A DNA stretch of 64,000 nt from Patellaria atrata CBS 101060. Taxonomy: Eukaryota. Positions within the stretch are counted from its first letter, which is position 1. Each line of letters opens with the position of its first letter. This document shows positions 1-64,000 of the stretch, one piece after another. Below the pieces are notes generated by a model, which was not told the origin of the DNA, searched no databases, and saw only the letters and a list, made by a program, of their open reading frames with translations. The translations under genes and the position numbers were made by a program. The DNA is taken from assembly GCA_010093705.1 (NCBI GenBank), contig MU006090.1:1701817-1765816 (forward strand). Direction: 5' to 3'.

Positions 1-2275
1 ATCACCGTTTACAGGGCTATTAAGGCCGTTGCTACTTGGGACGCCGAAGTTCATGAAGTCATCTGAGCGTGTAGCGGTAGCATTGGAGGAGGATAGCTCT
101 TGGAGCTTGCGGGTTTGTTCTTGTTCAATTTTAGAGGAGAGGGATTTGATGAGCTTCATGTAGGATTGGAATTGTTGAAGGTTCAGGAGGGGACCAAGGC
201 TGAAGGCCCAGATGATGGGCAGAGCTTCCATTGCTAGGAAGTCAGAGTCTGCCACTTTCCCTACTTGGGTAAAGACATCTAACGCTGCCATCTGTACGTC
301 CCGTTAATACTATTCCCTCAATTGAAGACTTAGACATTTTCGTACCATTACAGCGGGTTCCTTCGTCTTGATACCTTTCAAGAGAGGTACTACTTTCTCT
401 TGAACAGTATACTTATCCAAAATAGCACTGCTCGATGGTTTCGGTTTCGGTTTGCCTGCTACTACGCCGTCTAGACCGTCACCTTGAGGTGTCGCAGTCC
501 CGTTAGTTCCGCCACACAGAACATTAAGCGCTTCCAGTCCTCGAATCTTGATTCCCATGCTACTTGTCTTCGCGAAGACAGTTGCTATGACGGGGAATAG
601 CTCGTTTTTGATGGTGGAAAAATCAAGGACGGGTAAAACATCCGCCAATGTCTTTAACGCCGCATCAATGAGAGAATGAGTTGGGGACTCGAGCGCTAAA
701 TTTATCAAGGGCAGTATATCTATCGTAAGTTAGTACCGTCTCAGAGTGTTAGGTCATAGCTACATACCATCCTTGAACTCCTTGCCCGAAGAGTTCTCCG
801 CAATGACACCCATATTCTCCAGAAGTACCATCAGTCCAGCCTCTTTCAGATTTTCTTTTTCCGCTGTTTTGTCCTTTGCAGATCCAGCGCCAAGGAAGAT
901 CTCCCGCAGACGTGGAATTACCTTCTCGGAAAAGGCGCGTTTGCTTGATGGTAGGACATTAATAATCTTCAAGACGTTCTGTAGCACTAGAGACAAAAGC
1001 TCCCGATCCTTCATCTCTTCTAATAGAGCAGGGAGGACTTTCTTTTCTAAGACAGACTTGGGGAATTGGTTTAGAATGCGGGGCAGACCGCGCATGAATT
1101 GAGACTTTTCATTCGGCGTCTTCGCTGGCAAGGAGTCGAGAAACCGGATAGAAGACACTAGTATGTTGTCAAAGTAATCCGCCTGCTGGAATTCACGAGC
1201 ATTCATTCTCTGGGCAGGTCTTCTTGTGATTAAGCGAGGTAGCAATCCAGTAACGAGAGCTCTGGGTAACGGTTGAGCTGATAGGAAGTTATTGTGCTGA
1301 CTTGGGACATTTGAAGACGATGAGAAAAGACGTTTATACGTCGATGGGCTCCCATTGGATTCCAAGGGACTCTTATGGGGCGAGTTATAGAGTGCAATTA
1401 TGAGAAGACCAAGGGAGAACATATCGGCAGCAGAACTTATATTGGTATCCATAACGAAATCAGGAGACGTGTAGTCAAGGTTCAGTTGTACACTTCGAGG
1501 CAGTCTCGGATCGTGGTTGAGCACTTCAGATAGGGAAATTGGGATAACAGATGTGGGCGTAGTTGAGTTGTCCGGCGGGCTGGCAAATCCAAGTCCAGAT
1601 ATTTTCCAATCAGACTATCACATCAGTCATCAGCGAAGGCACATTAGGAAAAAAAGGTGAAATAAGCCCTACTTTTGCATTGACAAATATAGCATCAGGA
1701 GTGAGATTCGCATGTACAAGCCCTGCGCTCTCGTGTAGAAACTCAAGTCCTTTCCCTATCTGTAATAAACCCTTCTGTATTTCCAACTCATCAATCTCGA
1801 GCTCTCTTCGTTTTCTATTACCATCTGCTTCTTCTATCACATATCGACTCCGTCGTCCGCCCACTCCCCCCGCCTTCTCCTGGTCATCTTTCTCCTGGAG
1901 CACGACAGCTAGCGATGCTGTCACAGGTTCTGTAGCAAATTGTAGCCCTCCACTTCGCGTTTCCTCGACTGGTTCTACTAACTCAAGTATACTCGGATGG
2001 CGTAGGCGCGCAAGGGAGCTTGCCTCCTTCTTGAGCCTTTCTAACACCTCCTCATGTAACTTTCTCAGCGATGCGGCATTACTACGACCTCCTAATCCTC
2101 CACCTTGGGGTTCAAGGGATTTCTTATCAAAGATAAAGACGGATGCAGCTTTTCCAGTGGACTTCTTCTTTGCGTCGAATATTTTCCAAGGCCCAGAATA
2201 CGAACTTGGCTGGGCAGATAACGTGTAGTTAGAGGAGATATTGGAGCTGAAGGACTTTAGGGCGGAGGAGAACAT
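1..2275 (-). CDS. SCY1: SCY1-like (SCYL2/Ppk32-type) pseudokinase with HEAT repeats; 3' end runs off the window
   Basis: N-terminus MFSSALKSFSSNISSNY; kinase-like motifs LARLRHPSIL, GLEFLH..VHANL, SDWKISG, LDYTSPD. Exons 2275-1673, 1614-768, 719-346, 291-<1, joined in frame by GT-AG introns 1615-1672, 720-767, 292-345. Confidence 0.9.
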
Positions 2276-2621
2276 GACAGGCGCAAGGACGTGTATGACG
2301 CTGAGGGCATTGAGTTACAGTATTCCAGATTTTGGATGCAGGCGTGCTATCGGCGATTACCGACCGTCTTTGGCTAAATGGATGAGAGCGTTAAAATCCT
2401 GCTAAATACGAGCTTCCACTATTGTTCAGACTAGTCACGATAGATACAGTAAATGAGTAGGAATTGGTTCACACCGAGAGAAAGCTCCTTGGTGTCAACA
2501 AAGGGACAGCTATTTCGAGACCAGATTGAAAGTATGTCAAAGCTGATTTCATATCGTATCTCTTGGCAGATCTGGGAGATCTATCGCTAGGGTCACAGGG
2601 GTCTGAGCGGTTGGCGAGAAG

Positions 2622-2674
2622 CCGAGAACGGATCCTCGGTAGAGGCAGGAAGAGCCTGCCCCTTCCGACTTCGG
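2622..2674. promoter_or_regulatory. Two CCG-N4-CGG sites (Leu3/LeuB-type Zn2Cys6 consensus) upstream of the BCAA aminotransferase
   Basis: CCGAGAACGG at 2622-2631 and CCGACTTCGG at 2665-2674, about 180-235 nt upstream of the ATG at 2857. Leu3/LeuB is the established regulator of branched-chain amino-acid genes. Confidence 0.55.
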
Positions 2675-2856
2675 CCACGACTCACGATACCAATGTCTGC
2701 GCGCCCTTTGCTGATGACGGGCCTAAATCCTAAGTCCTGAAGCAATCTCTCGTCACACGGCTATAGCCGGTATTTTCAATCTTGGATATATTTTATCTAC
2801 CTACTCTCTCCCTTCCGTAAATATTTCATTCAATCTAGACTCATAATATCCTCACA

Positions 2857-4249
2857 ATGCTGCAACAAAGGTCGAGAAAATTCTTGTGTAGCCTCACTTC
2901 CGCTGTGAGCTCTGTACCCCGGAGCTCATTCTACCAATGCCGAAGAGCTTATAGCCTCCACGCGGACGCTGCAGTCGCAAAACCCAAAGCCCTCGATGCC
3001 ACAAAGCTCTCAATTACAAAGACCACTACTCCCAAGACTCCATTACCATCAGAGGAGCTTGTATTCGGTCGCACATTCACAGGTGGAGCTCCGTTGTGAC
3101 GACTTACATTGGCGTTTACTTACCCTAAATCTCAGATCATATGCTGTCAGTGGAATGGACAGCTTCAGAAGGATGGCTAGACCCTCAAATCAATCCTTAT
3201 CAGAACCTGAGCTTAGATCCGGCGACCTGCGTCTTCCATTACGGATTCGAGTGCTTCGAGGGGATGAAAGCATACAAAGATAAACAAGGCAATATCAGAT
3301 TGTTCAGGCCGGAGATGAATATGACGAGATTGAATAAATCCTCCGCGCGTATTGCGTTGCCTACTTTTGATAGTGCTGCATTCATTGAGCTCATTGCAAA
3401 GTTCTGCAAACTAGAAGAGCGATTCATTCCATCGTAAGACTGAATATTCCTAACTGACATCTGGGCATTGCTTACTGGGGTCTACAGTACCAAGGGATAC
3501 TCTCTATATCTTCGTCCAACAATGATCGGCACACAAAGAACATTAGGTGTTGGCCCTCCAGGCTCAGCACTACTGTTCATGATCGCCTCACCCGTCGGAC
3601 CATACTATCCTACTGGTTTCAAGGCAGTATCATTGGAAGCAACGACTTACGCTGTGCGAGCATGGCCGGGTGGTGTCGGAGACAAGAAGATTGGTGCAAA
3701 CTACGCTCCAGCAATCCTTCCTCAATTGCAAGCTGCAAGCAGAGGCTTCCACCAGAACCTATGGTTATTTGGAGAAGAGGAATATGTTACCGAGGTCGGC
3801 ACAATGAACTTATTCGCTGCCATTATCAATAAGGAGACTGGACAAAAGGAATTGCTCACCGCTCCTCTGGACGGCACCATCTTAGAAGGTGTTACACGTG
3901 ACTCTGTACTTGGTCTCGCTCGGGAAAGACTTGTCCCGGAAGGCTGGCATATCACTGAGCGCAAATTTACCATGAAAGAACTTGCGGATGCTGCAGAAGA
4001 GGGACGTATGCTTGAGGTCTTTGGCTCCGGTACCGCAGCTATCGTCAGTCCCGTTAGGAAGATTAGCTGGAGAGGTAGAATGGTCGAGTGTGGTTTACCA
4101 GAGGATAAGGAAGCTGGGCCCGTTGCTCAGAGAATGAAGGATTGGATTGAAGGGATTATGTACGGGGAGGAGGAGCATCAATGGAGGTAAGTTTGTCCTA
4201 CAGCCCTCGTGTAAAATTAATACTAACAAACTGTAGTCACAAAATATAA
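2857..4249 (+). CDS. BAT1: Branched-chain amino-acid aminotransferase (class IV PLP), probable mitochondrial presequence
   Basis: Motifs [37 protein letters not shown] (PLP lysine), EVGTMN, ILEGVTR, FGSGTAA. Exons 2857-3082, 3136-3433, 3488-4186, 4237-4249. Arg/Ser-rich N-terminus. Confidence 0.95.
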
Positions 4250-4731
4250 GTCTGTGAATACAATGACTTTTTGGATACTGATTTGTTAGGAGACGATTTC
4301 ACTAGCATTCGAGGCATAAAAACTATCTAAGCGTGGTTTGAATGGCCTTAGTTGTACAGTCTAGTCGAGTTTGGCGTACCTTATAATATTTATCGATGGC
4401 TTTACTACTGAATTTCTTCCATCGCCTTGGCGGACGCTGCTCGGCTGTTATACGCTTGAGGTACGAACAATGCCGTACCTTTCACTATGATCCATGTCGA
4501 GATTTCAAGAACTGCCTCACTCAGAGTAGAGGCCTTCGTAAGCGTGCACGTAGAGGCAGCTATGAACACACGACCTGTACAAAGGTAAGGACTACTACCG
4601 TATTCAGCATTCTAAGTCTATCAAGTATTCATCCTCTCCCATCTAAACTTGAGCAGATTCAGCTCCTAGCTATGAGAAACCGCACGGACTTGAGTAGGCG
4701 AAGAACAGGGCTGTCCTTGATCATCAATCCT

Positions 4732-6354
4732 CTACCCCCATACCTCCCCATAAACATCCCCCCGCGCCCTCAACGGCACCTCCCTCCGCACCCTCTCAAC
4801 AACCCCCAAATCGATCTCCGCAACCGCGATCTCCGGCCCTCGTAACCCCTCTCCTTCCCTCAACTCCTTTCCCCCATCCACATCCACCCCATCTAACTCC
4901 GCAACAACTCTCCCCCACGGATCGATAATCATGCTCTTCCCGTAGGAAACCCGTTTCTCGTTGTGCCGTCCCACTTGCGCGGCGGCGATGACGTAGGTTT
5001 GGGTTTCGATGGCGCGGGCGCGGAGGAGGGGGGTCCAGTGCGCGTGCCCGGTTGGGAGGGTGAAGGCGGAGGGGTAGGTGAGGAGGTGCGCGGGGTGGTG
5101 GGGGTGGGTGCGGAGGGCGGTGGAGATGGTGGGAAAGCGGAGCTGGGGTGTTAGTGCGGTAGAGGGGGGTTGAGTGGGGGTGGGGATGATGGGGGAAGTG
5201 ATGGGGGGAAGTGACATGAGGAGTGATATGAGAAGTGATGGGGAAAATACTGTGGACAAACGATGTAGGTAAAGATGTGGGCAATAATATGAGCAACGAT
5301 ATAAGAAGCATATAAGGGATTGAGGAGACTTACATCAAAACAGATCATAAGACCGACGTTACCGAAGACTGTGGGGAAAGGAGGAAGGATGGAGGGACCT
5401 GGTTCGACGGAGCTAGAATTGGGTGTTAACAGTATTCGGGTAGGAAATACGGCATACGATACCTTACTTGCTCTCTTTGAGCACAGGACCGCCTTCGATC
5501 TCGACGTCGAAGAGATGGAGTTTCTGATATCTCTGTGCTATTTCCCCTTTCTCATCGATCCAGAGCAAGGTGTTCTTCACCTTCTGGCCTCCCTGCGCGG
5601 GTTCATGGACCCCGACGTTGATGCAGAGGTTTGCTTTCTGTGCTTCTTCCTGGAGACCTAGGACGAATTCGCTTTCTTTGACATCTTTGGCTAGAGAGAT
5701 GGTTTCTGGGCCTGAGGAGGCTATGTAATCGCTTGCTTCGGGGAGAAAGAGAGCCTGGTTTCCGAAAGACATAAGCCGGCCGCTTTATACCTTTTGGAAG
5801 GTTGGGACGGACTGACTTTGACACCCATTGAGACCGCTTTTTGCACGAGGAGGCGGCATTGTTGGAGATTGTGGGACATGCTTGCTGTTGAACATATTTG
5901 ACCTACGGCCTACCAACGGGCAAATAATAGTTAATTGAATGCTTAATGATAGACTAGAGTAGACTTTAGGTATTAGGTAAGGAATTCAAGCAGCCTCAAG
6001 ATACTGTAAGGATTTTGATGACTGTTAAACAATATATTGCATAAACCAGATTGTTGACAGGGAGTATAATTAGAATGGAAGACATAGTATAGGCGTAAGA
6101 TGATTTTCTTATCATGAGGAGAGACTTTACTATGAGCGATAAGGGTTAAGATGAAAACACTATAGCTAAAGTATTGTTTTAATCTAAGAGAGCGAGTTGC
6201 AGTGGAGTGGCTTAAAGTAATAGTCTTAGAACTAAGGTAAGTGCTAATAATAGTATGAAAACTAGGGAAAACTAGAAGACAAATAGGGAATAAGAGAGTA
6301 TTCAAACTACCATGACAAGAAGACATGAGGACTTTAACTTACTGCAAGTACCAT
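4732..6354 (-). CDS. NIT2: Nitrilase-superfamily amidase, Nit1/Nit2 (deaminated-glutathione amidase) type
   Basis: MVLA|AVGQICST start; catalytic E (FLPEASD), K (YQKLHLFD) and C (ICFD|LRFP); YPSAFT..TG.AHW..LLRARAIETQ. Exons 6354-6343, 5909-5817, 5754-5468, 5412-5334, 5142-4732. Confidence 0.9.
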
Positions 6355-6688
6355 TTTCGCAGGTGACACTGATCAGTGGTTCCAGAGTAGGATGGTACGG
6401 ATGTTGTTATCAGGACAACGGAGAGAATTACAAGAACCGGATGATGTGCATGAGAGTATGAGCAGCTAATAATTATTTATTTCTGGTCAAGGATGATATA
6501 ATGGATTAGCCTATTAATTATCAGTCCGATGATTACCTTAGATACTTTAGGCGAAAATGGTTTAGCATCCTTCCAACCCGGCCTGTTCTAGTTCCACCTT
6601 ATTGCTCTTCTGTCACTTAAACTTCTACAACATACTTTCTCTCTTCTAATCGCGCTCGTGATCCTTTCTTCAGCTGTCACTTTTCACA

Positions 6689-8486
6689 ATGGCAGCTGCA
6701 ACGGTGGCAGCAGTGCCATCGGCCGTCAAGAAAGAGGATCCTGCTGCTATCGTGGATCTCTCTTCTGACGAAGATGCTGATTCGACATCGCGTGATTCTA
6801 AGCATGCTGACTATCTCAAAACAGACGCGTCAATAAACGATCGCAAAAGCGAAGATTTGGATGAAGATGATACATCTTCTCTAACCGAAGATATTGTCAA
6901 CTTATCAGAGATAGAAGAATTCGAATATGCCAAAACCACAGGTACGTCTTCATCCCTCTGGCTTCACATGTCAATCCTAGTACTGTACCCTGAACTTGTA
7001 CCAATGCGTTACAGGTCCGGATTTGTGCACTGTCGAGGAAGCTCAGGAATTCAGAAGTCGATTGCATGAGATTGGTATTGATCAATTCATTCGTGAGACC
7101 ATCACGAAGAAGGCTATATCCGCGAAGAAGCTGTGCACTGCATTCGGTATTCGTATTCCCGCTGGACTGTTCGACGTCGAGACAGACGAATCGTACTATC
7201 CCTTTTTGGGCCTTGCGATAACAAGGGAATTTGCTCGTCGTCCCCGCCTGGAGCAATATACAAACATTGATCATGCTGCGAATCTGCTCCAAACCGCCAA
7301 AAACATCGTGGTCATCACCGGTGCTGGCGTAAGTGTACTTTGTTGTTGCTTCCACTGTTGACTTATGACTACTTTCGACCGTATATTCGTCCTTGTGAAT
7401 AGCGTCGCCTATTTCAAACCCATATGTTGAAAGTCTACCGACTCACATTGTTTATTCTACTCGCAAAGAATATATGCTTACATGAGTTATAGATTTCCAC
7501 CAGTCTCGGGATTCCAGATTTCCGTTCCAAGAACACTGGTTTCTATGCGAAACTTCAGGATCATGGTTATGAGGATCCACAAGAGGTCTTCGATATTCAT
7601 CACTTTGATGAGGATCCCTCTACCTTTTATAAGTTAGCAGGTGATATCCTTCCGGATATGTGCAAATGGACTCCAACTCATGAATTCATCCACCTTCTCC
7701 AGCAGAAAGATAAATTGCTAACAAATTATACGCAAAATATCGATAACCTAGAAAGCCAAGCAGGGATTCTGTCCGAGAAACTGATTCAATGTCATGGTTC
7801 GTTCGCAACTGCAACATGCCGTAAGTGCGATTACAAAGTCCCGGGTGAAGAGATTTTCAATGATATCCGCCACCAAAAAGTCTCAGAATGCCCCCGTTGC
7901 GTGGAAACGCTTAAGGCGCCCCAGCGCTCAGGAGTATTGAAGCGGAAGCGTAGTTCTAATAGCCATGGAGGTAAAGGAAAGCGTAGAAAGAGCAGTGAAG
8001 AGGATCACGACTCAGATGGGGACTATGATATTCCGCAACCAGGTGTAATGAAGCCAGATATCATATTCTTCGGCGAAGGTCTTCCGAAAGAGTTCTTTAG
8101 CCGCCTGAAAGAGCAGGATACGAAAAAGGTCGACCTTCTGATAGTCATTGGCACGAGTATGCAAGTAGCGCCCGTCTCCGAAATTCCACAGATTATTCCA
8201 AAGGATGTGCCTCAAATTTATATATCCAGAGATGTAAGGATGATTCCTCGTTTACAACCTTTTTTCCCAGTTTACTAATAGTGATCCATAGCCGGTCAAA
8301 CATATCAACTTTGATATTCAACTATTAGGAGACTGTGATGTCGTGGTTGGCGAACTTTGTCGACGAGCGAACTGGGAGCTCAAGCACAAGATGCACCCCC
8401 CAGGTCAGCAAGTTGATATCACGCCATTCAAGAGCAACAGTGGGCATGGAAATGGGTGCTCCTGGACGATCAAGGCTCGCAAATAA
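6689..8486 (+). CDS. SIR2: NAD-dependent sirtuin deacetylase, class I (Sir2/Hst1)
   Basis: [31 protein letters not shown], CxxC..CxxC zinc site, [18 protein letters not shown]. Exons 6689-6941, 7015-7328, 7493-8233, 8292-8486. Confidence 0.93.
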
Positions 8487-8899
8487 TGACCCCTAACGAC
8501 CTATACCCTGTTGAGTTTCGAGCGGTTTGGGATGCACAACATGCATGATTATATTCCTGTGGCGTTAAGTGGAAGACAAGAAGGGTGTTAAGGGAAATTT
8601 AATGAGGGATGTCTACATAAGGGTTCAGCGAGCTTATGGGTGCAACTGATACAGGTTCTGATTGTAAGTGGTGATGTTTGCTCTCACGAGCAATCATCTA
8701 GAGGGCTGGAGCTTAATGCTCTGATAAACATGTATAGCATTAGACTAAAGTATGGTTTCCTCAACTCAAGGCCTTATAATTCCCAAATACGGTAGGGCCT
8801 AGCGGCGTGGTCCGTGCATTAAATATCGCGTCTACATTAAAATTTGGGTCATCGCGCTTGCAACTCATAAGTCATTACCTGACATCTAAGGGAATCAGA

Positions 8900-10210
8900 A
8901 TGTTAGGTATAACGAGTACAGAGAAGAAGTCGAAGTGCCTATTCACCACTTGTACAATACCCCTCAGCATAGACGAAAAACAACCACCAGCTAAGAAGAA
9001 GCCCTTCTCGACAATATTAGCTCATCCATTTTCACATACAGTTCGTGTCCTTATTCAACGCCTTAGGTAAATTCAACTAATTTTGGATGAAGGTAGACCT
9101 GATATTATCAGAAGAAATGTATGATCTGATACATACCCATTTAAACGGCGATAATGTGACACTGCAATACTCGAGGGTGTTTATGTCATTAAGCGACATC
9201 CTATTAGGGGACTTCTTCAACCAGTATATCAAAGAAGGTGCATCCCACAGTCAGGACTGTACTAATGTGGCATCATGTTGAACCTATATAGGGAATGTCT
9301 TGATGGTTTCTGAAGGCCACCCGGGAGTTGATAATACATTTACCCTTTCCAATGGTACTTCCCACATATGTTGGATTGGATTTTGCTACGTGCAAACTAA
9401 CTAGTGCCTAGGTATATTACGACTCGAACTCGACAGGGCAACGTACGAGCGATGTGGGTTAGTTGGTACTCCAATAGAAAGCGGTGCTAGGAAACATACC
9501 AAATCCCGTTATGGTACGGTCAGGTTCTGGGTTTTCGAAACATGCAATTGACTCACATATAGTTATTGAACTAAACCTTCGATTGCCATCCATGCTCCAC
9601 GGCAAGAAAGGGTTCGAAAGAATTGTGTGGGCATGTAAGAATGTTTTGAACCATTCTTTAACTTGGCTCTTCTACGACTTCGACAAAGGGAAGGATGAAA
9701 AGGGTAAGTGAGCTATAAATCATGCTCAGTTTTGCGGAGATCTAACGTATATTAGAATGTCCGATAATGAAACATCATCCCTTTGAAAGGACTGTAAAAG
9801 TGGATTGTTTAAGAATGAAGGGTATTGCAACACCTCCTTTGACAAATCCACATGTACCTGAAGACGAGGTATATGTTGAACAGCTGTACGAGTGGTTAGG
9901 CCTGGTCTCGTTGGATAGCCCTAGAATCTGCATCAATGACGGGATAGATCCTTACCTTAGCCGATATCAGGTGCCAGACTTTCAGGATGACCATGAAGTG
10001 GACGGCAGGACGAACTTAATGTCGAAAGATCTCGTCAGACTGCGTTGGCATGGTCTGATACCTACGGACTTCATCCTAAGTCTATTGCTCCTTACGATGC
10101 AGAGTGTGGATGAGGAGTGGATGGCACTGAATGTCTCTTGCTTTGGGAGCAAATCCTATACCATTCTCGGAACTGGATCTCAAGAAATGATGCTCTGGGA
10201 ATGTCCTTGA
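8900..10210 (+). CDS. RPP40: Ribonuclease P/MRP 40-kDa subunit (Rpp40 family)
   Basis: Six exons in frame (introns about 9041-9092, 9238-9291, 9355-9411, 9514-9562, 9704-9755). Motifs GDFFNQYIK, LRLELDRATYERCGL, LNLRLPSMLHGKKGFERI, EWLGLVSL..IDPYLSRY. Confidence 0.8.
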
Positions 10211-10267
10211 GCGATCTTGCAATGATCTTGCTTTTTAAACTGCTCTAAAATGGAACAATTTTCCCAC

Positions 10268-12542
10268 TTACGAACCCTGCTTTAATGCCCTAAAAGCGGC
10301 TACAGTCTGTACAACTCCCGTAACTAAAGAAAAGAGCGCCAAAAGGACACTCACAATCCCGAACCAAACAACGAGCCAAAATGTCCACCACTGCAGGCTA
10401 TCTCTCTGATCTTTCCACAGTTCCCTCAATCCTCTTGGTTTCTGCTTTTCCAGCACATAACCTAGGTATTTCATTCTCTCACTGAAGTAGGGGTATTTGT
10501 TGTACGTATCTAAGTTATGCTTGTGTCCGTACGCTAAAATGCCTTGCATCATTAAAAGCAAATCCTCGGGGTAGTAGCCTCCCTGCTCGTCTACAGCTAC
10601 GTCAAGAACTTCGCGGATAGGGATCCAACCCTTCTCACTTGCCGCTAGTCGCTTCGCCGCAAAGATTCCTGCGATATGGTGAGGCGCTGGAGCGTCTAAC
10701 CAGGTACGAAGAAGTGAGCGCACGGGCTCTGTGCGGTGGGAAAGCTCGGTTTGATCACGCTCACGCATGGAACTCGGCCGTAGTGGACGACCGCCGACCG
10801 AGTATTTGCCCGCGGCGCGAGCTATTGTCTCCTGCTGTTGCCTGTGTTTTGGTTCGATAGATCCGAAAATGTGCGCGTAAGTTTTGAGCAACTCTGTCAG
10901 CGTGAGTGTTTTTGCTCCACTAAGTCACCGCATTAGCATAGCTACATTCACATACTTTTCAAAAGTGGACTTACCGTGGTTGATGTGCTAGCAGTGTTGG
11001 ACACCAGAATACATAAATAATCCTATCGTCGACCCAGAGGTGCTCAGCTAGATTCGACGTCCACATCACGTTCCAGTCCTTTGAGATTCTCTGTACACTT
11101 TGTAGAGCTAAGCTCGCCGGAGAGAACTCAGCGGCAAGTCTTCGCGGCTCGGGGAGAAGGAATTTCTTCTCATCCTGATCATATATCATCGGTCTTCGAC
11201 CTTTTGGATCTGGGCGTGGTACATAAGTGAAGCCGTGATACTGGTCCCCAAGCTTGACTAATTGCGCCAACGACGGGGGATTGGATATCCCGGGCTCGTC
11301 GTTTACATAGTCCCGATTGAACCTTTCACCAAGCCAAAATAACGACTCGTGACGCAGATTGATTCGCCATTTATATCGTCCCTGGCCATCGAACTTTTCA
11401 GGCACGAGACCGGTTTTCATACATTGATTGGCCAATATGAGTTCGAAGCGGTCGATGACGGTGAAATTCGAAACCCCTCCCTTTTCAAGCTCTGGCACGT
11501 CTTGAGCTCTCTGCATTGCGAGACCCGTCTGAGCGAGGATCTTCAAGCCTTCGTCCCAGCCGAAGTTTTCGACAGTGTCGTGCCAGGGGCTGATGATATC
11601 AGAGGAGCGCCAAGCGTAGGGAGCAATCGTGCTTTCGAGGAATTCGTAGAGCCGTGGTGCATGCATGAGCTCGAATCGATATTGGGTGTCCTGTCCCATG
11701 GTTGGATGCGTTTTCTCGGAGCCGTACAGGCTGCACATCAGCTCAGTCGAATGCTCATCAAGAAGCTCAACGGTGAGAAGGTTGTTCTTATGGCGAGATG
11801 GGGCAGATGCGTTTAGTCCTTGTACAATCGCACTCTGCCAGTCTATTGTCCCCACTATGGCAGGTTTTTGACCCACCGGAAGCTTACTAGCGAAATATTC
11901 TAGAGGAATGAGCAGGGAATTGTACAAAGGTAGTTATTCGGGAGTAAATATACCTTTGTATTCTTTGACACCAGGATACTCCTTCTTCATGAGCGCATCC
12001 ATCTCTTCTCTCGAGAATACATTCTCGCCATAAAAGACGTTTGACATGCTGCTACTGCTCGAGGTTCCTCTAGAGGAGTCATCACTTTCGCTCGTATAAT
12101 CAGGGTACGACTGCCCCGTCCCTCGTCTTTTCATTCTTCTCCCGTGAATATCTGCCTCCCCTTCCTTGAACCCTCGATTCGACATTCGTAAAACTCGGCT
12201 CTTTCCTCGAGGACTTGAATACCATTCATCTTCTTCGTCCGAATCAAACCATCTGCGCCTGCATCCTCTATCAAGACCCCCCTTTCCACTTCCCTGACGC
12301 ATAGACTGGCCCGTCTCAACTCTCCTCAATCCATATTCCAAATCTTGCAAATCATCACTATCCCTGGCGGAAGAGATCAATTTTCTGAGCATTTCATTGC
12401 TATGTGCCATTTGACTGAGCATCTCCCCGTGCCACGTGACCATCTTTTCGAGCAACTGCTCTTGGGTGGGAAGTCGGTGCGGCGATTCAGTCATTTCTGG
12501 TGAGTGGCTGCGATCGTGGCCTGCTCTACTGGAAGTATTCAT
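10268..12542 (-). CDS. Uncharacterised fungal protein with a disordered N-terminus and a C-terminal transmembrane helix
   Basis: Three ORF-track pieces join in frame via introns 11900-11953 (GTATAT..TAG) and 10920-10974 (GTAAGT..GCTAAT..TAG). Motifs WTSNLAEHL and LWKDQRDSLQWWTFW precede a hydrophobic helix. Confidence 0.75.
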
Positions 12543-14147
12543 TTTGGGATTATAGAAAGAAAAAGAGACAGATATCTTGAATTATGGGAAGCACGACTAA
12601 AGGAGCTGAAAGCAAAGCTGAAACGAAGCAGCGGATGCCTAGTTCAACTCTCGTCGGAATACTCAATTTCAACTGCTGAAAGATTCAATAGCTAACCAAC
12701 TCGGAATACTCGGGCTATCGGTGACGGAAAAGAGTTGTAAATGTACACCAGAACTATTTTCTTTGTACCGCATAGTGGGAATATCTACCTAACTATAGAA
12801 AATCCTTAGGTTTGGGGGCCAAAACGAGACTTCTGTAAACTCTCTAGCTTACACAGTTAGCTAGAGCTCCATTCTAACGACAAATCATTGGCAGAATATT
12901 GATAGCTTCCCCAGCACTCATCTTGACGACATACCTCCTTTTTCGCGATATCTTAAACCGAAGAAAAAGGAATGCAACAATAGAAAGATGCCTTTTGGGC
13001 GCAAAACCGGGAGCGGGATGCTCATTATCGGGTAGACGGACGGTCTTTCTATCAGAACTAGCTACCTTAGTTCTACAAGTCCGTCTCAGTAATCTCGGCC
13101 ACTGTTGGTTAGAAGGGTTTTGAACAGCCTTTGTTCAACGGACAATCCCCATTGTGTATACATATGTAAGATAGTAGTAAACCGGGCTTCTCCTGTCAAA
13201 TGTGGAAGTTGCCGAGATGACATAAGGACCGAAAAAGAATTGCTGATGGAGTTCTGGAGGTATGCAGTATTTACTGTAAGCAGAAGTGCCTAGGCTCTAC
13301 TTAATAACTCAGTATCCTCCCGGTGCTCTTGCAAGATTTGGACCTTGTTCTGCCCGGCTGTACCGGACGGTTTGGGGGCATTTAGATGAATTTCTTTTCG
13401 TAAGTTGAGCCTATATATTACCATTTGCCATTGTCATGCCGATTGCCCCTCTGATAATCATGTGAAGCTCGAGTTCGAGGATGGTGTACTCCATAACAGG
13501 AGAGGACTCTCACAAAAATCCGGAAGAATACAAAAAATCGCCTTTACTCGTTAGAATGTTGGTAACTGGTAAGGAAACGTGGTAGATGATATAATAAGTT
13601 GAATAGAAATAGATGGGGAGAAGATCTCATAGACTTCTATAAAAAGGTCGTCCCCTCTAGGATGCCGGGGAACGATTCAATTGGAAAATTCGTTAATTTT
13701 ATTAAATTGGGCAAAGAATATTTCCTCTGCCAGCATTCCGTCTTGTATACGAGCGTTACAACGAAAGTCCAAGCACTACTAAGGAGGATTTATATTCTAA
13801 TACTTAGTACGGATACTACTGTAATGAAAAGTGTAAAAAGGTGCGGGAGAACTCGCCTACCTTACGGCTTAAGCTTGTTCGGATGTTCATGACCCAAATC
13901 GCCAAAGAGCTTTTTTTTGTGTGCCTACTAACGAACCCAAACATCTATCCTTCATTTTTCACCTTCATCCCAAATCCTCCCATTCTTCACCGAGTGTCAT
14001 TCATTGACCACCGTGCTCGCACCTTAGACACGCCCCGCCACCTTGACCGAAGCCTTTTCGAATCCCGCACTTCGCCCTCTCGCTCGTGTCTAAGTACCAC
14101 CACCACTGCACGTCCAGGCAACCCACCTTTTCCCTACAGTTCTCACT

Positions 14148-14468
14148 GTTAGTATCCTGCAACCCACACCACATATCCGCTTACCTACTCTTCAACCATT
14201 TCTCTACGGCCTATGTTCCCATTGCATTGAATTGTGAAGGTCAGTAAAGTTTGTCCCGCGTCCGTCATCCAAGCGACGCCTCGCAAATCCTAAACTGTCC
14301 CGAAATCCAACAACAAACCGACATACTAGTGGGTTCGACTGAAATCGACGCGCCAGATCACCATTCCTTGCGGCTTGCGAGTCACTCGCTCCATTTATTT
14401 TTTTTTTGGACTTGCGTTGATGAACACTATTACCTTGAGGGTTCACAAGCTAACGATCAGTCCTATAG
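14148..14468 (+). other. Probable 5'-UTR intron of the LARP1-like gene
   Basis: GTTAGT donor at 14148, GCTAAC branch at 14449-14454, acceptor CAG 14460 or TAG 14468. The ATGs of this stretch lie inside the intron. Confidence 0.55.
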
Positions 14469-14880
14469 TTAATCACAACACTTTTCTTCTCCCACGAACA
14501 ATTTCCGCGCTCTCTCGACTTCAACTATCTCGCTCACCATACATCCTATCCGCACCCTACCAACGGTCACTTTGTCACATTTTAGTCGGAACGGTAGTTG
14601 GGTGCTCTACGGAGTTAGGCATAGCGAAAGAAATTAACTTACCGACGATACAGGAGTTCGGGAAGAGTAAATTGAGATACATTCTACGGCCGAGCAGTCT
14701 CACGGATCTGGAGGTGCGGAGAGGACGGCTGTTGTACCTCTCCGGACCAGAGAGGCAGTCCAGCTGTAGACGCTCTTTATAAGGTCCATTGCTGCTTAGG
14801 CATATAACGCATACCCGCAAGCGATATATCCTTCTCAAAGGTATTTTACCAAGGCTGACCACCTGGTAAATTAATTCACC

Positions 14881-17800
14881 ATGGCATCTTCGACACTCAA
14901 ATCCGCTGCAGATTCCCCCGTTTCTGGGATATTCTCATACGCACAGGCAGCAAAGGGACTGTCATCTTCGGGACCTTCTACGGTTCAGTCAAGTAAAGCC
15001 CCTTCCGGGGCCGTCAGTCCGTCAGGAGATAATGCTACATCTCATGACGCGATCCCCAATGCTCCATCGGGAATGAATTGGGCAGACGATGTAGAGGTCA
15101 ACGGCACATCCTCCAAGGATAGCTTAGCTAAAACTCCGGAGATATTTCCTCAACATGTTGAACCTGAAAGTTCGAGCGAGAAAGTCGATCTAAGCCATGC
15201 CAACCCGCCCTCGAGTACCGCATCGCCCGAATTTGGAGCCTCGTCCACGTCAACATTAGCGAAAGAGGATGATTTTTCTTCATTGCCAAATGCTTCATCA
15301 GAGTCAACATGGGAAAATAAGTCTCAAAGTTCAACGGCAATCGACAGGTCAACCGATCATTCGGAGGGAGGAACGGAACAGCCTAAAGAGACTCCAGTCG
15401 AAATGGAGAAGACATTGCCGAAAGTGTTACACGAGGCACCAATTCCGGCGGTGAATTTCTGGAAGCAGCGAGCCGAGGAATTGAAACTCAAGACTGCATC
15501 AACTTCACAAGCAACCAAACCGGTAGCTTCATCATTTCCCAACGCATCAAATGGAAATGGCAAGACTGGTGAAAGGCCTAGTGATGCACCGGGAGTAGAC
15601 GGGAGAAAGAAGACTGAAGGTCGGGTTAAGATCTTAGCAGATGAGCAGAACGCTGCATCTTCAAGTAAGCATAGAAAAGGGAGTGGCGAAGGTCACTCTC
15701 GATTGTGGGATAATGATGCTCGACGTGAACCGGGTGACCTCGATAAGCATAGAAAAGGAAGCCATTTTTTGAAGAGTGTAGAGAAAGACTCGACCCCTAA
15801 ACCCCCACCACCCGTCAAGGATGAGACATCTTGGCCTACTCCGGAAAGTGCACAGGAAGAGGGGCGGAAACGGTCACAGGAGAAGGATGAAAAATCTGAG
15901 AAAGAGAAGACTCCACCTACAGGCTCCAAATCTCACGACAAGAAATGGGTCCATGTCCATCACATACCAAATGTCATTTTCAGCACGCCCCTACCTAACA
16001 CGAGCTCAAGACGAGGTGGACGTGGTGGTGGGCGCGGTGGCAGAGAAAGTGGTGGTCGGGGTGCGGGATATGGAACGAGCGGAAGTATTGTCGTTGAGAA
16101 AGATGTGCAATCGCTTGTCAATACGCTCCCTAACGGCGATCATCCAAGGCGCGGAAGGCCAGAGACCACTACCCGAAATGGTTCTCCGTCCAAAGGAAGG
16201 AGAGGCGTTAGCGCTAACTCCAGTTTCATCCGCGAAACATCCGACTCCACAAGTGCACCGGAGCGTGACCCAAAGCCCAAAGCTTCGGCTGATTCAGTAC
16301 CAAATTCTGCTCGAGCAAGGCCTGAAGATGAAGGAACAACAAGTCCAACAAATACTGGACAATCTACTGCTGGACTTCGCCAATATCCACCAAACAAACA
16401 GAGACTGACCCGTAGGCAGGATCAACCCAACGCAGGAGATAGGAGAAAGGATACTGAGCCCGTTACTGAGGGAGAGCACTCTCATCGCCCCACTCGGCGT
16501 AAATCTACAGCAACTCAGACAGACGGTAAGCTTCTAATAGACTTGGCACTCAGCATGTGGTTCGGTAGACTAACCTCTGTAGATAATGGTGAACGTCGTC
16601 CAAGTAATACGTTTGAACCGCAATCCACAGCATCGAGAGCTAATGGTACGGATCGTCGTGGTAGCATGATTAACTCGATAACGAACCGTGAACGAGGAGG
16701 AGAGCATCGCGGACGAGGAGGCGGCCGAGGTGGTAGGGGAGGGGGTCACCCGTACCAGTTGGCGACCCACTTTCCTAACTCACAGTTCCCCAATAATCAC
16801 TCTGCAAGTATGGCCTCTCCTTTCGTTACACCGAGATCGCCTTCCTATCCGTATTCCGAAGGGCCGAATGGATTTGTGGCATCTCCGCAACATACTCGCG
16901 GTTTTCGTGGTCAAGGGCCACGATCGCAATCGATTCCAAATGAGAACTACGGCCGCGGTCCCAAAACTTTTTCTCCAGTCACACCGAGTATGCCTGGGTT
17001 TCCACAATATACTGGAATTTACGACTATTCCTCAATGCAACCAATGAGTGCTGGTCCTTACTCGCCTTATATTGATAGCTATACGCTGATACAAATGGTA
17101 ACCCATCAATTGTAAGTCCACGCATATTCCATTAGCAAATAGTAATTTAACACACCGTAGGGAATACTATTTCTCACTCGATAATCTTTGCAAAGACATG
17201 TTCCTACGGAAACATATGGATTCTCAGGGATTTGTTTTCTTGACCGTAATTGCAGACTTTAACCGGATCAAGAATCTAACTACCGACATTGAACTCATCA
17301 AGATGGTCTGCTATCAATCACGCAACATCGAGTTCAAGACTGGTATAGATGGCAAGGATCGATTACGCAAGAGAGAAGGTTGGGAGCAGTGGGTGTTACA
17401 ACTTTCTGAGCGCGACCTATCGGTACAAAACGACGAACCTGTCGAGTTACACTATCCTCCAATCCCGCACCCCGTTGATTCCAATGTCCAACAGATAATG
17501 AGATACGCTCCGGTTCCAATGGGTTACCCAACTAGTCCTTCATTTATACCTGGTGGGCAAAGCTTTCAGTCTCTGAATGGGATGGCAACTAGTTCTATCT
17601 CGCCTACTAAGTCCCATGGGACCAATGGAGTCTCGAATTCGGCTTCACCATCGAAGAGTGTAGCAAGTCCGAATGAATTACCAGCAACTTCACCGGTACT
17701 GAACCATCAATCGCCGGATGTAGAAACAGATTCATTCGAAGATAATCAAATCGAGGTTTTGAGTGTGATTGTTCGGAAAGGAGAGTTAAGTCCACAGACG

Positions 17801-18542
17801 GCTCCCTTCCATTCTGCAGCGTCCCGGACCTTCTCTAGTGGGTCTATTGACGGCAACAGCTTTGATAAGAGTCAAAACGGACCACAAATCAATGGTCACA
17901 GTCCAACATCAGCGTATGTTATATTCCCAGAAAATGAGAGTCAAGAACAAGGTCACTAACAAACCGAGTAGTGTTGATAGTCGTAAACTGTTTGAGACAA
18001 AGAGGTCGCTGAGTCCAGCTGCTTCGAACTCCTCGAAAGCAACCAATTCTTTGAACCTCTTCTGGGTTAAAGGCAATGAAGCGCCTGTAGAATCGCTTCC
18101 CTCGGATACTACCTCCGAGTTATATACAGATCTTCGCGTGAAGGCACTTGGGCAACGGCAAGATGCGCCCACTGGTAAATGTCCTTACGATATGGACATT
18201 CTTTACCAATTCTGGTCTCATTTCCTGATTCGAAATTTCAATTCAGGCATGTATGACGAGTTCCGCCGTCTTGCATTTGATGACGCGAATCTACGCATGT
18301 CTGACACCGGTGTGAGAAACCTCCTGAAGTACTACGGCGAGGCGCTCTCAAGTCAGAACATCATTCGGGATCGAATAGCAAGGCACTATGTCAACTTTGT
18401 TCTTTCCGAGGATCCTAGTTCGGATAAACCTGCTCTCAAACAGTTGCGATCAGCCTGGCGAAACGGCGCACTCAATCTGAAGAACCGCAAGAAGATTAGT
18501 GCCTACGTGGATGCTAATCTCAAAGCTGCACTTGAGGCATAA
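14881..18542 (+). CDS. LARP1: La-related RNA-binding protein, LARP1 family (La motif, RGG tracts, C-terminal DM15-like region)
   Basis: La motif QL|EYYFSLDNLCKDMFLRKHMDSQGFV..FNRIK; RGG repeats; C-terminal LYQFWSHFLIRNFN..MYDEFRRLA resembles DM15. Exons 14881-16525, 16583-17111, 17161-17913, 17972-18542. Confidence 0.88.
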
Positions 18543-19629
18543 CCTTCTCACCCTGATAACTACATGAGGTTCATCGGAACCGTACCCTCTGACCCTCTAA
18601 ACATATCCGAATAGCTGGCTAGCTTTCCGGTCGGATCTCGTGTACTGTACACTATTGGAACACAGCCATGGTACTCGGTTACAATCCTTGTATTATCTTA
18701 CCCCTTTTCCATATCACAAAGTCTGTGCTGGAGATCCCTTCCTTTTCCTTTATTTAACACATGTTCCCACTGTCTCCCTTCTACAAGAGGCCACATCCCA
18801 TCCACAAAAAGTTCGCTGGAGTTTGTTTCAATCACGTCATACTGGCATTAGGTTGTGGTGTTTTTTTTTTGCTGCATGCGAAACTTTTTCTACAACTTTC
18901 TTCAGTTCCAATTGCTTTCCAATTCTCTTCTCCTTCGTTATGGGATTTAGGCATGTTTTAGACTTTAAAGAATTCCAACCCCACCTAGGCAAATAAACCT
19001 GGGTAAACTTACACATTTGCTTGCTTTTTTGTGGAAAACGTCTCGCGGTACGGCTGTTTTATCTTTGTAGGCGAAAGGAAGGAAGTAGATAGAAAGATCA
19101 ATTTCAAAACCTGCTACTCTGGGATTGTGGTGTCTCGTGCATCTGGGGCCATGGGGAAGAATATACACCTTGATGGATACCTCACCTCACTCCCGTCGTT
19201 CTCCCTGTTCGTTTTCATACCACGTGCGTCCACTCCTCATATACGTCCCTCGCTTTCATTTTGATACATGTGCATTCCTTCCGTTTTCATACGCGTACGT
19301 CACCCTCTCAAAACCTAATCAAGCCACACACCACGCGGAGATCAACGTATTGAGCACCATACTGCAAGATTAAGGCACAGTCTCAGAACGAGCCTTTAGA
19401 GCATTTCATGGAGTAGTGGAGTGGACTGTTAGGACGTGTCGTATTGTGTTACTGTATTATACTTCTAGATATTCTTTTTTTTTCACTTCTATCATTCAAA
19501 ATAGCCCAACGAACTCTTTCCGACACTCTTCTACGCATTTTTCCCCCGGGAACCCACCCTCCTCCCCATCTTCCGGCCCCCAACCCTCTCCTCTACAAGT
19601 TATGCTACATGCTTCGTTTGACTCGTGAA

Positions 19630-21074
19630 TTATTTACTCCCCGCCGCGACCGCAGCCTTGAGACTACCGACGACGGACAGGCAAATCAATGGGGAAATGG
19701 TATAAGACAACTGCGTGATGTGTCAGCACTCGAGAGCCTCCACATCTCATTTCTCCGCGAGGAGATCGAGGCAAGATAGTTGAACTCACAGTTAAAAACT
19801 TAGCGATACTCATTTTCTCCTCCTCATCACTGCCATTGACATCAGCCAGCGCGGTCAACTTCATAGCAGGGGGCCCGGTCGGCATGAGCATCATGGCGAA
19901 CCAGAGGACGGGGTCGTCACCGAGGACGGTAGTCTTGGTCACGAGGGCCCAGATGATAGGGATGGAGACGAGAGGCCAGAGGAGGTAGCGGACCAGCGTG
20001 ATGAAGACGACGGGCTTCCAGGAGACGGAGCCGCTCTCGTCGCCGCGCTTGAGGGCGCGCATGGCGCGGCTTAGCTTGACGCCGACGACGATGACCTGCA
20101 GCGCGGCGAAGAGGTCGCCGAGGTTCTTGATGCTGTTCGTCAGCCAGGCGTTGAAGTAGCCGCCTTCGTTGAAGTCGTTGAAGAAGAGGCGGTGCAGGGG
20201 CGGCGTCAGGCCGATGATGGCGCCGATGACGGCACCGATTAAAGGCGCGTTGAGGAATTGGAAGGAGTAGTGCGCCGTGTTTTGCGCCCAGGAGGGGAGC
20301 CGGTTGTAGACGTCTACGCCTTTGTTGTAGGTTTTTTTCAGCGGGGAGCGGGCGCGGTTGTGGAGGCGGTCGGGGAGAAGCGAGGTTTGCTCGTCCGTGC
20401 CATCGCCTTGACCTTCGCCGTCTGGGTCGCTGCCCTCTTCTTCATCCTCGTCTTCATTCTTCCTGTCTAGCTCGTCTGGCGCGTCCTCCTCTTGCCCGTT
20501 TAGGAGACGCGGCCCCAGCGCGAAGGTTAGCGAGTTGCTGACCATGGCATTCACCAGGAAGTATGACTTGGCGCGATCGACTGCGTCGGAGGGAGAGTCG
20601 GTGTCGGACATCAGGAGCTGGCCCAGGATACCTGTCGCAGAGAGGGCTTGGACGAGAAGGAGGGGGAGAGAGGTCGTGTTGTTGAACGCGATGGCGGGAG
20701 TGACCCATTTGGGCATTTTGAAGACCTTGGTAAAGATCACGCCAAAGGCTATCGAGAGGACATTATACATGATGGCCCACACTATTTGCACGGACCGGTT
20801 AGCGGTTATGTCAAAGACAGGGAGGATTTTCCGTACACAGCAGCGGGACATATCGCGTGGCAGTATCCAGATGGAGCTGAGACCCGACATTGGTGATGAG
20901 GAGAGCGGGGAGAAACATGCGCACACATGTTCTCGAGATGTCCTTCGCCGACGATTCTGAAAGCAGGCCGAATTGAGTTGCTATCACACCCCACAGAACA
21001 GTGAGAAGTACTGCTAAGGAGGCCTGTAGAGCTCCCAGGAATGAAGTTGTTAGACTACTTCCTTCCGACGACAT
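19630..21074 (-). CDS. Auxin-efflux-carrier (Mem_trans/PILS-like) membrane transporter
   Basis: About 10 hydrophobic segments around an acidic loop; motifs FLPALL, FNNTTSLPLLL, NAPLIG, PTGPPA. Exons 21074-20837, 20781-19790, 19710-19630. Confidence 0.85.
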
Positions 21075-21486
21075 GATTGCCAATGCTTGGTGTTGCAGAC
21101 CTAGAGGAACGGATCGAGCTCTATGGAGGATGTGTTATTGTTGTATCATGACCGTTCTAAAGGATCTAAGGCAGAAAAAGACGATAAGATGGACGGAAGT
21201 GCGGACATAGGGACGAGTGAAGTATTTGTACATTTTGCGGTGATAGATTATAGCATGTTCCACGGACCACGGTGATCCTACGCTGCTACCCAAGGCCTGG
21301 GCATGGCGGGAATCAAGGTACAGATACAACACGATCGAAGAATTCTCCATCTGCGTCATCACGCGTCTCAGATCCGCGGGTTACCCCACGAAACATCGAT
21401 CGCGTGCCCCTTTTCCTTACCCGTACAGAAGAACGACTTCACTGTACGGGATAAGCTATAGCTGTATTACAATATAACACAGTTCA

Positions 21487-22993
21487 CTACAACTCGTCTC
21501 TTATATTCTCCTTCGAGGCCGCCAAGTGAACCTTTCCCTGTTCAATTAAACCACGTCGAACAATGCTCGTTAGCACCTCAAATCCAACTTGCGCTGCTGC
21601 CAAAGCTGTCGCTTCTGTACTACCATCATAAGCTGGACTTACCTCGACTATATCCGCTCCAACGACGTTGAGTTCTTCGATACCTCGCAAGATGCGGATT
21701 AGTTCTCGCGTCGTCCATCCACCTGGTTCGGGGGTCCCGGTCCCGGGAGCTAGGCCGGGATCGATAACATCAATGTCGATGCTCAGATATACCGGAACCT
21801 TCGTACCAACTCGATCCATGATCTTAGAGATTATCCCTTTGACACCGATATCGTCAATATCATCGGTAGAGATTCGTTCCCAGCCTTGCTGAGCGTCATC
21901 TTCATAATCCTCAAAACCATCTCCGGCCAATCGTGTCCGCAGTCCTGCGTGGACCGAAGATGAGTTAACAATCAGCCCTTCCTTTGCTGCTATCCAAAAC
22001 ATGCTCCCATGGTTAAAGAAGGAGGGCGTCGACTCGTCCGCGGCATCGATCCAAGCGGAAGGGTACTTTGCGGGATGCCATGTATCTAGATGAGCATCAA
22101 AATGTACAACCGTGATAGGCTGGCCGTATATCTTCTTTAGCGCACGAAGAATGGGTAGAGCGATGCTATGATCTCCACCTAACGTGAGTAGTTTCGGCTT
22201 CTGCTGATATGGGGAAGACGAGCGTAATGACTCTGAAGGTGGCGAACGCTGGCCTAATTCGAGAAACGCTTCGCTCATTTGGCGAAGGGCCAGAGTGTTG
22301 TCAAATGGCGTTACTGGAACGTCGCCGCAGTCGACGATGTTGGCCCATGAGGTGTAGGGGTTGAGATTTGCTCGAGCGTTGAAACCGCGGAAAGAAGTCT
22401 GTCGAGAGGAACCGGCGCGGATAGCACGTGGGCCAAATCGTGCTCCTGTTCAACGTTGTTAGGACCAAATTGTATAGCGCTATTGATTTGTACAGTTCCC
22501 CTAAAGTGTACAGTACGGCCCAGATGTCGAGCCAGGTCATCTTGAAAGTCCTCTTGTTACTGTACCATGAGCTGGAGACCTTCTAAGTACTACCCTATAA
22601 AAAGCCAAGAGTGCCATGGTAGGGGAAGAGATACTAAGAAACTTCAGTGGTAGGATGTTCAAAAAATTCAACTACACACCGGGTCTATAGCTGACTGCAG
22701 TGTCAAACGGTACGCCGAGAATCCCGATATCGAACGGAACCCATGGTTGGGTTAGACAGTGAACATGAGGTAGGTGTGCAAAAGTAGATATGCCCGAGAA
22801 ACCCCACTGCTTAATGTTAGGAATTGATTGCAAATATCCCTTACCAAAATGATCATACATCAACTCCCCATTTCTGCTCCAATTCTTTCAGACGTGGGTG
22901 AAAAATCGGTTCCTCTTCAGGATCTGACGATGCAGAATGAGCGGAAGTGAGAAAGACACGAGAGAAGTAGAAATAAATGCTTAAGAACAACAT
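21487..22993 (-). CDS. Ureohydrolase, agmatinase/guanidinobutyrase type, with signal-peptide-like N-terminus
   Basis: [56 protein letters not shown]. Exons 22993-22859, 22806-22680, 22445-21487. Confidence 0.92.
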
Positions 22994-23444
22994 ATTCGAC
23001 AAAATTATACTGGACTGTATACAATCAAAATATGAAGTGATTTATTTTACTTTCCTCACTGATGTCTTATCTTCGGCTGCGAATTATGTAACGGCATGAA
23101 GACGGCGTCATCTTCGTTGTAAAAGTGCAAGCACCAATCGTTCCAAATATAGCCCTTCTCATCTCACATCGTGTCTCGCACAAGTCCAGAACTTTCTCTA
23201 CGTACAACGTGATGTCTCCCAAACAGGAGCTGGAAGTCGGACGGAGAGTGCCTTAGATTAGTACAAAGGTACGTAAAAAGGATGACGCGCATCCCGTGAC
23301 TTCGCGGAATACGCGTCGTCCTAGCCGTTCACATCTCTTCCCGTAAGCTACCACGGCTGCTTTACCCCATCGTGCCCCTTTCTCATTATACTTGGTACGT
23401 GTTCTATCCTAATCATACTTCGAGGTATCTGGGAATCTGTCATA

Positions 23445-24919
23445 ATGCCTGAGGTATTGTATTGTCTAAATTGATATCAAGATCAAGATGGTGCTGACTC
23501 GTTTAGATCGCTGAAGTTGCCCGCATCGTTCATTATCTTAAGAAGCATATCGTCGGAAAGACTATCGCGTCTGTGAAGGTTCAGGAGGATGATATTATCT
23601 ACGGCAAGGTCGGGACGTCCGCCGGCGCGTTTCAGACAGCCATGACTGGAAAGAAAGTCGTGGATGCGCGACAGCAAGGGAAATACTTTTGGCTAGTGAT
23701 GGACTCACCTCCACATCCTCTAATGCATTTTGGTATGCTACTTAGGAGCATATCTCGTATCAACGGATACTAAGTTCTAATTTTAGGAATGTCCGGATGG
23801 ATGAAATTCAACAATGATGATACAGCATACTATCGTCCAGCGAAGAAAGAAGAAGAGCAGTGGCCCCCGAAATTCTGGAAGTTTATTCTACAGACATCGG
23901 ACAATCCATCATGCGAAGCCGCCTTCGTAGATGCACGGCGTTTGGGAAGGGTCCGTCTCATAGAGGCCAAAGCAGATGATATGCGGAAAACGACTCCCTT
24001 AAAAGAGAACGGGCCAGATCCCGTTATAGACCGCGATATAGTTACTGATGAATGGCTGGGGAAATTGATGAAGAAGAAGAAAGTTCCAATTAAAGCTCTA
24101 CTCCTAAATCAAGCAAACATCAGTGGTGTGGGCAATTGGGTAGGGTGAGTTTTGTCACAATTCCTTCTGCGTAAATAAATCCTAAGTATACTGCCTTATA
24201 GGGATGAAGTTCTTTATCAAGCTCGAATACACCCCGAACAATACTCAAACACGTTTAGTGATGCTCAAATCAAACAGCTACACGACGCGCTCATATCAGT
24301 CTGTACAACGGCTTGTGAGTTGCTGGGGGAATCAGAGCGGTTCCCGGCTGATTGTAAGTTCACTACGGGTGCTAACTCTGACTGTAAATATGCTAATAGT
24401 ATCTCAGGGCTAATGAAGCATCGTTGGGGGAAGGGTAAGAAGGATGGTGGGAAGCTACCCAACGGTGAGAAGATCACATTCATTACTGTTGGCGGAAGAA
24501 CTTCTGCAGTAGTACCATCTCGCCAGAAGAAGACCGGAGGCGTTGCTGGGGATGTCCCATCAAAGGAAGAGGACGTAGAAGAAGCTGTTGACCAAGAGTC
24601 TGATGAACCTAAACTAGCTAAGAAACGCAAAACCGGCAAGGTAAATGCCCTAGACAACTTGTACTTGCTTGACACTAGCTAAAAGTCTTTCACAAATCAG
24701 GAGGCTTCGTCTCCGAAAAACAAGAAGAAGAAACTGAAAGAAGAGTCTGAAGAAGAACCAGCTGAGGAGAAACCGTCAAAGAACCGCAAATCAGCGACTG
24801 AGGTGAAACCATCGAACGGAACCGCGTCAAAGGGGAGTACGAGCAAATCAGATGCCCCTACCAACACCACCGCAGATAGTTCCATCGGGAGAAGGAGATC
24901 TGCCCGTCTCGGGAGATAG
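23445..24919 (+). CDS. Formamidopyrimidine-DNA glycosylase (Fpg/MutM, fungal/plant type)
   Basis: Catalytic N-terminus MPE|IAEV (9-nt first coding exon), QQGKYFW, MHFGMSG, FVDARRLGR, H2TH motif SGVGNWVGDE. Exons 23445-23453, 23507-23732, 23787-24144, 24202-24353, 24408-24640, 24701-24919. Confidence 0.93.
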
Positions 24920-24990
24920 TACGTGGGTTCAAAGTACGACATAGTCGGTGAAAGGCGTCTAGACAGAGTGAATTCTCCGTATACTTCAAC

Positions 24991-25090
24991 TGGTCTTTCT
25001 CTGTACTGGGTTTCTCTCTTATACTGGATTCTCTGTGTACTGGGTTTTTCTCTTATATCGGATTCTCTCTGTACTGGGTTTCTCTCGTAC
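24991..25090. repeat. Degenerate minisatellite, ~34-nt unit x ~3 with a ~17-nt sub-period
   Basis: Units such as TTCTCTGTGTACTGGGTTTTTCTCTTATATCGGA start at about 24995, 25029 and 25063. Confidence 0.8.
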
Positions 25091-25548
25091 GTTAAGGTCG
25101 GGGCTTCTTATTCAGCGGGCTCAAGTGTTTAAGAGGCTCTTTGGAGACTTTGATGTTCTGTATAGGTTGGAATAAGAGTTGAATGAACCGTTTTCATAGG
25201 AGCAAACCGCGCCGAACGATGCAAAGTTAAATAATACCTGGCATACCCCAGCCGATTCATGTCGGACTCGGAATTAGGTACCAATTTAGCCGAGAAACTT
25301 CCGTCCCACTTTCTGGAGCTCATGCTGCACACCCAAAAGAACTTTCGGAGCACTACGGTCTACGCGACATTCTTATTCCTCTCCAAATTTGTTGAGACAT
25401 CGCTCGTTTTACTCATACGATGAGCTCAGTCATTTCCAGGTTCGAATTTGTCAGGTAGGATTTCGATTGCTTCCACATACGAGATCACGGCCGCGACGAA
25501 TACTCTGTTCATCTCATCTTCAAATTGCACTGGTAAACTCTAGTCGCA

Positions 25549-28281
25549 ATGCCTCAAGCATTGAGTTCTAAAGAGAACTCCTTGTTTAGGCAAGTAGTCA
25601 AAAGCTATGAGACCAAGCAATACAAGAAGGGTGAGTTAAGTTACATGTGCTCCTCCATATGATATCTGGTACGAACACGAGCTATGACACAGTCGTTAAT
25701 TATTCTTAGGGATCAAGGCCGCAGATCAAGTCCTTAGGAAGAGCCCTAACCATGGCGATACCCAGGCTATGAAAGCCCTCATTATGAATTCCCAGGGTCA
25801 CTCCGATGAAGCCTTTGCCCTGGCGAAAGTGGCTCTCAGAAATGATATGAAGTCACAAATCTGCTGGCATGTCTATGGTATACTCTATCGGTCACAGAAA
25901 AATTACGATGAGGCAATGAGAGCATACAGGACTGCACTCAGGCTAGACGGAGATTCTCAGCAGATACAGCGTGACCTGGCGATGCTTCAGATCCAGACTA
26001 GAGATTACGAAGGGTACATTGAAAGCAGGTTGACAATGCTGAAGGCAAAACCAAATACCAGACAGAATTGGACTGCTTTAGCCGTCGCACATCATCTAGC
26101 TGGGGACCTGACGAAGGCCGAAGACGTTCTAGTGAGATATGAGAACTCGTTAAATAATCCTCCACCCCGGACAGACTTAGAACACACCGAGGCGGCGCTT
26201 TATAAGAATACCATAATTGCGGAAGCCGGTGATTACCAAAGAGCGTTGGACCATATCGAGACTCTCCTGAAGCATCCTCTTGACCGAACAGCAGTCATGG
26301 AAATGAGGGCACAATATCTGCTAAAATTGGGGAAAAATGAAGACGCAGAGAAAGCTTACCGTGCTCTAATAGAGCGCAATAATGCATTCAGAGATTATTA
26401 TGACGGTTTAGAAAACGCATTGGGCCTGGACAGATTAAAGGAAGAATCAATAAATCGCCTCGCTGAGCTGTACGAGTCTCTAGCTAAAAAGGATGAGAGA
26501 GTAGATGCTCCCAGACGGATACCTCTCGATTTCTTACAAGGTGACACTTCTATCCCCTCTATGTCAACCTATGCCTAACATTTCATAGGATGTTCCTTTC
26601 GAAGTGCGGCGGACAGCTATCTTAAGCCTAGATTGAACAAAGGGATTCCATCTCTGTTTGCAAATGTGAAAGCGTTGTATAAAGATACTTCCAAACTACA
26701 AACGATTGAAGAACTTGTGAATAGCTACCTTGAAAAGTCTGCTATGAATGGAAGCGCAGAGGGGGAGACTAAAGCCGGGAAATCAGATAAGTTTGAGGAA
26801 TCGGTTTTGTACTTTTTGGCGCAGCATTACAACTACTTCTTGAGCCGTGATCTAGAAAAGGCGACATCTTTCATTGATCGGGCGCTTGAGAAGAATCCAA
26901 AGTCTGTGGACTTTAATATGACCAAGGCCAGGATATTTAAAAATTACGGAGACACTGAAAAGGCTGCGGCGGCAATGAACCATGCACGGGAGCTGGATGA
27001 GAAAGACCGATACATCAACACCAAATGTGCCAAGTACCAACTCCGTAACAATCAAAACGACGCTGCTCTGGAAACAATGAGCAAATTTACCCGAAATGAG
27101 ACAACTGGAGGTGCGTTGGGCGACCTGAAAGAAATGCAGTGTCTATGGTACTTCATCGAAGATGGAGAAGCCTTTGTGCGGAATGAGAAATACAATCTTG
27201 CACTCAAGCGGTTTCAGACTATCTACGATATTTTTGATATCTGGCAGGAGGATCAATTCGATTTCCACAACTTTTCGCTCAAGAAAGGACAGATCAGAGC
27301 TTATGTTAATCTCATAAGATGGGAAGACTACTTGAGAGGCCATCCTTTCTTTTCTAGAGCAGCCGTATCTGCTATAAAGATCTACATCCTCCTTCACGAC
27401 AGGCCCCATCTTGCATCGTTAGTGAATGGGGGCGCCGATTTCGAGAACTTGGATGAGAACGAGAAAAAGAAGGCTCTGAAAAAGGCCAAGAAAGAACAGG
27501 AGAAACAGGAAAAAGCTGAGGCTGAAAAACAGGCTACGAATAAGAAGACAACTGCTGATGGCGAAGTTAAGAAAGAGGACCTCGATCCCAAAGGCCTTAA
27601 ACTTCTACAGACGAAAGAACCTCTAGAAGATGCCACCAAGTGGGTCAATTTTGTGCTTCAGTTCAGTCCTAAGATGATTGAAGCGCAAAATGTGGGGTTT
27701 GAAGTCTATATCCGCAAAGGTAAATATCATTTTAGATAATCTAAGCAATGCCGTTGCTAAATGATCCCAGGCAAATACCTGCTCGCCACAAGGTGTCTGC
27801 TCGCAGCATCAAAGCTCGACCCTGAAAATCCCTCTTTACACGAACAGACTATCCGCCTACAGCATACCCGTAAGTCAAGTCATCCCATCCAAGCAATGCT
27901 GCTAATATATCAACAGTAAACACCCTCTCTGAACCCCTTGCCCCGAAGGTCTCAGAAGTGCTAAAAGAGACATTCAAACTTGTCCCCGCTGATACCTCTC
28001 TTCCATCTTTCAACGATTCCTTTTACGAAAGACATTCCCAGAGCGCACCCCACGTCCGCGCGGCCCTAAAGGTTCGCCAGCTTCTCACTGCGGACCAGTC
28101 CCGACCACAGAACGAGAAGGAGCTCTTGAATACCCTCTCATTTCCCACCGTCGCCTTAGCGGATGCGAAGGAAGGCCTAGCGCTCTTGAGCGAGTGGAAG
28201 AGTAGCCGAGAAGCGAAGGATGCGTACTTGGAGGCGGCGAGGAAGATCTGGCCGCAGGCAACGGTGTTTAAAAAGTCGTGA
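25549..28281 (+). CDS. NAT1: NatA N-terminal acetyltransferase auxiliary subunit (NAA15, TPR)
   Basis: MPQALSSKENSLF..YETKQYKKG, CWHVYG, DRYINTK, WQEDQFDFH. Exons 25549-25630, 25710-26540, 26589-27719, 27771-27869, 27917-28281. Confidence 0.95.
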
Positions 28282-28574
28282 GAGGGATGTTATGTCCTGG
28301 GGTATATATTGGGATTGGTACTTATACTGTAGTAAGCCGCAGAGTATCATAACAAAGGACGCTCCGTTTGAGAGCGGTGTTCATGCATAAGACTTGGAAA
28401 GAAACGTGTATTCATTCATTCCATTCCAGTTTTTCGTGGCGAGATGTCTCGGTAATTCTATATAGGGAGGCCCCCCTCGCCCATCATTCCGAACATGTCC
28501 CTTTCTCCTCCTCTCCCTCCTCATCTTCAACTTACTACTCCTCTCTCGCTCCTCACAGCCCATCGATCAGTCAT

Positions 28575-31500
28575 TCACTCGACCCCAAACCCTTCCCCAA
28601 CCACCTCCACCAATTTGACCAACTCCCCCAAAACCTCCTCATCCCGTCGGGCAACCGTGACCGCCTTCCCCAGCAACGGAAACAAGCGATGCAAATGCTT
28701 CCTCCCAGCCCCTCTCACGCCCTCAACCTCCGGAATCGCCAACGGCTCCACCTCGAGCTCTCCAAGCCTCCTCAACACAAACAGCAATTCCTCCCTCTGA
28801 CTCTCAGGCTGCGGCATGCGGCCCCGGAGCGGCTGGTCGGCGATGTACGCCTTGATGGGCAACGCGGCGCGGAGGATGAAGTAGGGCGCCGCGGCCTGCG
28901 CGAGGCGGACGCAGGCGGGGGAGGAGTCGTGGGCCGCGACGAGGGAGAGGAGCTCGGAGAGGCAGAGGTACGCCATGCGGGTGCGGGACGTGGGGGCAGG
29001 GTCGGAGGTGCGGCTGAGGCGGACGGCGTAGAGGTCGCGGAGCGGGGATGCGCCGGGCGGGGGTATCTCGCCGGGCATGGCGCGGTGGATGAGGGAGTTC
29101 GTGAAGAGGGCGGATGTGTAGGCGCGGCGGGTTTGGTCGGGGATGGCGGCGGCGCCGAGGGAGGGGATGAGGAGGTTACGGAGGGCGGTGAAGGAGGTTA
29201 GGTCGAAGGATTCGTCAGATGAGATTGGGTGGGTTGGGGGAAGGGGGGAGAGGTCCGCGGAGATGATGCCCGTAGAGATTTCGATAGTGCGGGTCCAGAT
29301 GTCGCGGGTAATCATGTCGGGGAGGGAGAGGGTTTGGATGGTTGTTAAGGCGGGATCGAGTATCGCGAGGGAGACGGAGGTGGCTTTTTGCCAGGGCGAG
29401 GGGGCTTTGCCTTCGGTGCGCCATTTATATTTGAGGTTTATGGCTCGTTTTAAGCTTTCTAGTATGGTTTGGAAAGCGCCGGAGGTGTATAGCTCACTAT
29501 CATTGATGTGCTTGATTGATATGGTTTGTGCCATTGTCATTGATGCCTTTGACAATGATATAAATGTTCGGTTCTTTTTCGAAGGCTCAAGGACATCGTT
29601 TTCGTACGGTACAGCAATGAAGTCAGAGAGGAGCATCAAGATCTTACCAGGTACGCCAGAGAAATCGGTACGAATAATACCTAGGCATTCCATTACTTGG
29701 GCTTGCAGAGAGGTGAGATGATCCACATCGGATGAATATGTATGAGAGTCTGACTTTTCTACACACTCCTTCATATAACCAGTAACTTTAGAGATATCGT
29801 CCAAAGTAGTCTTATTTTCGTTTAGTCGATAAATTTCTTTGTATGTTCGCATGTAGGTCTCCAGAGCTTCCTGGTTATTTGACATAGCTTGCTTATATGC
29901 AGTAACAATCGGGGGTCCAAGCATCCAAATATCTGTTATTTGACAAAGGGAATCTTGTGCGATATGAGAGGGATCTTCGATCCGTGAAAGCATATTACCC
30001 ATTGTAGCATAAACGATCGCATTGATACGATTTGATTGAAGGTCAAGATATGATTTGAAGGCGTCCATCAAATTACTCCAAATGTTGGTAAAGCTTGGAG
30101 CTCGGATGATTGGCTCAAAATAAATAGCAAAGAGGTGGGAGATACCATCAAAGAGCACTTTAGTTGTTTCATTCCAGGATTTTATATTGTCAGTTGACGT
30201 GGAATCGATCTTTCGTATCCGGTCTTGCTCCTTGATGTTGGCGTTAACCATCTTAAACACCACAAGGTTGATACAAAGAGTCCATGCTTCGGACGAGAGC
30301 TGCTGGCCATAATTATCGAAGATCCTGAGGATGGTCTGAACTGCACCGTTTCGGACCTCAGCTCGAGGATCCGCAGTTACAGCAGCCAAACGGAACAAGA
30401 GCAGGCACCAAAGCGCGGAGATGGAACCTTGCCGGGTAACTGAAATTAGATCATTCAAAACATCAGTTTTACCATCTATAACCTTGCTCAACTCCGTTAT
30501 TGATACTGCTTCTATACGCCCATGGAGAAAATCGGAAACATTCCAAAAGAAGGTGATAGTCTTTTTCAGGTCAGTAAGGAGACACACGTATCATCAAGGG
30601 TTCACGTACGGTAAGGGAGATATTAAGGTCATTTTCCTGCGAAGAAAAGTGGAACAGAATTTCTAGTAGAGTTGAGAAGCATGAGTCCGGTATAGATTGC
30701 AAAAAATCAGAGCAAACAAGTTGCAAAGATCCGAAAGCCGACCGACACAGCTTTAAGGATATCACCGTAGAACTCCTTTTCTGGGGTACAGCGCCAGCCG
30801 TCAGTCCCTCGTCGTTTTCGATGTTTTCTTGGTTGTACATCTCAAAGACACTCAGTAAGGCACCGAAAACGGAGTTCCACCCAGCTGTGATTGATTCACC
30901 GCATTCCTCGAGAATGGATTTCAGTGCCTGCAAAATAGTTGCATGAACCTCCGTTGTAACTTCATCCAAGCTTTTTCTAACGCTTGATTCACTTCTATAA
31001 AGTGAACCAATTGAGGAGTTGATAGCAGATAACAGTCTCTTCTGCACTGCATTTTTTTGGTCTTCTTCTAGAGACATAGAGGCTTTCGCAGTCTCCTGAA
31101 CGATCTTACTTATGATATCCGAAGATAAGAGGCGGCTGGTATTCGACGCCTCAGGTAGTGCAGCCGCTATCGTTAACTCCTGAAAAAGGACATTCCATCC
31201 GCTCTCTGAAGGCTCATAATAAATCAATCGATCAAGATTCAGCGACCCGAGCTCCCCTATCTTGCTTAAGACGAAAACACGGTCTTGTGAGTGGGCGGTG
31301 TTCAGAGAGATACCAGACATGCTAGTCATTCTCTTCTGTTGTCCCTGTTGTGTAGTTGTGGATGATCCATTTGAGCGCTGAGGTAGGCTAACTTTATCAT
31401 GAAGCAAGCTGGAAAGACTGTCGAGGATACGGATAAAAGCATCATTGGGATAATCGACCGTGCTTTCGAACATTCGTATAGCAGCAGATTTAACCGCTGA

Positions 31501-33915
31501 GATCTCGCTATTGATAGACTGTGTTGATCCGGTATCATCGATTTTGTGCCCAACTTTACCGGCTGTCACTGCTAGTACGATATCAGCTTTTTGAAGAGTT
31601 TCCAACACAATAGTCCATGCTTTATCTAGCGTAGGACCAAGAGCGATTGCGAGATTTAGAAGTGCACGAAGGCAAAGTAGATTTCTCGCCCCTAAAGAGG
31701 GAGTCAAGTCGATTGACGACCGCCGATGCCTATCTGACGAAATATTGGATGCCTGGCCAACAAGACTATCGACACTCAGGAGCCCTTTTGCATTACTAAA
31801 CAACTTCGGAGACTCTAGTGGTTGCGGAGTTGATGGCATTAAATTTGCCGTTAGTATGTTAGGGGGAACAGCTGACTTGCTGAGGGTAGTCAAAAAGGCA
31901 TCCCTGGATGTCCCTAACCGGAGTAAGCCAGATACTTGGGTAAACTTCTGTATTGAACGGACTAAGGATCGATAATAGTCAGCATCCAGAGTGGCATTGA
32001 GAAAGGTCGAGCAAGTTGCAAGAACAGCAGGCCAACCAGACATGATTATGGCAGATACAATTTTTACTGCCCCAAACATTGAGTGGTCTTCCAATTCGAG
32101 TGGATTGACAGGCACATTTCTTCTCCGGTAAGAGGTCGATCTGGGTCTAGTTATAGTTGAATGAGCTGAGACTGACCTCTCAACATCTTCATCGTCTGCT
32201 CCAGGTTGAGATTTGGATTTCTTCTTGGTCTTTACTTCGCTGTGGACAGTAAGAGGAAGTATTATTTTAGCCATACTCTCGGACAGACTGTTGATACATC
32301 CCATTACGAGACTATGAACGTACGTCTCTGGTAAAGATGGCGGTTCCAACTTATCTAATTGTTCAATGCACGGCGTCCGTAATGTGCTCCATTGTGAACT
32401 CAACCCGGTGTATTGAGCGGAAGTACTTGTAACTGCACCACCAATAACACCAGCTGTTGCTCCAGCTTCTACGGCCACCTGTTCTGCGCTAGGGTCCCTT
32501 AATTGGTAATTCGTAGCTGGAGCTGATGATTGCTGTCCTAAGCCAATTGCTGCTGGCTTTTCGATCACGAGTCTGACAAATGCCGCAAGGTTATCCCCTA
32601 GAATAGACTTTTTACCTTCCATTTCGTCAAACCCATGGTATATCTCTAGAACCAGACCTGGTTCGGTGTATATCCCCCTAAATATTTCCATGCACAAGGC
32701 ACGCTTCCAAGGCGTTGCTGCATCGGGATCCAACATATGATTCAACAACCCTAAAGCCATCTCGCACTCTGCTGGCATGGTTGAGAGATGATGCCTGATC
32801 AGAATGTTGAGAACACGCATTATACGGACTGTGACCGGGAAATTCGAACGCTCTGAGATCGACCTTATGATGAATGGCATGAGTATACTACGTAGGATAT
32901 TTGCCTGTTCTGGGTGAGACGAAAACACATCTCCATGATTCGTTAAGATAGACTCGATGAGTTCGAGTCCGGATGATTGAGAGATATTAGACAGTCGAAC
33001 AGCCTGTGCTTTACCCCCTTCTATGAGAATGCAAACATCACGAAAGATCTGCAGAAATTAGTACAAACGATGAAACCCTTCTGTGGAACATACGTGAAAG
33101 GCATCATATGCGCCTGCCCGGACCTGTACCGTCCCGTCTTCGTCAGGTACCTCTCCAACAGTGGGTAGCTCGAGTGATCTCTCTTCCTGACGGTTAGCGA
33201 ACGATTTGGGTTATATATTTTCATCACCTACCGTCCTCTTCGACAACTCTATCGAAGACAGCGATCACTAATTGCTGAAGTGTAGCTGCAGCGGTATTAC
33301 TTATCGCTGGGGCTTTTGACCCCTGAAGAATCGAGCATATTTGGAGGACATTGTACAAGAGATCACGTCGCAGCTCAGTAGGATAGGTCTGCACTAAGAT
33401 TGGTAAGACTTGAAGTATCTTGATTTGAATATCAACCCCTACCATCAATAAGCTTAATTCGAATCGATGATGATGATCCAAGTACCTAGACCGCTTGACT
33501 CTCTTAACGCTTCTAATACCGATTTAAGCCTTTCTCTGGGCAAAGCATGAGATACAGCTAGCCTGTGAAGGCTAACAACTGCAGGGGAAGCAAATTTAGC
33601 ATTCTGAGTGCTACATGCTATGAGAAATGGATTGATGAAGTACGGCCTTCGGGAGAGATCTCTTGGGTTGTCAGCTTGAATACTACAAATAAAGGGATAC
33701 AGTTAGTACCGGCTGCCAGCTGTACTTCAGATGTCGTAGGTAAGCCTTTGATATCTTGTAAAGACTTCTCTGCAGCCTGTACGTAATTGAGTTAGTGCGT
33801 GTTCATATGTACTTTTATGCATATCCGTATAGAATACATTTTTGAGCTCTGAATGTTTACGCTTCGATTCTTGTACAATATTGCTGAGTTCTGTGATGAG
33901 TATTTGAGAAGTCAT
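28575..33915 (-). CDS. MON2: MON2 endosomal/Golgi Arf-GEF-like scaffold
   Basis: N-terminus MTSQILITELSNIVQESKRKH; DIQIKILQ; RDAFLTTLSK; LQLVCSDFL; DLNISLT; DPRAEVRNGA; YIADQPLRGRMPQP. Several short 5' exons plus two large exons; some internal boundaries approximate. Confidence 0.92.
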
Positions 33916-34272
33916 GCTCAAACTGGTGACTAGTGTTTTGTGATTTGATCCATGGGATTATATGCAGACATTATGTTTTTTCAGTGGCCTTGGGCTGTCG
34001 GATATGGGTTGTATGTATATTAGAACAAGGGGAAAGTTCGCTGCCTCCCGTGAGCTTAATGCCAAGACTGACACCATTGGGCTTCCTGGTGAATGACTCT
34101 GCCCAGTACCTTACGGTATATAAGTGTACAAAAGAAACAATCGTAACCCTAAGAAAGATTGTTAAAGCAGTCACGGCATTCTCATTCTATCCCATACTCT
34201 GGAAACCCATCTGAAGTACAACTCCAAAGATCCAGCGCGTCAACGCAGTGCTCTTACCCCTCCCCCGCTACA

Positions 34273-34901
34273 ATGGCCAAAGTCCCCAGAAACTTTCGTC
34301 TCCTGGAAGAGCTTGAGAAAGGAGAGAAAGGTTTGGGAGCTGGTAAGGGCTCAGATCCGCTATACCAAAGTGTGCTAACTTATTGTTAGAGGCTTGCTCA
34401 TACGGCCTGGAAAACGGCGACGATCTTCTCATGACCAACTGGAACGGTACTATTCTCGGACCACCCCACGCAAGTTACAATCAACTTCAACCTCAAGGAC
34501 AGGAAGCTAACATAGTCCCACAGAGTGTTCATGAAAACCGTATCTATAGCTTAAAGATCCACTGTGGTCCAGACTACCCTGATGTCCCTCCTGAAATCTC
34601 ATTCGTATCAAAGATCAATCTGCCTTGTGTAGATCCGAACAATGGCAAAGTATGTAAATGAGAGAATGTGGAGGGTCACACAGCTGAAGGTCTTGCTAGG
34701 TCGATCCGGGAAAATTACCCTGCTTGATGGACTGGAAGAGGCAATTCACCATGGAGACAATCCTTATCGAGCTTAGAAGGTAGCATAATTCCTGCTTGAA
34801 GAACTGGGTTTATGGTCATATTCTAACTGTGATGTAGGTATATGGCCCTCCCACAGCATAAGAAACTGCCGCAGCCTCCGGAAGGGTCCAGTTACAGCTA
34901 G
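34273..34901 (+). CDS. MMS2: Ubiquitin-conjugating enzyme variant (UEV)
   Basis: MAKVPRNFRLLEELEKGEKG, WNGTILGPPH|SVHENRIY, KKLPQPPEG. Exons 34273-34342, 34390-34469, 34524-34649, 34700-34779, 34838-34901; intron 2 is GC-AG. Confidence 0.95.
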
Positions 34902-35306
34902 AGATACAAACTCATACGTTGGAGAATTTGTATTACCTGGTCCTCGAGGAGGACCGGCTTACTTGTGGGGTATGGAAGATGAGGCATGAGTTCTGATATG
35001 ATGGATTACGACTTAATCCTACACATGATTTGATGGTACAGCATTTCCGGTGTCAGGGGGATTGGATCATTTATTAAATCTTCCAACAGCAATATACCAA
35101 TTTAAATGATACTCTTGACTTCAATTTTGATGTGTATATTGACTCCTCATGACGTTTATCAAATAGCAAAATACTCTTTAGTTGTTTTGGTAGCTAAAGT
35201 GACTCCGTATCACGGCCGATTGACAGGGGTTCTCACAGCATCTAAGCTCCAATGGAAGGATTCATAGCTCAGAACATCAGGTAACCTCAAGCATAAAAAA
35301 TATGGA

Positions 35307-36204
35307 ATGCCGCTGTACATCCACCCTAAAAAGCTGCTAGCACACCGAGTGGCAGCAATTGCTCTCTATCGAGGCCTGTTGTCAGCATGCGCGGATATCC
35401 CATTCGAACCTAATCAACGCACTAAGCTTCAAAATATTACTCGAAATCGATTCAAGCACAATCAAGGTCTTCAGAGTAAACGCTTGCTACGACAAGCCTT
35501 CTATGCTGGCTATGAAGTACGCTCGGTTCTAGGGAGTTTTAAGATATGACTGCTCATAAACTGTACAGGCCTTGAACGTCCTAGAGAGTGCTGCCGCAGG
35601 GGACGTCACCAGCGGAGAGCGAATTTTATCCATACTCTCCCAAACACCTTCTCGCTTGACCCGCCGCCCCAAACAACGTGCGCTTAAACGTCTTCCCGTC
35701 AAAGACGATCGAGCTCGTACGCTTCCGCCAGGGCAGAAACTTCTTGAGACTCGTCCACATAAGCATGTAACCGGTATCCGTCGCGTCCCCAAACTCATCT
35801 ACGCCAATGGATTCCCAATGCTCAGGATTAAAAAGCCACAATCACATAGTGTGGGACGAGTTATACGGCAACTGGTATCGCAACGTGTGCGACGATGGGA
35901 GGACAGATGGCAATTGGAGGACTGGTGGATACCAATGAGCAGGATGGAGGATAGATGGGATAATATACTTCTTGCGGAATGTGGAGTTGGAGACGTCCAG
36001 GAGAGCGAGAGCAAGTGGGAGTACTCTGTGTTATCTGCATTTCAGGACTTGCGGGCCAGACAGGACAAGACTCGAGATAAGGGTACCCAGATGGCGAGGC
36101 GGATGCAAGAGATTGTAGACCAGGAGCAGGAACTTGCTAATAACGAACAGGCGATGAGAGATGCGCAATTTGAGGTGCAAAGAAGATTACAGACGAAACG
36201 ATAG
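35307..36204 (+). CDS. LYR-motif (Complex1_LYR-like) mitochondrial protein
   Basis: AHRVAAIALYRGLL..RNRF in a basic protein; one intron at 35517-35568. Confidence 0.75.
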
Positions 36205-36776
36205 GTAAGAGCATTGGGCTGTCTAATTACCAAATTGGTGGAGGCATTTCGTGAATTCCTTACTACAAGTTACGGCAATTGGAGGACATGCCGGTAATTC
36301 GCCTACTCCTTTCTCTATTGTAAATACCCCTAACCTACCCTAGGTTCCTCTTGAGGTGGAAACTTTTCAAATCTACTGTACACAAGATCAAGGTAGGCTG
36401 TACAGTACAACGGATTTAGAGGCACAACATCGAATAACTAAAACCTCTTGATATTAGGTCATAACTCTGTTTATCAGTACTTTACTGTATGTAGAACAGC
36501 TATAGCTAAGCTAAGAAACCCTATTACAATGCAGAAGGTGGTAAAAGTTCAATGTTTTGACGATCCCGTTTGTAGTATCTCTTTCCTCTTACCTCAATGT
36601 CGACTTCCAATCTCTTCACATAGAATCTCGGTCATGAGGCCACCGAACCTCGTCGCTGCCTCAGTTTAATCCTCATAAATACTTTGATCCTCAGGAAGTT
36701 TTCTCTCAAACTTATCATCAACATCGTAAAGAGTATCGTCGTATAAAACATTGGATATACATACCGAACATCCACA

Positions 36777-37758
36777 ATGAAGTACACTGCAGCTCTATTC
36801 CTCATCTTTTCAACAGTCTGGTGCTCACCTCATCTGAAATGGCCTCGAGTTCCATATGTAGTTCCGTCCACTGTACCGGCAGGATGCGTAGCAGACTTCA
36901 ACGGTAGTTTCGGCCTCGCTGTCATGTCGCTAGGTCCAAAGACCAAGAGGACGGTCAAGTGAGTACCCTTCCCTTCGTTTCATCCTTTTGTCTATATCTC
37001 GTTTCAGCAAACTTACCATTCTCAGCACAAGCCTACCAGTCCACTGCAGATGCAACTCCGCCCATGCGATGGACCGTCCCTGTAACTGCGCCCTCGGTAC
37101 CTCCTATTCCGTACTAGCACACTCCGAGCCTCTCGGGGACGACACCTCCGAATCCGACACCGACACCGACACTGACGACTCGGACTACGACACAGACTCA
37201 GAGTGCCCGCCGGGGCCCCCTCTTCCAGCAATCTCGCAGATCCCAGACGGACAGATCCAAGCTCCACCCAAAGTCGTCGATCCGTCCATTCCAGCAATCT
37301 CTCAGATCCCCGATGGACAGATCCAAGCTCCCCCAAAAGTCGTGGATCCGCCTATTCCAGCAATCTCCCAGATCCCCGACGGACAGGTTCAAGCACCCTC
37401 CTGTCGGCCCGCTAGTACCACCTCTTCCGGTAAAGGTACCTTCCGCTCTTGCATTGGACCTTCGACTCTCCGCCTCTACCTCAGCAAGGGACAGTTGCGC
37501 GATTCGGTCGGACGCACTGGGTATATTGCGTCGAACCATCAGTTCCAGTTCGATAACCCGCCGCAAGGTAACGCGCTCTCGCATGGTGGCTACAGCGTCT
37601 GTGGAGACAAGTTGGCCCTGAGGGGGAACAAGAAGTGGTTCCGTTGCCGCAGCGGGGATTTCTATAACCTGTATGAGGGAGGTAGTAAGGAGTTGGCCAG
37701 CTGGGGGCAGTGCGAGAGTGTCGGATTGAGGATTGTAGAGTTGGTGGAGTGTAAGTGA
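36777..37758 (+). CDS. PIR-family (Cis3-like) cell-wall protein
   Basis: Signal peptide, dibasic KR site, three SQIPDGQ[IV]QA PIR repeats, C-terminal Cys domain (GRTGYIASNHQFQFD, CRSGDFYNLY). Intron 36959-37025. Confidence 0.9.
37225..37398 (+). repeat. 66-bp coding tandem repeat (PIR units), about 2.6 copies
   Basis: CCAGCAATCTC starts at 37225, 37291 and 37357 (22-aa unit PAISQIPDGQIQAPPKVVDPxI). Confidence 0.95.
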
Positions 37759-38338
37759 CCGGAAATTGTCAAGGAGGATTACGAGGACGCCTTGGAGGAA
37801 CTGGTCATATCCGTTGCGCGTTTCGCTGAAGGGTTCATGTGAGACTGAGCTCTGGGAATGTGACTTGAGGTGTAAGTACATAATTGTAGTGCGATGATTG
37901 GTTATGGGCAGGCATTTTGAGAAATGGATGATTGTTGCTACGAGTCGACGAGGCGATTGGTGTTTTACGAGCAATGACAACGAATGCTTTTTGTTATCCC
38001 ATGACTTGGGACCCTCGCGAGTATGCTCAATTGTTTCGAATCAGGTCTATGGTATGAAGAAACCAGTGATGATTCATTGCATAATATTAAACCGCTTTAC
38101 AAGGAACCTGAAGCTCAATATAAGAGAACCCAGCCAAACTCCTTAGTATTCAGCCATCCATCGGACAGACTCCATATGCTCATTTCCTCCCATCGAATTG
38201 AATCCGGTATGATAATTTTCTCTGCAACTTAGTCTAATAGTACACGGGGAAGAAAATTCAAATGATCGGTGTAAAGATTAGGAGTGGAAGCAGCCTGGTC
38301 GAACGGAGAGAGCCTGACAGACGCCATCTAGACGACGT

Positions 38339-40228
38339 TCACTAAAAAGATGTTAGCATAGAATTTTGAACTTGACCATCGGATTACGAACAATGATCTC
38401 ATCTTCCATGCCAGTATCGCCACCATTAGTACCTTGGATATTTCCACCACTGTTGTCAGTTGCCATTCCGGTGTTGGGATCACCAGTGGTATCCACAAAG
38501 TAGTCCTGCATTTCTGCATCTAACTCTTCTGCGGTCTTGGGCTTTCCTCGGCCGGTGTTGCGGCCGCGGGTGGCTTTGCTCTTACCGCGGGTCTTACCAG
38601 TCGACTTAGTAACAGTCGCGGGCTTCGGCTGGGCCTTGTCCTTCTTGGGAGCTCTGATAGACCTATTAGATACGTCTTTATGAAATCAATGATGAGAGAC
38701 CTACTGTATTCGCTCCGCGAGTGTCTTCGGTGCTTGTGGAGCCGGGGCATCCTTTGCACTAAGGATCACCTCGATCTAGGCACAAAAATTAGAAAGAGGT
38801 TCCAGTAACGACTTGGACCATCCCGAACCTTCATTGGACGACCGTCAACCTTCACACCATCAAGGGTCTTTGCGGCTTCGGCAGCAAGAGTCGCCTTGGC
38901 GAAAATGATTGTCGAGACGCCGCGGCTCTGGCCATTAGGACCATAGGTAAGAAGCACCTTCTTGACTGGTCCAATAGTCTTGCTGAAATAGTCCTATAGG
39001 GAAGAAGGGTTGGATTAGTCCATAGTCCCCAGAAGTTAACGGATGTAAATTCAAGCGATCAATCAGAACGGTATCCTTCTTCAACTACAAGGCCACCGAG
39101 GAACAAGTAAAGTCGAACCAGGAAACGTAAGCACCACGCCATCGGCATAGCAGAAGGTCAGCGAGACAGCAGTGAACGTTAGTAAGCTCAAACATAGATA
39201 TTCAAGTCCGTGGGAGTTTTACTATAAAGTTAGTTTCCCAAAGTTTCAATGAGTTGTTATCGTAGAGAGGGTCGGCAAGGAATCCTTATATGCAGAATGG
39301 GATAGCTCCGTGGAATAGATAGCATTTCCAGTTTGCCGATGCTAAGAGAAGCCCAGAGACTGTGGTCGAGACATTGTACACATACTTTGAACCGCTTGAG
39401 ATGGCTGCCAGTGCTTTGTGTTGGTGTAAGCTTATTCGAATGGTTCCGGCTAGTAGAAGCGATATTGTTGGCTTTTTTCCGTGCTTGAATTTTCGAGGCC
39501 GGTTCTAGAGATATCCTAGGAAGCTATGTTCACTGCTGCGCTCGCTGATGCTAATGCTATCACAATAAAGGGTATTATGAGCCGGTTCACCCGTAGCGCC
39601 ACAGATACAAATCGCATATCTCTTTGACAATATCACACGTCGGCTTCTAAATGGAGCGGTCGTGCTTGCCAGGCACCCTGACTCTCAGATAGTTATTGCC
39701 AGACGATCGACATGCTCTCGATCCATGCATTCATCTTGCCTAAAAAGTGGCAGGCGAAAATGATGGAGAAAGGCTTGTTGTCATAATATGCTCAGAGTTG
39801 TTCGTAAAATAGATACGTTGGTATCCGCTTCATAGAAAGAGTAGACACCGTCCATGAAAAGAAGCTCTCAGGGGTGATTGCGAGGAAGTCCAAGGCTAAA
39901 CGGCCTTCGCGTCTTAACATACCTTGATTTGGGTCTCGGACACGTCTGTCGGCTGTTGAGAATTAGCAAGATGCCTATTGATATTAGATACCTGGTCACT
40001 TACAAGATTGGAGACAATTATCTTGCTGTCACCAGATGCGGCTGGGCCGGTTGGCACAGAGGCTTTGGCACCGGATTTGGAATTCTTTAGCGATTTCCTG
40101 ACTCCTCCAATTGGGGTTGTGATAGACACTTGTGTTTTGCCATCAGCGCCGGCACGGCGGGAACGCTGACGACGAGCGCGGCGGCTGCTGACGATATCGT
40201 CAAGCGACTTGTCTAATTTTCCCGACAT
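38339..40228 (-). CDS. YRA1: mRNA export adaptor Yra1/ALYREF (REF-N, RRM, REF-C)
   Basis: MSGKLDKSLDDI, SKIIVSNL|PTDVSETQIK|DYFSKTIG, EELDAEMQDYF. Exons 40228-40004, 39952-39923, 38993-38829, 38775-38705, 38653-38392, 38341-38339; 929-nt second intron. Confidence 0.92.
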
Positions 40229-40816
40229 TGTTGAGGAATGGTTGACTGGTGTAAGGTCTGAGGATTTCAAGTTGAGTTACGCAACAAGACCGGAAAGCGT
40301 GCTAGTAGTCACGCGTGTGTGAGATTAGATGGAAGTGTGAGGTGAGTCTTAGGAAGGTTTTCGGCAACGCGTCAAGTGAGCTCTTTCGGGGACGATGATG
40401 AGCTACTGGATGGCGATTTCGCGCGAAACCAACTAAGCGGCAGAAAAGTAAAGTCAAAGTTGACCTAGAAAACAGGAAAGAAGATATCTGATGGGTTTTG
40501 TCTCTTCTAGAGGAGTTGTCGATGAACAAGCAAATGATTGTAGCCTTGCTTGTTTGCGAAGAGTGATGTTGGAAGAAAGAAAGAAGTGAGAGAGAGGGCA
40601 GACACGGAGAACGCAAATGGAAGCGGGTAACGCACGGACCATAAACCAGGCACCACCTGAATGCCGGTCTTGGCACCGCGCTGGACGGACGCTAGACCGT
40701 GCGCGGTGACATATGGATGGGACACCAGGAGCTCCAGCTTTAAGGTAGCGATCATTGTGAATACATACGGATTTACGCTTTAGATATTTGTCTGCGTCTC
40801 GACATGGCTAGATGAA

Positions 40817-43800
40817 ATGGCATTGGCGTCGGTATACATTCCCCTTACCCTGACAATTTGATAATAGTCCTAACATAGCTCTTAGTGGAAAGCATTCAAG
40901 TTCTTCGACGTCTCCCAGGTCAAGCTCCCAGATGACGAGAGCTCTTCCCTTTTCGCCGTATGGAAAGTCTCTGATTATGCCATAAAGCATTGCTGATACG
41001 ATGTAGCAAGGCAATATAACATGCATTGCCTCTGGTTCCGATAATGTCTTCTTCGGAAGCGCTGATGGTGTTATTCGAATACTGTCTAAAGCGTTTAAGA
41101 TCGTTCGGTCCTTCAAGGCACACGAAACCGGCTCGATCAATCACATAAAGCAAGTACAAGATACATCACTACTCGTAACTATTGCGGAGGATCTTTCCAA
41201 TGAGCCAATACTGAAGGTTTGGGCTTTGGATAAGCTTGAGAAAAAGACTGGGATACCAAGATGTCAGAGTACTTTGACTATACATAATGGACGCAAGCAG
41301 TTTCCGGTAATAGAAAGCTTCCTTATAAACACTTCCATCACTCATTTATCTTTCTCTAGGTCTCAGCATTCGCTGCTCTTGAAGATTTATCACAATTAGC
41401 GGTTGGCTTTGCAAATGGTACGGTAACTGTTATTCGAGGAGATCTGATTCATGATCGAGGCGCAAAGCAGCGTACTGTCTTTGAATCCAGCGAACCTATT
41501 ACCGGAATTACCTTTCGGGAAGGTAACATCACTACTCTTTACATTGCTACGACAGGGCGCATATCAACGCTTGTGATCTCTGGCCGTGGTCAAGGGCAGC
41601 CGGCAAAATCTCTAGAAGAAACAGGATGTGGTGTTGGATGCATGACAGTAGACAAAAATTCAAATGATATAGTTATTGCAAGAGATGATGCGATATACTA
41701 CTATGGATTAAACGGACGGGGACCGGTCATTCCAATGGAAGGCCCCAAGCAATCGATAACCATCTTTGGCGACTACCTAACCGTTCTATCTCCTCCTAAG
41801 ACGAATTCTGTTGCAAAAACAGGCGTATTCAGATCGTTCGGAAATGCCCGTGCCGATGACCCCTTTGAGACCTCTGCATTCACGATTCTAAATCCTGACT
41901 TAAAACTCATTGCTCACCAGGAGACATTATCTTCCAGGGTTAGACACATGTTCATTGAATGGGGTGATCTGTTCATTATTACAACAGATAACAAGGTTGG
42001 TCTAGTATATGAATACACTATTTACTTGCACTGAACGATCTCAGTTATTCAGATACCACGAGAAGACCTTTCAGCAGCAACTAGACCTATTATACCAACG
42101 TAATCTCTATGTCTACGCGATAAATATGGCGCAGAAAAGGAGCGTTGATGATCTTCAACGGAACGTCATCCTACGGAAGTATGGCGACTACCTATATTCT
42201 AAGCAAGATTATGATACCGCGATGCAGCAGTATCTTAAGGCTATCGATAATACTGAACCTTCTCAAGTCATAAGAAAAGTAACCTTACCCGTACTATAAA
42301 CCAAGTACCGTGCTAACGTGGAAATAGTACCTTGATACTCAACGAATTCATAATCTAATTGAATACTTAGAGGAGCTGCATGATCACCATCGAGCGACTT
42401 CTGACCATACAACCCTCCTCCTAAATTGTTACGCAAAGCTAAAGGATGTTGATAAGCTTGAACAATTTATAAAATCCCCCGATGACCTAAAGTTTGATCT
42501 AGACACTGCGATATCCATGTGCCGGCAGGGAGGATATAATAATCAAGCTGCATATCTTGCACGTAAACATAATGAACATGAACTAGTTGTAGACATTCTT
42601 ATCGAGGATTCATACAGATACGCAGAGGCTTTAGCATATATCTGGCGGCTAGAGCCGGAAATTGTAGGCTCTCTCCCGTCCTGACATCTATGCGTCGCTC
42701 ACAACTATTTCAGGCATATCCTAACTTGATGAAATATGCGACTGTTCTTCTTGAACATTGCTCCAAAGACACCACTCAACTCTTCATTGACTATTACACA
42801 GGACAGTTTAAACCTAGGAAAGATGCCGTTATTGTGCCGAATGCGCCTAGTTCCGAAGGGATAGGGGGTTTGGGTATGGGAATTGGGATGGCCTCTACTG
42901 CCGTGCAAAATCTTGCTGCGCTTCTTCCTCTCCCATATATGAATACAAGTGCTGTTGAGACTCCCGCTTCGACGGAAAATCAGCAGACGACTCTTAGCCA
43001 AGCACAGATAATCGAGACAGAAGCGGATGAACCACCTAGGAAATACAAAATACCCAAACCTCGTACCGCTTTCTCTGCTTTTGTCGATCATCCTCAAGAG
43101 CTTATCACTTTCTTGGAAGCGTGTTTGAAGTCAGAACAGCTCAGTGACGACGACAAGGTGAACCTATATACGACGCTGTTCGAAATGTATTTGCACATGG
43201 CAAATAGTAAGACTAGAAGTGGTAATGAGGAATGGGAAGTCAAAGCAAAACGCTTGATCGAAGGCAAAGACGTGAGTTTCCCTACTATTATCATATCAAC
43301 CAACAGTTAATCATGGATAGATACCGATCGATACATCCAACGTGCTCTTGCTATCCCACTTAGAAAACTTCCGCGATGGCTCCATCCTCGTCCGTGAACA
43401 GCAAGGCCTCCGCTTCGACATCTTCCGCTCCTATACTTCTGCAAAAGACACCCCCGGCGCCATCAGAGCGCTTCGCAAATACGGCCCCGAAGAACCACAA
43501 CTCTACCCCGCAGCCCTCGCCTACTTCACCTCCAGCCCGCAGATCCTAGCAGAAGCAGGCGACGAGCTCGACTTCGTACTTAAAAAAATCGACGACGACG
43601 GTCTAATGGCACCACTACAAGTGATCCAAACCCTCAGCACCAACGGCGTCGCCACAATGGGCATGATTAAAAAATACCTCTCCACCACAATCGAGCGAGA
43701 AAAACAAGAAATCAGCAATAACCGCAAACTGATCGAGACCTTCCGCGCCGACACGGCTTCTAAACTTAAGGAACTGGAAGACTTGCAGACTAAACCCGCC

Positions 43801-44106
43801 GCTTTCACCGCCACCCGCTGTAGCTCCTGCGGCTACCAGCTCGATCTCCCCACCGTGCATTTTTTGTGCAAACATAGTTTTCATCAGCGCTGTCTTAATG
43901 CGCCGCCCGAGGGGATGGAGGATGTGGAGTGTCCGATCGACGCGCAGCAGAATGCGCTTGTCAGGACGCTGAGGAAGGCCCAGGAGGAGAGTGCTGCGCG
44001 CCATGATTTGTTTCTTGATGCCTTGGGGAGGAGTTCGGATCGGTTTGGTACGGTCAGTGAGTGGTTTGGCAGGTGCGTTATGAGTGTTCCTGGCGTGGAG
44101 CAGTAG
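40817..44106 (+). CDS. VPS11: Class C vacuolar sorting protein Vps11/Pep5 (beta-propeller, clathrin repeat, RING-H2)
   Basis: MALAS|WKAFKFF, RGDLIHDRG, YGDYLY..EPSQVIRK, DHTTLLLNCYAKLKD, LDLPTVHFLCKHSFHQRC; multiple short introns. Confidence 0.94.
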
Positions 44107-44910
44107 GTATGTGGTTTGTGCTGTGAGGGAGTCTGGGGTCTTGTACCTGTACTGTATAAAGGAGAACCGAATAAGATCGAAATATGAGTAGGAAGTGTAG
44201 TTATTGATAACTTTTATTCCGTGTCAGAGTGTACAGTATGGCATGTATCCTGTGTTGTACTGTAACATAGCATAACCCACGAACGAGCCCTACTTCGACA
44301 AAGGCGATATGGCACAGAGGCTTTACTGTACCTGTATACTGAAGATGCTGGGCTAGTGGTACTGTACTCTTGATCGACAAATCTGAAGTAGATCTCAAGG
44401 GTACCTTTGTCTGTACGGTATATCTAGTTTACTGTACTGTACGTACAGCGACCAAGTGCCGCCTACCTTATGATTCCAGAGTGTCGAATCTTTTTGTTCC
44501 CATCAGAAGTTCGTGCGGTATCTTTAGGAACTCCGTCTCGAAGGTAGAGATTGTCCGGTCCATCTCCTAGAGCCATAAAACTTCTACCCATCCCGCACTT
44601 CTTCTAGGTAGTAGGAGCATCAAGCTTGCAGTGCGCTCACGATGAACAAGGCTTCAACCTTGAGAGTCCCAAGCAAACAGCAAATAGTAACTCATCATCA
44701 CCAAGCAATGTGAGAAGTAAAATAGGCGTAAACATGCATATTATTCTTCATTTATAATAATTCCTCAAACCGACAACACAGCGGACAATTGATTTTTCCG
44801 AACCACCAAGGTTGCAAATCTGCAACAAAACTCCTCGTCCGAATGGTGCCCGCGGCACAGGAGAAACAATACCTATAGCTCAACTTACTTTATTTCCTCT
44901 CCTCTCGGTC

Positions 44911-47119
44911 TTACATGCTAACCTCCACTCTACCCTCAGTACCGGGCGGTCCGCTGGCCAAGTTGGGCAGGAGGTAAGTGATATCGTCCCAGGGATGCCT
45001 GTAAAGGCCTGTCCTCAACCTCTTCTGATCCAAGAAATGGGCGATGAGACCGATACTCCTACCCAGGACGAAGAGGCCGTTGAGCACGCCCATCTTGAGG
45101 TAATCTTCCGCTTCTTCTGGGGAGAAGGCGCCGCAGTTGCGGAGGAGGTCGACGAAGGAGACGGCGATGCAGCCATCGACGTTGAGGATGAGATTGTCTT
45201 TCTTGGAAGTGGTGACCGTTTCGACGGCGATGGCGTAGTCGAGAAGCTTGGTGTTGGGGAAGTTCTTGTGGACGAATTCTTTGACAAGCTCGACACGGAG
45301 ATCGGGGTTGTTGCGGGATTTGACTCTGTGGCCGATACCAGGGACTAGGGAATAGATTAGCGAGATGAAGCATTTTCTTAGAATCGAATGGACATACTAA
45401 GCTTGTTCTCCTTCCTCATAGTGTCGACGAAGTCACGTGGGCTGAGACCCTTGTCGTATGCTCGGGTGAACTCCTCCGCGGCACCATCCAAAGCGCCACC
45501 GAATCGGGATCCGATAGTCAACAGACCGCTGACCAAAGCAGAGATTAGATCTTTGCCGGCTCTGGTAGTGATGATGGTATTCATCGCGCCAGACACGGCC
45601 GGACCGTGATCAGCCGTCAACATGAGCACCATCTCGAGGAAGCGGCTGGCATAATCTGGGAGACGTCGGCGGAACCACAGGAGGGACATAACACCTCCGA
45701 TTCCAATGTTCTCCTTGAAAACATCGGAGATGGGCATACCAGCGTACAGCAATTCTTGGCCACGGTCATCGGAGATGGTGGAAATGAAAGCTGCTGGCTT
45801 TCGGATGAGCCCGAGCTCTTGTGCCCACGAGTAATCGATGGGAATCTTGGGAACAGCAGGCTCCGGCTTTGGTTTGATAGTGCCATCTTTGAGCAGTTTC
45901 TGGTATACCTGCGCCAACATCTGCGGCATTTCTTCGAAGGTGTCAGGGACGAAGAAACCGGCTTCCTTCATCGACTTGTTCTTCGCCGCCGCAGTTTCCA
46001 ATTGTGAATTGGCGAATGAACCAGCATGGCCGAATTGTACCTCAGTCTTCAACATGGAAGCAACCGTACCAATGGCCCAAGCAACGATTGGCTTGGTGAT
46101 CTGGCCAGACTTCACGGCATCAATGACGCGGTATTCTTCAACACCACCAACTTCACCAAGCAGAAGCAGGACTTTACACTCTGGATCTGCCTGATATCGC
46201 AGCATATGGTCGATGAAGGTTGTTCCCGGGTATCTGTCACCGCCAATGGCAACACCCTCGTACACGCCGTCCGTAGTGTTTGCAATAATGTTGTTCAGCT
46301 CATTTGACATACCACCAGATTTTGAAACGTATGCTACGGAACCAGGTCGATAAAGCTTGGAGGCTACAATGTTATCCATCATACCACCGGTATTACCGAT
46401 CTTATAGCACCCGGGTTTGATACCACCGACGGTAGCAGGGCCAATAATGGTAATACCCTTCTTCTTGGCGACATGTAGGATCTCACGAGCGCGCCTCTCG
46501 GGGACACCTTCAGCAATGATGGCAATTGACTTGATTTGCGGGTATTCCATTAGCTCCATAGTCGATTGGTAGACACTACGTGACGACGCAAAGTTGACAA
46601 CGGTATCGACGTCAGAATGCTTAGCCATAGCCTTCTCGACTGATTGGTATACGGGTAATAGAGTTTCGCTCGTACCCCAGTACCTGCAAAATTGTCAATT
46701 GCCTATCCCACATTTCGAGAGTTGGCGGTGAGTGCAGTAAAGCTTACATTTTGCTGACGAATTGTCCACCAAAAGTGTAAATAATGCCCGCGACGGACGG
46801 AGTCTTGCGCTTGCAGATGAAATCGAAGTCGAGCATTCCCTGCACCGCTCTCGGTTGGAGACCACTGTCGAACGAACACTGTCAGCGGATGTTTTCTTTT
46901 TGTGCGAGTTGGTACTTTCTACTGCTGTTTGGGGAAACCCTACTAGACGAAGCATCGTGTCTTATTATGGAAGAGTGTATGTTCAGCGCGAGGGCTCAAT
47001 GGCCGACTTGGAGCTGCGAAACGGCGAATATTGTCGTTGGCAGAGAGACCACCATCCGTTGAGGTACCTAAGGTAGTGCCATTGGGCGTGCCGTTGGTTT
47101 CGGGGACTGCGGAGGGCAT
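44911..47119 (-). CDS. ACL1: ATP-citrate lyase subunit 1 (catalytic His, citrate-synthase-like C-terminus)
   Basis: [54 protein letters not shown]. Exons 47119-46944, 46864-46748, 46683-45398, 45344-44911. Confidence 0.97.
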
Positions 47120-48660
47120 TTTGGATTTTGTTGCGGGATGCGACGGTATTTAAGGAGGGATGAATTACTCTATCACGGGAAATTTTTTATCAGTTATCTT
47201 TACGGGTTTCAAAGAATTGTTGCGGTGAGAAGTCGCATGAGCCAAAAACCGAAGCTCGGAAAGGTGTAATCGCTGGTGTCCCTTGCTAGAAGAAACAGAT
47301 ATGGAAGGATTTAGGGCAAACTCACAGATGACGATGTCGTCGCAAGACAACAGGAAGAAGATTATTCGATTAAAGAAAACGCAGCAGAGTAAAGAGTAGA
47401 AAGTTGAGATTGAGGTGACGCTGGTTGACAAATTTGGGCGGTGATCAGTGTAAGGGGTTTGTGTGTCCCGTCGTATCGGTGTTGAGCTTCTCTTCTTCCT
47501 TCTTGCAGGCAAGAGGGTCACCAGCACCCTTGGTCTTCCCCAATGTTTTTTTTACCGCAACAAAGTACGTGGGGCTTGGTACGGCCGCTAAAACCGGGGT
47601 GGACTTGGTGTCTTTTGGTGGGATACTGGGGGCCCGAGGTTGGTGGGGTGGGCGACTGGGGCGTGTGCACTCGCCTGTCAAGCTTGCACCAAGTTGCCCT
47701 GGGTACTCTGCCGGTGTGTTGGGGAGCCGTGCGAGATGACGGCTTGCTTGCAGAACTCGGTGTAAATCGCGAATTTATCAATTTCCGGATGTCTAAATTG
47801 AAAGTATCCAACGATAACTGATTATATGCCGATTATCTACGCCGATAAGAGTGAAGAATGATGTTGAAAAGTCCAAGTTGTACTGAACGACGAAAAGGGC
47901 CAGAGTAGAGTTCTGTGAGACCAACCCGGCCGATTTTTGTGCCTGAATGTCCAAATTAGCGGCGTCTTGTTGATCCTCAACCACTTCAACTTTGACAAGT
48001 CACTCCGCTTTTTCGATTCAAGAGTTGAATGAGGACGACGGGACGTAACCGTGAGCAAAATAGTGAGAACCCAACCAGAATAGCAAAAGTTACTCGCTTA
48101 CCGGCATTGGACCCTCATCATTCACTTGGCTCAGGTCCAGCAGCTCACCGAAATAATCGCTACTCCACCATCAACGACCATTCCACCTTCCTCTGCTGTG
48201 GAATAATTTTCAATTACCACCTCTTCAATTGTTTATCTTCCTTACTCTTTACAGCTTCGTTCATTTACCACCTCGAAACTCGCATCCCGCTGTCTTCGGT
48301 GGTGTAGCTCAAAACTAGCACCTGCAGGTAAGATACCTCCAAAAGTCACAACACCATCTTTTCCTCGGATCGCTATACAGAGGGGCCGGGACTTTAATGA
48401 AAACCCGACGTCTTCGGAAAACATAATCTAAATCATGCCAAATGATCTATTTCCGGCAATTCAGTCGCATTCTCGATTAGGCTTCGGGTTTGATTATTTT
48501 CGTTGCGTCAACCTGCGCATTCCGATTGTCAAGTGTTTGCGTAGCGGATTCACATTCTAGCTATGAGATCCGTCATTCAGCCACCGTCAGCTTTTTAAGC
48601 AAATAGAGAAAAATCATACTCACAAGTCTTGCGCCCAGATTCTACTCTCTCCCATCGACA
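47120..48660. promoter_or_regulatory. Bidirectional ACL1/ACL2 promoter, with a probable 5'-UTR intron on each side
   Basis: Divergent ATGs 1.54 kb apart. Minus-strand intron 47170-47325 (GTGAGT..CTGAT..TAG); plus-strand intron 48328-48638 (GTAAGA..CTCAC..CAG). Confidence 0.7.
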
Positions 48661-50669
48661 ATGTCCGCCAAAGCGATACTCGAAGCAGACGGCAAGGCCA
48701 TCCTCAACTACCATCTCACACGAGCTCCTGTTATCAAGCCGACTCCTCTTCCTGTTTCCGCGACCCACAATCCTGCGCCGAAACTCGCATCTCTCAACTT
48801 TCCAGATGACCAGGATGTAAACGCAGTCCTTGACCAGGCGGAAACGACTTATCCCTGGTTGCTAGCAAGAGATGCGAAATTTGTTGCAAAGCCAGATCAA
48901 TTGATCAAACGACGTGGAAAAGCCGGTCTCCTATGTCTGAACAAATCCTGGGCAGAATGTAGAACGTGGATCGAGGGAAGAGCGAAGAAAGTGCAGCGCG
49001 TAGAGACAGTTGATGGTATCCTACGCAATTTCTTGGTCGAGCCATTCGTACCGCATCCTTCAGATACCGAGTATTATATTAATATCAACTCTGTACGAGA
49101 GGTACGTAGCTCGCCATTTCATTATTTGTCAGATCCCAAGAAAAGGAGAAGTCGTGATCAGACGAGCGATGAGAATGATTCGATCTTCTCTGGCTCGAAT
49201 CTCATAGACCGGAGATTTGCTTCGAGTTTCTGAATTTGGAGAGGAATGAGTGTAATATCTTGAAAAGTATGGATGCAGTTCCGAGTTTTGATGGCTCGGC
49301 GCCGGCTTTATGCTACGGGCGAAGGGAGATACAGCAGGCCCACATCTAACCCTTTCATAAGCTGGTTGGAAAAGTGTTTCCAGAACAATTGTACCTGCAT
49401 GTTCCTTCGCTTCTACCCGAGATCTAGTTAACCATACCGTCTACTGGGATATGAGATTCCCAGAGATCCGTTTTTTATTATTTGGAGGCTCTACTCCACC
49501 ACGCCGCTCAATGCCAAGACTCAATGCTAATATTACTCGATAGGGCGACTGGATCTTATTCACGCACGAAGGTGGTGTTGATGTCGGTGATGTCGATGAA
49601 AAGGCAGAGAAGCTCCTTGTCCCAGTCGATCTTTCACAATACCCTTCCAATGATGAGATCGCCGCTACGCTACTGAAGAAAGTACCCAAGGGCATCCACA
49701 ACGTGCTCGTCGATTTCATCTCAAGACTATACGCAGTCTTTGTTGACTGTCAATTCACGTAAGTTGTCATTGTGTGTTTGCTCTATTCCTAATCACTGAG
49801 TCTTAACTGTCCAGATATCTCGAGATCAACCCTCTTGTCGTCATTCCCAACGCCGATGCCACCTCAGCTGAAGTTCACTTTCTCGATCTTGCTGCAAAGC
49901 TTGATCAAACAGCTGAGTTCGAATGCGGCGTGAAATGGGCTATTGCCCGTAGCGCCACTGCCCTCGGCCTAGCCGTGGTTAAGCCAAGGGACGGCAAGGT
50001 CACCATCGATGCTGGACCTCCAATTGAATTCCCAGCTCCTTTCGGCCGCGAGTTAAGTAAAGAGGAAGCGTACATCGCTGAGATGGATGCTAAGACCGGT
50101 GCTTCGTTGAAGTTGACTATCCTGAACCCTAAGGGCCGCGTCTGGACCTTGGTCGCTGGTGGTGGTGCTTCCGTTGTTTACGCTGATGCTATTGCTTCTG
50201 CTGGCTTCGCTGGAGAATTAGCCAACTACGGTGAGTATTCTGGAGCTCCTAGCGAGACTCAGACCTTCCACTATGCTCGAACAGTCCTCGACCTCATGTT
50301 CCGCTCCCCGAATCACCCTGAGGGCAAGGTTCTCTTCATCGGTGGTGGTATCGCTAACTTCACCAATGTAAGTTGTGTACTTCAAATCCATTCAAATATA
50401 TATTTTAATAAATTCTCTAGGTTGCTTCTACATTCAAGGGTGTGATCCGCGCTCTCAGAGAAGTCGCTCCTCTTCTCATTGAGCATAAGGTGCAAATCTG
50501 GGTTCGTCGCGCTGGACCTAATTACCAAGAAGGTCTTAAGAATATTCAAGCTGTAGGCAAGGAACTCGAACTTGACATGCACGTCTATGGCCCAGAGATG
50601 CACGTCAGCGGGATTGTGCCCCTTGCCTTGACCGGTAAGCAATCGGATATCAAGGAGTTCAGTGGTTAG
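48661..50669 (+). CDS. ACL2: ATP-citrate lyase subunit 2 (ATP-grasp/citrate-binding)
   Basis: [55 protein letters not shown]. Exons 48661-49101, 49544-49758, 49815-50367, 50421-50669. Confidence 0.97.
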
Positions 50670-52319
50670 TCGTAGCATATATCGGAGTTTAATTTATAAT
50701 CGTTCCGCATTGGAGACGCAAAAAATCGGTTTACAATTGTTATATGGGACTTCTCCTTAAGGAATTGTTTGTAACATGTGCGTTGCGACTTTTCCGCATT
50801 CTAGAGATCTAGGGCTAACCCATACTATTGCTCATGAAGCGTAATGTTCAGAGAATTTATTGTGGTTTGCTCTTTCATTCGTGAACGATTCATTTTCATC
50901 CCAAGTCATAGTCATTCCCAGAATTCATTTCGGGTCTTGTACTCTCAGATACAAGACTTTGCAGAAGATAACCTATGCAGAGAAGAGTCTAGAGGAGCAT
51001 CATCAGTACACAGACTTAAAAGTTTGAATCTTATGACAATATTTTTATTGCTGTGTCAACATCACACTTGTTCCTCCTCCACCTTATCATTTCATCCCTC
51101 TCCTTTGTACTCTTATTCCCCTCTTCATCTGAGGTCTCCATATTTCGCGTTCTCTTCCAGAACTTCCCCTGTTTTCCGCCTATGGTGTTCTTAAAACCCT
51201 CCGATTGTGCCTCGCTTGACAAACAGGCTTGTTGATGCAGTACATTCCGGTGTTTTCACGCAAGTGGTCTTCCCGTTTGTTCTATAATTATGTGGCAGTG
51301 TACTCTCAAGTCGAGTCGTAGCATTTGGCGCATCCACGAGCTCAACCAAGTCCTTATAGCCACTGTCCATCCTTCCCCTGTTAGGACATTTATCGCCTGC
51401 TTTACGCTACCCCCTTATGCTATCTCTAACTTCTGCATACAATCCTAGACAGGATGTACAGGGAAATTTCAACTTATAGATAGTCCTTCGATATTAATCT
51501 GGATCTTGTACAATACATCCACTCCCCTACAATGCCGTTGGCTCTTCTCTACGGGGAATTCAAAAACGTACAGATGGTCATCAACGGTACAGTACGTAAT
51601 TTGACCGTATTAACTGTAGAAGACCCCCCAGTAGTGATGCAAGAAGCGTAGAGAGACTGAGAAATGAAAACATAACAGGGAAGGGATTGTACATCGAGAG
51701 TGCACCGATCGTTGCTGGATCAGTGTTTCCCTTATCGCTCTTGGACCGTGGCGACGAGGAGATAGGTTAAAGAACAAACTGAGAACTGTCACACAGATTC
51801 TCCCTGGGTGATGGACCTTCGAACAGATGGGATGAATTTACGTGCTTTACCAGGGGAATACGTATGGGAAACATATTTCCTTTACTTGACCCGCTTTTAT
51901 CCTAGGACAAACAAGGAGAACTCCCCATTTCAAGTGAAGTTCCTGCCTTATTGTGGACTCTCCTGTACCAATATTTAGGGTAAGGGATATTAAAGCAAAA
52001 CATATCAAGTTTGTCTCGGCATATCGGCTTTGTGTCCTGTGTAAGGTGCCTAAATCTTCCCATACTCATTTAAGAGGGTCGTTTGCCCTAATTGCGCGAC
52101 AGTTTTGCACGAAGTGCTCCTACCACATCGGACAACGGCGACTGCTGAATACCGTAATCACATCCCATGACCGCACTGGTAGCTTTCAAAGCCTTTTCAT
52201 CCTACCTAAGCTTCCTCTCATTTCTCATCTTCAATAGACTGCACCAGATCTTCGTATCTTGACTCGTATTCAACCTTCCAGTTTTTACTTACAAATAACG
52301 TGATTGAGAATCTCAACTT

Positions 52320-53087
52320 ATGTCACATTTACGACAGATACCACCTCTACCAGATAACAGGGTAGGAATTCTTCGGAAGTCTACACGGCCGAGTGCTGAT
52401 CATGTTTATACTAGTTCAACCCTAACCAGACCTGTCCGCACGCATATGTAAGTCCATTAACTGGTCGAAAGGTCAGTTACTTACTACTCACCATCTAAGG
52501 GTCTGGCAAGAGCCCTGGCAAACAACACTATAGGATCCAATCCCACCAATCCCACCGTACCCCCCGCGGCTTTGCTGCCTTCACCTTATCCCCCTGGAGA
52601 GCCCCAGACGTGGGTATGTTGCATCACATGCGGATTTTGGATCAATATCTCCCCCCAGGTCGTAAGTACCTCAATTCACTATCGGTAGTACCATCTCCTG
52701 ACATTTCAAGATACACTTAAGGGAGGAAATAAGAAAGTTCCAGGAGGCAATAGCCCAAACAGACCGCGAGAAGCTACGGTACTTTGAGCGTAGGTCTGAG
52801 CAGCTTTCCGGTGAGGAAGATGACCAGGGGGTCGAGACAGTACGGCTTAAGCACGAGCTTGGGGTCATGTTAGATGAGAAAGTAAGGAAGAGCCCAGTAA
52901 GTTATTGATACCCATGACAACTTTGCGCTGGCTAATGAGTCTCTAGGATCTAGAAGCGCGGTTCAGGCGCTTTCTGATGCATTTTCAAAAATGCGCGGAT
53001 CCAATATGTGTGCTCTGTCTTGATGGTGTTAAAGAGATCCTTATTCCTGGTGATCTTCCGGAGCTTGCTCCTCAAGGGCCGTCTTGA
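52320..53087 (+). CDS. Orphan six-exon gene (~172 aa) with an H-x3-C-x4-C-x2-C motif; absent from the ORF track
   Basis: Exons 52320-52361, 52415-52447, 52500-52613, 52659-52661, 52711-52896, 52947-53087. Five 45-53 nt GT-AG introns give one open frame from ATG to TGA. Confidence 0.75.
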
Positions 53088-53643
53088 TCGGTACGTTTAT
53101 GTATCGCGGCTCTTCCTCAAACCAGGTGTCTCTTTCCTACCGTAAGCTCCTCCTTTCATACTGTCTCGAACTCTATAATACAGGAGAGAGAAGAAAGTAG
53201 GAGGCGCTCGAATATCATAAAGATAAGCAAACTACTAATATGGATATGCTTATTATATCCCTACCCATCAATGTGTCTGTGACTCCATTGTACAGGTACT
53301 TCGTAAAACATACTGCGGCCTCCCAACTGCACGATTGGAGGCTACAGATGGCTGAGGGTGGTTAATACCGCGGGTAGCGGTTTCCTAGTTGTTTGTTCAG
53401 GAAGTGAATAGAGCTTCAGCAATGGGAACTTTGACAGGAGGGATGGTAAGGCGTCAGGTCATTAACATTTGAAATTTTTCTATCTAATGCATCTAAACTC
53501 AAGCTCAGATACAAAACTAAGGTTACACAGCTCCCATCTATACTCCTAACCCAAAAAGATATTTGAAAACAAAAATCCTTCGTATTTGCCCCCTTTCCCT
53601 ACCCCTTTTTCTTTACTTCTACTACCTTCCCCGTCATCCCCCT

Positions 53644-54663
53644 TCACTCCTCATAAAACACCAAACACCTAACCTCAATACTCTGCCTCCCCGGCGCGTC
53701 CTTCGGCGTCTGCGGATCCATGAAAGCCGTATGCGGCGTCCTAACCGCCACGCCCTCCCTACCCCCCGGCAACCCCTCCCCCCACGAATCAAAACACTTC
53801 AACAACATAACCTCATCGGGTCTCATATCCTTAACATAGCAAAACCGATGGGCATCGTTCGCCGCCACCGCCAACGTCTCCCCCTTAACCTCATACCCGG
53901 CCGTCGACGTCACGCTCTCCGGATCCGGCAGGATTTCCTTCCCGCGGTCGTCGTCGTCGTGCACGCTATCCGCCCGCGTCGGGTACAGCAGATCGACGGG
54001 GACGAAGTCCGACGGCGAGGTACTGCGCCAGTCTACCACGGCCAGGGGGAAGTCGCTGGCGGCGTGCGCAATCGGCCGCCACACGTTCACGATCTGGAAC
54101 CGGCGGCCGGACCGGAGCACTTCCTCTGCTTCTTGCGGGGGAAGATGCCGGCGCACGCGCGCCGCAGCCGCGCTGGGGGATTGGTCCACGTGGACTTGCT
54201 GCACGGGCTGGCGCGGGGCGTCCTTGTTGCGGCGGCGGATCGTGTGGTCGAAGATAACGACTTTGGAGATGCCGGGGTGGGAGTCCCGGAGCAGGTTTTC
54301 GATTTCGGTGTAGTAGGGTCCGCGGACGTGGGTGTCGGAGGTGAAGGAGGAGGGGTCGCTGGCGGAGGGGGAGGAGAGGAGTTGGAATCCGGCGTTTGTG
54401 GTCGTGTAGAGGTGCGGTGTGGGTCGGATGTTGGTTACGGGGCGGGTGTGCGCAGTTTGGAGGAAGGAGGTCCCGGGGCCGTCGACTTTGGACCAGGGTT
54501 TGCCGGTGTAGGATGTCGTGTCGATGTGGTGGAATGTTGCGGTTGTCATTTTGGGGGTGGTTGTGGAAAAGGGGCGGGGATGGGTATGTGTATGGCGGTG
54601 GGGATGGGGTTTTAGGGCTTTGAAGATGTTGTAGGTTACTGATCTTTTCGGTTGGACACTCAT
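53644..54663 (-). CDS. CmcJ/AsaB/GA4-desaturase-like putative Fe(II)/2-oxoglutarate oxygenase, intronless
   Basis: Family motifs FDHTIRR, VHVDQS (HxD), NVWRPI, PLAVVD, TPHTAF (distal His), RQSIEVR. Confidence 0.85.
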   Translation of the reverse strand: MSVQPKRSVTYNIFKALKPHPHRHTHTHPRPFSTTTPKMTTATFHHIDTTSYTGKPWSKVDGPGTSFLQTAHTRPVTNIRPTPHLYTTTNAGFQLLSSPSASDPSSFTSDTHVRGPYYTEIENLLRDSHPGISKVVIFDHTIRRRNKDAPRQPVQQVHVDQSPSAAAARVRRHLPPQEAEEVLRSGRRFQIVNVWRPIAHAASDFPLAVVDWRSTSPSDFVPVDLLYPTRADSVHDDDDRGKEILPDPESVTSTAGYEVKGETLAVAANDAHRFCYVKDMRPDEVMLLKCFDSWGEGLPGGREGVAVRTPHTAFMDPQTPKDAPGRQSIEVRCLVFYEE

Positions 54664-54864
54664 GGATTATTTCTTTATCGGGGTTGTGTATTTGAATGAG
54701 ATTTATGTACAATGGCTTTATATACAACGGTGTTTTGTTCAATGGCTTTGAAATACGGAAATGTTATAAATCTGAACGTTTATAATAAATCCGAGATGAC
54801 GCCATGGTTAGGTATTCCGCTCTGGATGTGATTCGGTCGAGACTCGGATCTGTAGATCTCGCGC

Positions 54865-55037
54865 CCCTTCGTCTGTATAGTGGTTAATACTCCTCGATGG
54901 TTGGCGTGCGATTCGAGCACGACTTCGATTTGGGCATTGAGCTCATCTCTTCTAATCACTCAAATTTCGTGGAGGTGTTGAATCTTGGGGTGAATCTTGG
55001 GGTGAATCTTGGAGTGACTCGATTCCTGAGAAGGGAG
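54865..55037 (+). pseudogene. tRNA-like relic (degenerate)
   Basis: CCCTTC (54865) pairs with GAAGGG (55030); D-arm/A-box-like GTAT-AGTGGTTA-ATAC at 54875-54890; B-box-like TCGATTCC at 55019-55026. The anticodon arm is not recoverable. Confidence 0.3.
54979..55017. repeat. 12-bp tandem repeat x3 (TGAATCTTGGGG)
   Basis: Copies start at 54979, 54991 and 55003. Confidence 0.9.
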
Positions 55038-55869
55038 AGGTACTGCAGTTTGACAGTTCAGGACGTTGTCAGTTCGAGGGCCAGTTAAACATCAACCCTA
55101 CTCTTTACAGTAGTCAATGGACTACAGCGATGATTATAGGTACATCCTAATAATGATAGCAGCTGTGGAGAGGATGATGTCCTTAGTATGTACGGAGAAA
55201 GGGGAGTAAGGTATGGCATTGAGGTCTAGATATACTTTTGGATATAGAACTAAACATGTCCAAACATGCCAAGCAAAACTTCTCATTCAATTTTTTCCAT
55301 CCTCAAAGGGGCAAATTTCGTTAATTGATCCCCCTTCCTTGTACAGCAGAGCCAAAACGATGCTCTGTAATTATCCATTTCAGGAAAGCTGGATTAGTTG
55401 TATACGAGAAGGAAAACAATACGGAAATATCTCCCATCTGGTCTATAGCCGTCCTCGGCTTATCGGCATGAAAAGTTCCTCCAACGACACCAGAACCAGA
55501 TTGCTTTAGGGCACGGCAATCTTTCGGTTCTGGCTGCATCTTCTTTTACTCAGAAGCATATTACTGGCCCTCAATGAACTAGCGAAGCACGCGAAAAGAT
55601 TCAAATCGTTTGGCCCCTCATCTATTATGTACTTATTCCCGGGGCTGAATACGATGAGTATGAAGCTATCAGGAGCATCTTTCCAAAAATACTAGACCCG
55701 CCACATACCTAGGTAGGTTCAATGAATATCAGTCATAAGTATTCAGTACATTACTCTCTGGTTTCCTCTTTCCGCGTAAAGATACTTCTTGCCCTATTTT
55801 CTCCCTCGGACGTCTCCTTAGATTTTGACCGGTGAGGTCATACTGTGGAAATATCAACCGGTACCTTAT

Positions 55870-57621
55870 ATGACGGCACCAAAACATGAGGATGGTTCAC
55901 CTTTGGGCTTGGCATCCTCGAACAGTAGTGGAGTGGACGTAGAAAATGCAGATACAGAACCTCAATTTGAAGTACAACCAAATGGTGACTATGGATGGGT
56001 CTGCGTTGCTTGTTGTGCCACTATAAATGCACATACCTGGGGCCTCAATAGTGTATGGAAAGCACATATACTCCTTTAAATCACGACAGATCTAATTCTC
56101 ATCGATCCTAGTCCTACGGTGTCTTTTTAGCACACTATCTAAGCACAAATGTCTTCCCTGAAGCTACTCGTCTACATTTTGCCTTTGTGGGCGGACTCTC
56201 CATTTCTCAAGCCTTGCTGGTGTCTCCCATTGCTACAACCACCACACGGTTATTCGGTACCCGGATCACACTGCTCATTGGTGTCTTTTTCCAGACTATA
56301 TCACTCATCGGAGCATCCTTTACGCAGGAAATATGGCAACTCTTTCTTACCCAGGGTGTTTGTACGTTGAGGTCCTTTCCGGGTTCTGCTCTCCGTTAAT
56401 CTTCATCAGGTTTTGGATGGGGGATGGGCTTTCTATTTGTAGGCTCTGTCGGAATTGTACCGCAGTGGTTTACAACTAGGCGCAGTACGTCATTCGTCGT
56501 ATGCTAATTCTGTCTGAAACTAATGATAAAAGGTCTGGCGAATGGTATAGCTACAGCAGGCTCTGGTATAGGAGGCCTCATCTACTCGTTGGCTACCAAT
56601 GCAATGATACGATCTATTGGCCTCGCCTGGGCTTTTAGAGTACTTGGAATTGTATCATGTCTTGTCAATTTCGTCTGCTCCGTCTTTATGAAGGATAGAA
56701 ACAAGCAACTTGGTTCATCACAACTAGCCCTCGACCACTCCCTTCTGCGAAAGCCGGAATACTACTTGTTGTTAGGCTTTGGCTTTTTCAGCATGCTTGG
56801 CTACATTGTCCTTCTCTTCTCATTGCCTAACTATGCGGAAAGCGTCGGCCTTACGGCCAAGCAAGGTTCAGTTGTGGTAAGTCTCATCAAGCATATTCCA
56901 TGTTCTAGTAACTCTTCTAACCAGACCATCTTGAAATAGGGGGCTGTATTGAATCTTGGTCAAGCAATGGGGAGACCTCCTATAGGCTATTTCAGTGACT
57001 CTATTGGCAGGATCAATATGGCTGCTTGCATGACTTTCTTGGCGGGATTGCTCTCGGTAGTCTTCTGGATCTTTGCGAAAAGCTATGGTGCGATCGTAGT
57101 CTTTAGTCTCCTCGTGGGTACAGTTGCTGGGACCTTTTGGGCGGTAGGCTTCCCCTGATGATATATAAATGATCATAGTTTCAAACTAACGATGTAATAG
57201 ACCATTGCGCCTGTAACAGCGGAAGTGGTGCATTTACGAGGTATTCCAGCTGCACTTTCGATTCTTTGGGTGTGGCTCGTCATTCCAACAACATGTAAGT
57301 ACAGCATTATCGAGAGACAATCCTTAATTCTGACATCGTACAGTCTCTGAGGCGATTGCTCTGGAAATCACAGCCAGCCAAAACGGTGAATACCTAGGAG
57401 CACAGTTGTTCACAGCATTCTCGTACTTCGTAGCTGCTCTTTGCGTATGGCTTTTGAGAGCATGGAAGTTAGGTGAAGTCGAAAGGATAGCCATGGTTAC
57501 GGGAGAGAAACCAGAAGAGGTAAATGCGACGACTAGCCCGACCCTCGATGAACTGGGAGCTAGGACGACGAAAGCTCAAACTGCTTTCGTAAAGAGGATG
57601 CTATGTTGGAAGAAGATATAG
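55870..57621 (+). CDS. MFS transporter, monocarboxylate-porter (Mch-like) family
   Basis: PNGDYGWVCV, WGLNS|SYGVF, PQWFTTRR|SLANGIATAGSGIGG, GRPPIGYFSDSIGR. Seven exons (introns 56053-56111, 56361-56409, 56485-56532, 56877-56939, 57144-57200, 57295-57343). Confidence 0.9.
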
Positions 57622-57954
57622 AGGTAGGACGAAAGATTAACCGTCTCTACAATGTAGATTTTGTATACTACCTCCGAAGCATATCCAGATATTTTTTATT
57701 TGTCCACGTACAAAATCCTATGCATTCCCCTTAAGGTCAGTTCCAGACCTTATCCCATCTTTTGATGTCCAAGTGGAGTTAGGTGGGTTATGAGCTAAAT
57801 GAATTTGCTCTATTTTTGCTATATCTGAGGTAGTCACGCTAATATTGCTGACCAACCATTGACTTCTAACAGGAAAGATTTCCGATCGTGCACAAGAGCA
57901 ATATTCAGATGGCACTAGTCCTATCTTAATCCAAAGTTCAGGATGATTGACCAA

Positions 57955-58202
57955 TGACGTCACAGCAGAAGTACGCCCTATGGTCAGATCAAGTTTATCC
58001 TTTACCCTTTCCAGCCCTCTTATATCGTTTTGTCATCATGAGAATTAGTAATGAAGTTAGTGAGTCACGCTAAGACTCACATTATATCTTCGCAACTATC
58101 ATTGCTCGTTTAGCTTCAAGCAAAACGTCGAACTATGACACCCTCATGCGTTTCCATTTCTAAGCAGTTCTACACACGGGTTCCAAGATAGGGGAGTATA
58201 AA
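57955..58202 (+). promoter_or_regulatory. Cluster of bZIP/stress elements plus TATA box upstream of the epoxide hydrolase
   Basis: TGACGTCA 57955-57962, TTAGTAA 58045-58051, TGAGTCA 58061-58067, AGGGG 58190-58194, TATAAA 58197-58202. Confidence 0.5.
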
Positions 58203-58293
58203 GGATTGCCAGTAGAAGGGCTTGGGAGAGGAGAAAGGAACTTACAATCCACTTACTAGCTTCAAGAATATTGTTTAATTATAGAATCTCACA

Positions 58294-59638
58294 ATGGCTC
58301 CATCGCCCTACATAATTGGTCTCCCTGAGGAGAAATTATCACATCTGAAGGACAAACTGTCACAGGCAAGCTTTCCTGACGAACTTCCCGCCGCAGACGA
58401 TGAATGGAAGCGAGGTGCACCATTAGCGGACGTTAAGAGACTTGCAATTTACTGGAGGGATGGGTTCGATTGGAGGAACGCGGAAGCGGAGTTGAATAGA
58501 TTTCCTAATTATAAGACTGAGATATCGTCCGATGAGTTCGGAGATATTGATATCCATTTCGTACATCAGAAGAGTGACGTGAAAGGGGCAATACCATTGC
58601 TGTTTTGTCACGGATGTGAGTGGCCCGCGTGTTTTGTAGTTATGCATGACTAACTTCAAGGATAGGGCCCGGATCATTCATAGAAGTTACCAAATTACTG
58701 CCTTTGCTGAGAGGTGGAGGTGAATTCCCTGCTTTCCATGTTGTTGCGCCTTCTTTGCCTAACTTCGGCTTTTCTGGTGTTATCAAGAAGGAAGGCTTTG
58801 GTCTGGAGGATTATGCAGAGGTTTGCCACAAGCTTATGATGAGCTTGGGGTACAAAGAATACGGTAAGAGGTTCTATCCAGGGAGATCAAAGACAGAGAC
58901 TGATTCTACATGATCACAGTGACTCAGGGCGGTGATTGGGGTTTTTACGTCACCCGTATGATGGGGAAAATGTACCCCGAGCATTGTAAAGCCAGTCATG
59001 TAAACATGATCCGCGCCCATGCTCCCCAGTGGTCCAAGAATCCCATCTTAGCTCTGCAACATGTACTTACCCCTTACTCTGACCGAGACAAGAACGGCCG
59101 TGAACGTAGCGAATGGTTCCAGTTCGAAGGATATGGCTATAATCTCCTTCAAACTACCAGACCGCAGACACTGGGATACGCGTTGGCTGATAGCCCCATT
59201 GCTCTCCTTGCCTGGATATACGAGAAGCTCCACGATTGGACCGATGGGTACCCATGGACAGATAATGAGATCCTCACGTGGGTGTCTATATACTGGTTTT
59301 CCAATGCAGGGCCATGGGCAAGTGTTCGGATCTACTACGAGGTTATGCATACAAAAGGGAAGCACTTCAAGTCTGGGGATAAGGAAGTCAGGGATTACAT
59401 GCAGGAGTGGATTCCGAAGGTCAAACTCGGCCTGGCGCACTTTCCTCGCGAGCTTAGTGTTGTGCCAAAAACATGGGGCAGGACACTGGGCCCAGTTGTA
59501 TATGAGAGCATAAATGAGAGAGGCGGCCATTTTGCTGCCTGGGAAGCACCGGATGCCATAGGTGGAGACCTGAGGAGGATGTTCGGAAGGGAAGGCCCAT
59601 GTTTTGATATTGTGACGGGAAAGTCAGGTTTCGAATGA
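58294..59638 (+). CDS. Microsomal-type epoxide hydrolase (EHN domain plus alpha/beta hydrolase)
   Basis: [28 protein letters not shown] nucleophile, [21 protein letters not shown]. Introns 58616-58665 and 58864-58919. Confidence 0.95.
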
Positions 59639-60389
59639 TGATTTGATCAAGAGGACTTTGAGATGCAGCACTTGAGCAGACGTTCAGATGTTGAGATAAA
59701 GTAATAAGTAGTAATAACATTTTATGTCAAAATGTCAAAGAACAACGGAGGTGATGCCAGAGTCAAAACCACCCCAATCAGCAATCCAACATCTGGAACT
59801 TCGCCAAGATCCTTGAACACGCACGGCGGATCATCGGCAGACCGAAATCAAAGGGCGGGATGAGAGCGAGAGACAACATCCCACCAAATCTGTTAACGCT
59901 CTACTATGATCCCACCAGAATAACGATAAAACTGCCACTGACGACCACGTGCAGAACGTTTCATTATAGAGGCTCCGTACCGATACCTGACGTCTCAATC
60001 CTTGGAACTCCGCCAGCTACATCTACTTACCATCGAACCAACAGTATGCCCGGACCGGTGCATACGATATCTTGATCTGATCCGATAACTAGGCTGTAAT
60101 ATGGAGAAAGGTTAAAGAGACTTTCAAACTGTAGGATTAGAAAAGTTATTACGGCTGCTGTTGATACCTGCTCTGCACCTGCCTGCCTTGAGCTCTGCCA
60201 TTACTATCTTCATACACCGTACAACTAATTACAACCACAACACCTGCCTTTCCAAGGACCAGTTGGACGTACACGCAAAGTCTCTAGTTATAGTTTACCT
60301 ATTATCGGGACGTCGGATATCCCCTCCTCCACAATCACGACGTCCCCGTCCTGTCTACAACCATCCATACTCTACGCCAATATCCCGCG

Positions 60390-61493
60390 ATGTCGACATC
60401 CTCACAAGTTGCAGAATCGTGGATCGCCTCCTTCTGCGGCCTACTCGGCCATGAATACTTTGCAGAGGTATCAGAAGACTTTATAGAAGATGACTTCAAC
60501 CTCACCGGTCTCCAGTCACAAGTACCTATGTACAAGGAAGCACTAGAGATGATATTGGACGTAGAACCTGAGGATGAGGATGAAGATGCAGACGAAGATG
60601 ATGAGGACGACGATGACGACGACCTTCTAGGCGACGAAAACAACGACAGCAAAAGCGGGTTTCAAAGAAATAACCGCAGACACCTGCGCATGGCGAGCGA
60701 CCTTAGCGTCATCGAAAGCTCTGCGGAGCTCCTCTACGGCTTGATACACCAGCGCTACATCACCTCACGCCCCGGAATCCAACAGATGCTTGAGAAATAC
60801 GAATTAGGACACTTCGGCTCCTGCCCTCGCGTTTACTGCTCCAGCGCCAAGGTCCTCCCCGTCGGATGCTCAGACACCCCAGGCCAAGAAACCGTCAAGC
60901 TATTCTGCCCGCGCTGCCTAGACGTCTACACGCCACCAAACAGCCGCTTTCAAACCGTTGATGGCGCCTTCTTCGGCACAACGTTCGGCTGCCTCTTCTT
61001 CATGACCTTCCCCGAACTCGACATCACCCTCCCCAAGGCGGACCGCGAAAACCTCATTATGACCGGCACTGGCTCCTCCATATCCGTCGACACGCGCCTT
61101 TCCTCCTCTTCCACCACCGCGTCCGGGGCTGCCGCGTCCTCGAGACCACAGGTCGCGACCATTAACGGCGTCAGCCCGGCCAGTCTGGCTCCCGGCTTGG
61201 GACAAGGGAATATCTACGAACCCCGCATCTACGGTTTCCGCGTCTCGGAAAGAGCGAGGTCCGGCCCGCGGATGCAGTGGCTGCGCTCTAAACCTGTGGA
61301 TGTCACCGAGCTGGATGAATCTCGTATCTATCAGGAGGAGAGGGAGGAGATGGCGGCTGAGGACCAGGCGATGCTGGATGCGGATAGCAGTCAGCAGGCG
61401 AGGAGGAGGGAGGGGGGACGAAGACGGAGACCGCAGGTTAATGGGAATAAGAATGGGGATGGGAGTCCGATGGATGCTGAGGGTGGCGGGTAG
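60390..61493 (+). CDS. CKB1: Casein kinase II regulatory beta subunit, intronless
   Basis: [18 protein letters not shown], acidic loop, [20 protein letters not shown] zinc finger, DGAFFGT, PRIYGF. Confidence 0.96.
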
Positions 61494-61988
61494 TGAAGAA
61501 ATGTTGCGAAATCGTAGGGATGGAATGCGCTATCAGGTCTTTTAAAAGACTACTCGAGGAACGGGGGAGAAGGTATTGTTTACGATTGGATGATGGGGAT
61601 GTTGCTACGTACTATTCCACGAGCATTCCATACGGACGAATGGGGCCATGGCTGTTATAAAGGAAGAAGTGAGATATTTGCTAAGGGGTCGGATATGTGG
61701 GTTTAAGGTGGTTGCATCATGGCGTTCCGAGCGCGAAGTGTCACTTAGGTCTTATGATAAGCTTTCAATATGACGAGAGCTCCGCCCGGGCCTCCCGTAT
61801 GGAAATTTTTCTATTTTAATTCTTTTTGAGACCCGTATTTTCTGACCCGGATGATGGAAACGGTAGTGTACTGTACAAACCCCTTCTCTCACGCTCGCTG
61901 CTTACATGACTGAGAATAAGGGACGGGGAGGACTATCCCTACGCCTACGCCTAACCCTTTCACCTCCCCTACAACTACAAACACCAAT

Positions 61989-64000
61989 CTACCCCCTCCG
62001 CCACTCCTTCCAACCTCCCTCCCATCCAACACAAACCCCCCACCCCCTCCTCGCCTCCCCCTCCGCCCTTACCGCCTCCGCCTCCCTCCCCAACGCCCTT
62101 AACGCCTCCCCCGCAAACCTCAGCGCCCTCACAGTCTCAATATTAATCATGCCCTTACTCTTTCTCAAATCCAACCCCCTACCCCTCTCAACGTCCGTGT
62201 GGCCGAAATTCCGCAACACCTCGAGCGCATACTTGAGGGTCTTGGCGGGATGGCGGTGGGCGCGCCAGGCGTCGCAGAGCCAGATGGAGGGGTGCACGAG
62301 ACACAACCTCGGCAGGGCATCAAATTTTGGGGAGGGGTAGAGGAGCGCGAGTTGAGTAGTCAAGCGCTCGACGGAGCGGATCGTCGAGGTCGGGATGAAG
62401 GAGGAGAGGGAGCCGGCTGTGTCTGCGCCCGTGCCTGTGGCGTGAAGGGGGTTCGACGGAGCGTTGGACGCAGACAGTCCGCCGCCTTTACGCATGACGA
62501 CGGACTTGATGGTTTGGAAGAGCTGGTCGCGCTTCCCGCGGAGGGTGGGCCCGTCGGACTTCTCGGCGAGACAGAGCGTGCAGCCGCATTCGAAGCCCCA
62601 GCTGTCGGCGTAAACTTTTTGGCGCTGCGACCAGTCCGGCCCGGGGGAGACGTATTGGTGGGTTAGCTCTTCGCCGGCGGGGATGTCCCGAGTGGCGCGG
62701 ACGAGCTGATGGGAGCCGAGGAAGGCGCGGGCGGTGTTGGGGGTGCAGGAGTGGTTGAGGAAGGCGGAGCGAGGCCAGAGGGCTGTGGTCAGGCCGGCTG
62801 TCGATTTGGAGAAGAGGTTGTGGATTACGGTTAGGGAGTGGAGGGGCGCGTTGAAGCAGTTTGTTACGCGGATGGATTCGATGAGGAAGCTGTGGTCGGA
62901 TGTTAGAGGGTCGTTTTAGGAGAGAGAGAGGGAGTATTGGGCGATGGGTGACTTTGAGGGTGGGAATAGGAGATTTTCAAACTTACATGTCTATGACTGG
63001 GACGCCGTCGATTAGTATACCTTCTTTACCACTACGAGGATAGTTTCCGGCATCGAGAGCTAGAAAATCGGCGTTTAGAGATGGGTTGTTGTAGAGTTTG
63101 CGAATCAAGCCCCTGAGCAATGCAGCACTGGATGCAGGAAACACTCTGCCGTTATTGACGTTGAAGAGAACTCTTTCGCTTTCATCATTCGCGGAATAGG
63201 TATTCGGTAGATAAAAGGCTTTTTCGCATAACACAAGTTCACCTGCCTTGATATCGCGAGCTGCAAATGTGCCTCTGCCGTAGTACTCCGTTATACCCAC
63301 CTTCACATCTGCGGAATAAGTCGCGTTGTCGAGGTGAACGTTGCGGTTTGTGAGGGTTGAGCTCATAGCCTTGAAATCGTAACTACCGCCCTCTGCTTCG
63401 GCTAGGCGGGAGTTTGAGCGTTGGAGATCCTTTTTGAAGCTCGAATTCTTGGGATTAAGTTTTGATGCTGCTTCAAAGTGTTTCTTGCCTCGTTCGTACT
63501 CCTCCAACTCGTAAGCTGCTCTGCCAGCAAGGTGGTGAGCCTTTGCATCCGCAGTCCCATCTCCAAAAACCGAAGCAAGGGCGTCTGACTCCGTTGCGTC
63601 GAATCGCTGAAGTAGAAGATTTACCCCTGCACGCTTGCGATAGACATCACTTCGGAAAGCTTTGTCCTCCGATGATGCTCTTGATATGGCCTGAGAATAG
63701 CTATTATATCATTAATCAAATGCATCGATCGGTTGTGTTAACATACTCACCATTCAAGTGCACGAAAGTACTGTTTCGCCAGATATGCCTTGTCTCCAGC
63801 TTGTTTATCATCTGAAGCAGTCCTTGAGAGATTTTGATCTGGTTTTCTTAACTTTTCCGGGATGAACGAACTACCTTCCTCCAATATCAAAAGGTCTGAT
63901 GGATGATCCACCCGTATCGCGTAGTCTTCGTCCCCATTATACTTATAGAATGGTTCTTTGATCGCGATAAAGTCGTTTTCCGCAATGAAGCAATCCAGAG
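61989..64000 (-). CDS. TPR + SET-domain lysine methyltransferase (SMYD-like); 5' end outside the window
   Basis: TPR-like helices; GRGTFAARDIKAGELVLCEKAF; after the ~62890-62986 intron, FLNHSCTPN..RATRDIPAGEELTHQY..WGFECGCTLC (SET and post-SET). Confidence 0.85.

Follow-up and report, generated by a model that had tools for sequence, protein, structure and literature searches.

GC-rich islands in which a strand is first C-rich and then abruptly G-rich are real and genome-wide in Patellaria atrata CBS 101060 (Dothideomycete). In 664 kb, 62 of 83 such C-to-G islands fell inside the terminal 900 bp of genes whose neighbour is convergent, as compared with a mean of 23 and a maximum of 35 under the null. 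Our preferred, still tentative, reading is that they are the footprint of stable break hotspots beside cohesin/axis sites, combined with strand-biased heteroduplex repair. No fungal literature on convergent-specific skewed GC islands was found in a search of titles and abstract starts, with subscription journals largely outside its reach.

Islands in the window

The window, the whole stretch of 64,000 nt that was analysed, covers positions 1,701,817-1,765,816 on the forward strand of contig MU006090.1 (GCA_010093705.1). All nine C-to-G stretches picked out on first reading are present (Table 1). Flips were scored with 400-bp arms against the maximum of 100 order-4 Markov simulations, and eight of the nine exceeded it (0.156-0.328 versus 0.126). 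The NAT1 island exceeded the simulated maximum only with 300-bp arms (0.157 versus 0.150), and a stricter island caller returned no call for it. The list itself was one short: ACL1 carries a weak island of its own, in which four-fold sites displayed no flip. Our gene models agreed with the original prediction that the window holds eight convergent pairs, seven with islands and only RPP40/orphan without.

Illumina contigs from two DNA runs of one sample, possibly the source of the assembly, matched positions 17000-36999 except for one minor variant; therefore, the four islands in that span are not assembly errors, and an assembly artefact was ruled out there. Six of 15 assembly gaps had a flank GC of at least 0.58, with no clear pattern.

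Islands had been described as absent from tandem and divergent junctions. GC islands were indeed nearly confined to convergent ends, but skew flips without a GC rise occurred elsewhere, namely at 35835, a tandem 3' end (GC 0.51, four-fold GC 0.43), and at 2106 and 12366 (GC 0.47-0.48).

Table 1. Islands, and one island-free convergent pair, in window coordinates
Feature (strand)	Span	Flip	Four-fold GC	Body four-fold GC	Remarks
NIT2-like gene (-), facing BAT	4715..5452	4975	0.72 (at end)		left arm C 0.48/G 0.10, right arm G 0.46/C 0.11; right arm spans long intron 5143-5334 (G 80, C 12 of 192 bases)
RPP40 (+)/orphan (-)	8900..12542		0.46 and 0.46		island-free convergent pair (internal negative)
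Auxin-efflux-carrier-type gene (-), facing LARP1	19180..20389	about 19863	0.85 (at end)		high GC persists to about 20800
NAT1 3' end (+)	27766..28318	about 28110	0.60	0.48	weak; doublet with MON2
MON2 3' end (-)	28471..29530	28826	0.87	0.38	doublet with NAT1
PIR cell-wall gene (+), facing YRA1	36592..37971	37487	0.59		66-bp PIR coding repeat inside
VPS11 last exon (+)	43280..44241	43855	0.72	0.38	
ACL1 3' end (-)	44737..45370	about 45065	0.65	0.47	weak partner island
Whole single-exon PF27522 gene (53644-54549, -)	53480..54763	54033	0.88		
CKB1 3' end (+)	60729..61714	61231	0.75		doublet with SET/TPR
SET/TPR gene 3' end (-)	61933..62972	about 62230	0.83	0.46	left arm C 0.51/G 0.08; doublet with CKB1

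Convergent gene ends and substitution asymmetry

Four-fold GC reached at least 0.6 over the final 800 bp in 49 of 98 convergent ends versus four of 80 tandem ends, and in a separate sample in 19 of 50 versus one of 37. The flip was 0.47 at convergent versus 0.21 at tandem ends (p 0.001; replicate 0.39 versus 0.19, p 0.11), so a weak flip remains at tandem ends. Four-fold GC was 0.70-0.83 at island centres and 0.43-0.45 in gene bodies. Nine of ten convergent pairs with both genes confirmed by Pfam carry an island (matched by hand). Gene-finder error through shadow ORFs was rejected: outside the window, the predicted convergent genes had 118 exons, of which 48 matched Pfam in the predicted frame and 70 were unconfirmed.

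The flip was located about 320 bp upstream of the host gene's own stop, and island centres scattered by an SD of 154 bp relative to that stop; measured from the midpoint the SD was 209 bp, and from the stop of the partner 328 bp. The arms co-varied inside one gene (rho 0.47, n 98) but not across the junction (0.02-0.03), which rules out a junction-centred G-to-C unit. The association with convergent junctions was upheld, but its unit is the single gene end. Islands occurred once per 8 kb, often as 1-kb doublets, and were spread uniformly along contig C1 without a gradient. Their strength was unrelated to codon-based expression proxies of the own or the partner gene (rho -0.13 to 0.14).

C(+A) predominated in left arms, G(+T) in right arms. 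The skew was mostly gone by 750-1000 bp from the flip, and a small residue of +0.02 to +0.09 persisted at 1-4 kb. On the coding strand of convergent ends, four-fold skew peaked at -0.41 at 600-800 bp upstream of the stop, and skew was +0.18 in the last 200 bp and +0.10 past the stop. The 5' coding ends were flat (four-fold skew -0.04 to -0.21, GC 0.40-0.45, in 69 long genes over their initial 1.2 kb).

For codons outside four-fold boxes, C/(C+T) at third positions was 0.81-0.82 versus 0.50-0.55 on the strand running 5'-to-3' into the centre (the inward strand), and G/(G+A) was 0.37-0.49 versus 0.50-0.55; on this strand T-to-C was favoured and A-to-G was not. The C gain appeared in 15 of the 15 neighbour contexts listed. 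Introns and UTRs also carry the skew, which noncoding sites share with four-fold sites at a far smaller GC gain (inward GC 0.50 versus 0.74). Four-fold, two-fold, intronic and intergenic sites agree, in line with the proposed localised, two-fold symmetric, strand-asymmetric substitution process at convergent ends. The flips were significant, were not equally common at tandem or divergent junctions and were present at synonymous and intronic sites, three points on which the original prediction had staked itself. An inverted repeat was rejected, with none above 24 nt in four islands, where self-complementarity is compositional and lacks sequence-specific arms. Hairpin selection was rejected as well, folding energy equalling that of 25-nt local shuffles in six of six islands (|z| at most 1.1).

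The proteins are affected. In the PF27522 gene, departures from conserved residues toward C-rich codons numbered 19 versus 3 in the opposite sense (p 0.0009), a net matched by none of 119 homologues; the same polarisation in VPS11 gave eight departures and was uninformative. Where the islands lie, their symmetry and range, the site classes involved, the asymmetry of substitution and the effect on protein were all observed directly.

Possible origins of the islands

Under the reading that we tentatively prefer, the centre of a long-lived double-strand-break hotspot would lie roughly 300 bp into a convergent gene from its 3' end; in yeast, sites of this type accumulate cohesin and meiotic axis proteins. 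After resection, the strand running 5'-to-3' into the break would always be the recipient's and would pair with donor sequence; this inward strand would be the top strand left of the break and the bottom strand right of it. Repair would mostly copy the donor with an efficiency set by mismatch recognition, and recipient C (C:C, C:A, C:T) would be overwritten less often than G, T or A on the recipient strand when opposite donor G (G:G, T:G, A:G). C would then rise on each side along the inward strand, so that either strand reads C-rich and then G-rich with a central GC peak, although ordinary GC bias would have to be added to match the effect sizes. Break formation at the sites, axis proteins there, the direction of repair and the order assigned to C:A, C:T and A:G mismatches are presumed.

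The available parts of the relevant reports give a median of 1.8-2 kb for yeast conversion tracts (PMC3649680), a 3-5-fold poorer repair of C/C mismatches with G/T repaired best (PMC3218862), and Red1 doublets in yeast at the 3' ends of convergent but not of tandem genes (PMC4530585). The P. atrata genome has Spo11-family, two kleisin and six MutS loci. The reading also draws on the replicated near-restriction of islands to convergent ends, the covariation of arms within a gene, the short range of the skew, the C gain on the inward strand and the displaced conserved residues; breakpoints and minor alleles of other fungi (see below) lend it indirect backing, three of the four breakpoints lying within 300 bp of an island centre and the allele asymmetry being weak. 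Against strand-biased conversion, break sites in yeast are promoters and not axis sites, GC-biased conversion was very weak or absent at the 10-kb scale in the Dothideomycete Zymoseptoria (PMC5844332), no gradient was seen along contig C1, and pooled loci of other fungi (see below) showed no difference between convergent and tandem ends. The smaller noncoding GC gain means that selection would be needed to complete the model.

Among the three mechanisms originally offered, fixed origins suffer from polarity and range, and plain GC-biased conversion is at odds with a preference for T-to-C that has no A-to-G counterpart on the same strand; the two surviving candidates are a strand-biased conversion hotspot at sites of the cohesin type and a process based on R-loops or transcription. 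Transcription-linked mutation is the main rival, and we regard it as unlikely though far from negligible. Sense and antisense transcription, R-loops or stalled polymerases close to convergent ends would expose both outward-pointing strands, and damage would turn these G-rich through A-to-G and C-to-T deamination and through abasic sites bypassed by Rev1. Rev1 places C opposite abasic sites. The anchoring of islands to their own stop, their uniformity along C1, the overlap of convergent yeast transcripts in 79% of pairs and the more frequent flips of convergent partners than of ACL genes (see below) speak for such a process, and the gain from A-to-G with a mild C loss on the outward strand fits deamination. 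A transcription-phase mutation regime was also proposed, in the available text, by McLean and Tirosh (PMC3315797). Head-on collision, however, predicts a G-left/C-right junction with covarying partner arms, and that covariation is absent. The process further requires a bidirectional centre within the coding 3' end, expression proxies do not predict island strength, and minor alleles lean weakly against the bias and not with it.

Selection on a DNA or RNA property of gene ends (folding of mRNA or overlapping transcripts, G-quadruplexes, nucleosome placement, polymerase pausing) agrees with a GC gain that is larger at silent sites of exons than it is in introns or UTRs, and the weak minor-allele asymmetry fits selection and drive alike. 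It is nevertheless improbable, given the shuffle-like folding energy, the lack of inverted repeats above 24 nt in the islands inspected and the loss of conserved residues. Replication forks that meet or stall at islands would, with a C+A-rich leading strand like that of yeasts and a fixed terminus, produce upward GC and TA jumps of the polarity seen here. The composition of the arms, the upward jumps at yeast termination sites (PMC3459929) and the residual skew at 1-4 kb accord with this, but the loss of most skew within 1 kb, the density and doublets of the islands and the lack of a cause for the GC rise make it very improbable. The polarity matches the jump at bacterial and human origins, as fixed origins with a G-rich leading strand would require, yet three yeasts have the reverse, a C+A leading strand; the short range without multi-kb decay, the centres inside coding exons and the excessive density render such origins hardly credible.

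Other fungi, known systems and implications

The distances between haplotype-sharing breakpoints and island centres in two other fungi were 27, 288, 300 and 1267 bp (P about 0.007); these four breakpoints were chosen post hoc, omit four shorter or low-divergence boundaries, and come from metagenome assemblies in which strain switching at GC-rich coverage dips is possible. Outside P. atrata, minor alleles opposing the local bias numbered 59 versus 36 in arms (p 0.023) and 36 versus 37 outside, at linked sites; the excess shrank with wider arms (p 0.049, 0.061), and arms versus outside gave Fisher p 0.12-0.63. SNP density was higher in arms than outside in two to three of five groups (confounded). 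In ACL1/ACL2 pairs of other fungi, the convergent partner displayed flips of at least 0.75 in 10 of 30 versus one of 30 for ACL (Wilcoxon p 0.043); codon selection could mask flips in ACL. In a pool of 32 non-redundant metagenome loci (each at least 9 kb long, from a set of 80; species mixed and gene models rough), convergent and tandem ends did not differ: four-fold GC was 0.606 at both, with a flip p of 0.06 (0.33 without ACL genes).

The skew of McLean and Tirosh (2011; PMC3315797), as the available text presents it, resembles the islands in a coding strand that is C-rich and then G-rich toward the stop; both reach four-fold sites, UTRs and amino acids. It is a gene-wide average with neighbours ignored, a promoter C peak and a negative relation to GC, and that text contains neither a convergent/tandem split nor GC islands. 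The islands, in contrast, are 1-kb features with a GC peak, a C peak 400-900 bp before the stop and flat 5' coding ends. The G bias near the stop was recovered in them, whereas a skew that rises along the gene from its strongest C bias at the 5' end, as judged within coding sequence, and independence of neighbours were not. The fourth group of McLean and Tirosh, marked by G bias in a small region at the 3' end, may be what islands look like once averaged over genes.

Hotspots of GC-biased conversion (PMC3649680, PMC3218862) share, in the accessible parts of those papers, a tract-size local GC peak overriding protein constraint, and repair efficiency varies with mismatch type (PMC3218862), as assumed for the islands. 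Textbook GC-biased conversion is strand-symmetric, weak in yeast and associated with promoter hotspots, whereas the islands are strongly strand-specific and lie in coding 3' ends; a silent-site GC peak of tract length was found, a strand-symmetric weak-to-strong bias was not. Yeast cohesin/Red1-Hop1 axis sites (PMC4530585) likewise occupy convergent, not tandem, 3' ends, as doublets with one side stronger. As to a stronger signal in the more weakly transcribed partner, the ACL pairs of other fungi give a hint of it and the codon-based proxies in P. atrata give none. As far as the accessible text goes, they are a binding pattern with no compositional footprint reported, are not break sites, and have a spacing that tracks transcript overlap, whereas island centres track their own stop.

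The 'GC-rich inverted repeats' of the lichen Umbilicaria pustulata, in the available text, number 1,464; these self-complementary stretches have a median length of 819.5 bp, reach 79% GC and embed genes such as DHFR (PMC7186782). They were interpreted as repeats and a sequencing nuisance, whereas in P. atrata the self-complementarity is only compositional; we suggest that they may be the same thing as the P. atrata islands. That the gene-end skew of 2011 and the lichen repeats are one hotspot footprint, which would make hotspots readable from a single genome, is conceivable, if on the doubtful side.

Whatever their cause, the islands bias codon usage and amino-acid choice at roughly half of the convergent ends, and their composition affects codon-bias, selection and phylogenetic analyses. 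A gene-averaged skew resolves into discrete sites that obey a sharp rule, a position some 320 bp upstream of the stop at convergent ends, and this rule can be checked in any annotated fungal genome or population data set. If strand-biased conversion is true, the islands would represent a strand-asymmetric conversion drive at hotspots whose position is opposite to that in yeast.

Islands in the window and their surroundings

All nine islands of the original prediction, GC-rich patches of about 1 kb in which a C-rich arm flips to a G-rich arm at the centre, were found in the window, which is part of a 28.7-Mb fungal assembly (G000). Most of the predicted gene names and strands were confirmed by Pfam, and the best relatives of two window proteins were from Dothideomycetes (70-82% identity). 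Compared with 100 order-4 Markov simulations using 400-bp arms, the flips of eight islands were above the simulated maximum while that of the NAT1 island was not; the latter exceeded it with 300-bp arms only. Folding of six islands was no different from local shuffles in all six, and no inverted repeats longer than 24 nt were present in the four islands tested.

Individual features of the window, of other contigs of the assembly (C3, C7) and of metagenome loci (L-numbers)
Feature	Position	Observation
Window	G000:C2:1701817-1765816	
Reproduced part of window	17000-36999	Reproduced by contigs of two DNA runs (one sample)
Window intron	5143-5334	Example of the longer introns near islands
Array in NIT2 intron	5187-5243	12-bp G-rich tandem array
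LARP1/AEC intergenic region	19385-19417	33 bp matching another contig of the same runs with 3 differences; possibly a small dispersed repeat
Between Fpg-like gene and NAT1	24998-25086	Tandem repeat, 34 bp, 2.6 copies
MON2 island, G-rich arm	29102-29192	Contigs of one DNA run broken up; depth of pieces 113-128 vs 318 on flanks, may be a sequencing dropout
Tandem 3' end	35630-36244	Skew flip without GC rise; four-fold GC 0.43
MAT-alpha HMG-box match	G000:C7:22440-22820	
MAT-alpha HMG-box match	G000:C3:341799-341981	
Insertion in one strain	L098:3617-4943	1.3 kb, adjoins island arm and haplotype boundary
L108/L111 (96% identical)	~4500	Homology stops immediately to the left of a strong island centred at 5290; either rearrangement or misassembly

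Association with convergent gene ends

The base survey covered 664 kb of the assembly from four contigs, and a self-trained gene finder written for this analysis provided the 242 genes that were kept, each with 110 codons or more. A C-to-G flip was centred on 56 of 67 GC peaks, and paired flips about 1 kb apart were frequent. In profiles anchored on stop codons, with ends not chosen for islands, four-fold GC rose from 0.44 to 0.62 and skew went from -0.41 to +0.18 at convergent ends (n=134), while at tandem ends (n=102) four-fold GC was flat at 0.40-0.48 and skew went from -0.29 to 0.00, a weak flip being retained by the class. A flip was also detected in introns: those of convergent ends went from -0.24 to +0.13 with a small GC gain, and tandem introns were close to zero.

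An annotation-free caller identified 83 C-to-G islands. The predicted convergent enrichment was borne out by permutation, with 62 islands located in the 3'-terminal 900 bp of a convergent gene (null mean 22.9, maximum 35; 300 permutations); of the rest, tandem ends had 10 (null mean 16.6) and 11 lay elsewhere. When only genes of 800 bp or more were considered, 49 of 98 convergent ends and 4 of 80 tandem ends had a four-fold GC of at least 0.6; in long genes, the difference between end and body was +0.159 for convergent and +0.038 for tandem ends. A replicate sample of 39 further 10-kb stretches of contig C1, outside the training set, gave 19/50 convergent versus 1/37 tandem ends at this GC level (p 8e-6), while the difference in flip was not significant there (p 0.11); its 40 islands were distributed as 22 convergent, 2 tandem, 10 at edges and 6 other. 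Pfam confirmed strand and frame in 48 of 118 predicted exons, and an island was present in 9 of the 10 pairs with both genes confirmed.

The island centre was located at a median of 323 bp 5' of the stop of its own gene (quartiles 251-455, n=61) and followed that stop more closely than it did the midpoint or the stop of the partner, although the 900-bp cut somewhat favours this. The arms co-varied within a gene (rho 0.47) and not between partners (0.02-0.08), which makes a single gene end the unit. Long genes were flat over the first 1.2 kb of their coding region, and skew was 0.45-0.49 close to the centre and 0.02-0.09 past 1 kb. On the inward strand, which points 5'-to-3' into the centre, the centre-aligned values, all inflated by the island-calling procedure, were 0.48-0.58 versus 0.18-0.25 for C at four-fold sites and, at third positions outside four-fold boxes, 0.81-0.82 versus 0.50-0.55 for C/(C+T) and 0.37-0.49 versus 0.50-0.55 for G/(G+A). 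Distance-matched non-coding sites displayed equal C-over-G skew and lower GC (0.50 vs 0.74). Conserved residues were affected as well: of the 138 conserved columns in the C-rich half of the PF27522 gene, 28 deviated from 119 homologues (whose own deviations had a mean of 9.4 and a maximum of 21), 19 of them to C-rich codons and 3 to G, while 5 of 106 departed in the other half, without a trend. Predicted introns at most 500 bp from island centres in the 664 kb were longer (median 76 vs 55 nt; 37 vs 401 introns, p 2e-5), a difference that could come from insertions being preferentially retained or from an artefact of the gene models.

Islands in other fungi

Among 80 metagenome loci around ACL1, flips like those of the window occurred in many lineages, and L091 has kept the G-rich arm found in the island of L139, with about 80% local identity. 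No convergent/tandem difference was found when these loci were pooled; the flip was commoner in convergent partners of ACL1/ACL2 than in the ACL genes (10 vs 1 of 30). VPS11 was close to ACL1 in only three of the long loci (L062, L069, L123), indicating that the VPS11/ACL1 junction of the window is not widely conserved.

In near-identical strains, four clear ends of shared haplotypes were located at distances from island centres of 27, 288, 300 and 1267 bp (P ~0.007), a nearness that we take as a hint since metagenome assemblies may be mosaics. Four other boundaries were excluded, one being a 328-bp edge segment and three occurring in pairs of less than 1% divergence. L139 and L140 had 2 differences in 6 kb and then 240 in 15 kb, with the onset in the left arm of the island. 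Minor alleles in L098-L101 ran against the local bias in 59 cases and with it in 36 within 400 bp (p 0.023), and in 68 vs 46 and 74 vs 52 cases in wider arms; outside the arms the counts were 36 vs 37, and the contrast between arms and outside was not significant.

Possible origin of the islands

The island pattern is real. Its two-fold point symmetry, tract-sized range, GC peak at the centre and loss of conserved residues suggest a break-centred drive, and the islands appear to work like a recombination-hotspot footprint, as a candidate member of that class. According to two studies, repair efficiency varies with mismatch type and conversion proceeds from the intact to the broken chromatid (PMC3649680), with C/C repaired poorly and G/T best (PMC3218862). 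By resection geometry, the inward strand would be the recipient on both sides of the break, and donor-directed repair would favour, on that strand, C over both G and T as well as A over G, matching the observed composition. The A-to-C step of this conversion model would follow from mismatch rankings. Damage to the resected 3' tails would give the opposite polarity, while transcription-linked damage to the outward strands, the main rival, predicts the observed polarity just as conversion does. The fixed replication origins of the original prediction fail, as both polarity and range are wrong for them, and replication termini agree in polarity only (PMC3459929).

For break-centred conversion, domains of the Spo11 family, Rad21 and Rec8 types, MutS and MAT-alpha are present in the assembly. 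The cohesin/axis doublets of yeast resemble the islands in location (PMC4530585), whereas yeast breaks occur at promoters. Zymoseptoria hotspots are exonic in 1,435 of 2,578 cases; as a counterpoint, gBGC looks weak there at the 10-kb scale (PMC5844332), and no gradient was observed along C1. The exon/intron GC gap is unexplained and counts against the break-drive model.

McLean and Tirosh described a gene-averaged C-then-G skew and left its cause open, in the available text without a split by neighbour and without GC islands (PMC3315797). The 'GC-rich inverted repeats' of Umbilicaria may be the same thing as the islands (PMC7186782). New here are the replicated convergent-end rule, the single-end unit and the strand-specific spectrum, together with first hints of exchange at the islands; for any conversion drive, the breeding system matters.

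Follow-up and report, generated by a model that had tools for sequence, protein, structure and literature searches.

The window, by which we mean the whole stretch of 64,000 nucleotides that was analysed, is free of N, and its Pfam-supported open reading frames include those of Sir2, arginase, the NatA auxiliary subunit, Mon2, VPS11, both ATP-citrate-lyase subunits and CK2 beta. The genes of the two ATP-citrate-lyase subunits are arranged head to head, with the CoA-ligase and citrate-synthase domains encoded at 45381-46694 on the minus strand and the ATP-grasp and citrate-binding domains encoded by the open reading frames at 48607-50669 on the plus strand. The gene considered here begins about 1.6 kb downstream of the plus-strand ATP-citrate-lyase gene. 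This interval of about 1.6 kb up to its start codon (50750-52300) holds no long open reading frame on either strand, and a single upstream ATG (52167) is found in the 300 nt before the start. On the other side, a convergent single-ORF gene (53647-54666, minus strand) encodes a 340-aa relative of the NvfI-type Fe(II)/2-oxoglutarate dioxygenases, with PDB matches to 7de2 (E 2.6e-23) and 7eus (E 2.7e-17) and no Pfam match at E <= 1. Genomic contigs assembled from two public runs cover positions 47500-55500 with 0 differences; these contigs are probably the window's own source and not independent of it.

Gene structure and public annotation

The original prediction, which was made from the sequence itself, had described at this locus a hidden gene for an undescribed protein, with five introns of 53, 52, 45, 49 and 50 nt and with one exon of a single codon. 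Re-translation reproduced its exons, its introns, all of which are GT..AG, and its 172-aa translation exactly. The gene is, however, not hidden: it is public as KAF2842382.1 (UniRef100_A0A9P4VUV7), hypothetical protein M501DRAFT_1013726 of Patellaria atrata CBS 101060, so that the product cannot be called undescribed either, having already been annotated as a hypothetical protein. When the exons are joined without the 3-nt exon, the resulting protein of 171 aa is identical to KAF2842382.1 at every letter, and the sole difference between the 172-aa version and the public protein is an extra Val at position 64. The public entry has neither a functional annotation nor a Pfam domain, and an annotated gene of P. 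atrata without known function is what was already known at this locus. Haridas et al. 2020 (PMC7082219) name, in the available parts of the main text and supplement, the platform used for DNA sequencing and the assembler, with no mention of a P. atrata transcriptome; the public gene model may be purely ab initio. The coordinates of the gene and of the features discussed below are presented in Table 1.

Table 1. Features of the P. atrata gene encoding KAF2842382.1 (positions in the window)
Feature	Coordinates	Strand	Description
Coding exon 1	52320..52361	+	ATG at 52320; 14 codons; residues 1-14 of KAF2842382.1
Intron 1	52362..52414	+	53 nt, phase 0; donor GTAGGA; CTGAT branch motif 15 nt before 3' end; acceptor TAG
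Coding exon 2	52415..52447	+	11 codons, FNPNQTCPHAY
Intron 2	52448..52499	+	52 nt, phase 0; donor GTAAGT; CTTAC/CTCAC branch-like motifs 16/9 nt before 3' end; acceptor AAG
Coding exon 3	52500..52613	+	38 codons, proline-rich
Intron 3, public model	52614..52710	+	97 nt, phase 0; donor GTATGT; CTGAC 9 nt before 3' end; acceptor AAG
Proposed one-codon exon GTC (Val)	52659..52661	+	CAG before, GTAAGT after; absent from public protein; unsupported
Internal consensus donor GTAAGT	52662..52667	+	With the 52710 acceptor gives a 49-nt phase-0 intron
Coding exon 4, public model	52711..52896	+	62 codons, charged, helical; in-frame alternative donor GTAAGG at 52882
Intron 4, public model	52897..52946	+	50 nt, phase 0; donor GTAAGT; CTAAT 11 nt before 3' end; acceptor TAG
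Last coding exon	52947..53087	+	46 codons plus TGA at 53085-53087; 100% identity to KAF2842382.1
H-x3-C-x4-C-x2-C motif	52980..53018	+	His137, Cys141, Cys146, Cys149 of the 171-aa protein

As shown in Table 1, all four introns of the public model have GT donors and [ACT]AG acceptors, three of the four donors conform to GTRWGT, and a CTRAY or yTnAy motif is located 9-16 nt before the 3' end of every intron. The donor of intron 1 is the weakest of the gene. An in-frame TGA (52305-52307) precedes the start codon, which belongs to an open reading frame at 52308-52451 and has a C at position -3, a point against the gene model.

The observation that all introns fall between codons held both for the model with the one-codon exon and for the four public introns, whose phase follows from the exon lengths of 42, 33, 114 and 186 nt. 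Under equal phase use, four phase-0 introns would be expected with a probability of (1/3)^4, or about 1.2%; phase 0 is in excess among fungal introns, and the chance would then be a few per cent. We consider this property a curiosity. Two further predicted properties were also borne out: the internal exons could be skipped in frame, which is a matter of arithmetic given that all their lengths are multiples of 3, and the alternative donor in exon 4 is present, its use being expected to drop the residues VRKSP.

The one-codon exon and the internal donor

The 97-nt intron 3 of the public model spans the three elements that had been proposed in its place, namely a 45-nt intron (52614-52658), the 3-nt exon and a 49-nt intron (52662-52710). 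Both flanks of the 3-nt exon were inspected for a donor, a branch site and an acceptor. The 49-nt downstream intron is complete in this respect and the 45-nt upstream intron is not: although its donor (GTATGT) is good and its CAG is preceded by a C/T-rich tract, neither CTRAY nor yTnAy was found anywhere along its 45 nt, whereas every other intron has such a motif. The proposed CAG|GTC|GTAAGT arrangement thus does exist in the sequence, but the valine is missing from the public protein, and the intron that would have to be removed upstream of it is the only one without a branch-site motif.

We also counted the occurrences of AG-NNN-GTRWGT in the window. Ten were found in the 128 kb of both strands, five per strand, and about 8 would be expected by calculation. 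Since the pattern occurs at chance frequency, its presence in one 97-nt intron is a coincidence of less than 1%. Exons of 3 nt are real but rare in fungi: for Coprinopsis cinerea, the available part of an annotation based on long reads lists 27 of them, distributed over 26 gene models (PMC12230235). A chance of less than 1% per 97 nt is nonetheless higher than the per-gene frequency of true 3-nt exons that can be read from these figures. We therefore regard the 3-nt exon as unsupported and as very unlikely to be real.

A simpler reading of the GTAAGT at 52662 is that of an alternative 5' splice site, which would share its branch point and acceptor with the donor at 52614 and would give rise to an intron of either 97 or 49 nt. 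Use of the 52662 donor extends exon 3 by 16 in-frame codons and yields an isoform of 187 aa with three more Cys and no stop. The added 48 nt are in frame and stop-free, GTAAGT is also the donor of two other introns of the same gene, a length of 49 nt is closer than 97 nt to those of the other three introns (50-53 nt), and the junction at 52662 was chosen by the unconstrained longest-frame search described below. Against this, the 187-aa isoform is absent from the public model, and with -2.1 bits in frame 0 the 45-nt segment does not stand out from non-coding DNA. On balance we consider that production of such isoforms is doubtful; it is compatible with the reading of the locus that we prefer, since the two can coexist.

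Protein architecture, orphan status and the Cys/His motif

The 171-aa protein can be divided into three parts. Residues 1-62 contain 14 of its 20 prolines, including a PPLP at residue 8; residues 63-125 contain 28 charged residues (15 acidic and 13 basic) and hold the 14-residue windows of highest amphipathicity; and residues 126-171 contain three of its four Cys. The most hydrophobic 19-residue window has a value of 1.29, and a membrane segment is for this reason not expected. The AlphaFold2 model of the whole protein, computed without an alignment, has a pLDDT of 39, with helices drawn at low confidence from residue 60 on. The model of the last exon, likewise computed without an alignment (pLDDT 54.5), shows, again at low confidence, a helix-loop-helix around the Cys/His motif, in which the His is at the end of a helix, Cys141 is in the loop, and Cys146 and Cys149 are at the beginning of the next helix. 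The ESM Atlas model has a pLDDT of 0.68 and a pTM of 0.46. Several weak matches were rejected: those to the Pfam families CaM_binding (E 0.04-0.099), DUF3856 (E 0.055) and Synaptonemal_3 (E 0.22), the only ones in Pfam, which are below the cut-offs of these families and fall on the charged helices, and those in the PDB to designed helical proteins, Gremlin-2 and Ubp6 (E 0.26 or weaker).

The family of the protein had not been recognised in the original prediction, and our searches agree: those of Pfam and of PDB sequences identified no family, and no homologue was found in protein searches or in a metagenome scan. A word-index search of 5.8 billion clusters returned only KAF2842382.1 itself when queried with the last exon against longer proteins, and with the whole protein against proteins of similar length and against longer ones. 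An exhaustive phmmer search with the 62-aa exon only, against 1.84 billion representatives, returned the protein itself and one unnamed repeat protein of 838 aa (E 1.1e-10). The latter was rejected as a homologue because it consists of tandem repeats and its score is summed over them, each repeat aligning to the 62-aa exon over 24-62 residues with 24-38% identity. It contains about ten repeats of approximately 80 residues (...FRFDDAVT...ILAYFEEH...). Of 318 pattern matches in JGI metagenome contigs none was confirmed by tblastn, so that no relatives were obtained there, and tblastn with the protein found no paralogue in the 64-kb window.

The gene is thus an orphan in the sense of having no detectable homologue outside its lineage, over the protein databases and the JGI metagenome contigs. 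Haridas et al. 2020 (PMC7082219) give, in the available parts, about 1,950 clusters of genes unique to the species for each newly sequenced Dothideomycete; 8.6% of the "unique genes" encode a Pfam domain, the average unique gene has 394 codons, and the range of 100-150 aa is called error-prone. The present gene resembles these orphans in having neither a homologue nor a Pfam domain; its product of 171 aa is shorter than their average and lies just above the error-prone range. The taxonomy column of the same supplement, in the part available, lists one further species of the Patellariales. The orphan status is ordinary, and partly reflects thin sampling.

The H-x3-C-x4-C-x2-C motif noted in the original prediction is present once in the protein, where it brings one His and three of the four Cys together within 13 residues (137-149). 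Cys and His are found at positions 3, 21, 23, 65, 111, 137, 141, 146 and 149, and as there are only four Cys, only one HCCC cluster is possible. Among the 127,996 residues of the six-frame translation of the window this motif is the only exact match, and a looser HCCC pattern is found five times. A generic pattern of four Cys/His is found 73 times, corresponding to about 0.10 per 171 aa, and for this reason the motif alone is weak evidence; we consider the cluster to be suggestive, not compelling.

The motif had been likened to the zinc module of the TAZ domains. A TAZ domain has three HCCC sites and four helices in about 90 residues. In common with TAZ (PF02135; TAZ1 and TAZ2 of CBP/p300) the protein has a set of one His and three Cys; its H-x3-C-x4-C-x2-C spacing, which we take to be that of one TAZ1 site, may lie at a helix-loop-helix junction, as the low-confidence model (pLDDT 54.5) would place it, but there is one site where three are needed. 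No zf-TAZ match was found in Pfam scans of the whole protein (E <= 10) or of the exon translations (E <= 1), and no TAZ chain in PDB sequence searches at E <= 10. With AlphaFold2 models of such low confidence (pLDDT 39 and 54.5), the comparison with known TAZ folds that had been proposed gave nothing usable: Foldseek with the last-exon model against the PDB returned no match at E <= 0.001 and only two rows of E 8 or weaker. The structure neighbours in the ESM Atlas had TM scores of at most 0.50, with no TAZ among them. The assignment to TAZ, resting as it did on one four-ligand motif, fails.

The only consistent weak signals are RING-like, not TAZ-like. All ten of the listed neighbours in ESM features are of the RING type, with similarities to the listed RING clusters of 0.82-0.91 that are a lead only (best 0.87 for the whole protein and 0.91 for residues 120-171), and among PDB sequences the last exon aligns best, at E = 1.2, with the first knuckle of RNF4. 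It could be proposed from this that the C-terminus originated in a RING-type E3 domain, or imitates one, of which the first C-x2-C knuckle has been kept and the other ligands have been lost. The C-x2-C followed by L-D-G indeed resembles the first knuckle in the clan of PF13639, PF00097 and PF13445. RING domains have eight ligands, however, whereas four are found here in the last 60 residues, with no Cys or His after Cys149; the second half is missing, and Pfam gave no RING match at E <= 10. The ESM scores are within the range of shuffled proteins, and the shared features are few (113 and 133 of 256). No plausible downstream exon adds ligands; those obtained by extending the longest-frame search to 53650 were low-quality extensions with weak donors, and were rejected. 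RING membership thus fails too, with four ligands and no profile match, and we consider a RING remnant improbable.

Coding potential and interpretation of the locus

Three lines of evidence bear on whether the locus is a gene at all. Within 52320-53087 there are four GTRWGT donors on the plus strand, a number that 478 of the 63,231 sliding 768-nt spans of the window reach and none exceeds. The longest spliced frame from ATG to stop was then sought by dynamic programming over 52200-53200, allowing up to 5 introns of 40-120 nt with GTRNG donors and [ACT]AG acceptors. It amounted to 209 codons on the plus strand and to 65 on the minus strand, whereas 60 dinucleotide shuffles gave a mean of 75.5 codons, with at least 171 codons in one of the 60. 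For codon usage, 33 long open reading frames were scanned against Pfam, 20 of which had a match at E <= 1e-5; one was dropped because its kinase score was below the Pfam cut-off, and the log-odds model was trained on the remaining 19 (17,799 nt). In frame 0 the five public exons reach a total of +5.2 bits, or +0.030 bit per codon, and the five remaining frames fall to between -33 and -77 bits. Their score is higher than that of 98.8% of 410 putative intergenic chunks, from which stops were removed for scoring, and corresponds to only the 18th percentile among 62 chunks of real coding sequence, scored by leave-one-out. The codon usage of the 171-aa gene is at the weak end of real genes; donor density, shuffles and codon usage, taken together, make a real spliced gene likely.

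Other stop-free paths through the same DNA exist. For example, if intron 1 and the 45-nt segment are both kept and the 52448 donor is spliced to the AAG at 52510 as acceptor, a frame of 201 codons with an unchanged C-terminus is obtained, which illustrates the in-frame flexibility of the locus.

Our preferred reading, to which we give a probability of roughly 0.6, is that the locus is a real, annotated orphan protein-coding gene of P. atrata CBS 101060, with five exons, four short phase-0 introns and no micro-exon. It has to be weighed against the view that this is intergenic DNA or a non-coding transcript, in which the 171-codon frame arose because software and reader alike chose introns that remove stops. 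The absence of homologues from the protein searches and the metagenome scan, the small codon score per codon, which 1.2% of the intergenic chunks exceed, the one shuffle that also attained at least 171 codons, and the possibility of other long frames, such as that of 201 codons, are all in keeping with that view. However, four consensus donors on one strand, accompanied by branch motifs and acceptors at the spacing of short introns, are independent of the reading frame, and such a view leaves aside the far lower scores of the five other frames and the limit of 65 codons on the opposite strand. The locus moreover fills the interval of about 3 kb that separates two genes. We therefore judge a spurious gene to be unlikely.

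The model in its original form, in which introns of 45 and 49 nt flank the codon GTC, the 172-aa product carries a zinc module of the TAZ type and isoforms arise by exon skipping, draws on the existing CAG|GTC|GTAAGT, on the documented 3-nt exons of C. cinerea and on the motif spacing. The missing Val, the single intron without a branch motif, the single HCCC site without a zf-TAZ match and the ESM features that favour RING over TAZ weigh against it, and we hold it to be highly improbable as a whole. A still bolder version, in which a young, lineage-specific, free-standing HCCC zinc hairpin, equivalent to one third of a TAZ domain or to the first RING knuckle, is combined with tandem-site isoforms that include a genuine 3-nt exon in an ascomycete, appears to us extremely improbable.

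Under the preferred reading of a five-exon orphan gene, the product would be a small lineage-restricted protein of an ordinary kind, possibly with a single zinc knuckle. It would have no signal peptide and no membrane segment, and would consist of a proline-rich N-terminal third that is probably disordered, a charged helical middle and a C-terminal helix-loop-helix. As a working hypothesis by analogy with a single TAZ site, His137, Cys141, Cys146 and Cys149 may chelate one structural zinc ion and thereby staple the last two helices together. If this staple holds, we would expect the protein to serve inside the cell as a small interaction module and not as an enzyme.

For the present the gene is of little consequence: it is in GenBank as a hypothetical protein, and species-unique small genes number thousands per Dothideomycete genome according to the available parts of Haridas et al. 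2020 (PMC7082219). If the 3-nt exon or the tandem-donor isoforms were true, the gene would provide a compact example of a micro-exon or of an alternative 5' splice site in a filamentous ascomycete, and if zinc binding were true, it would provide a minimal HCCC module of independent origin.

A minor observation concerns the neighbouring dioxygenase gene, which forms a sharp compositional island, with a G+C content of 0.59-0.67 compared with about 0.42-0.48 in its flanks. Two short segments in the 5' part of this gene (53656-53692 and 53788-53814) also match other contigs of the same public runs, with 3 mismatches, which suggests that a short His/Pro/Thr-rich low-complexity element is repeated elsewhere in the genome.
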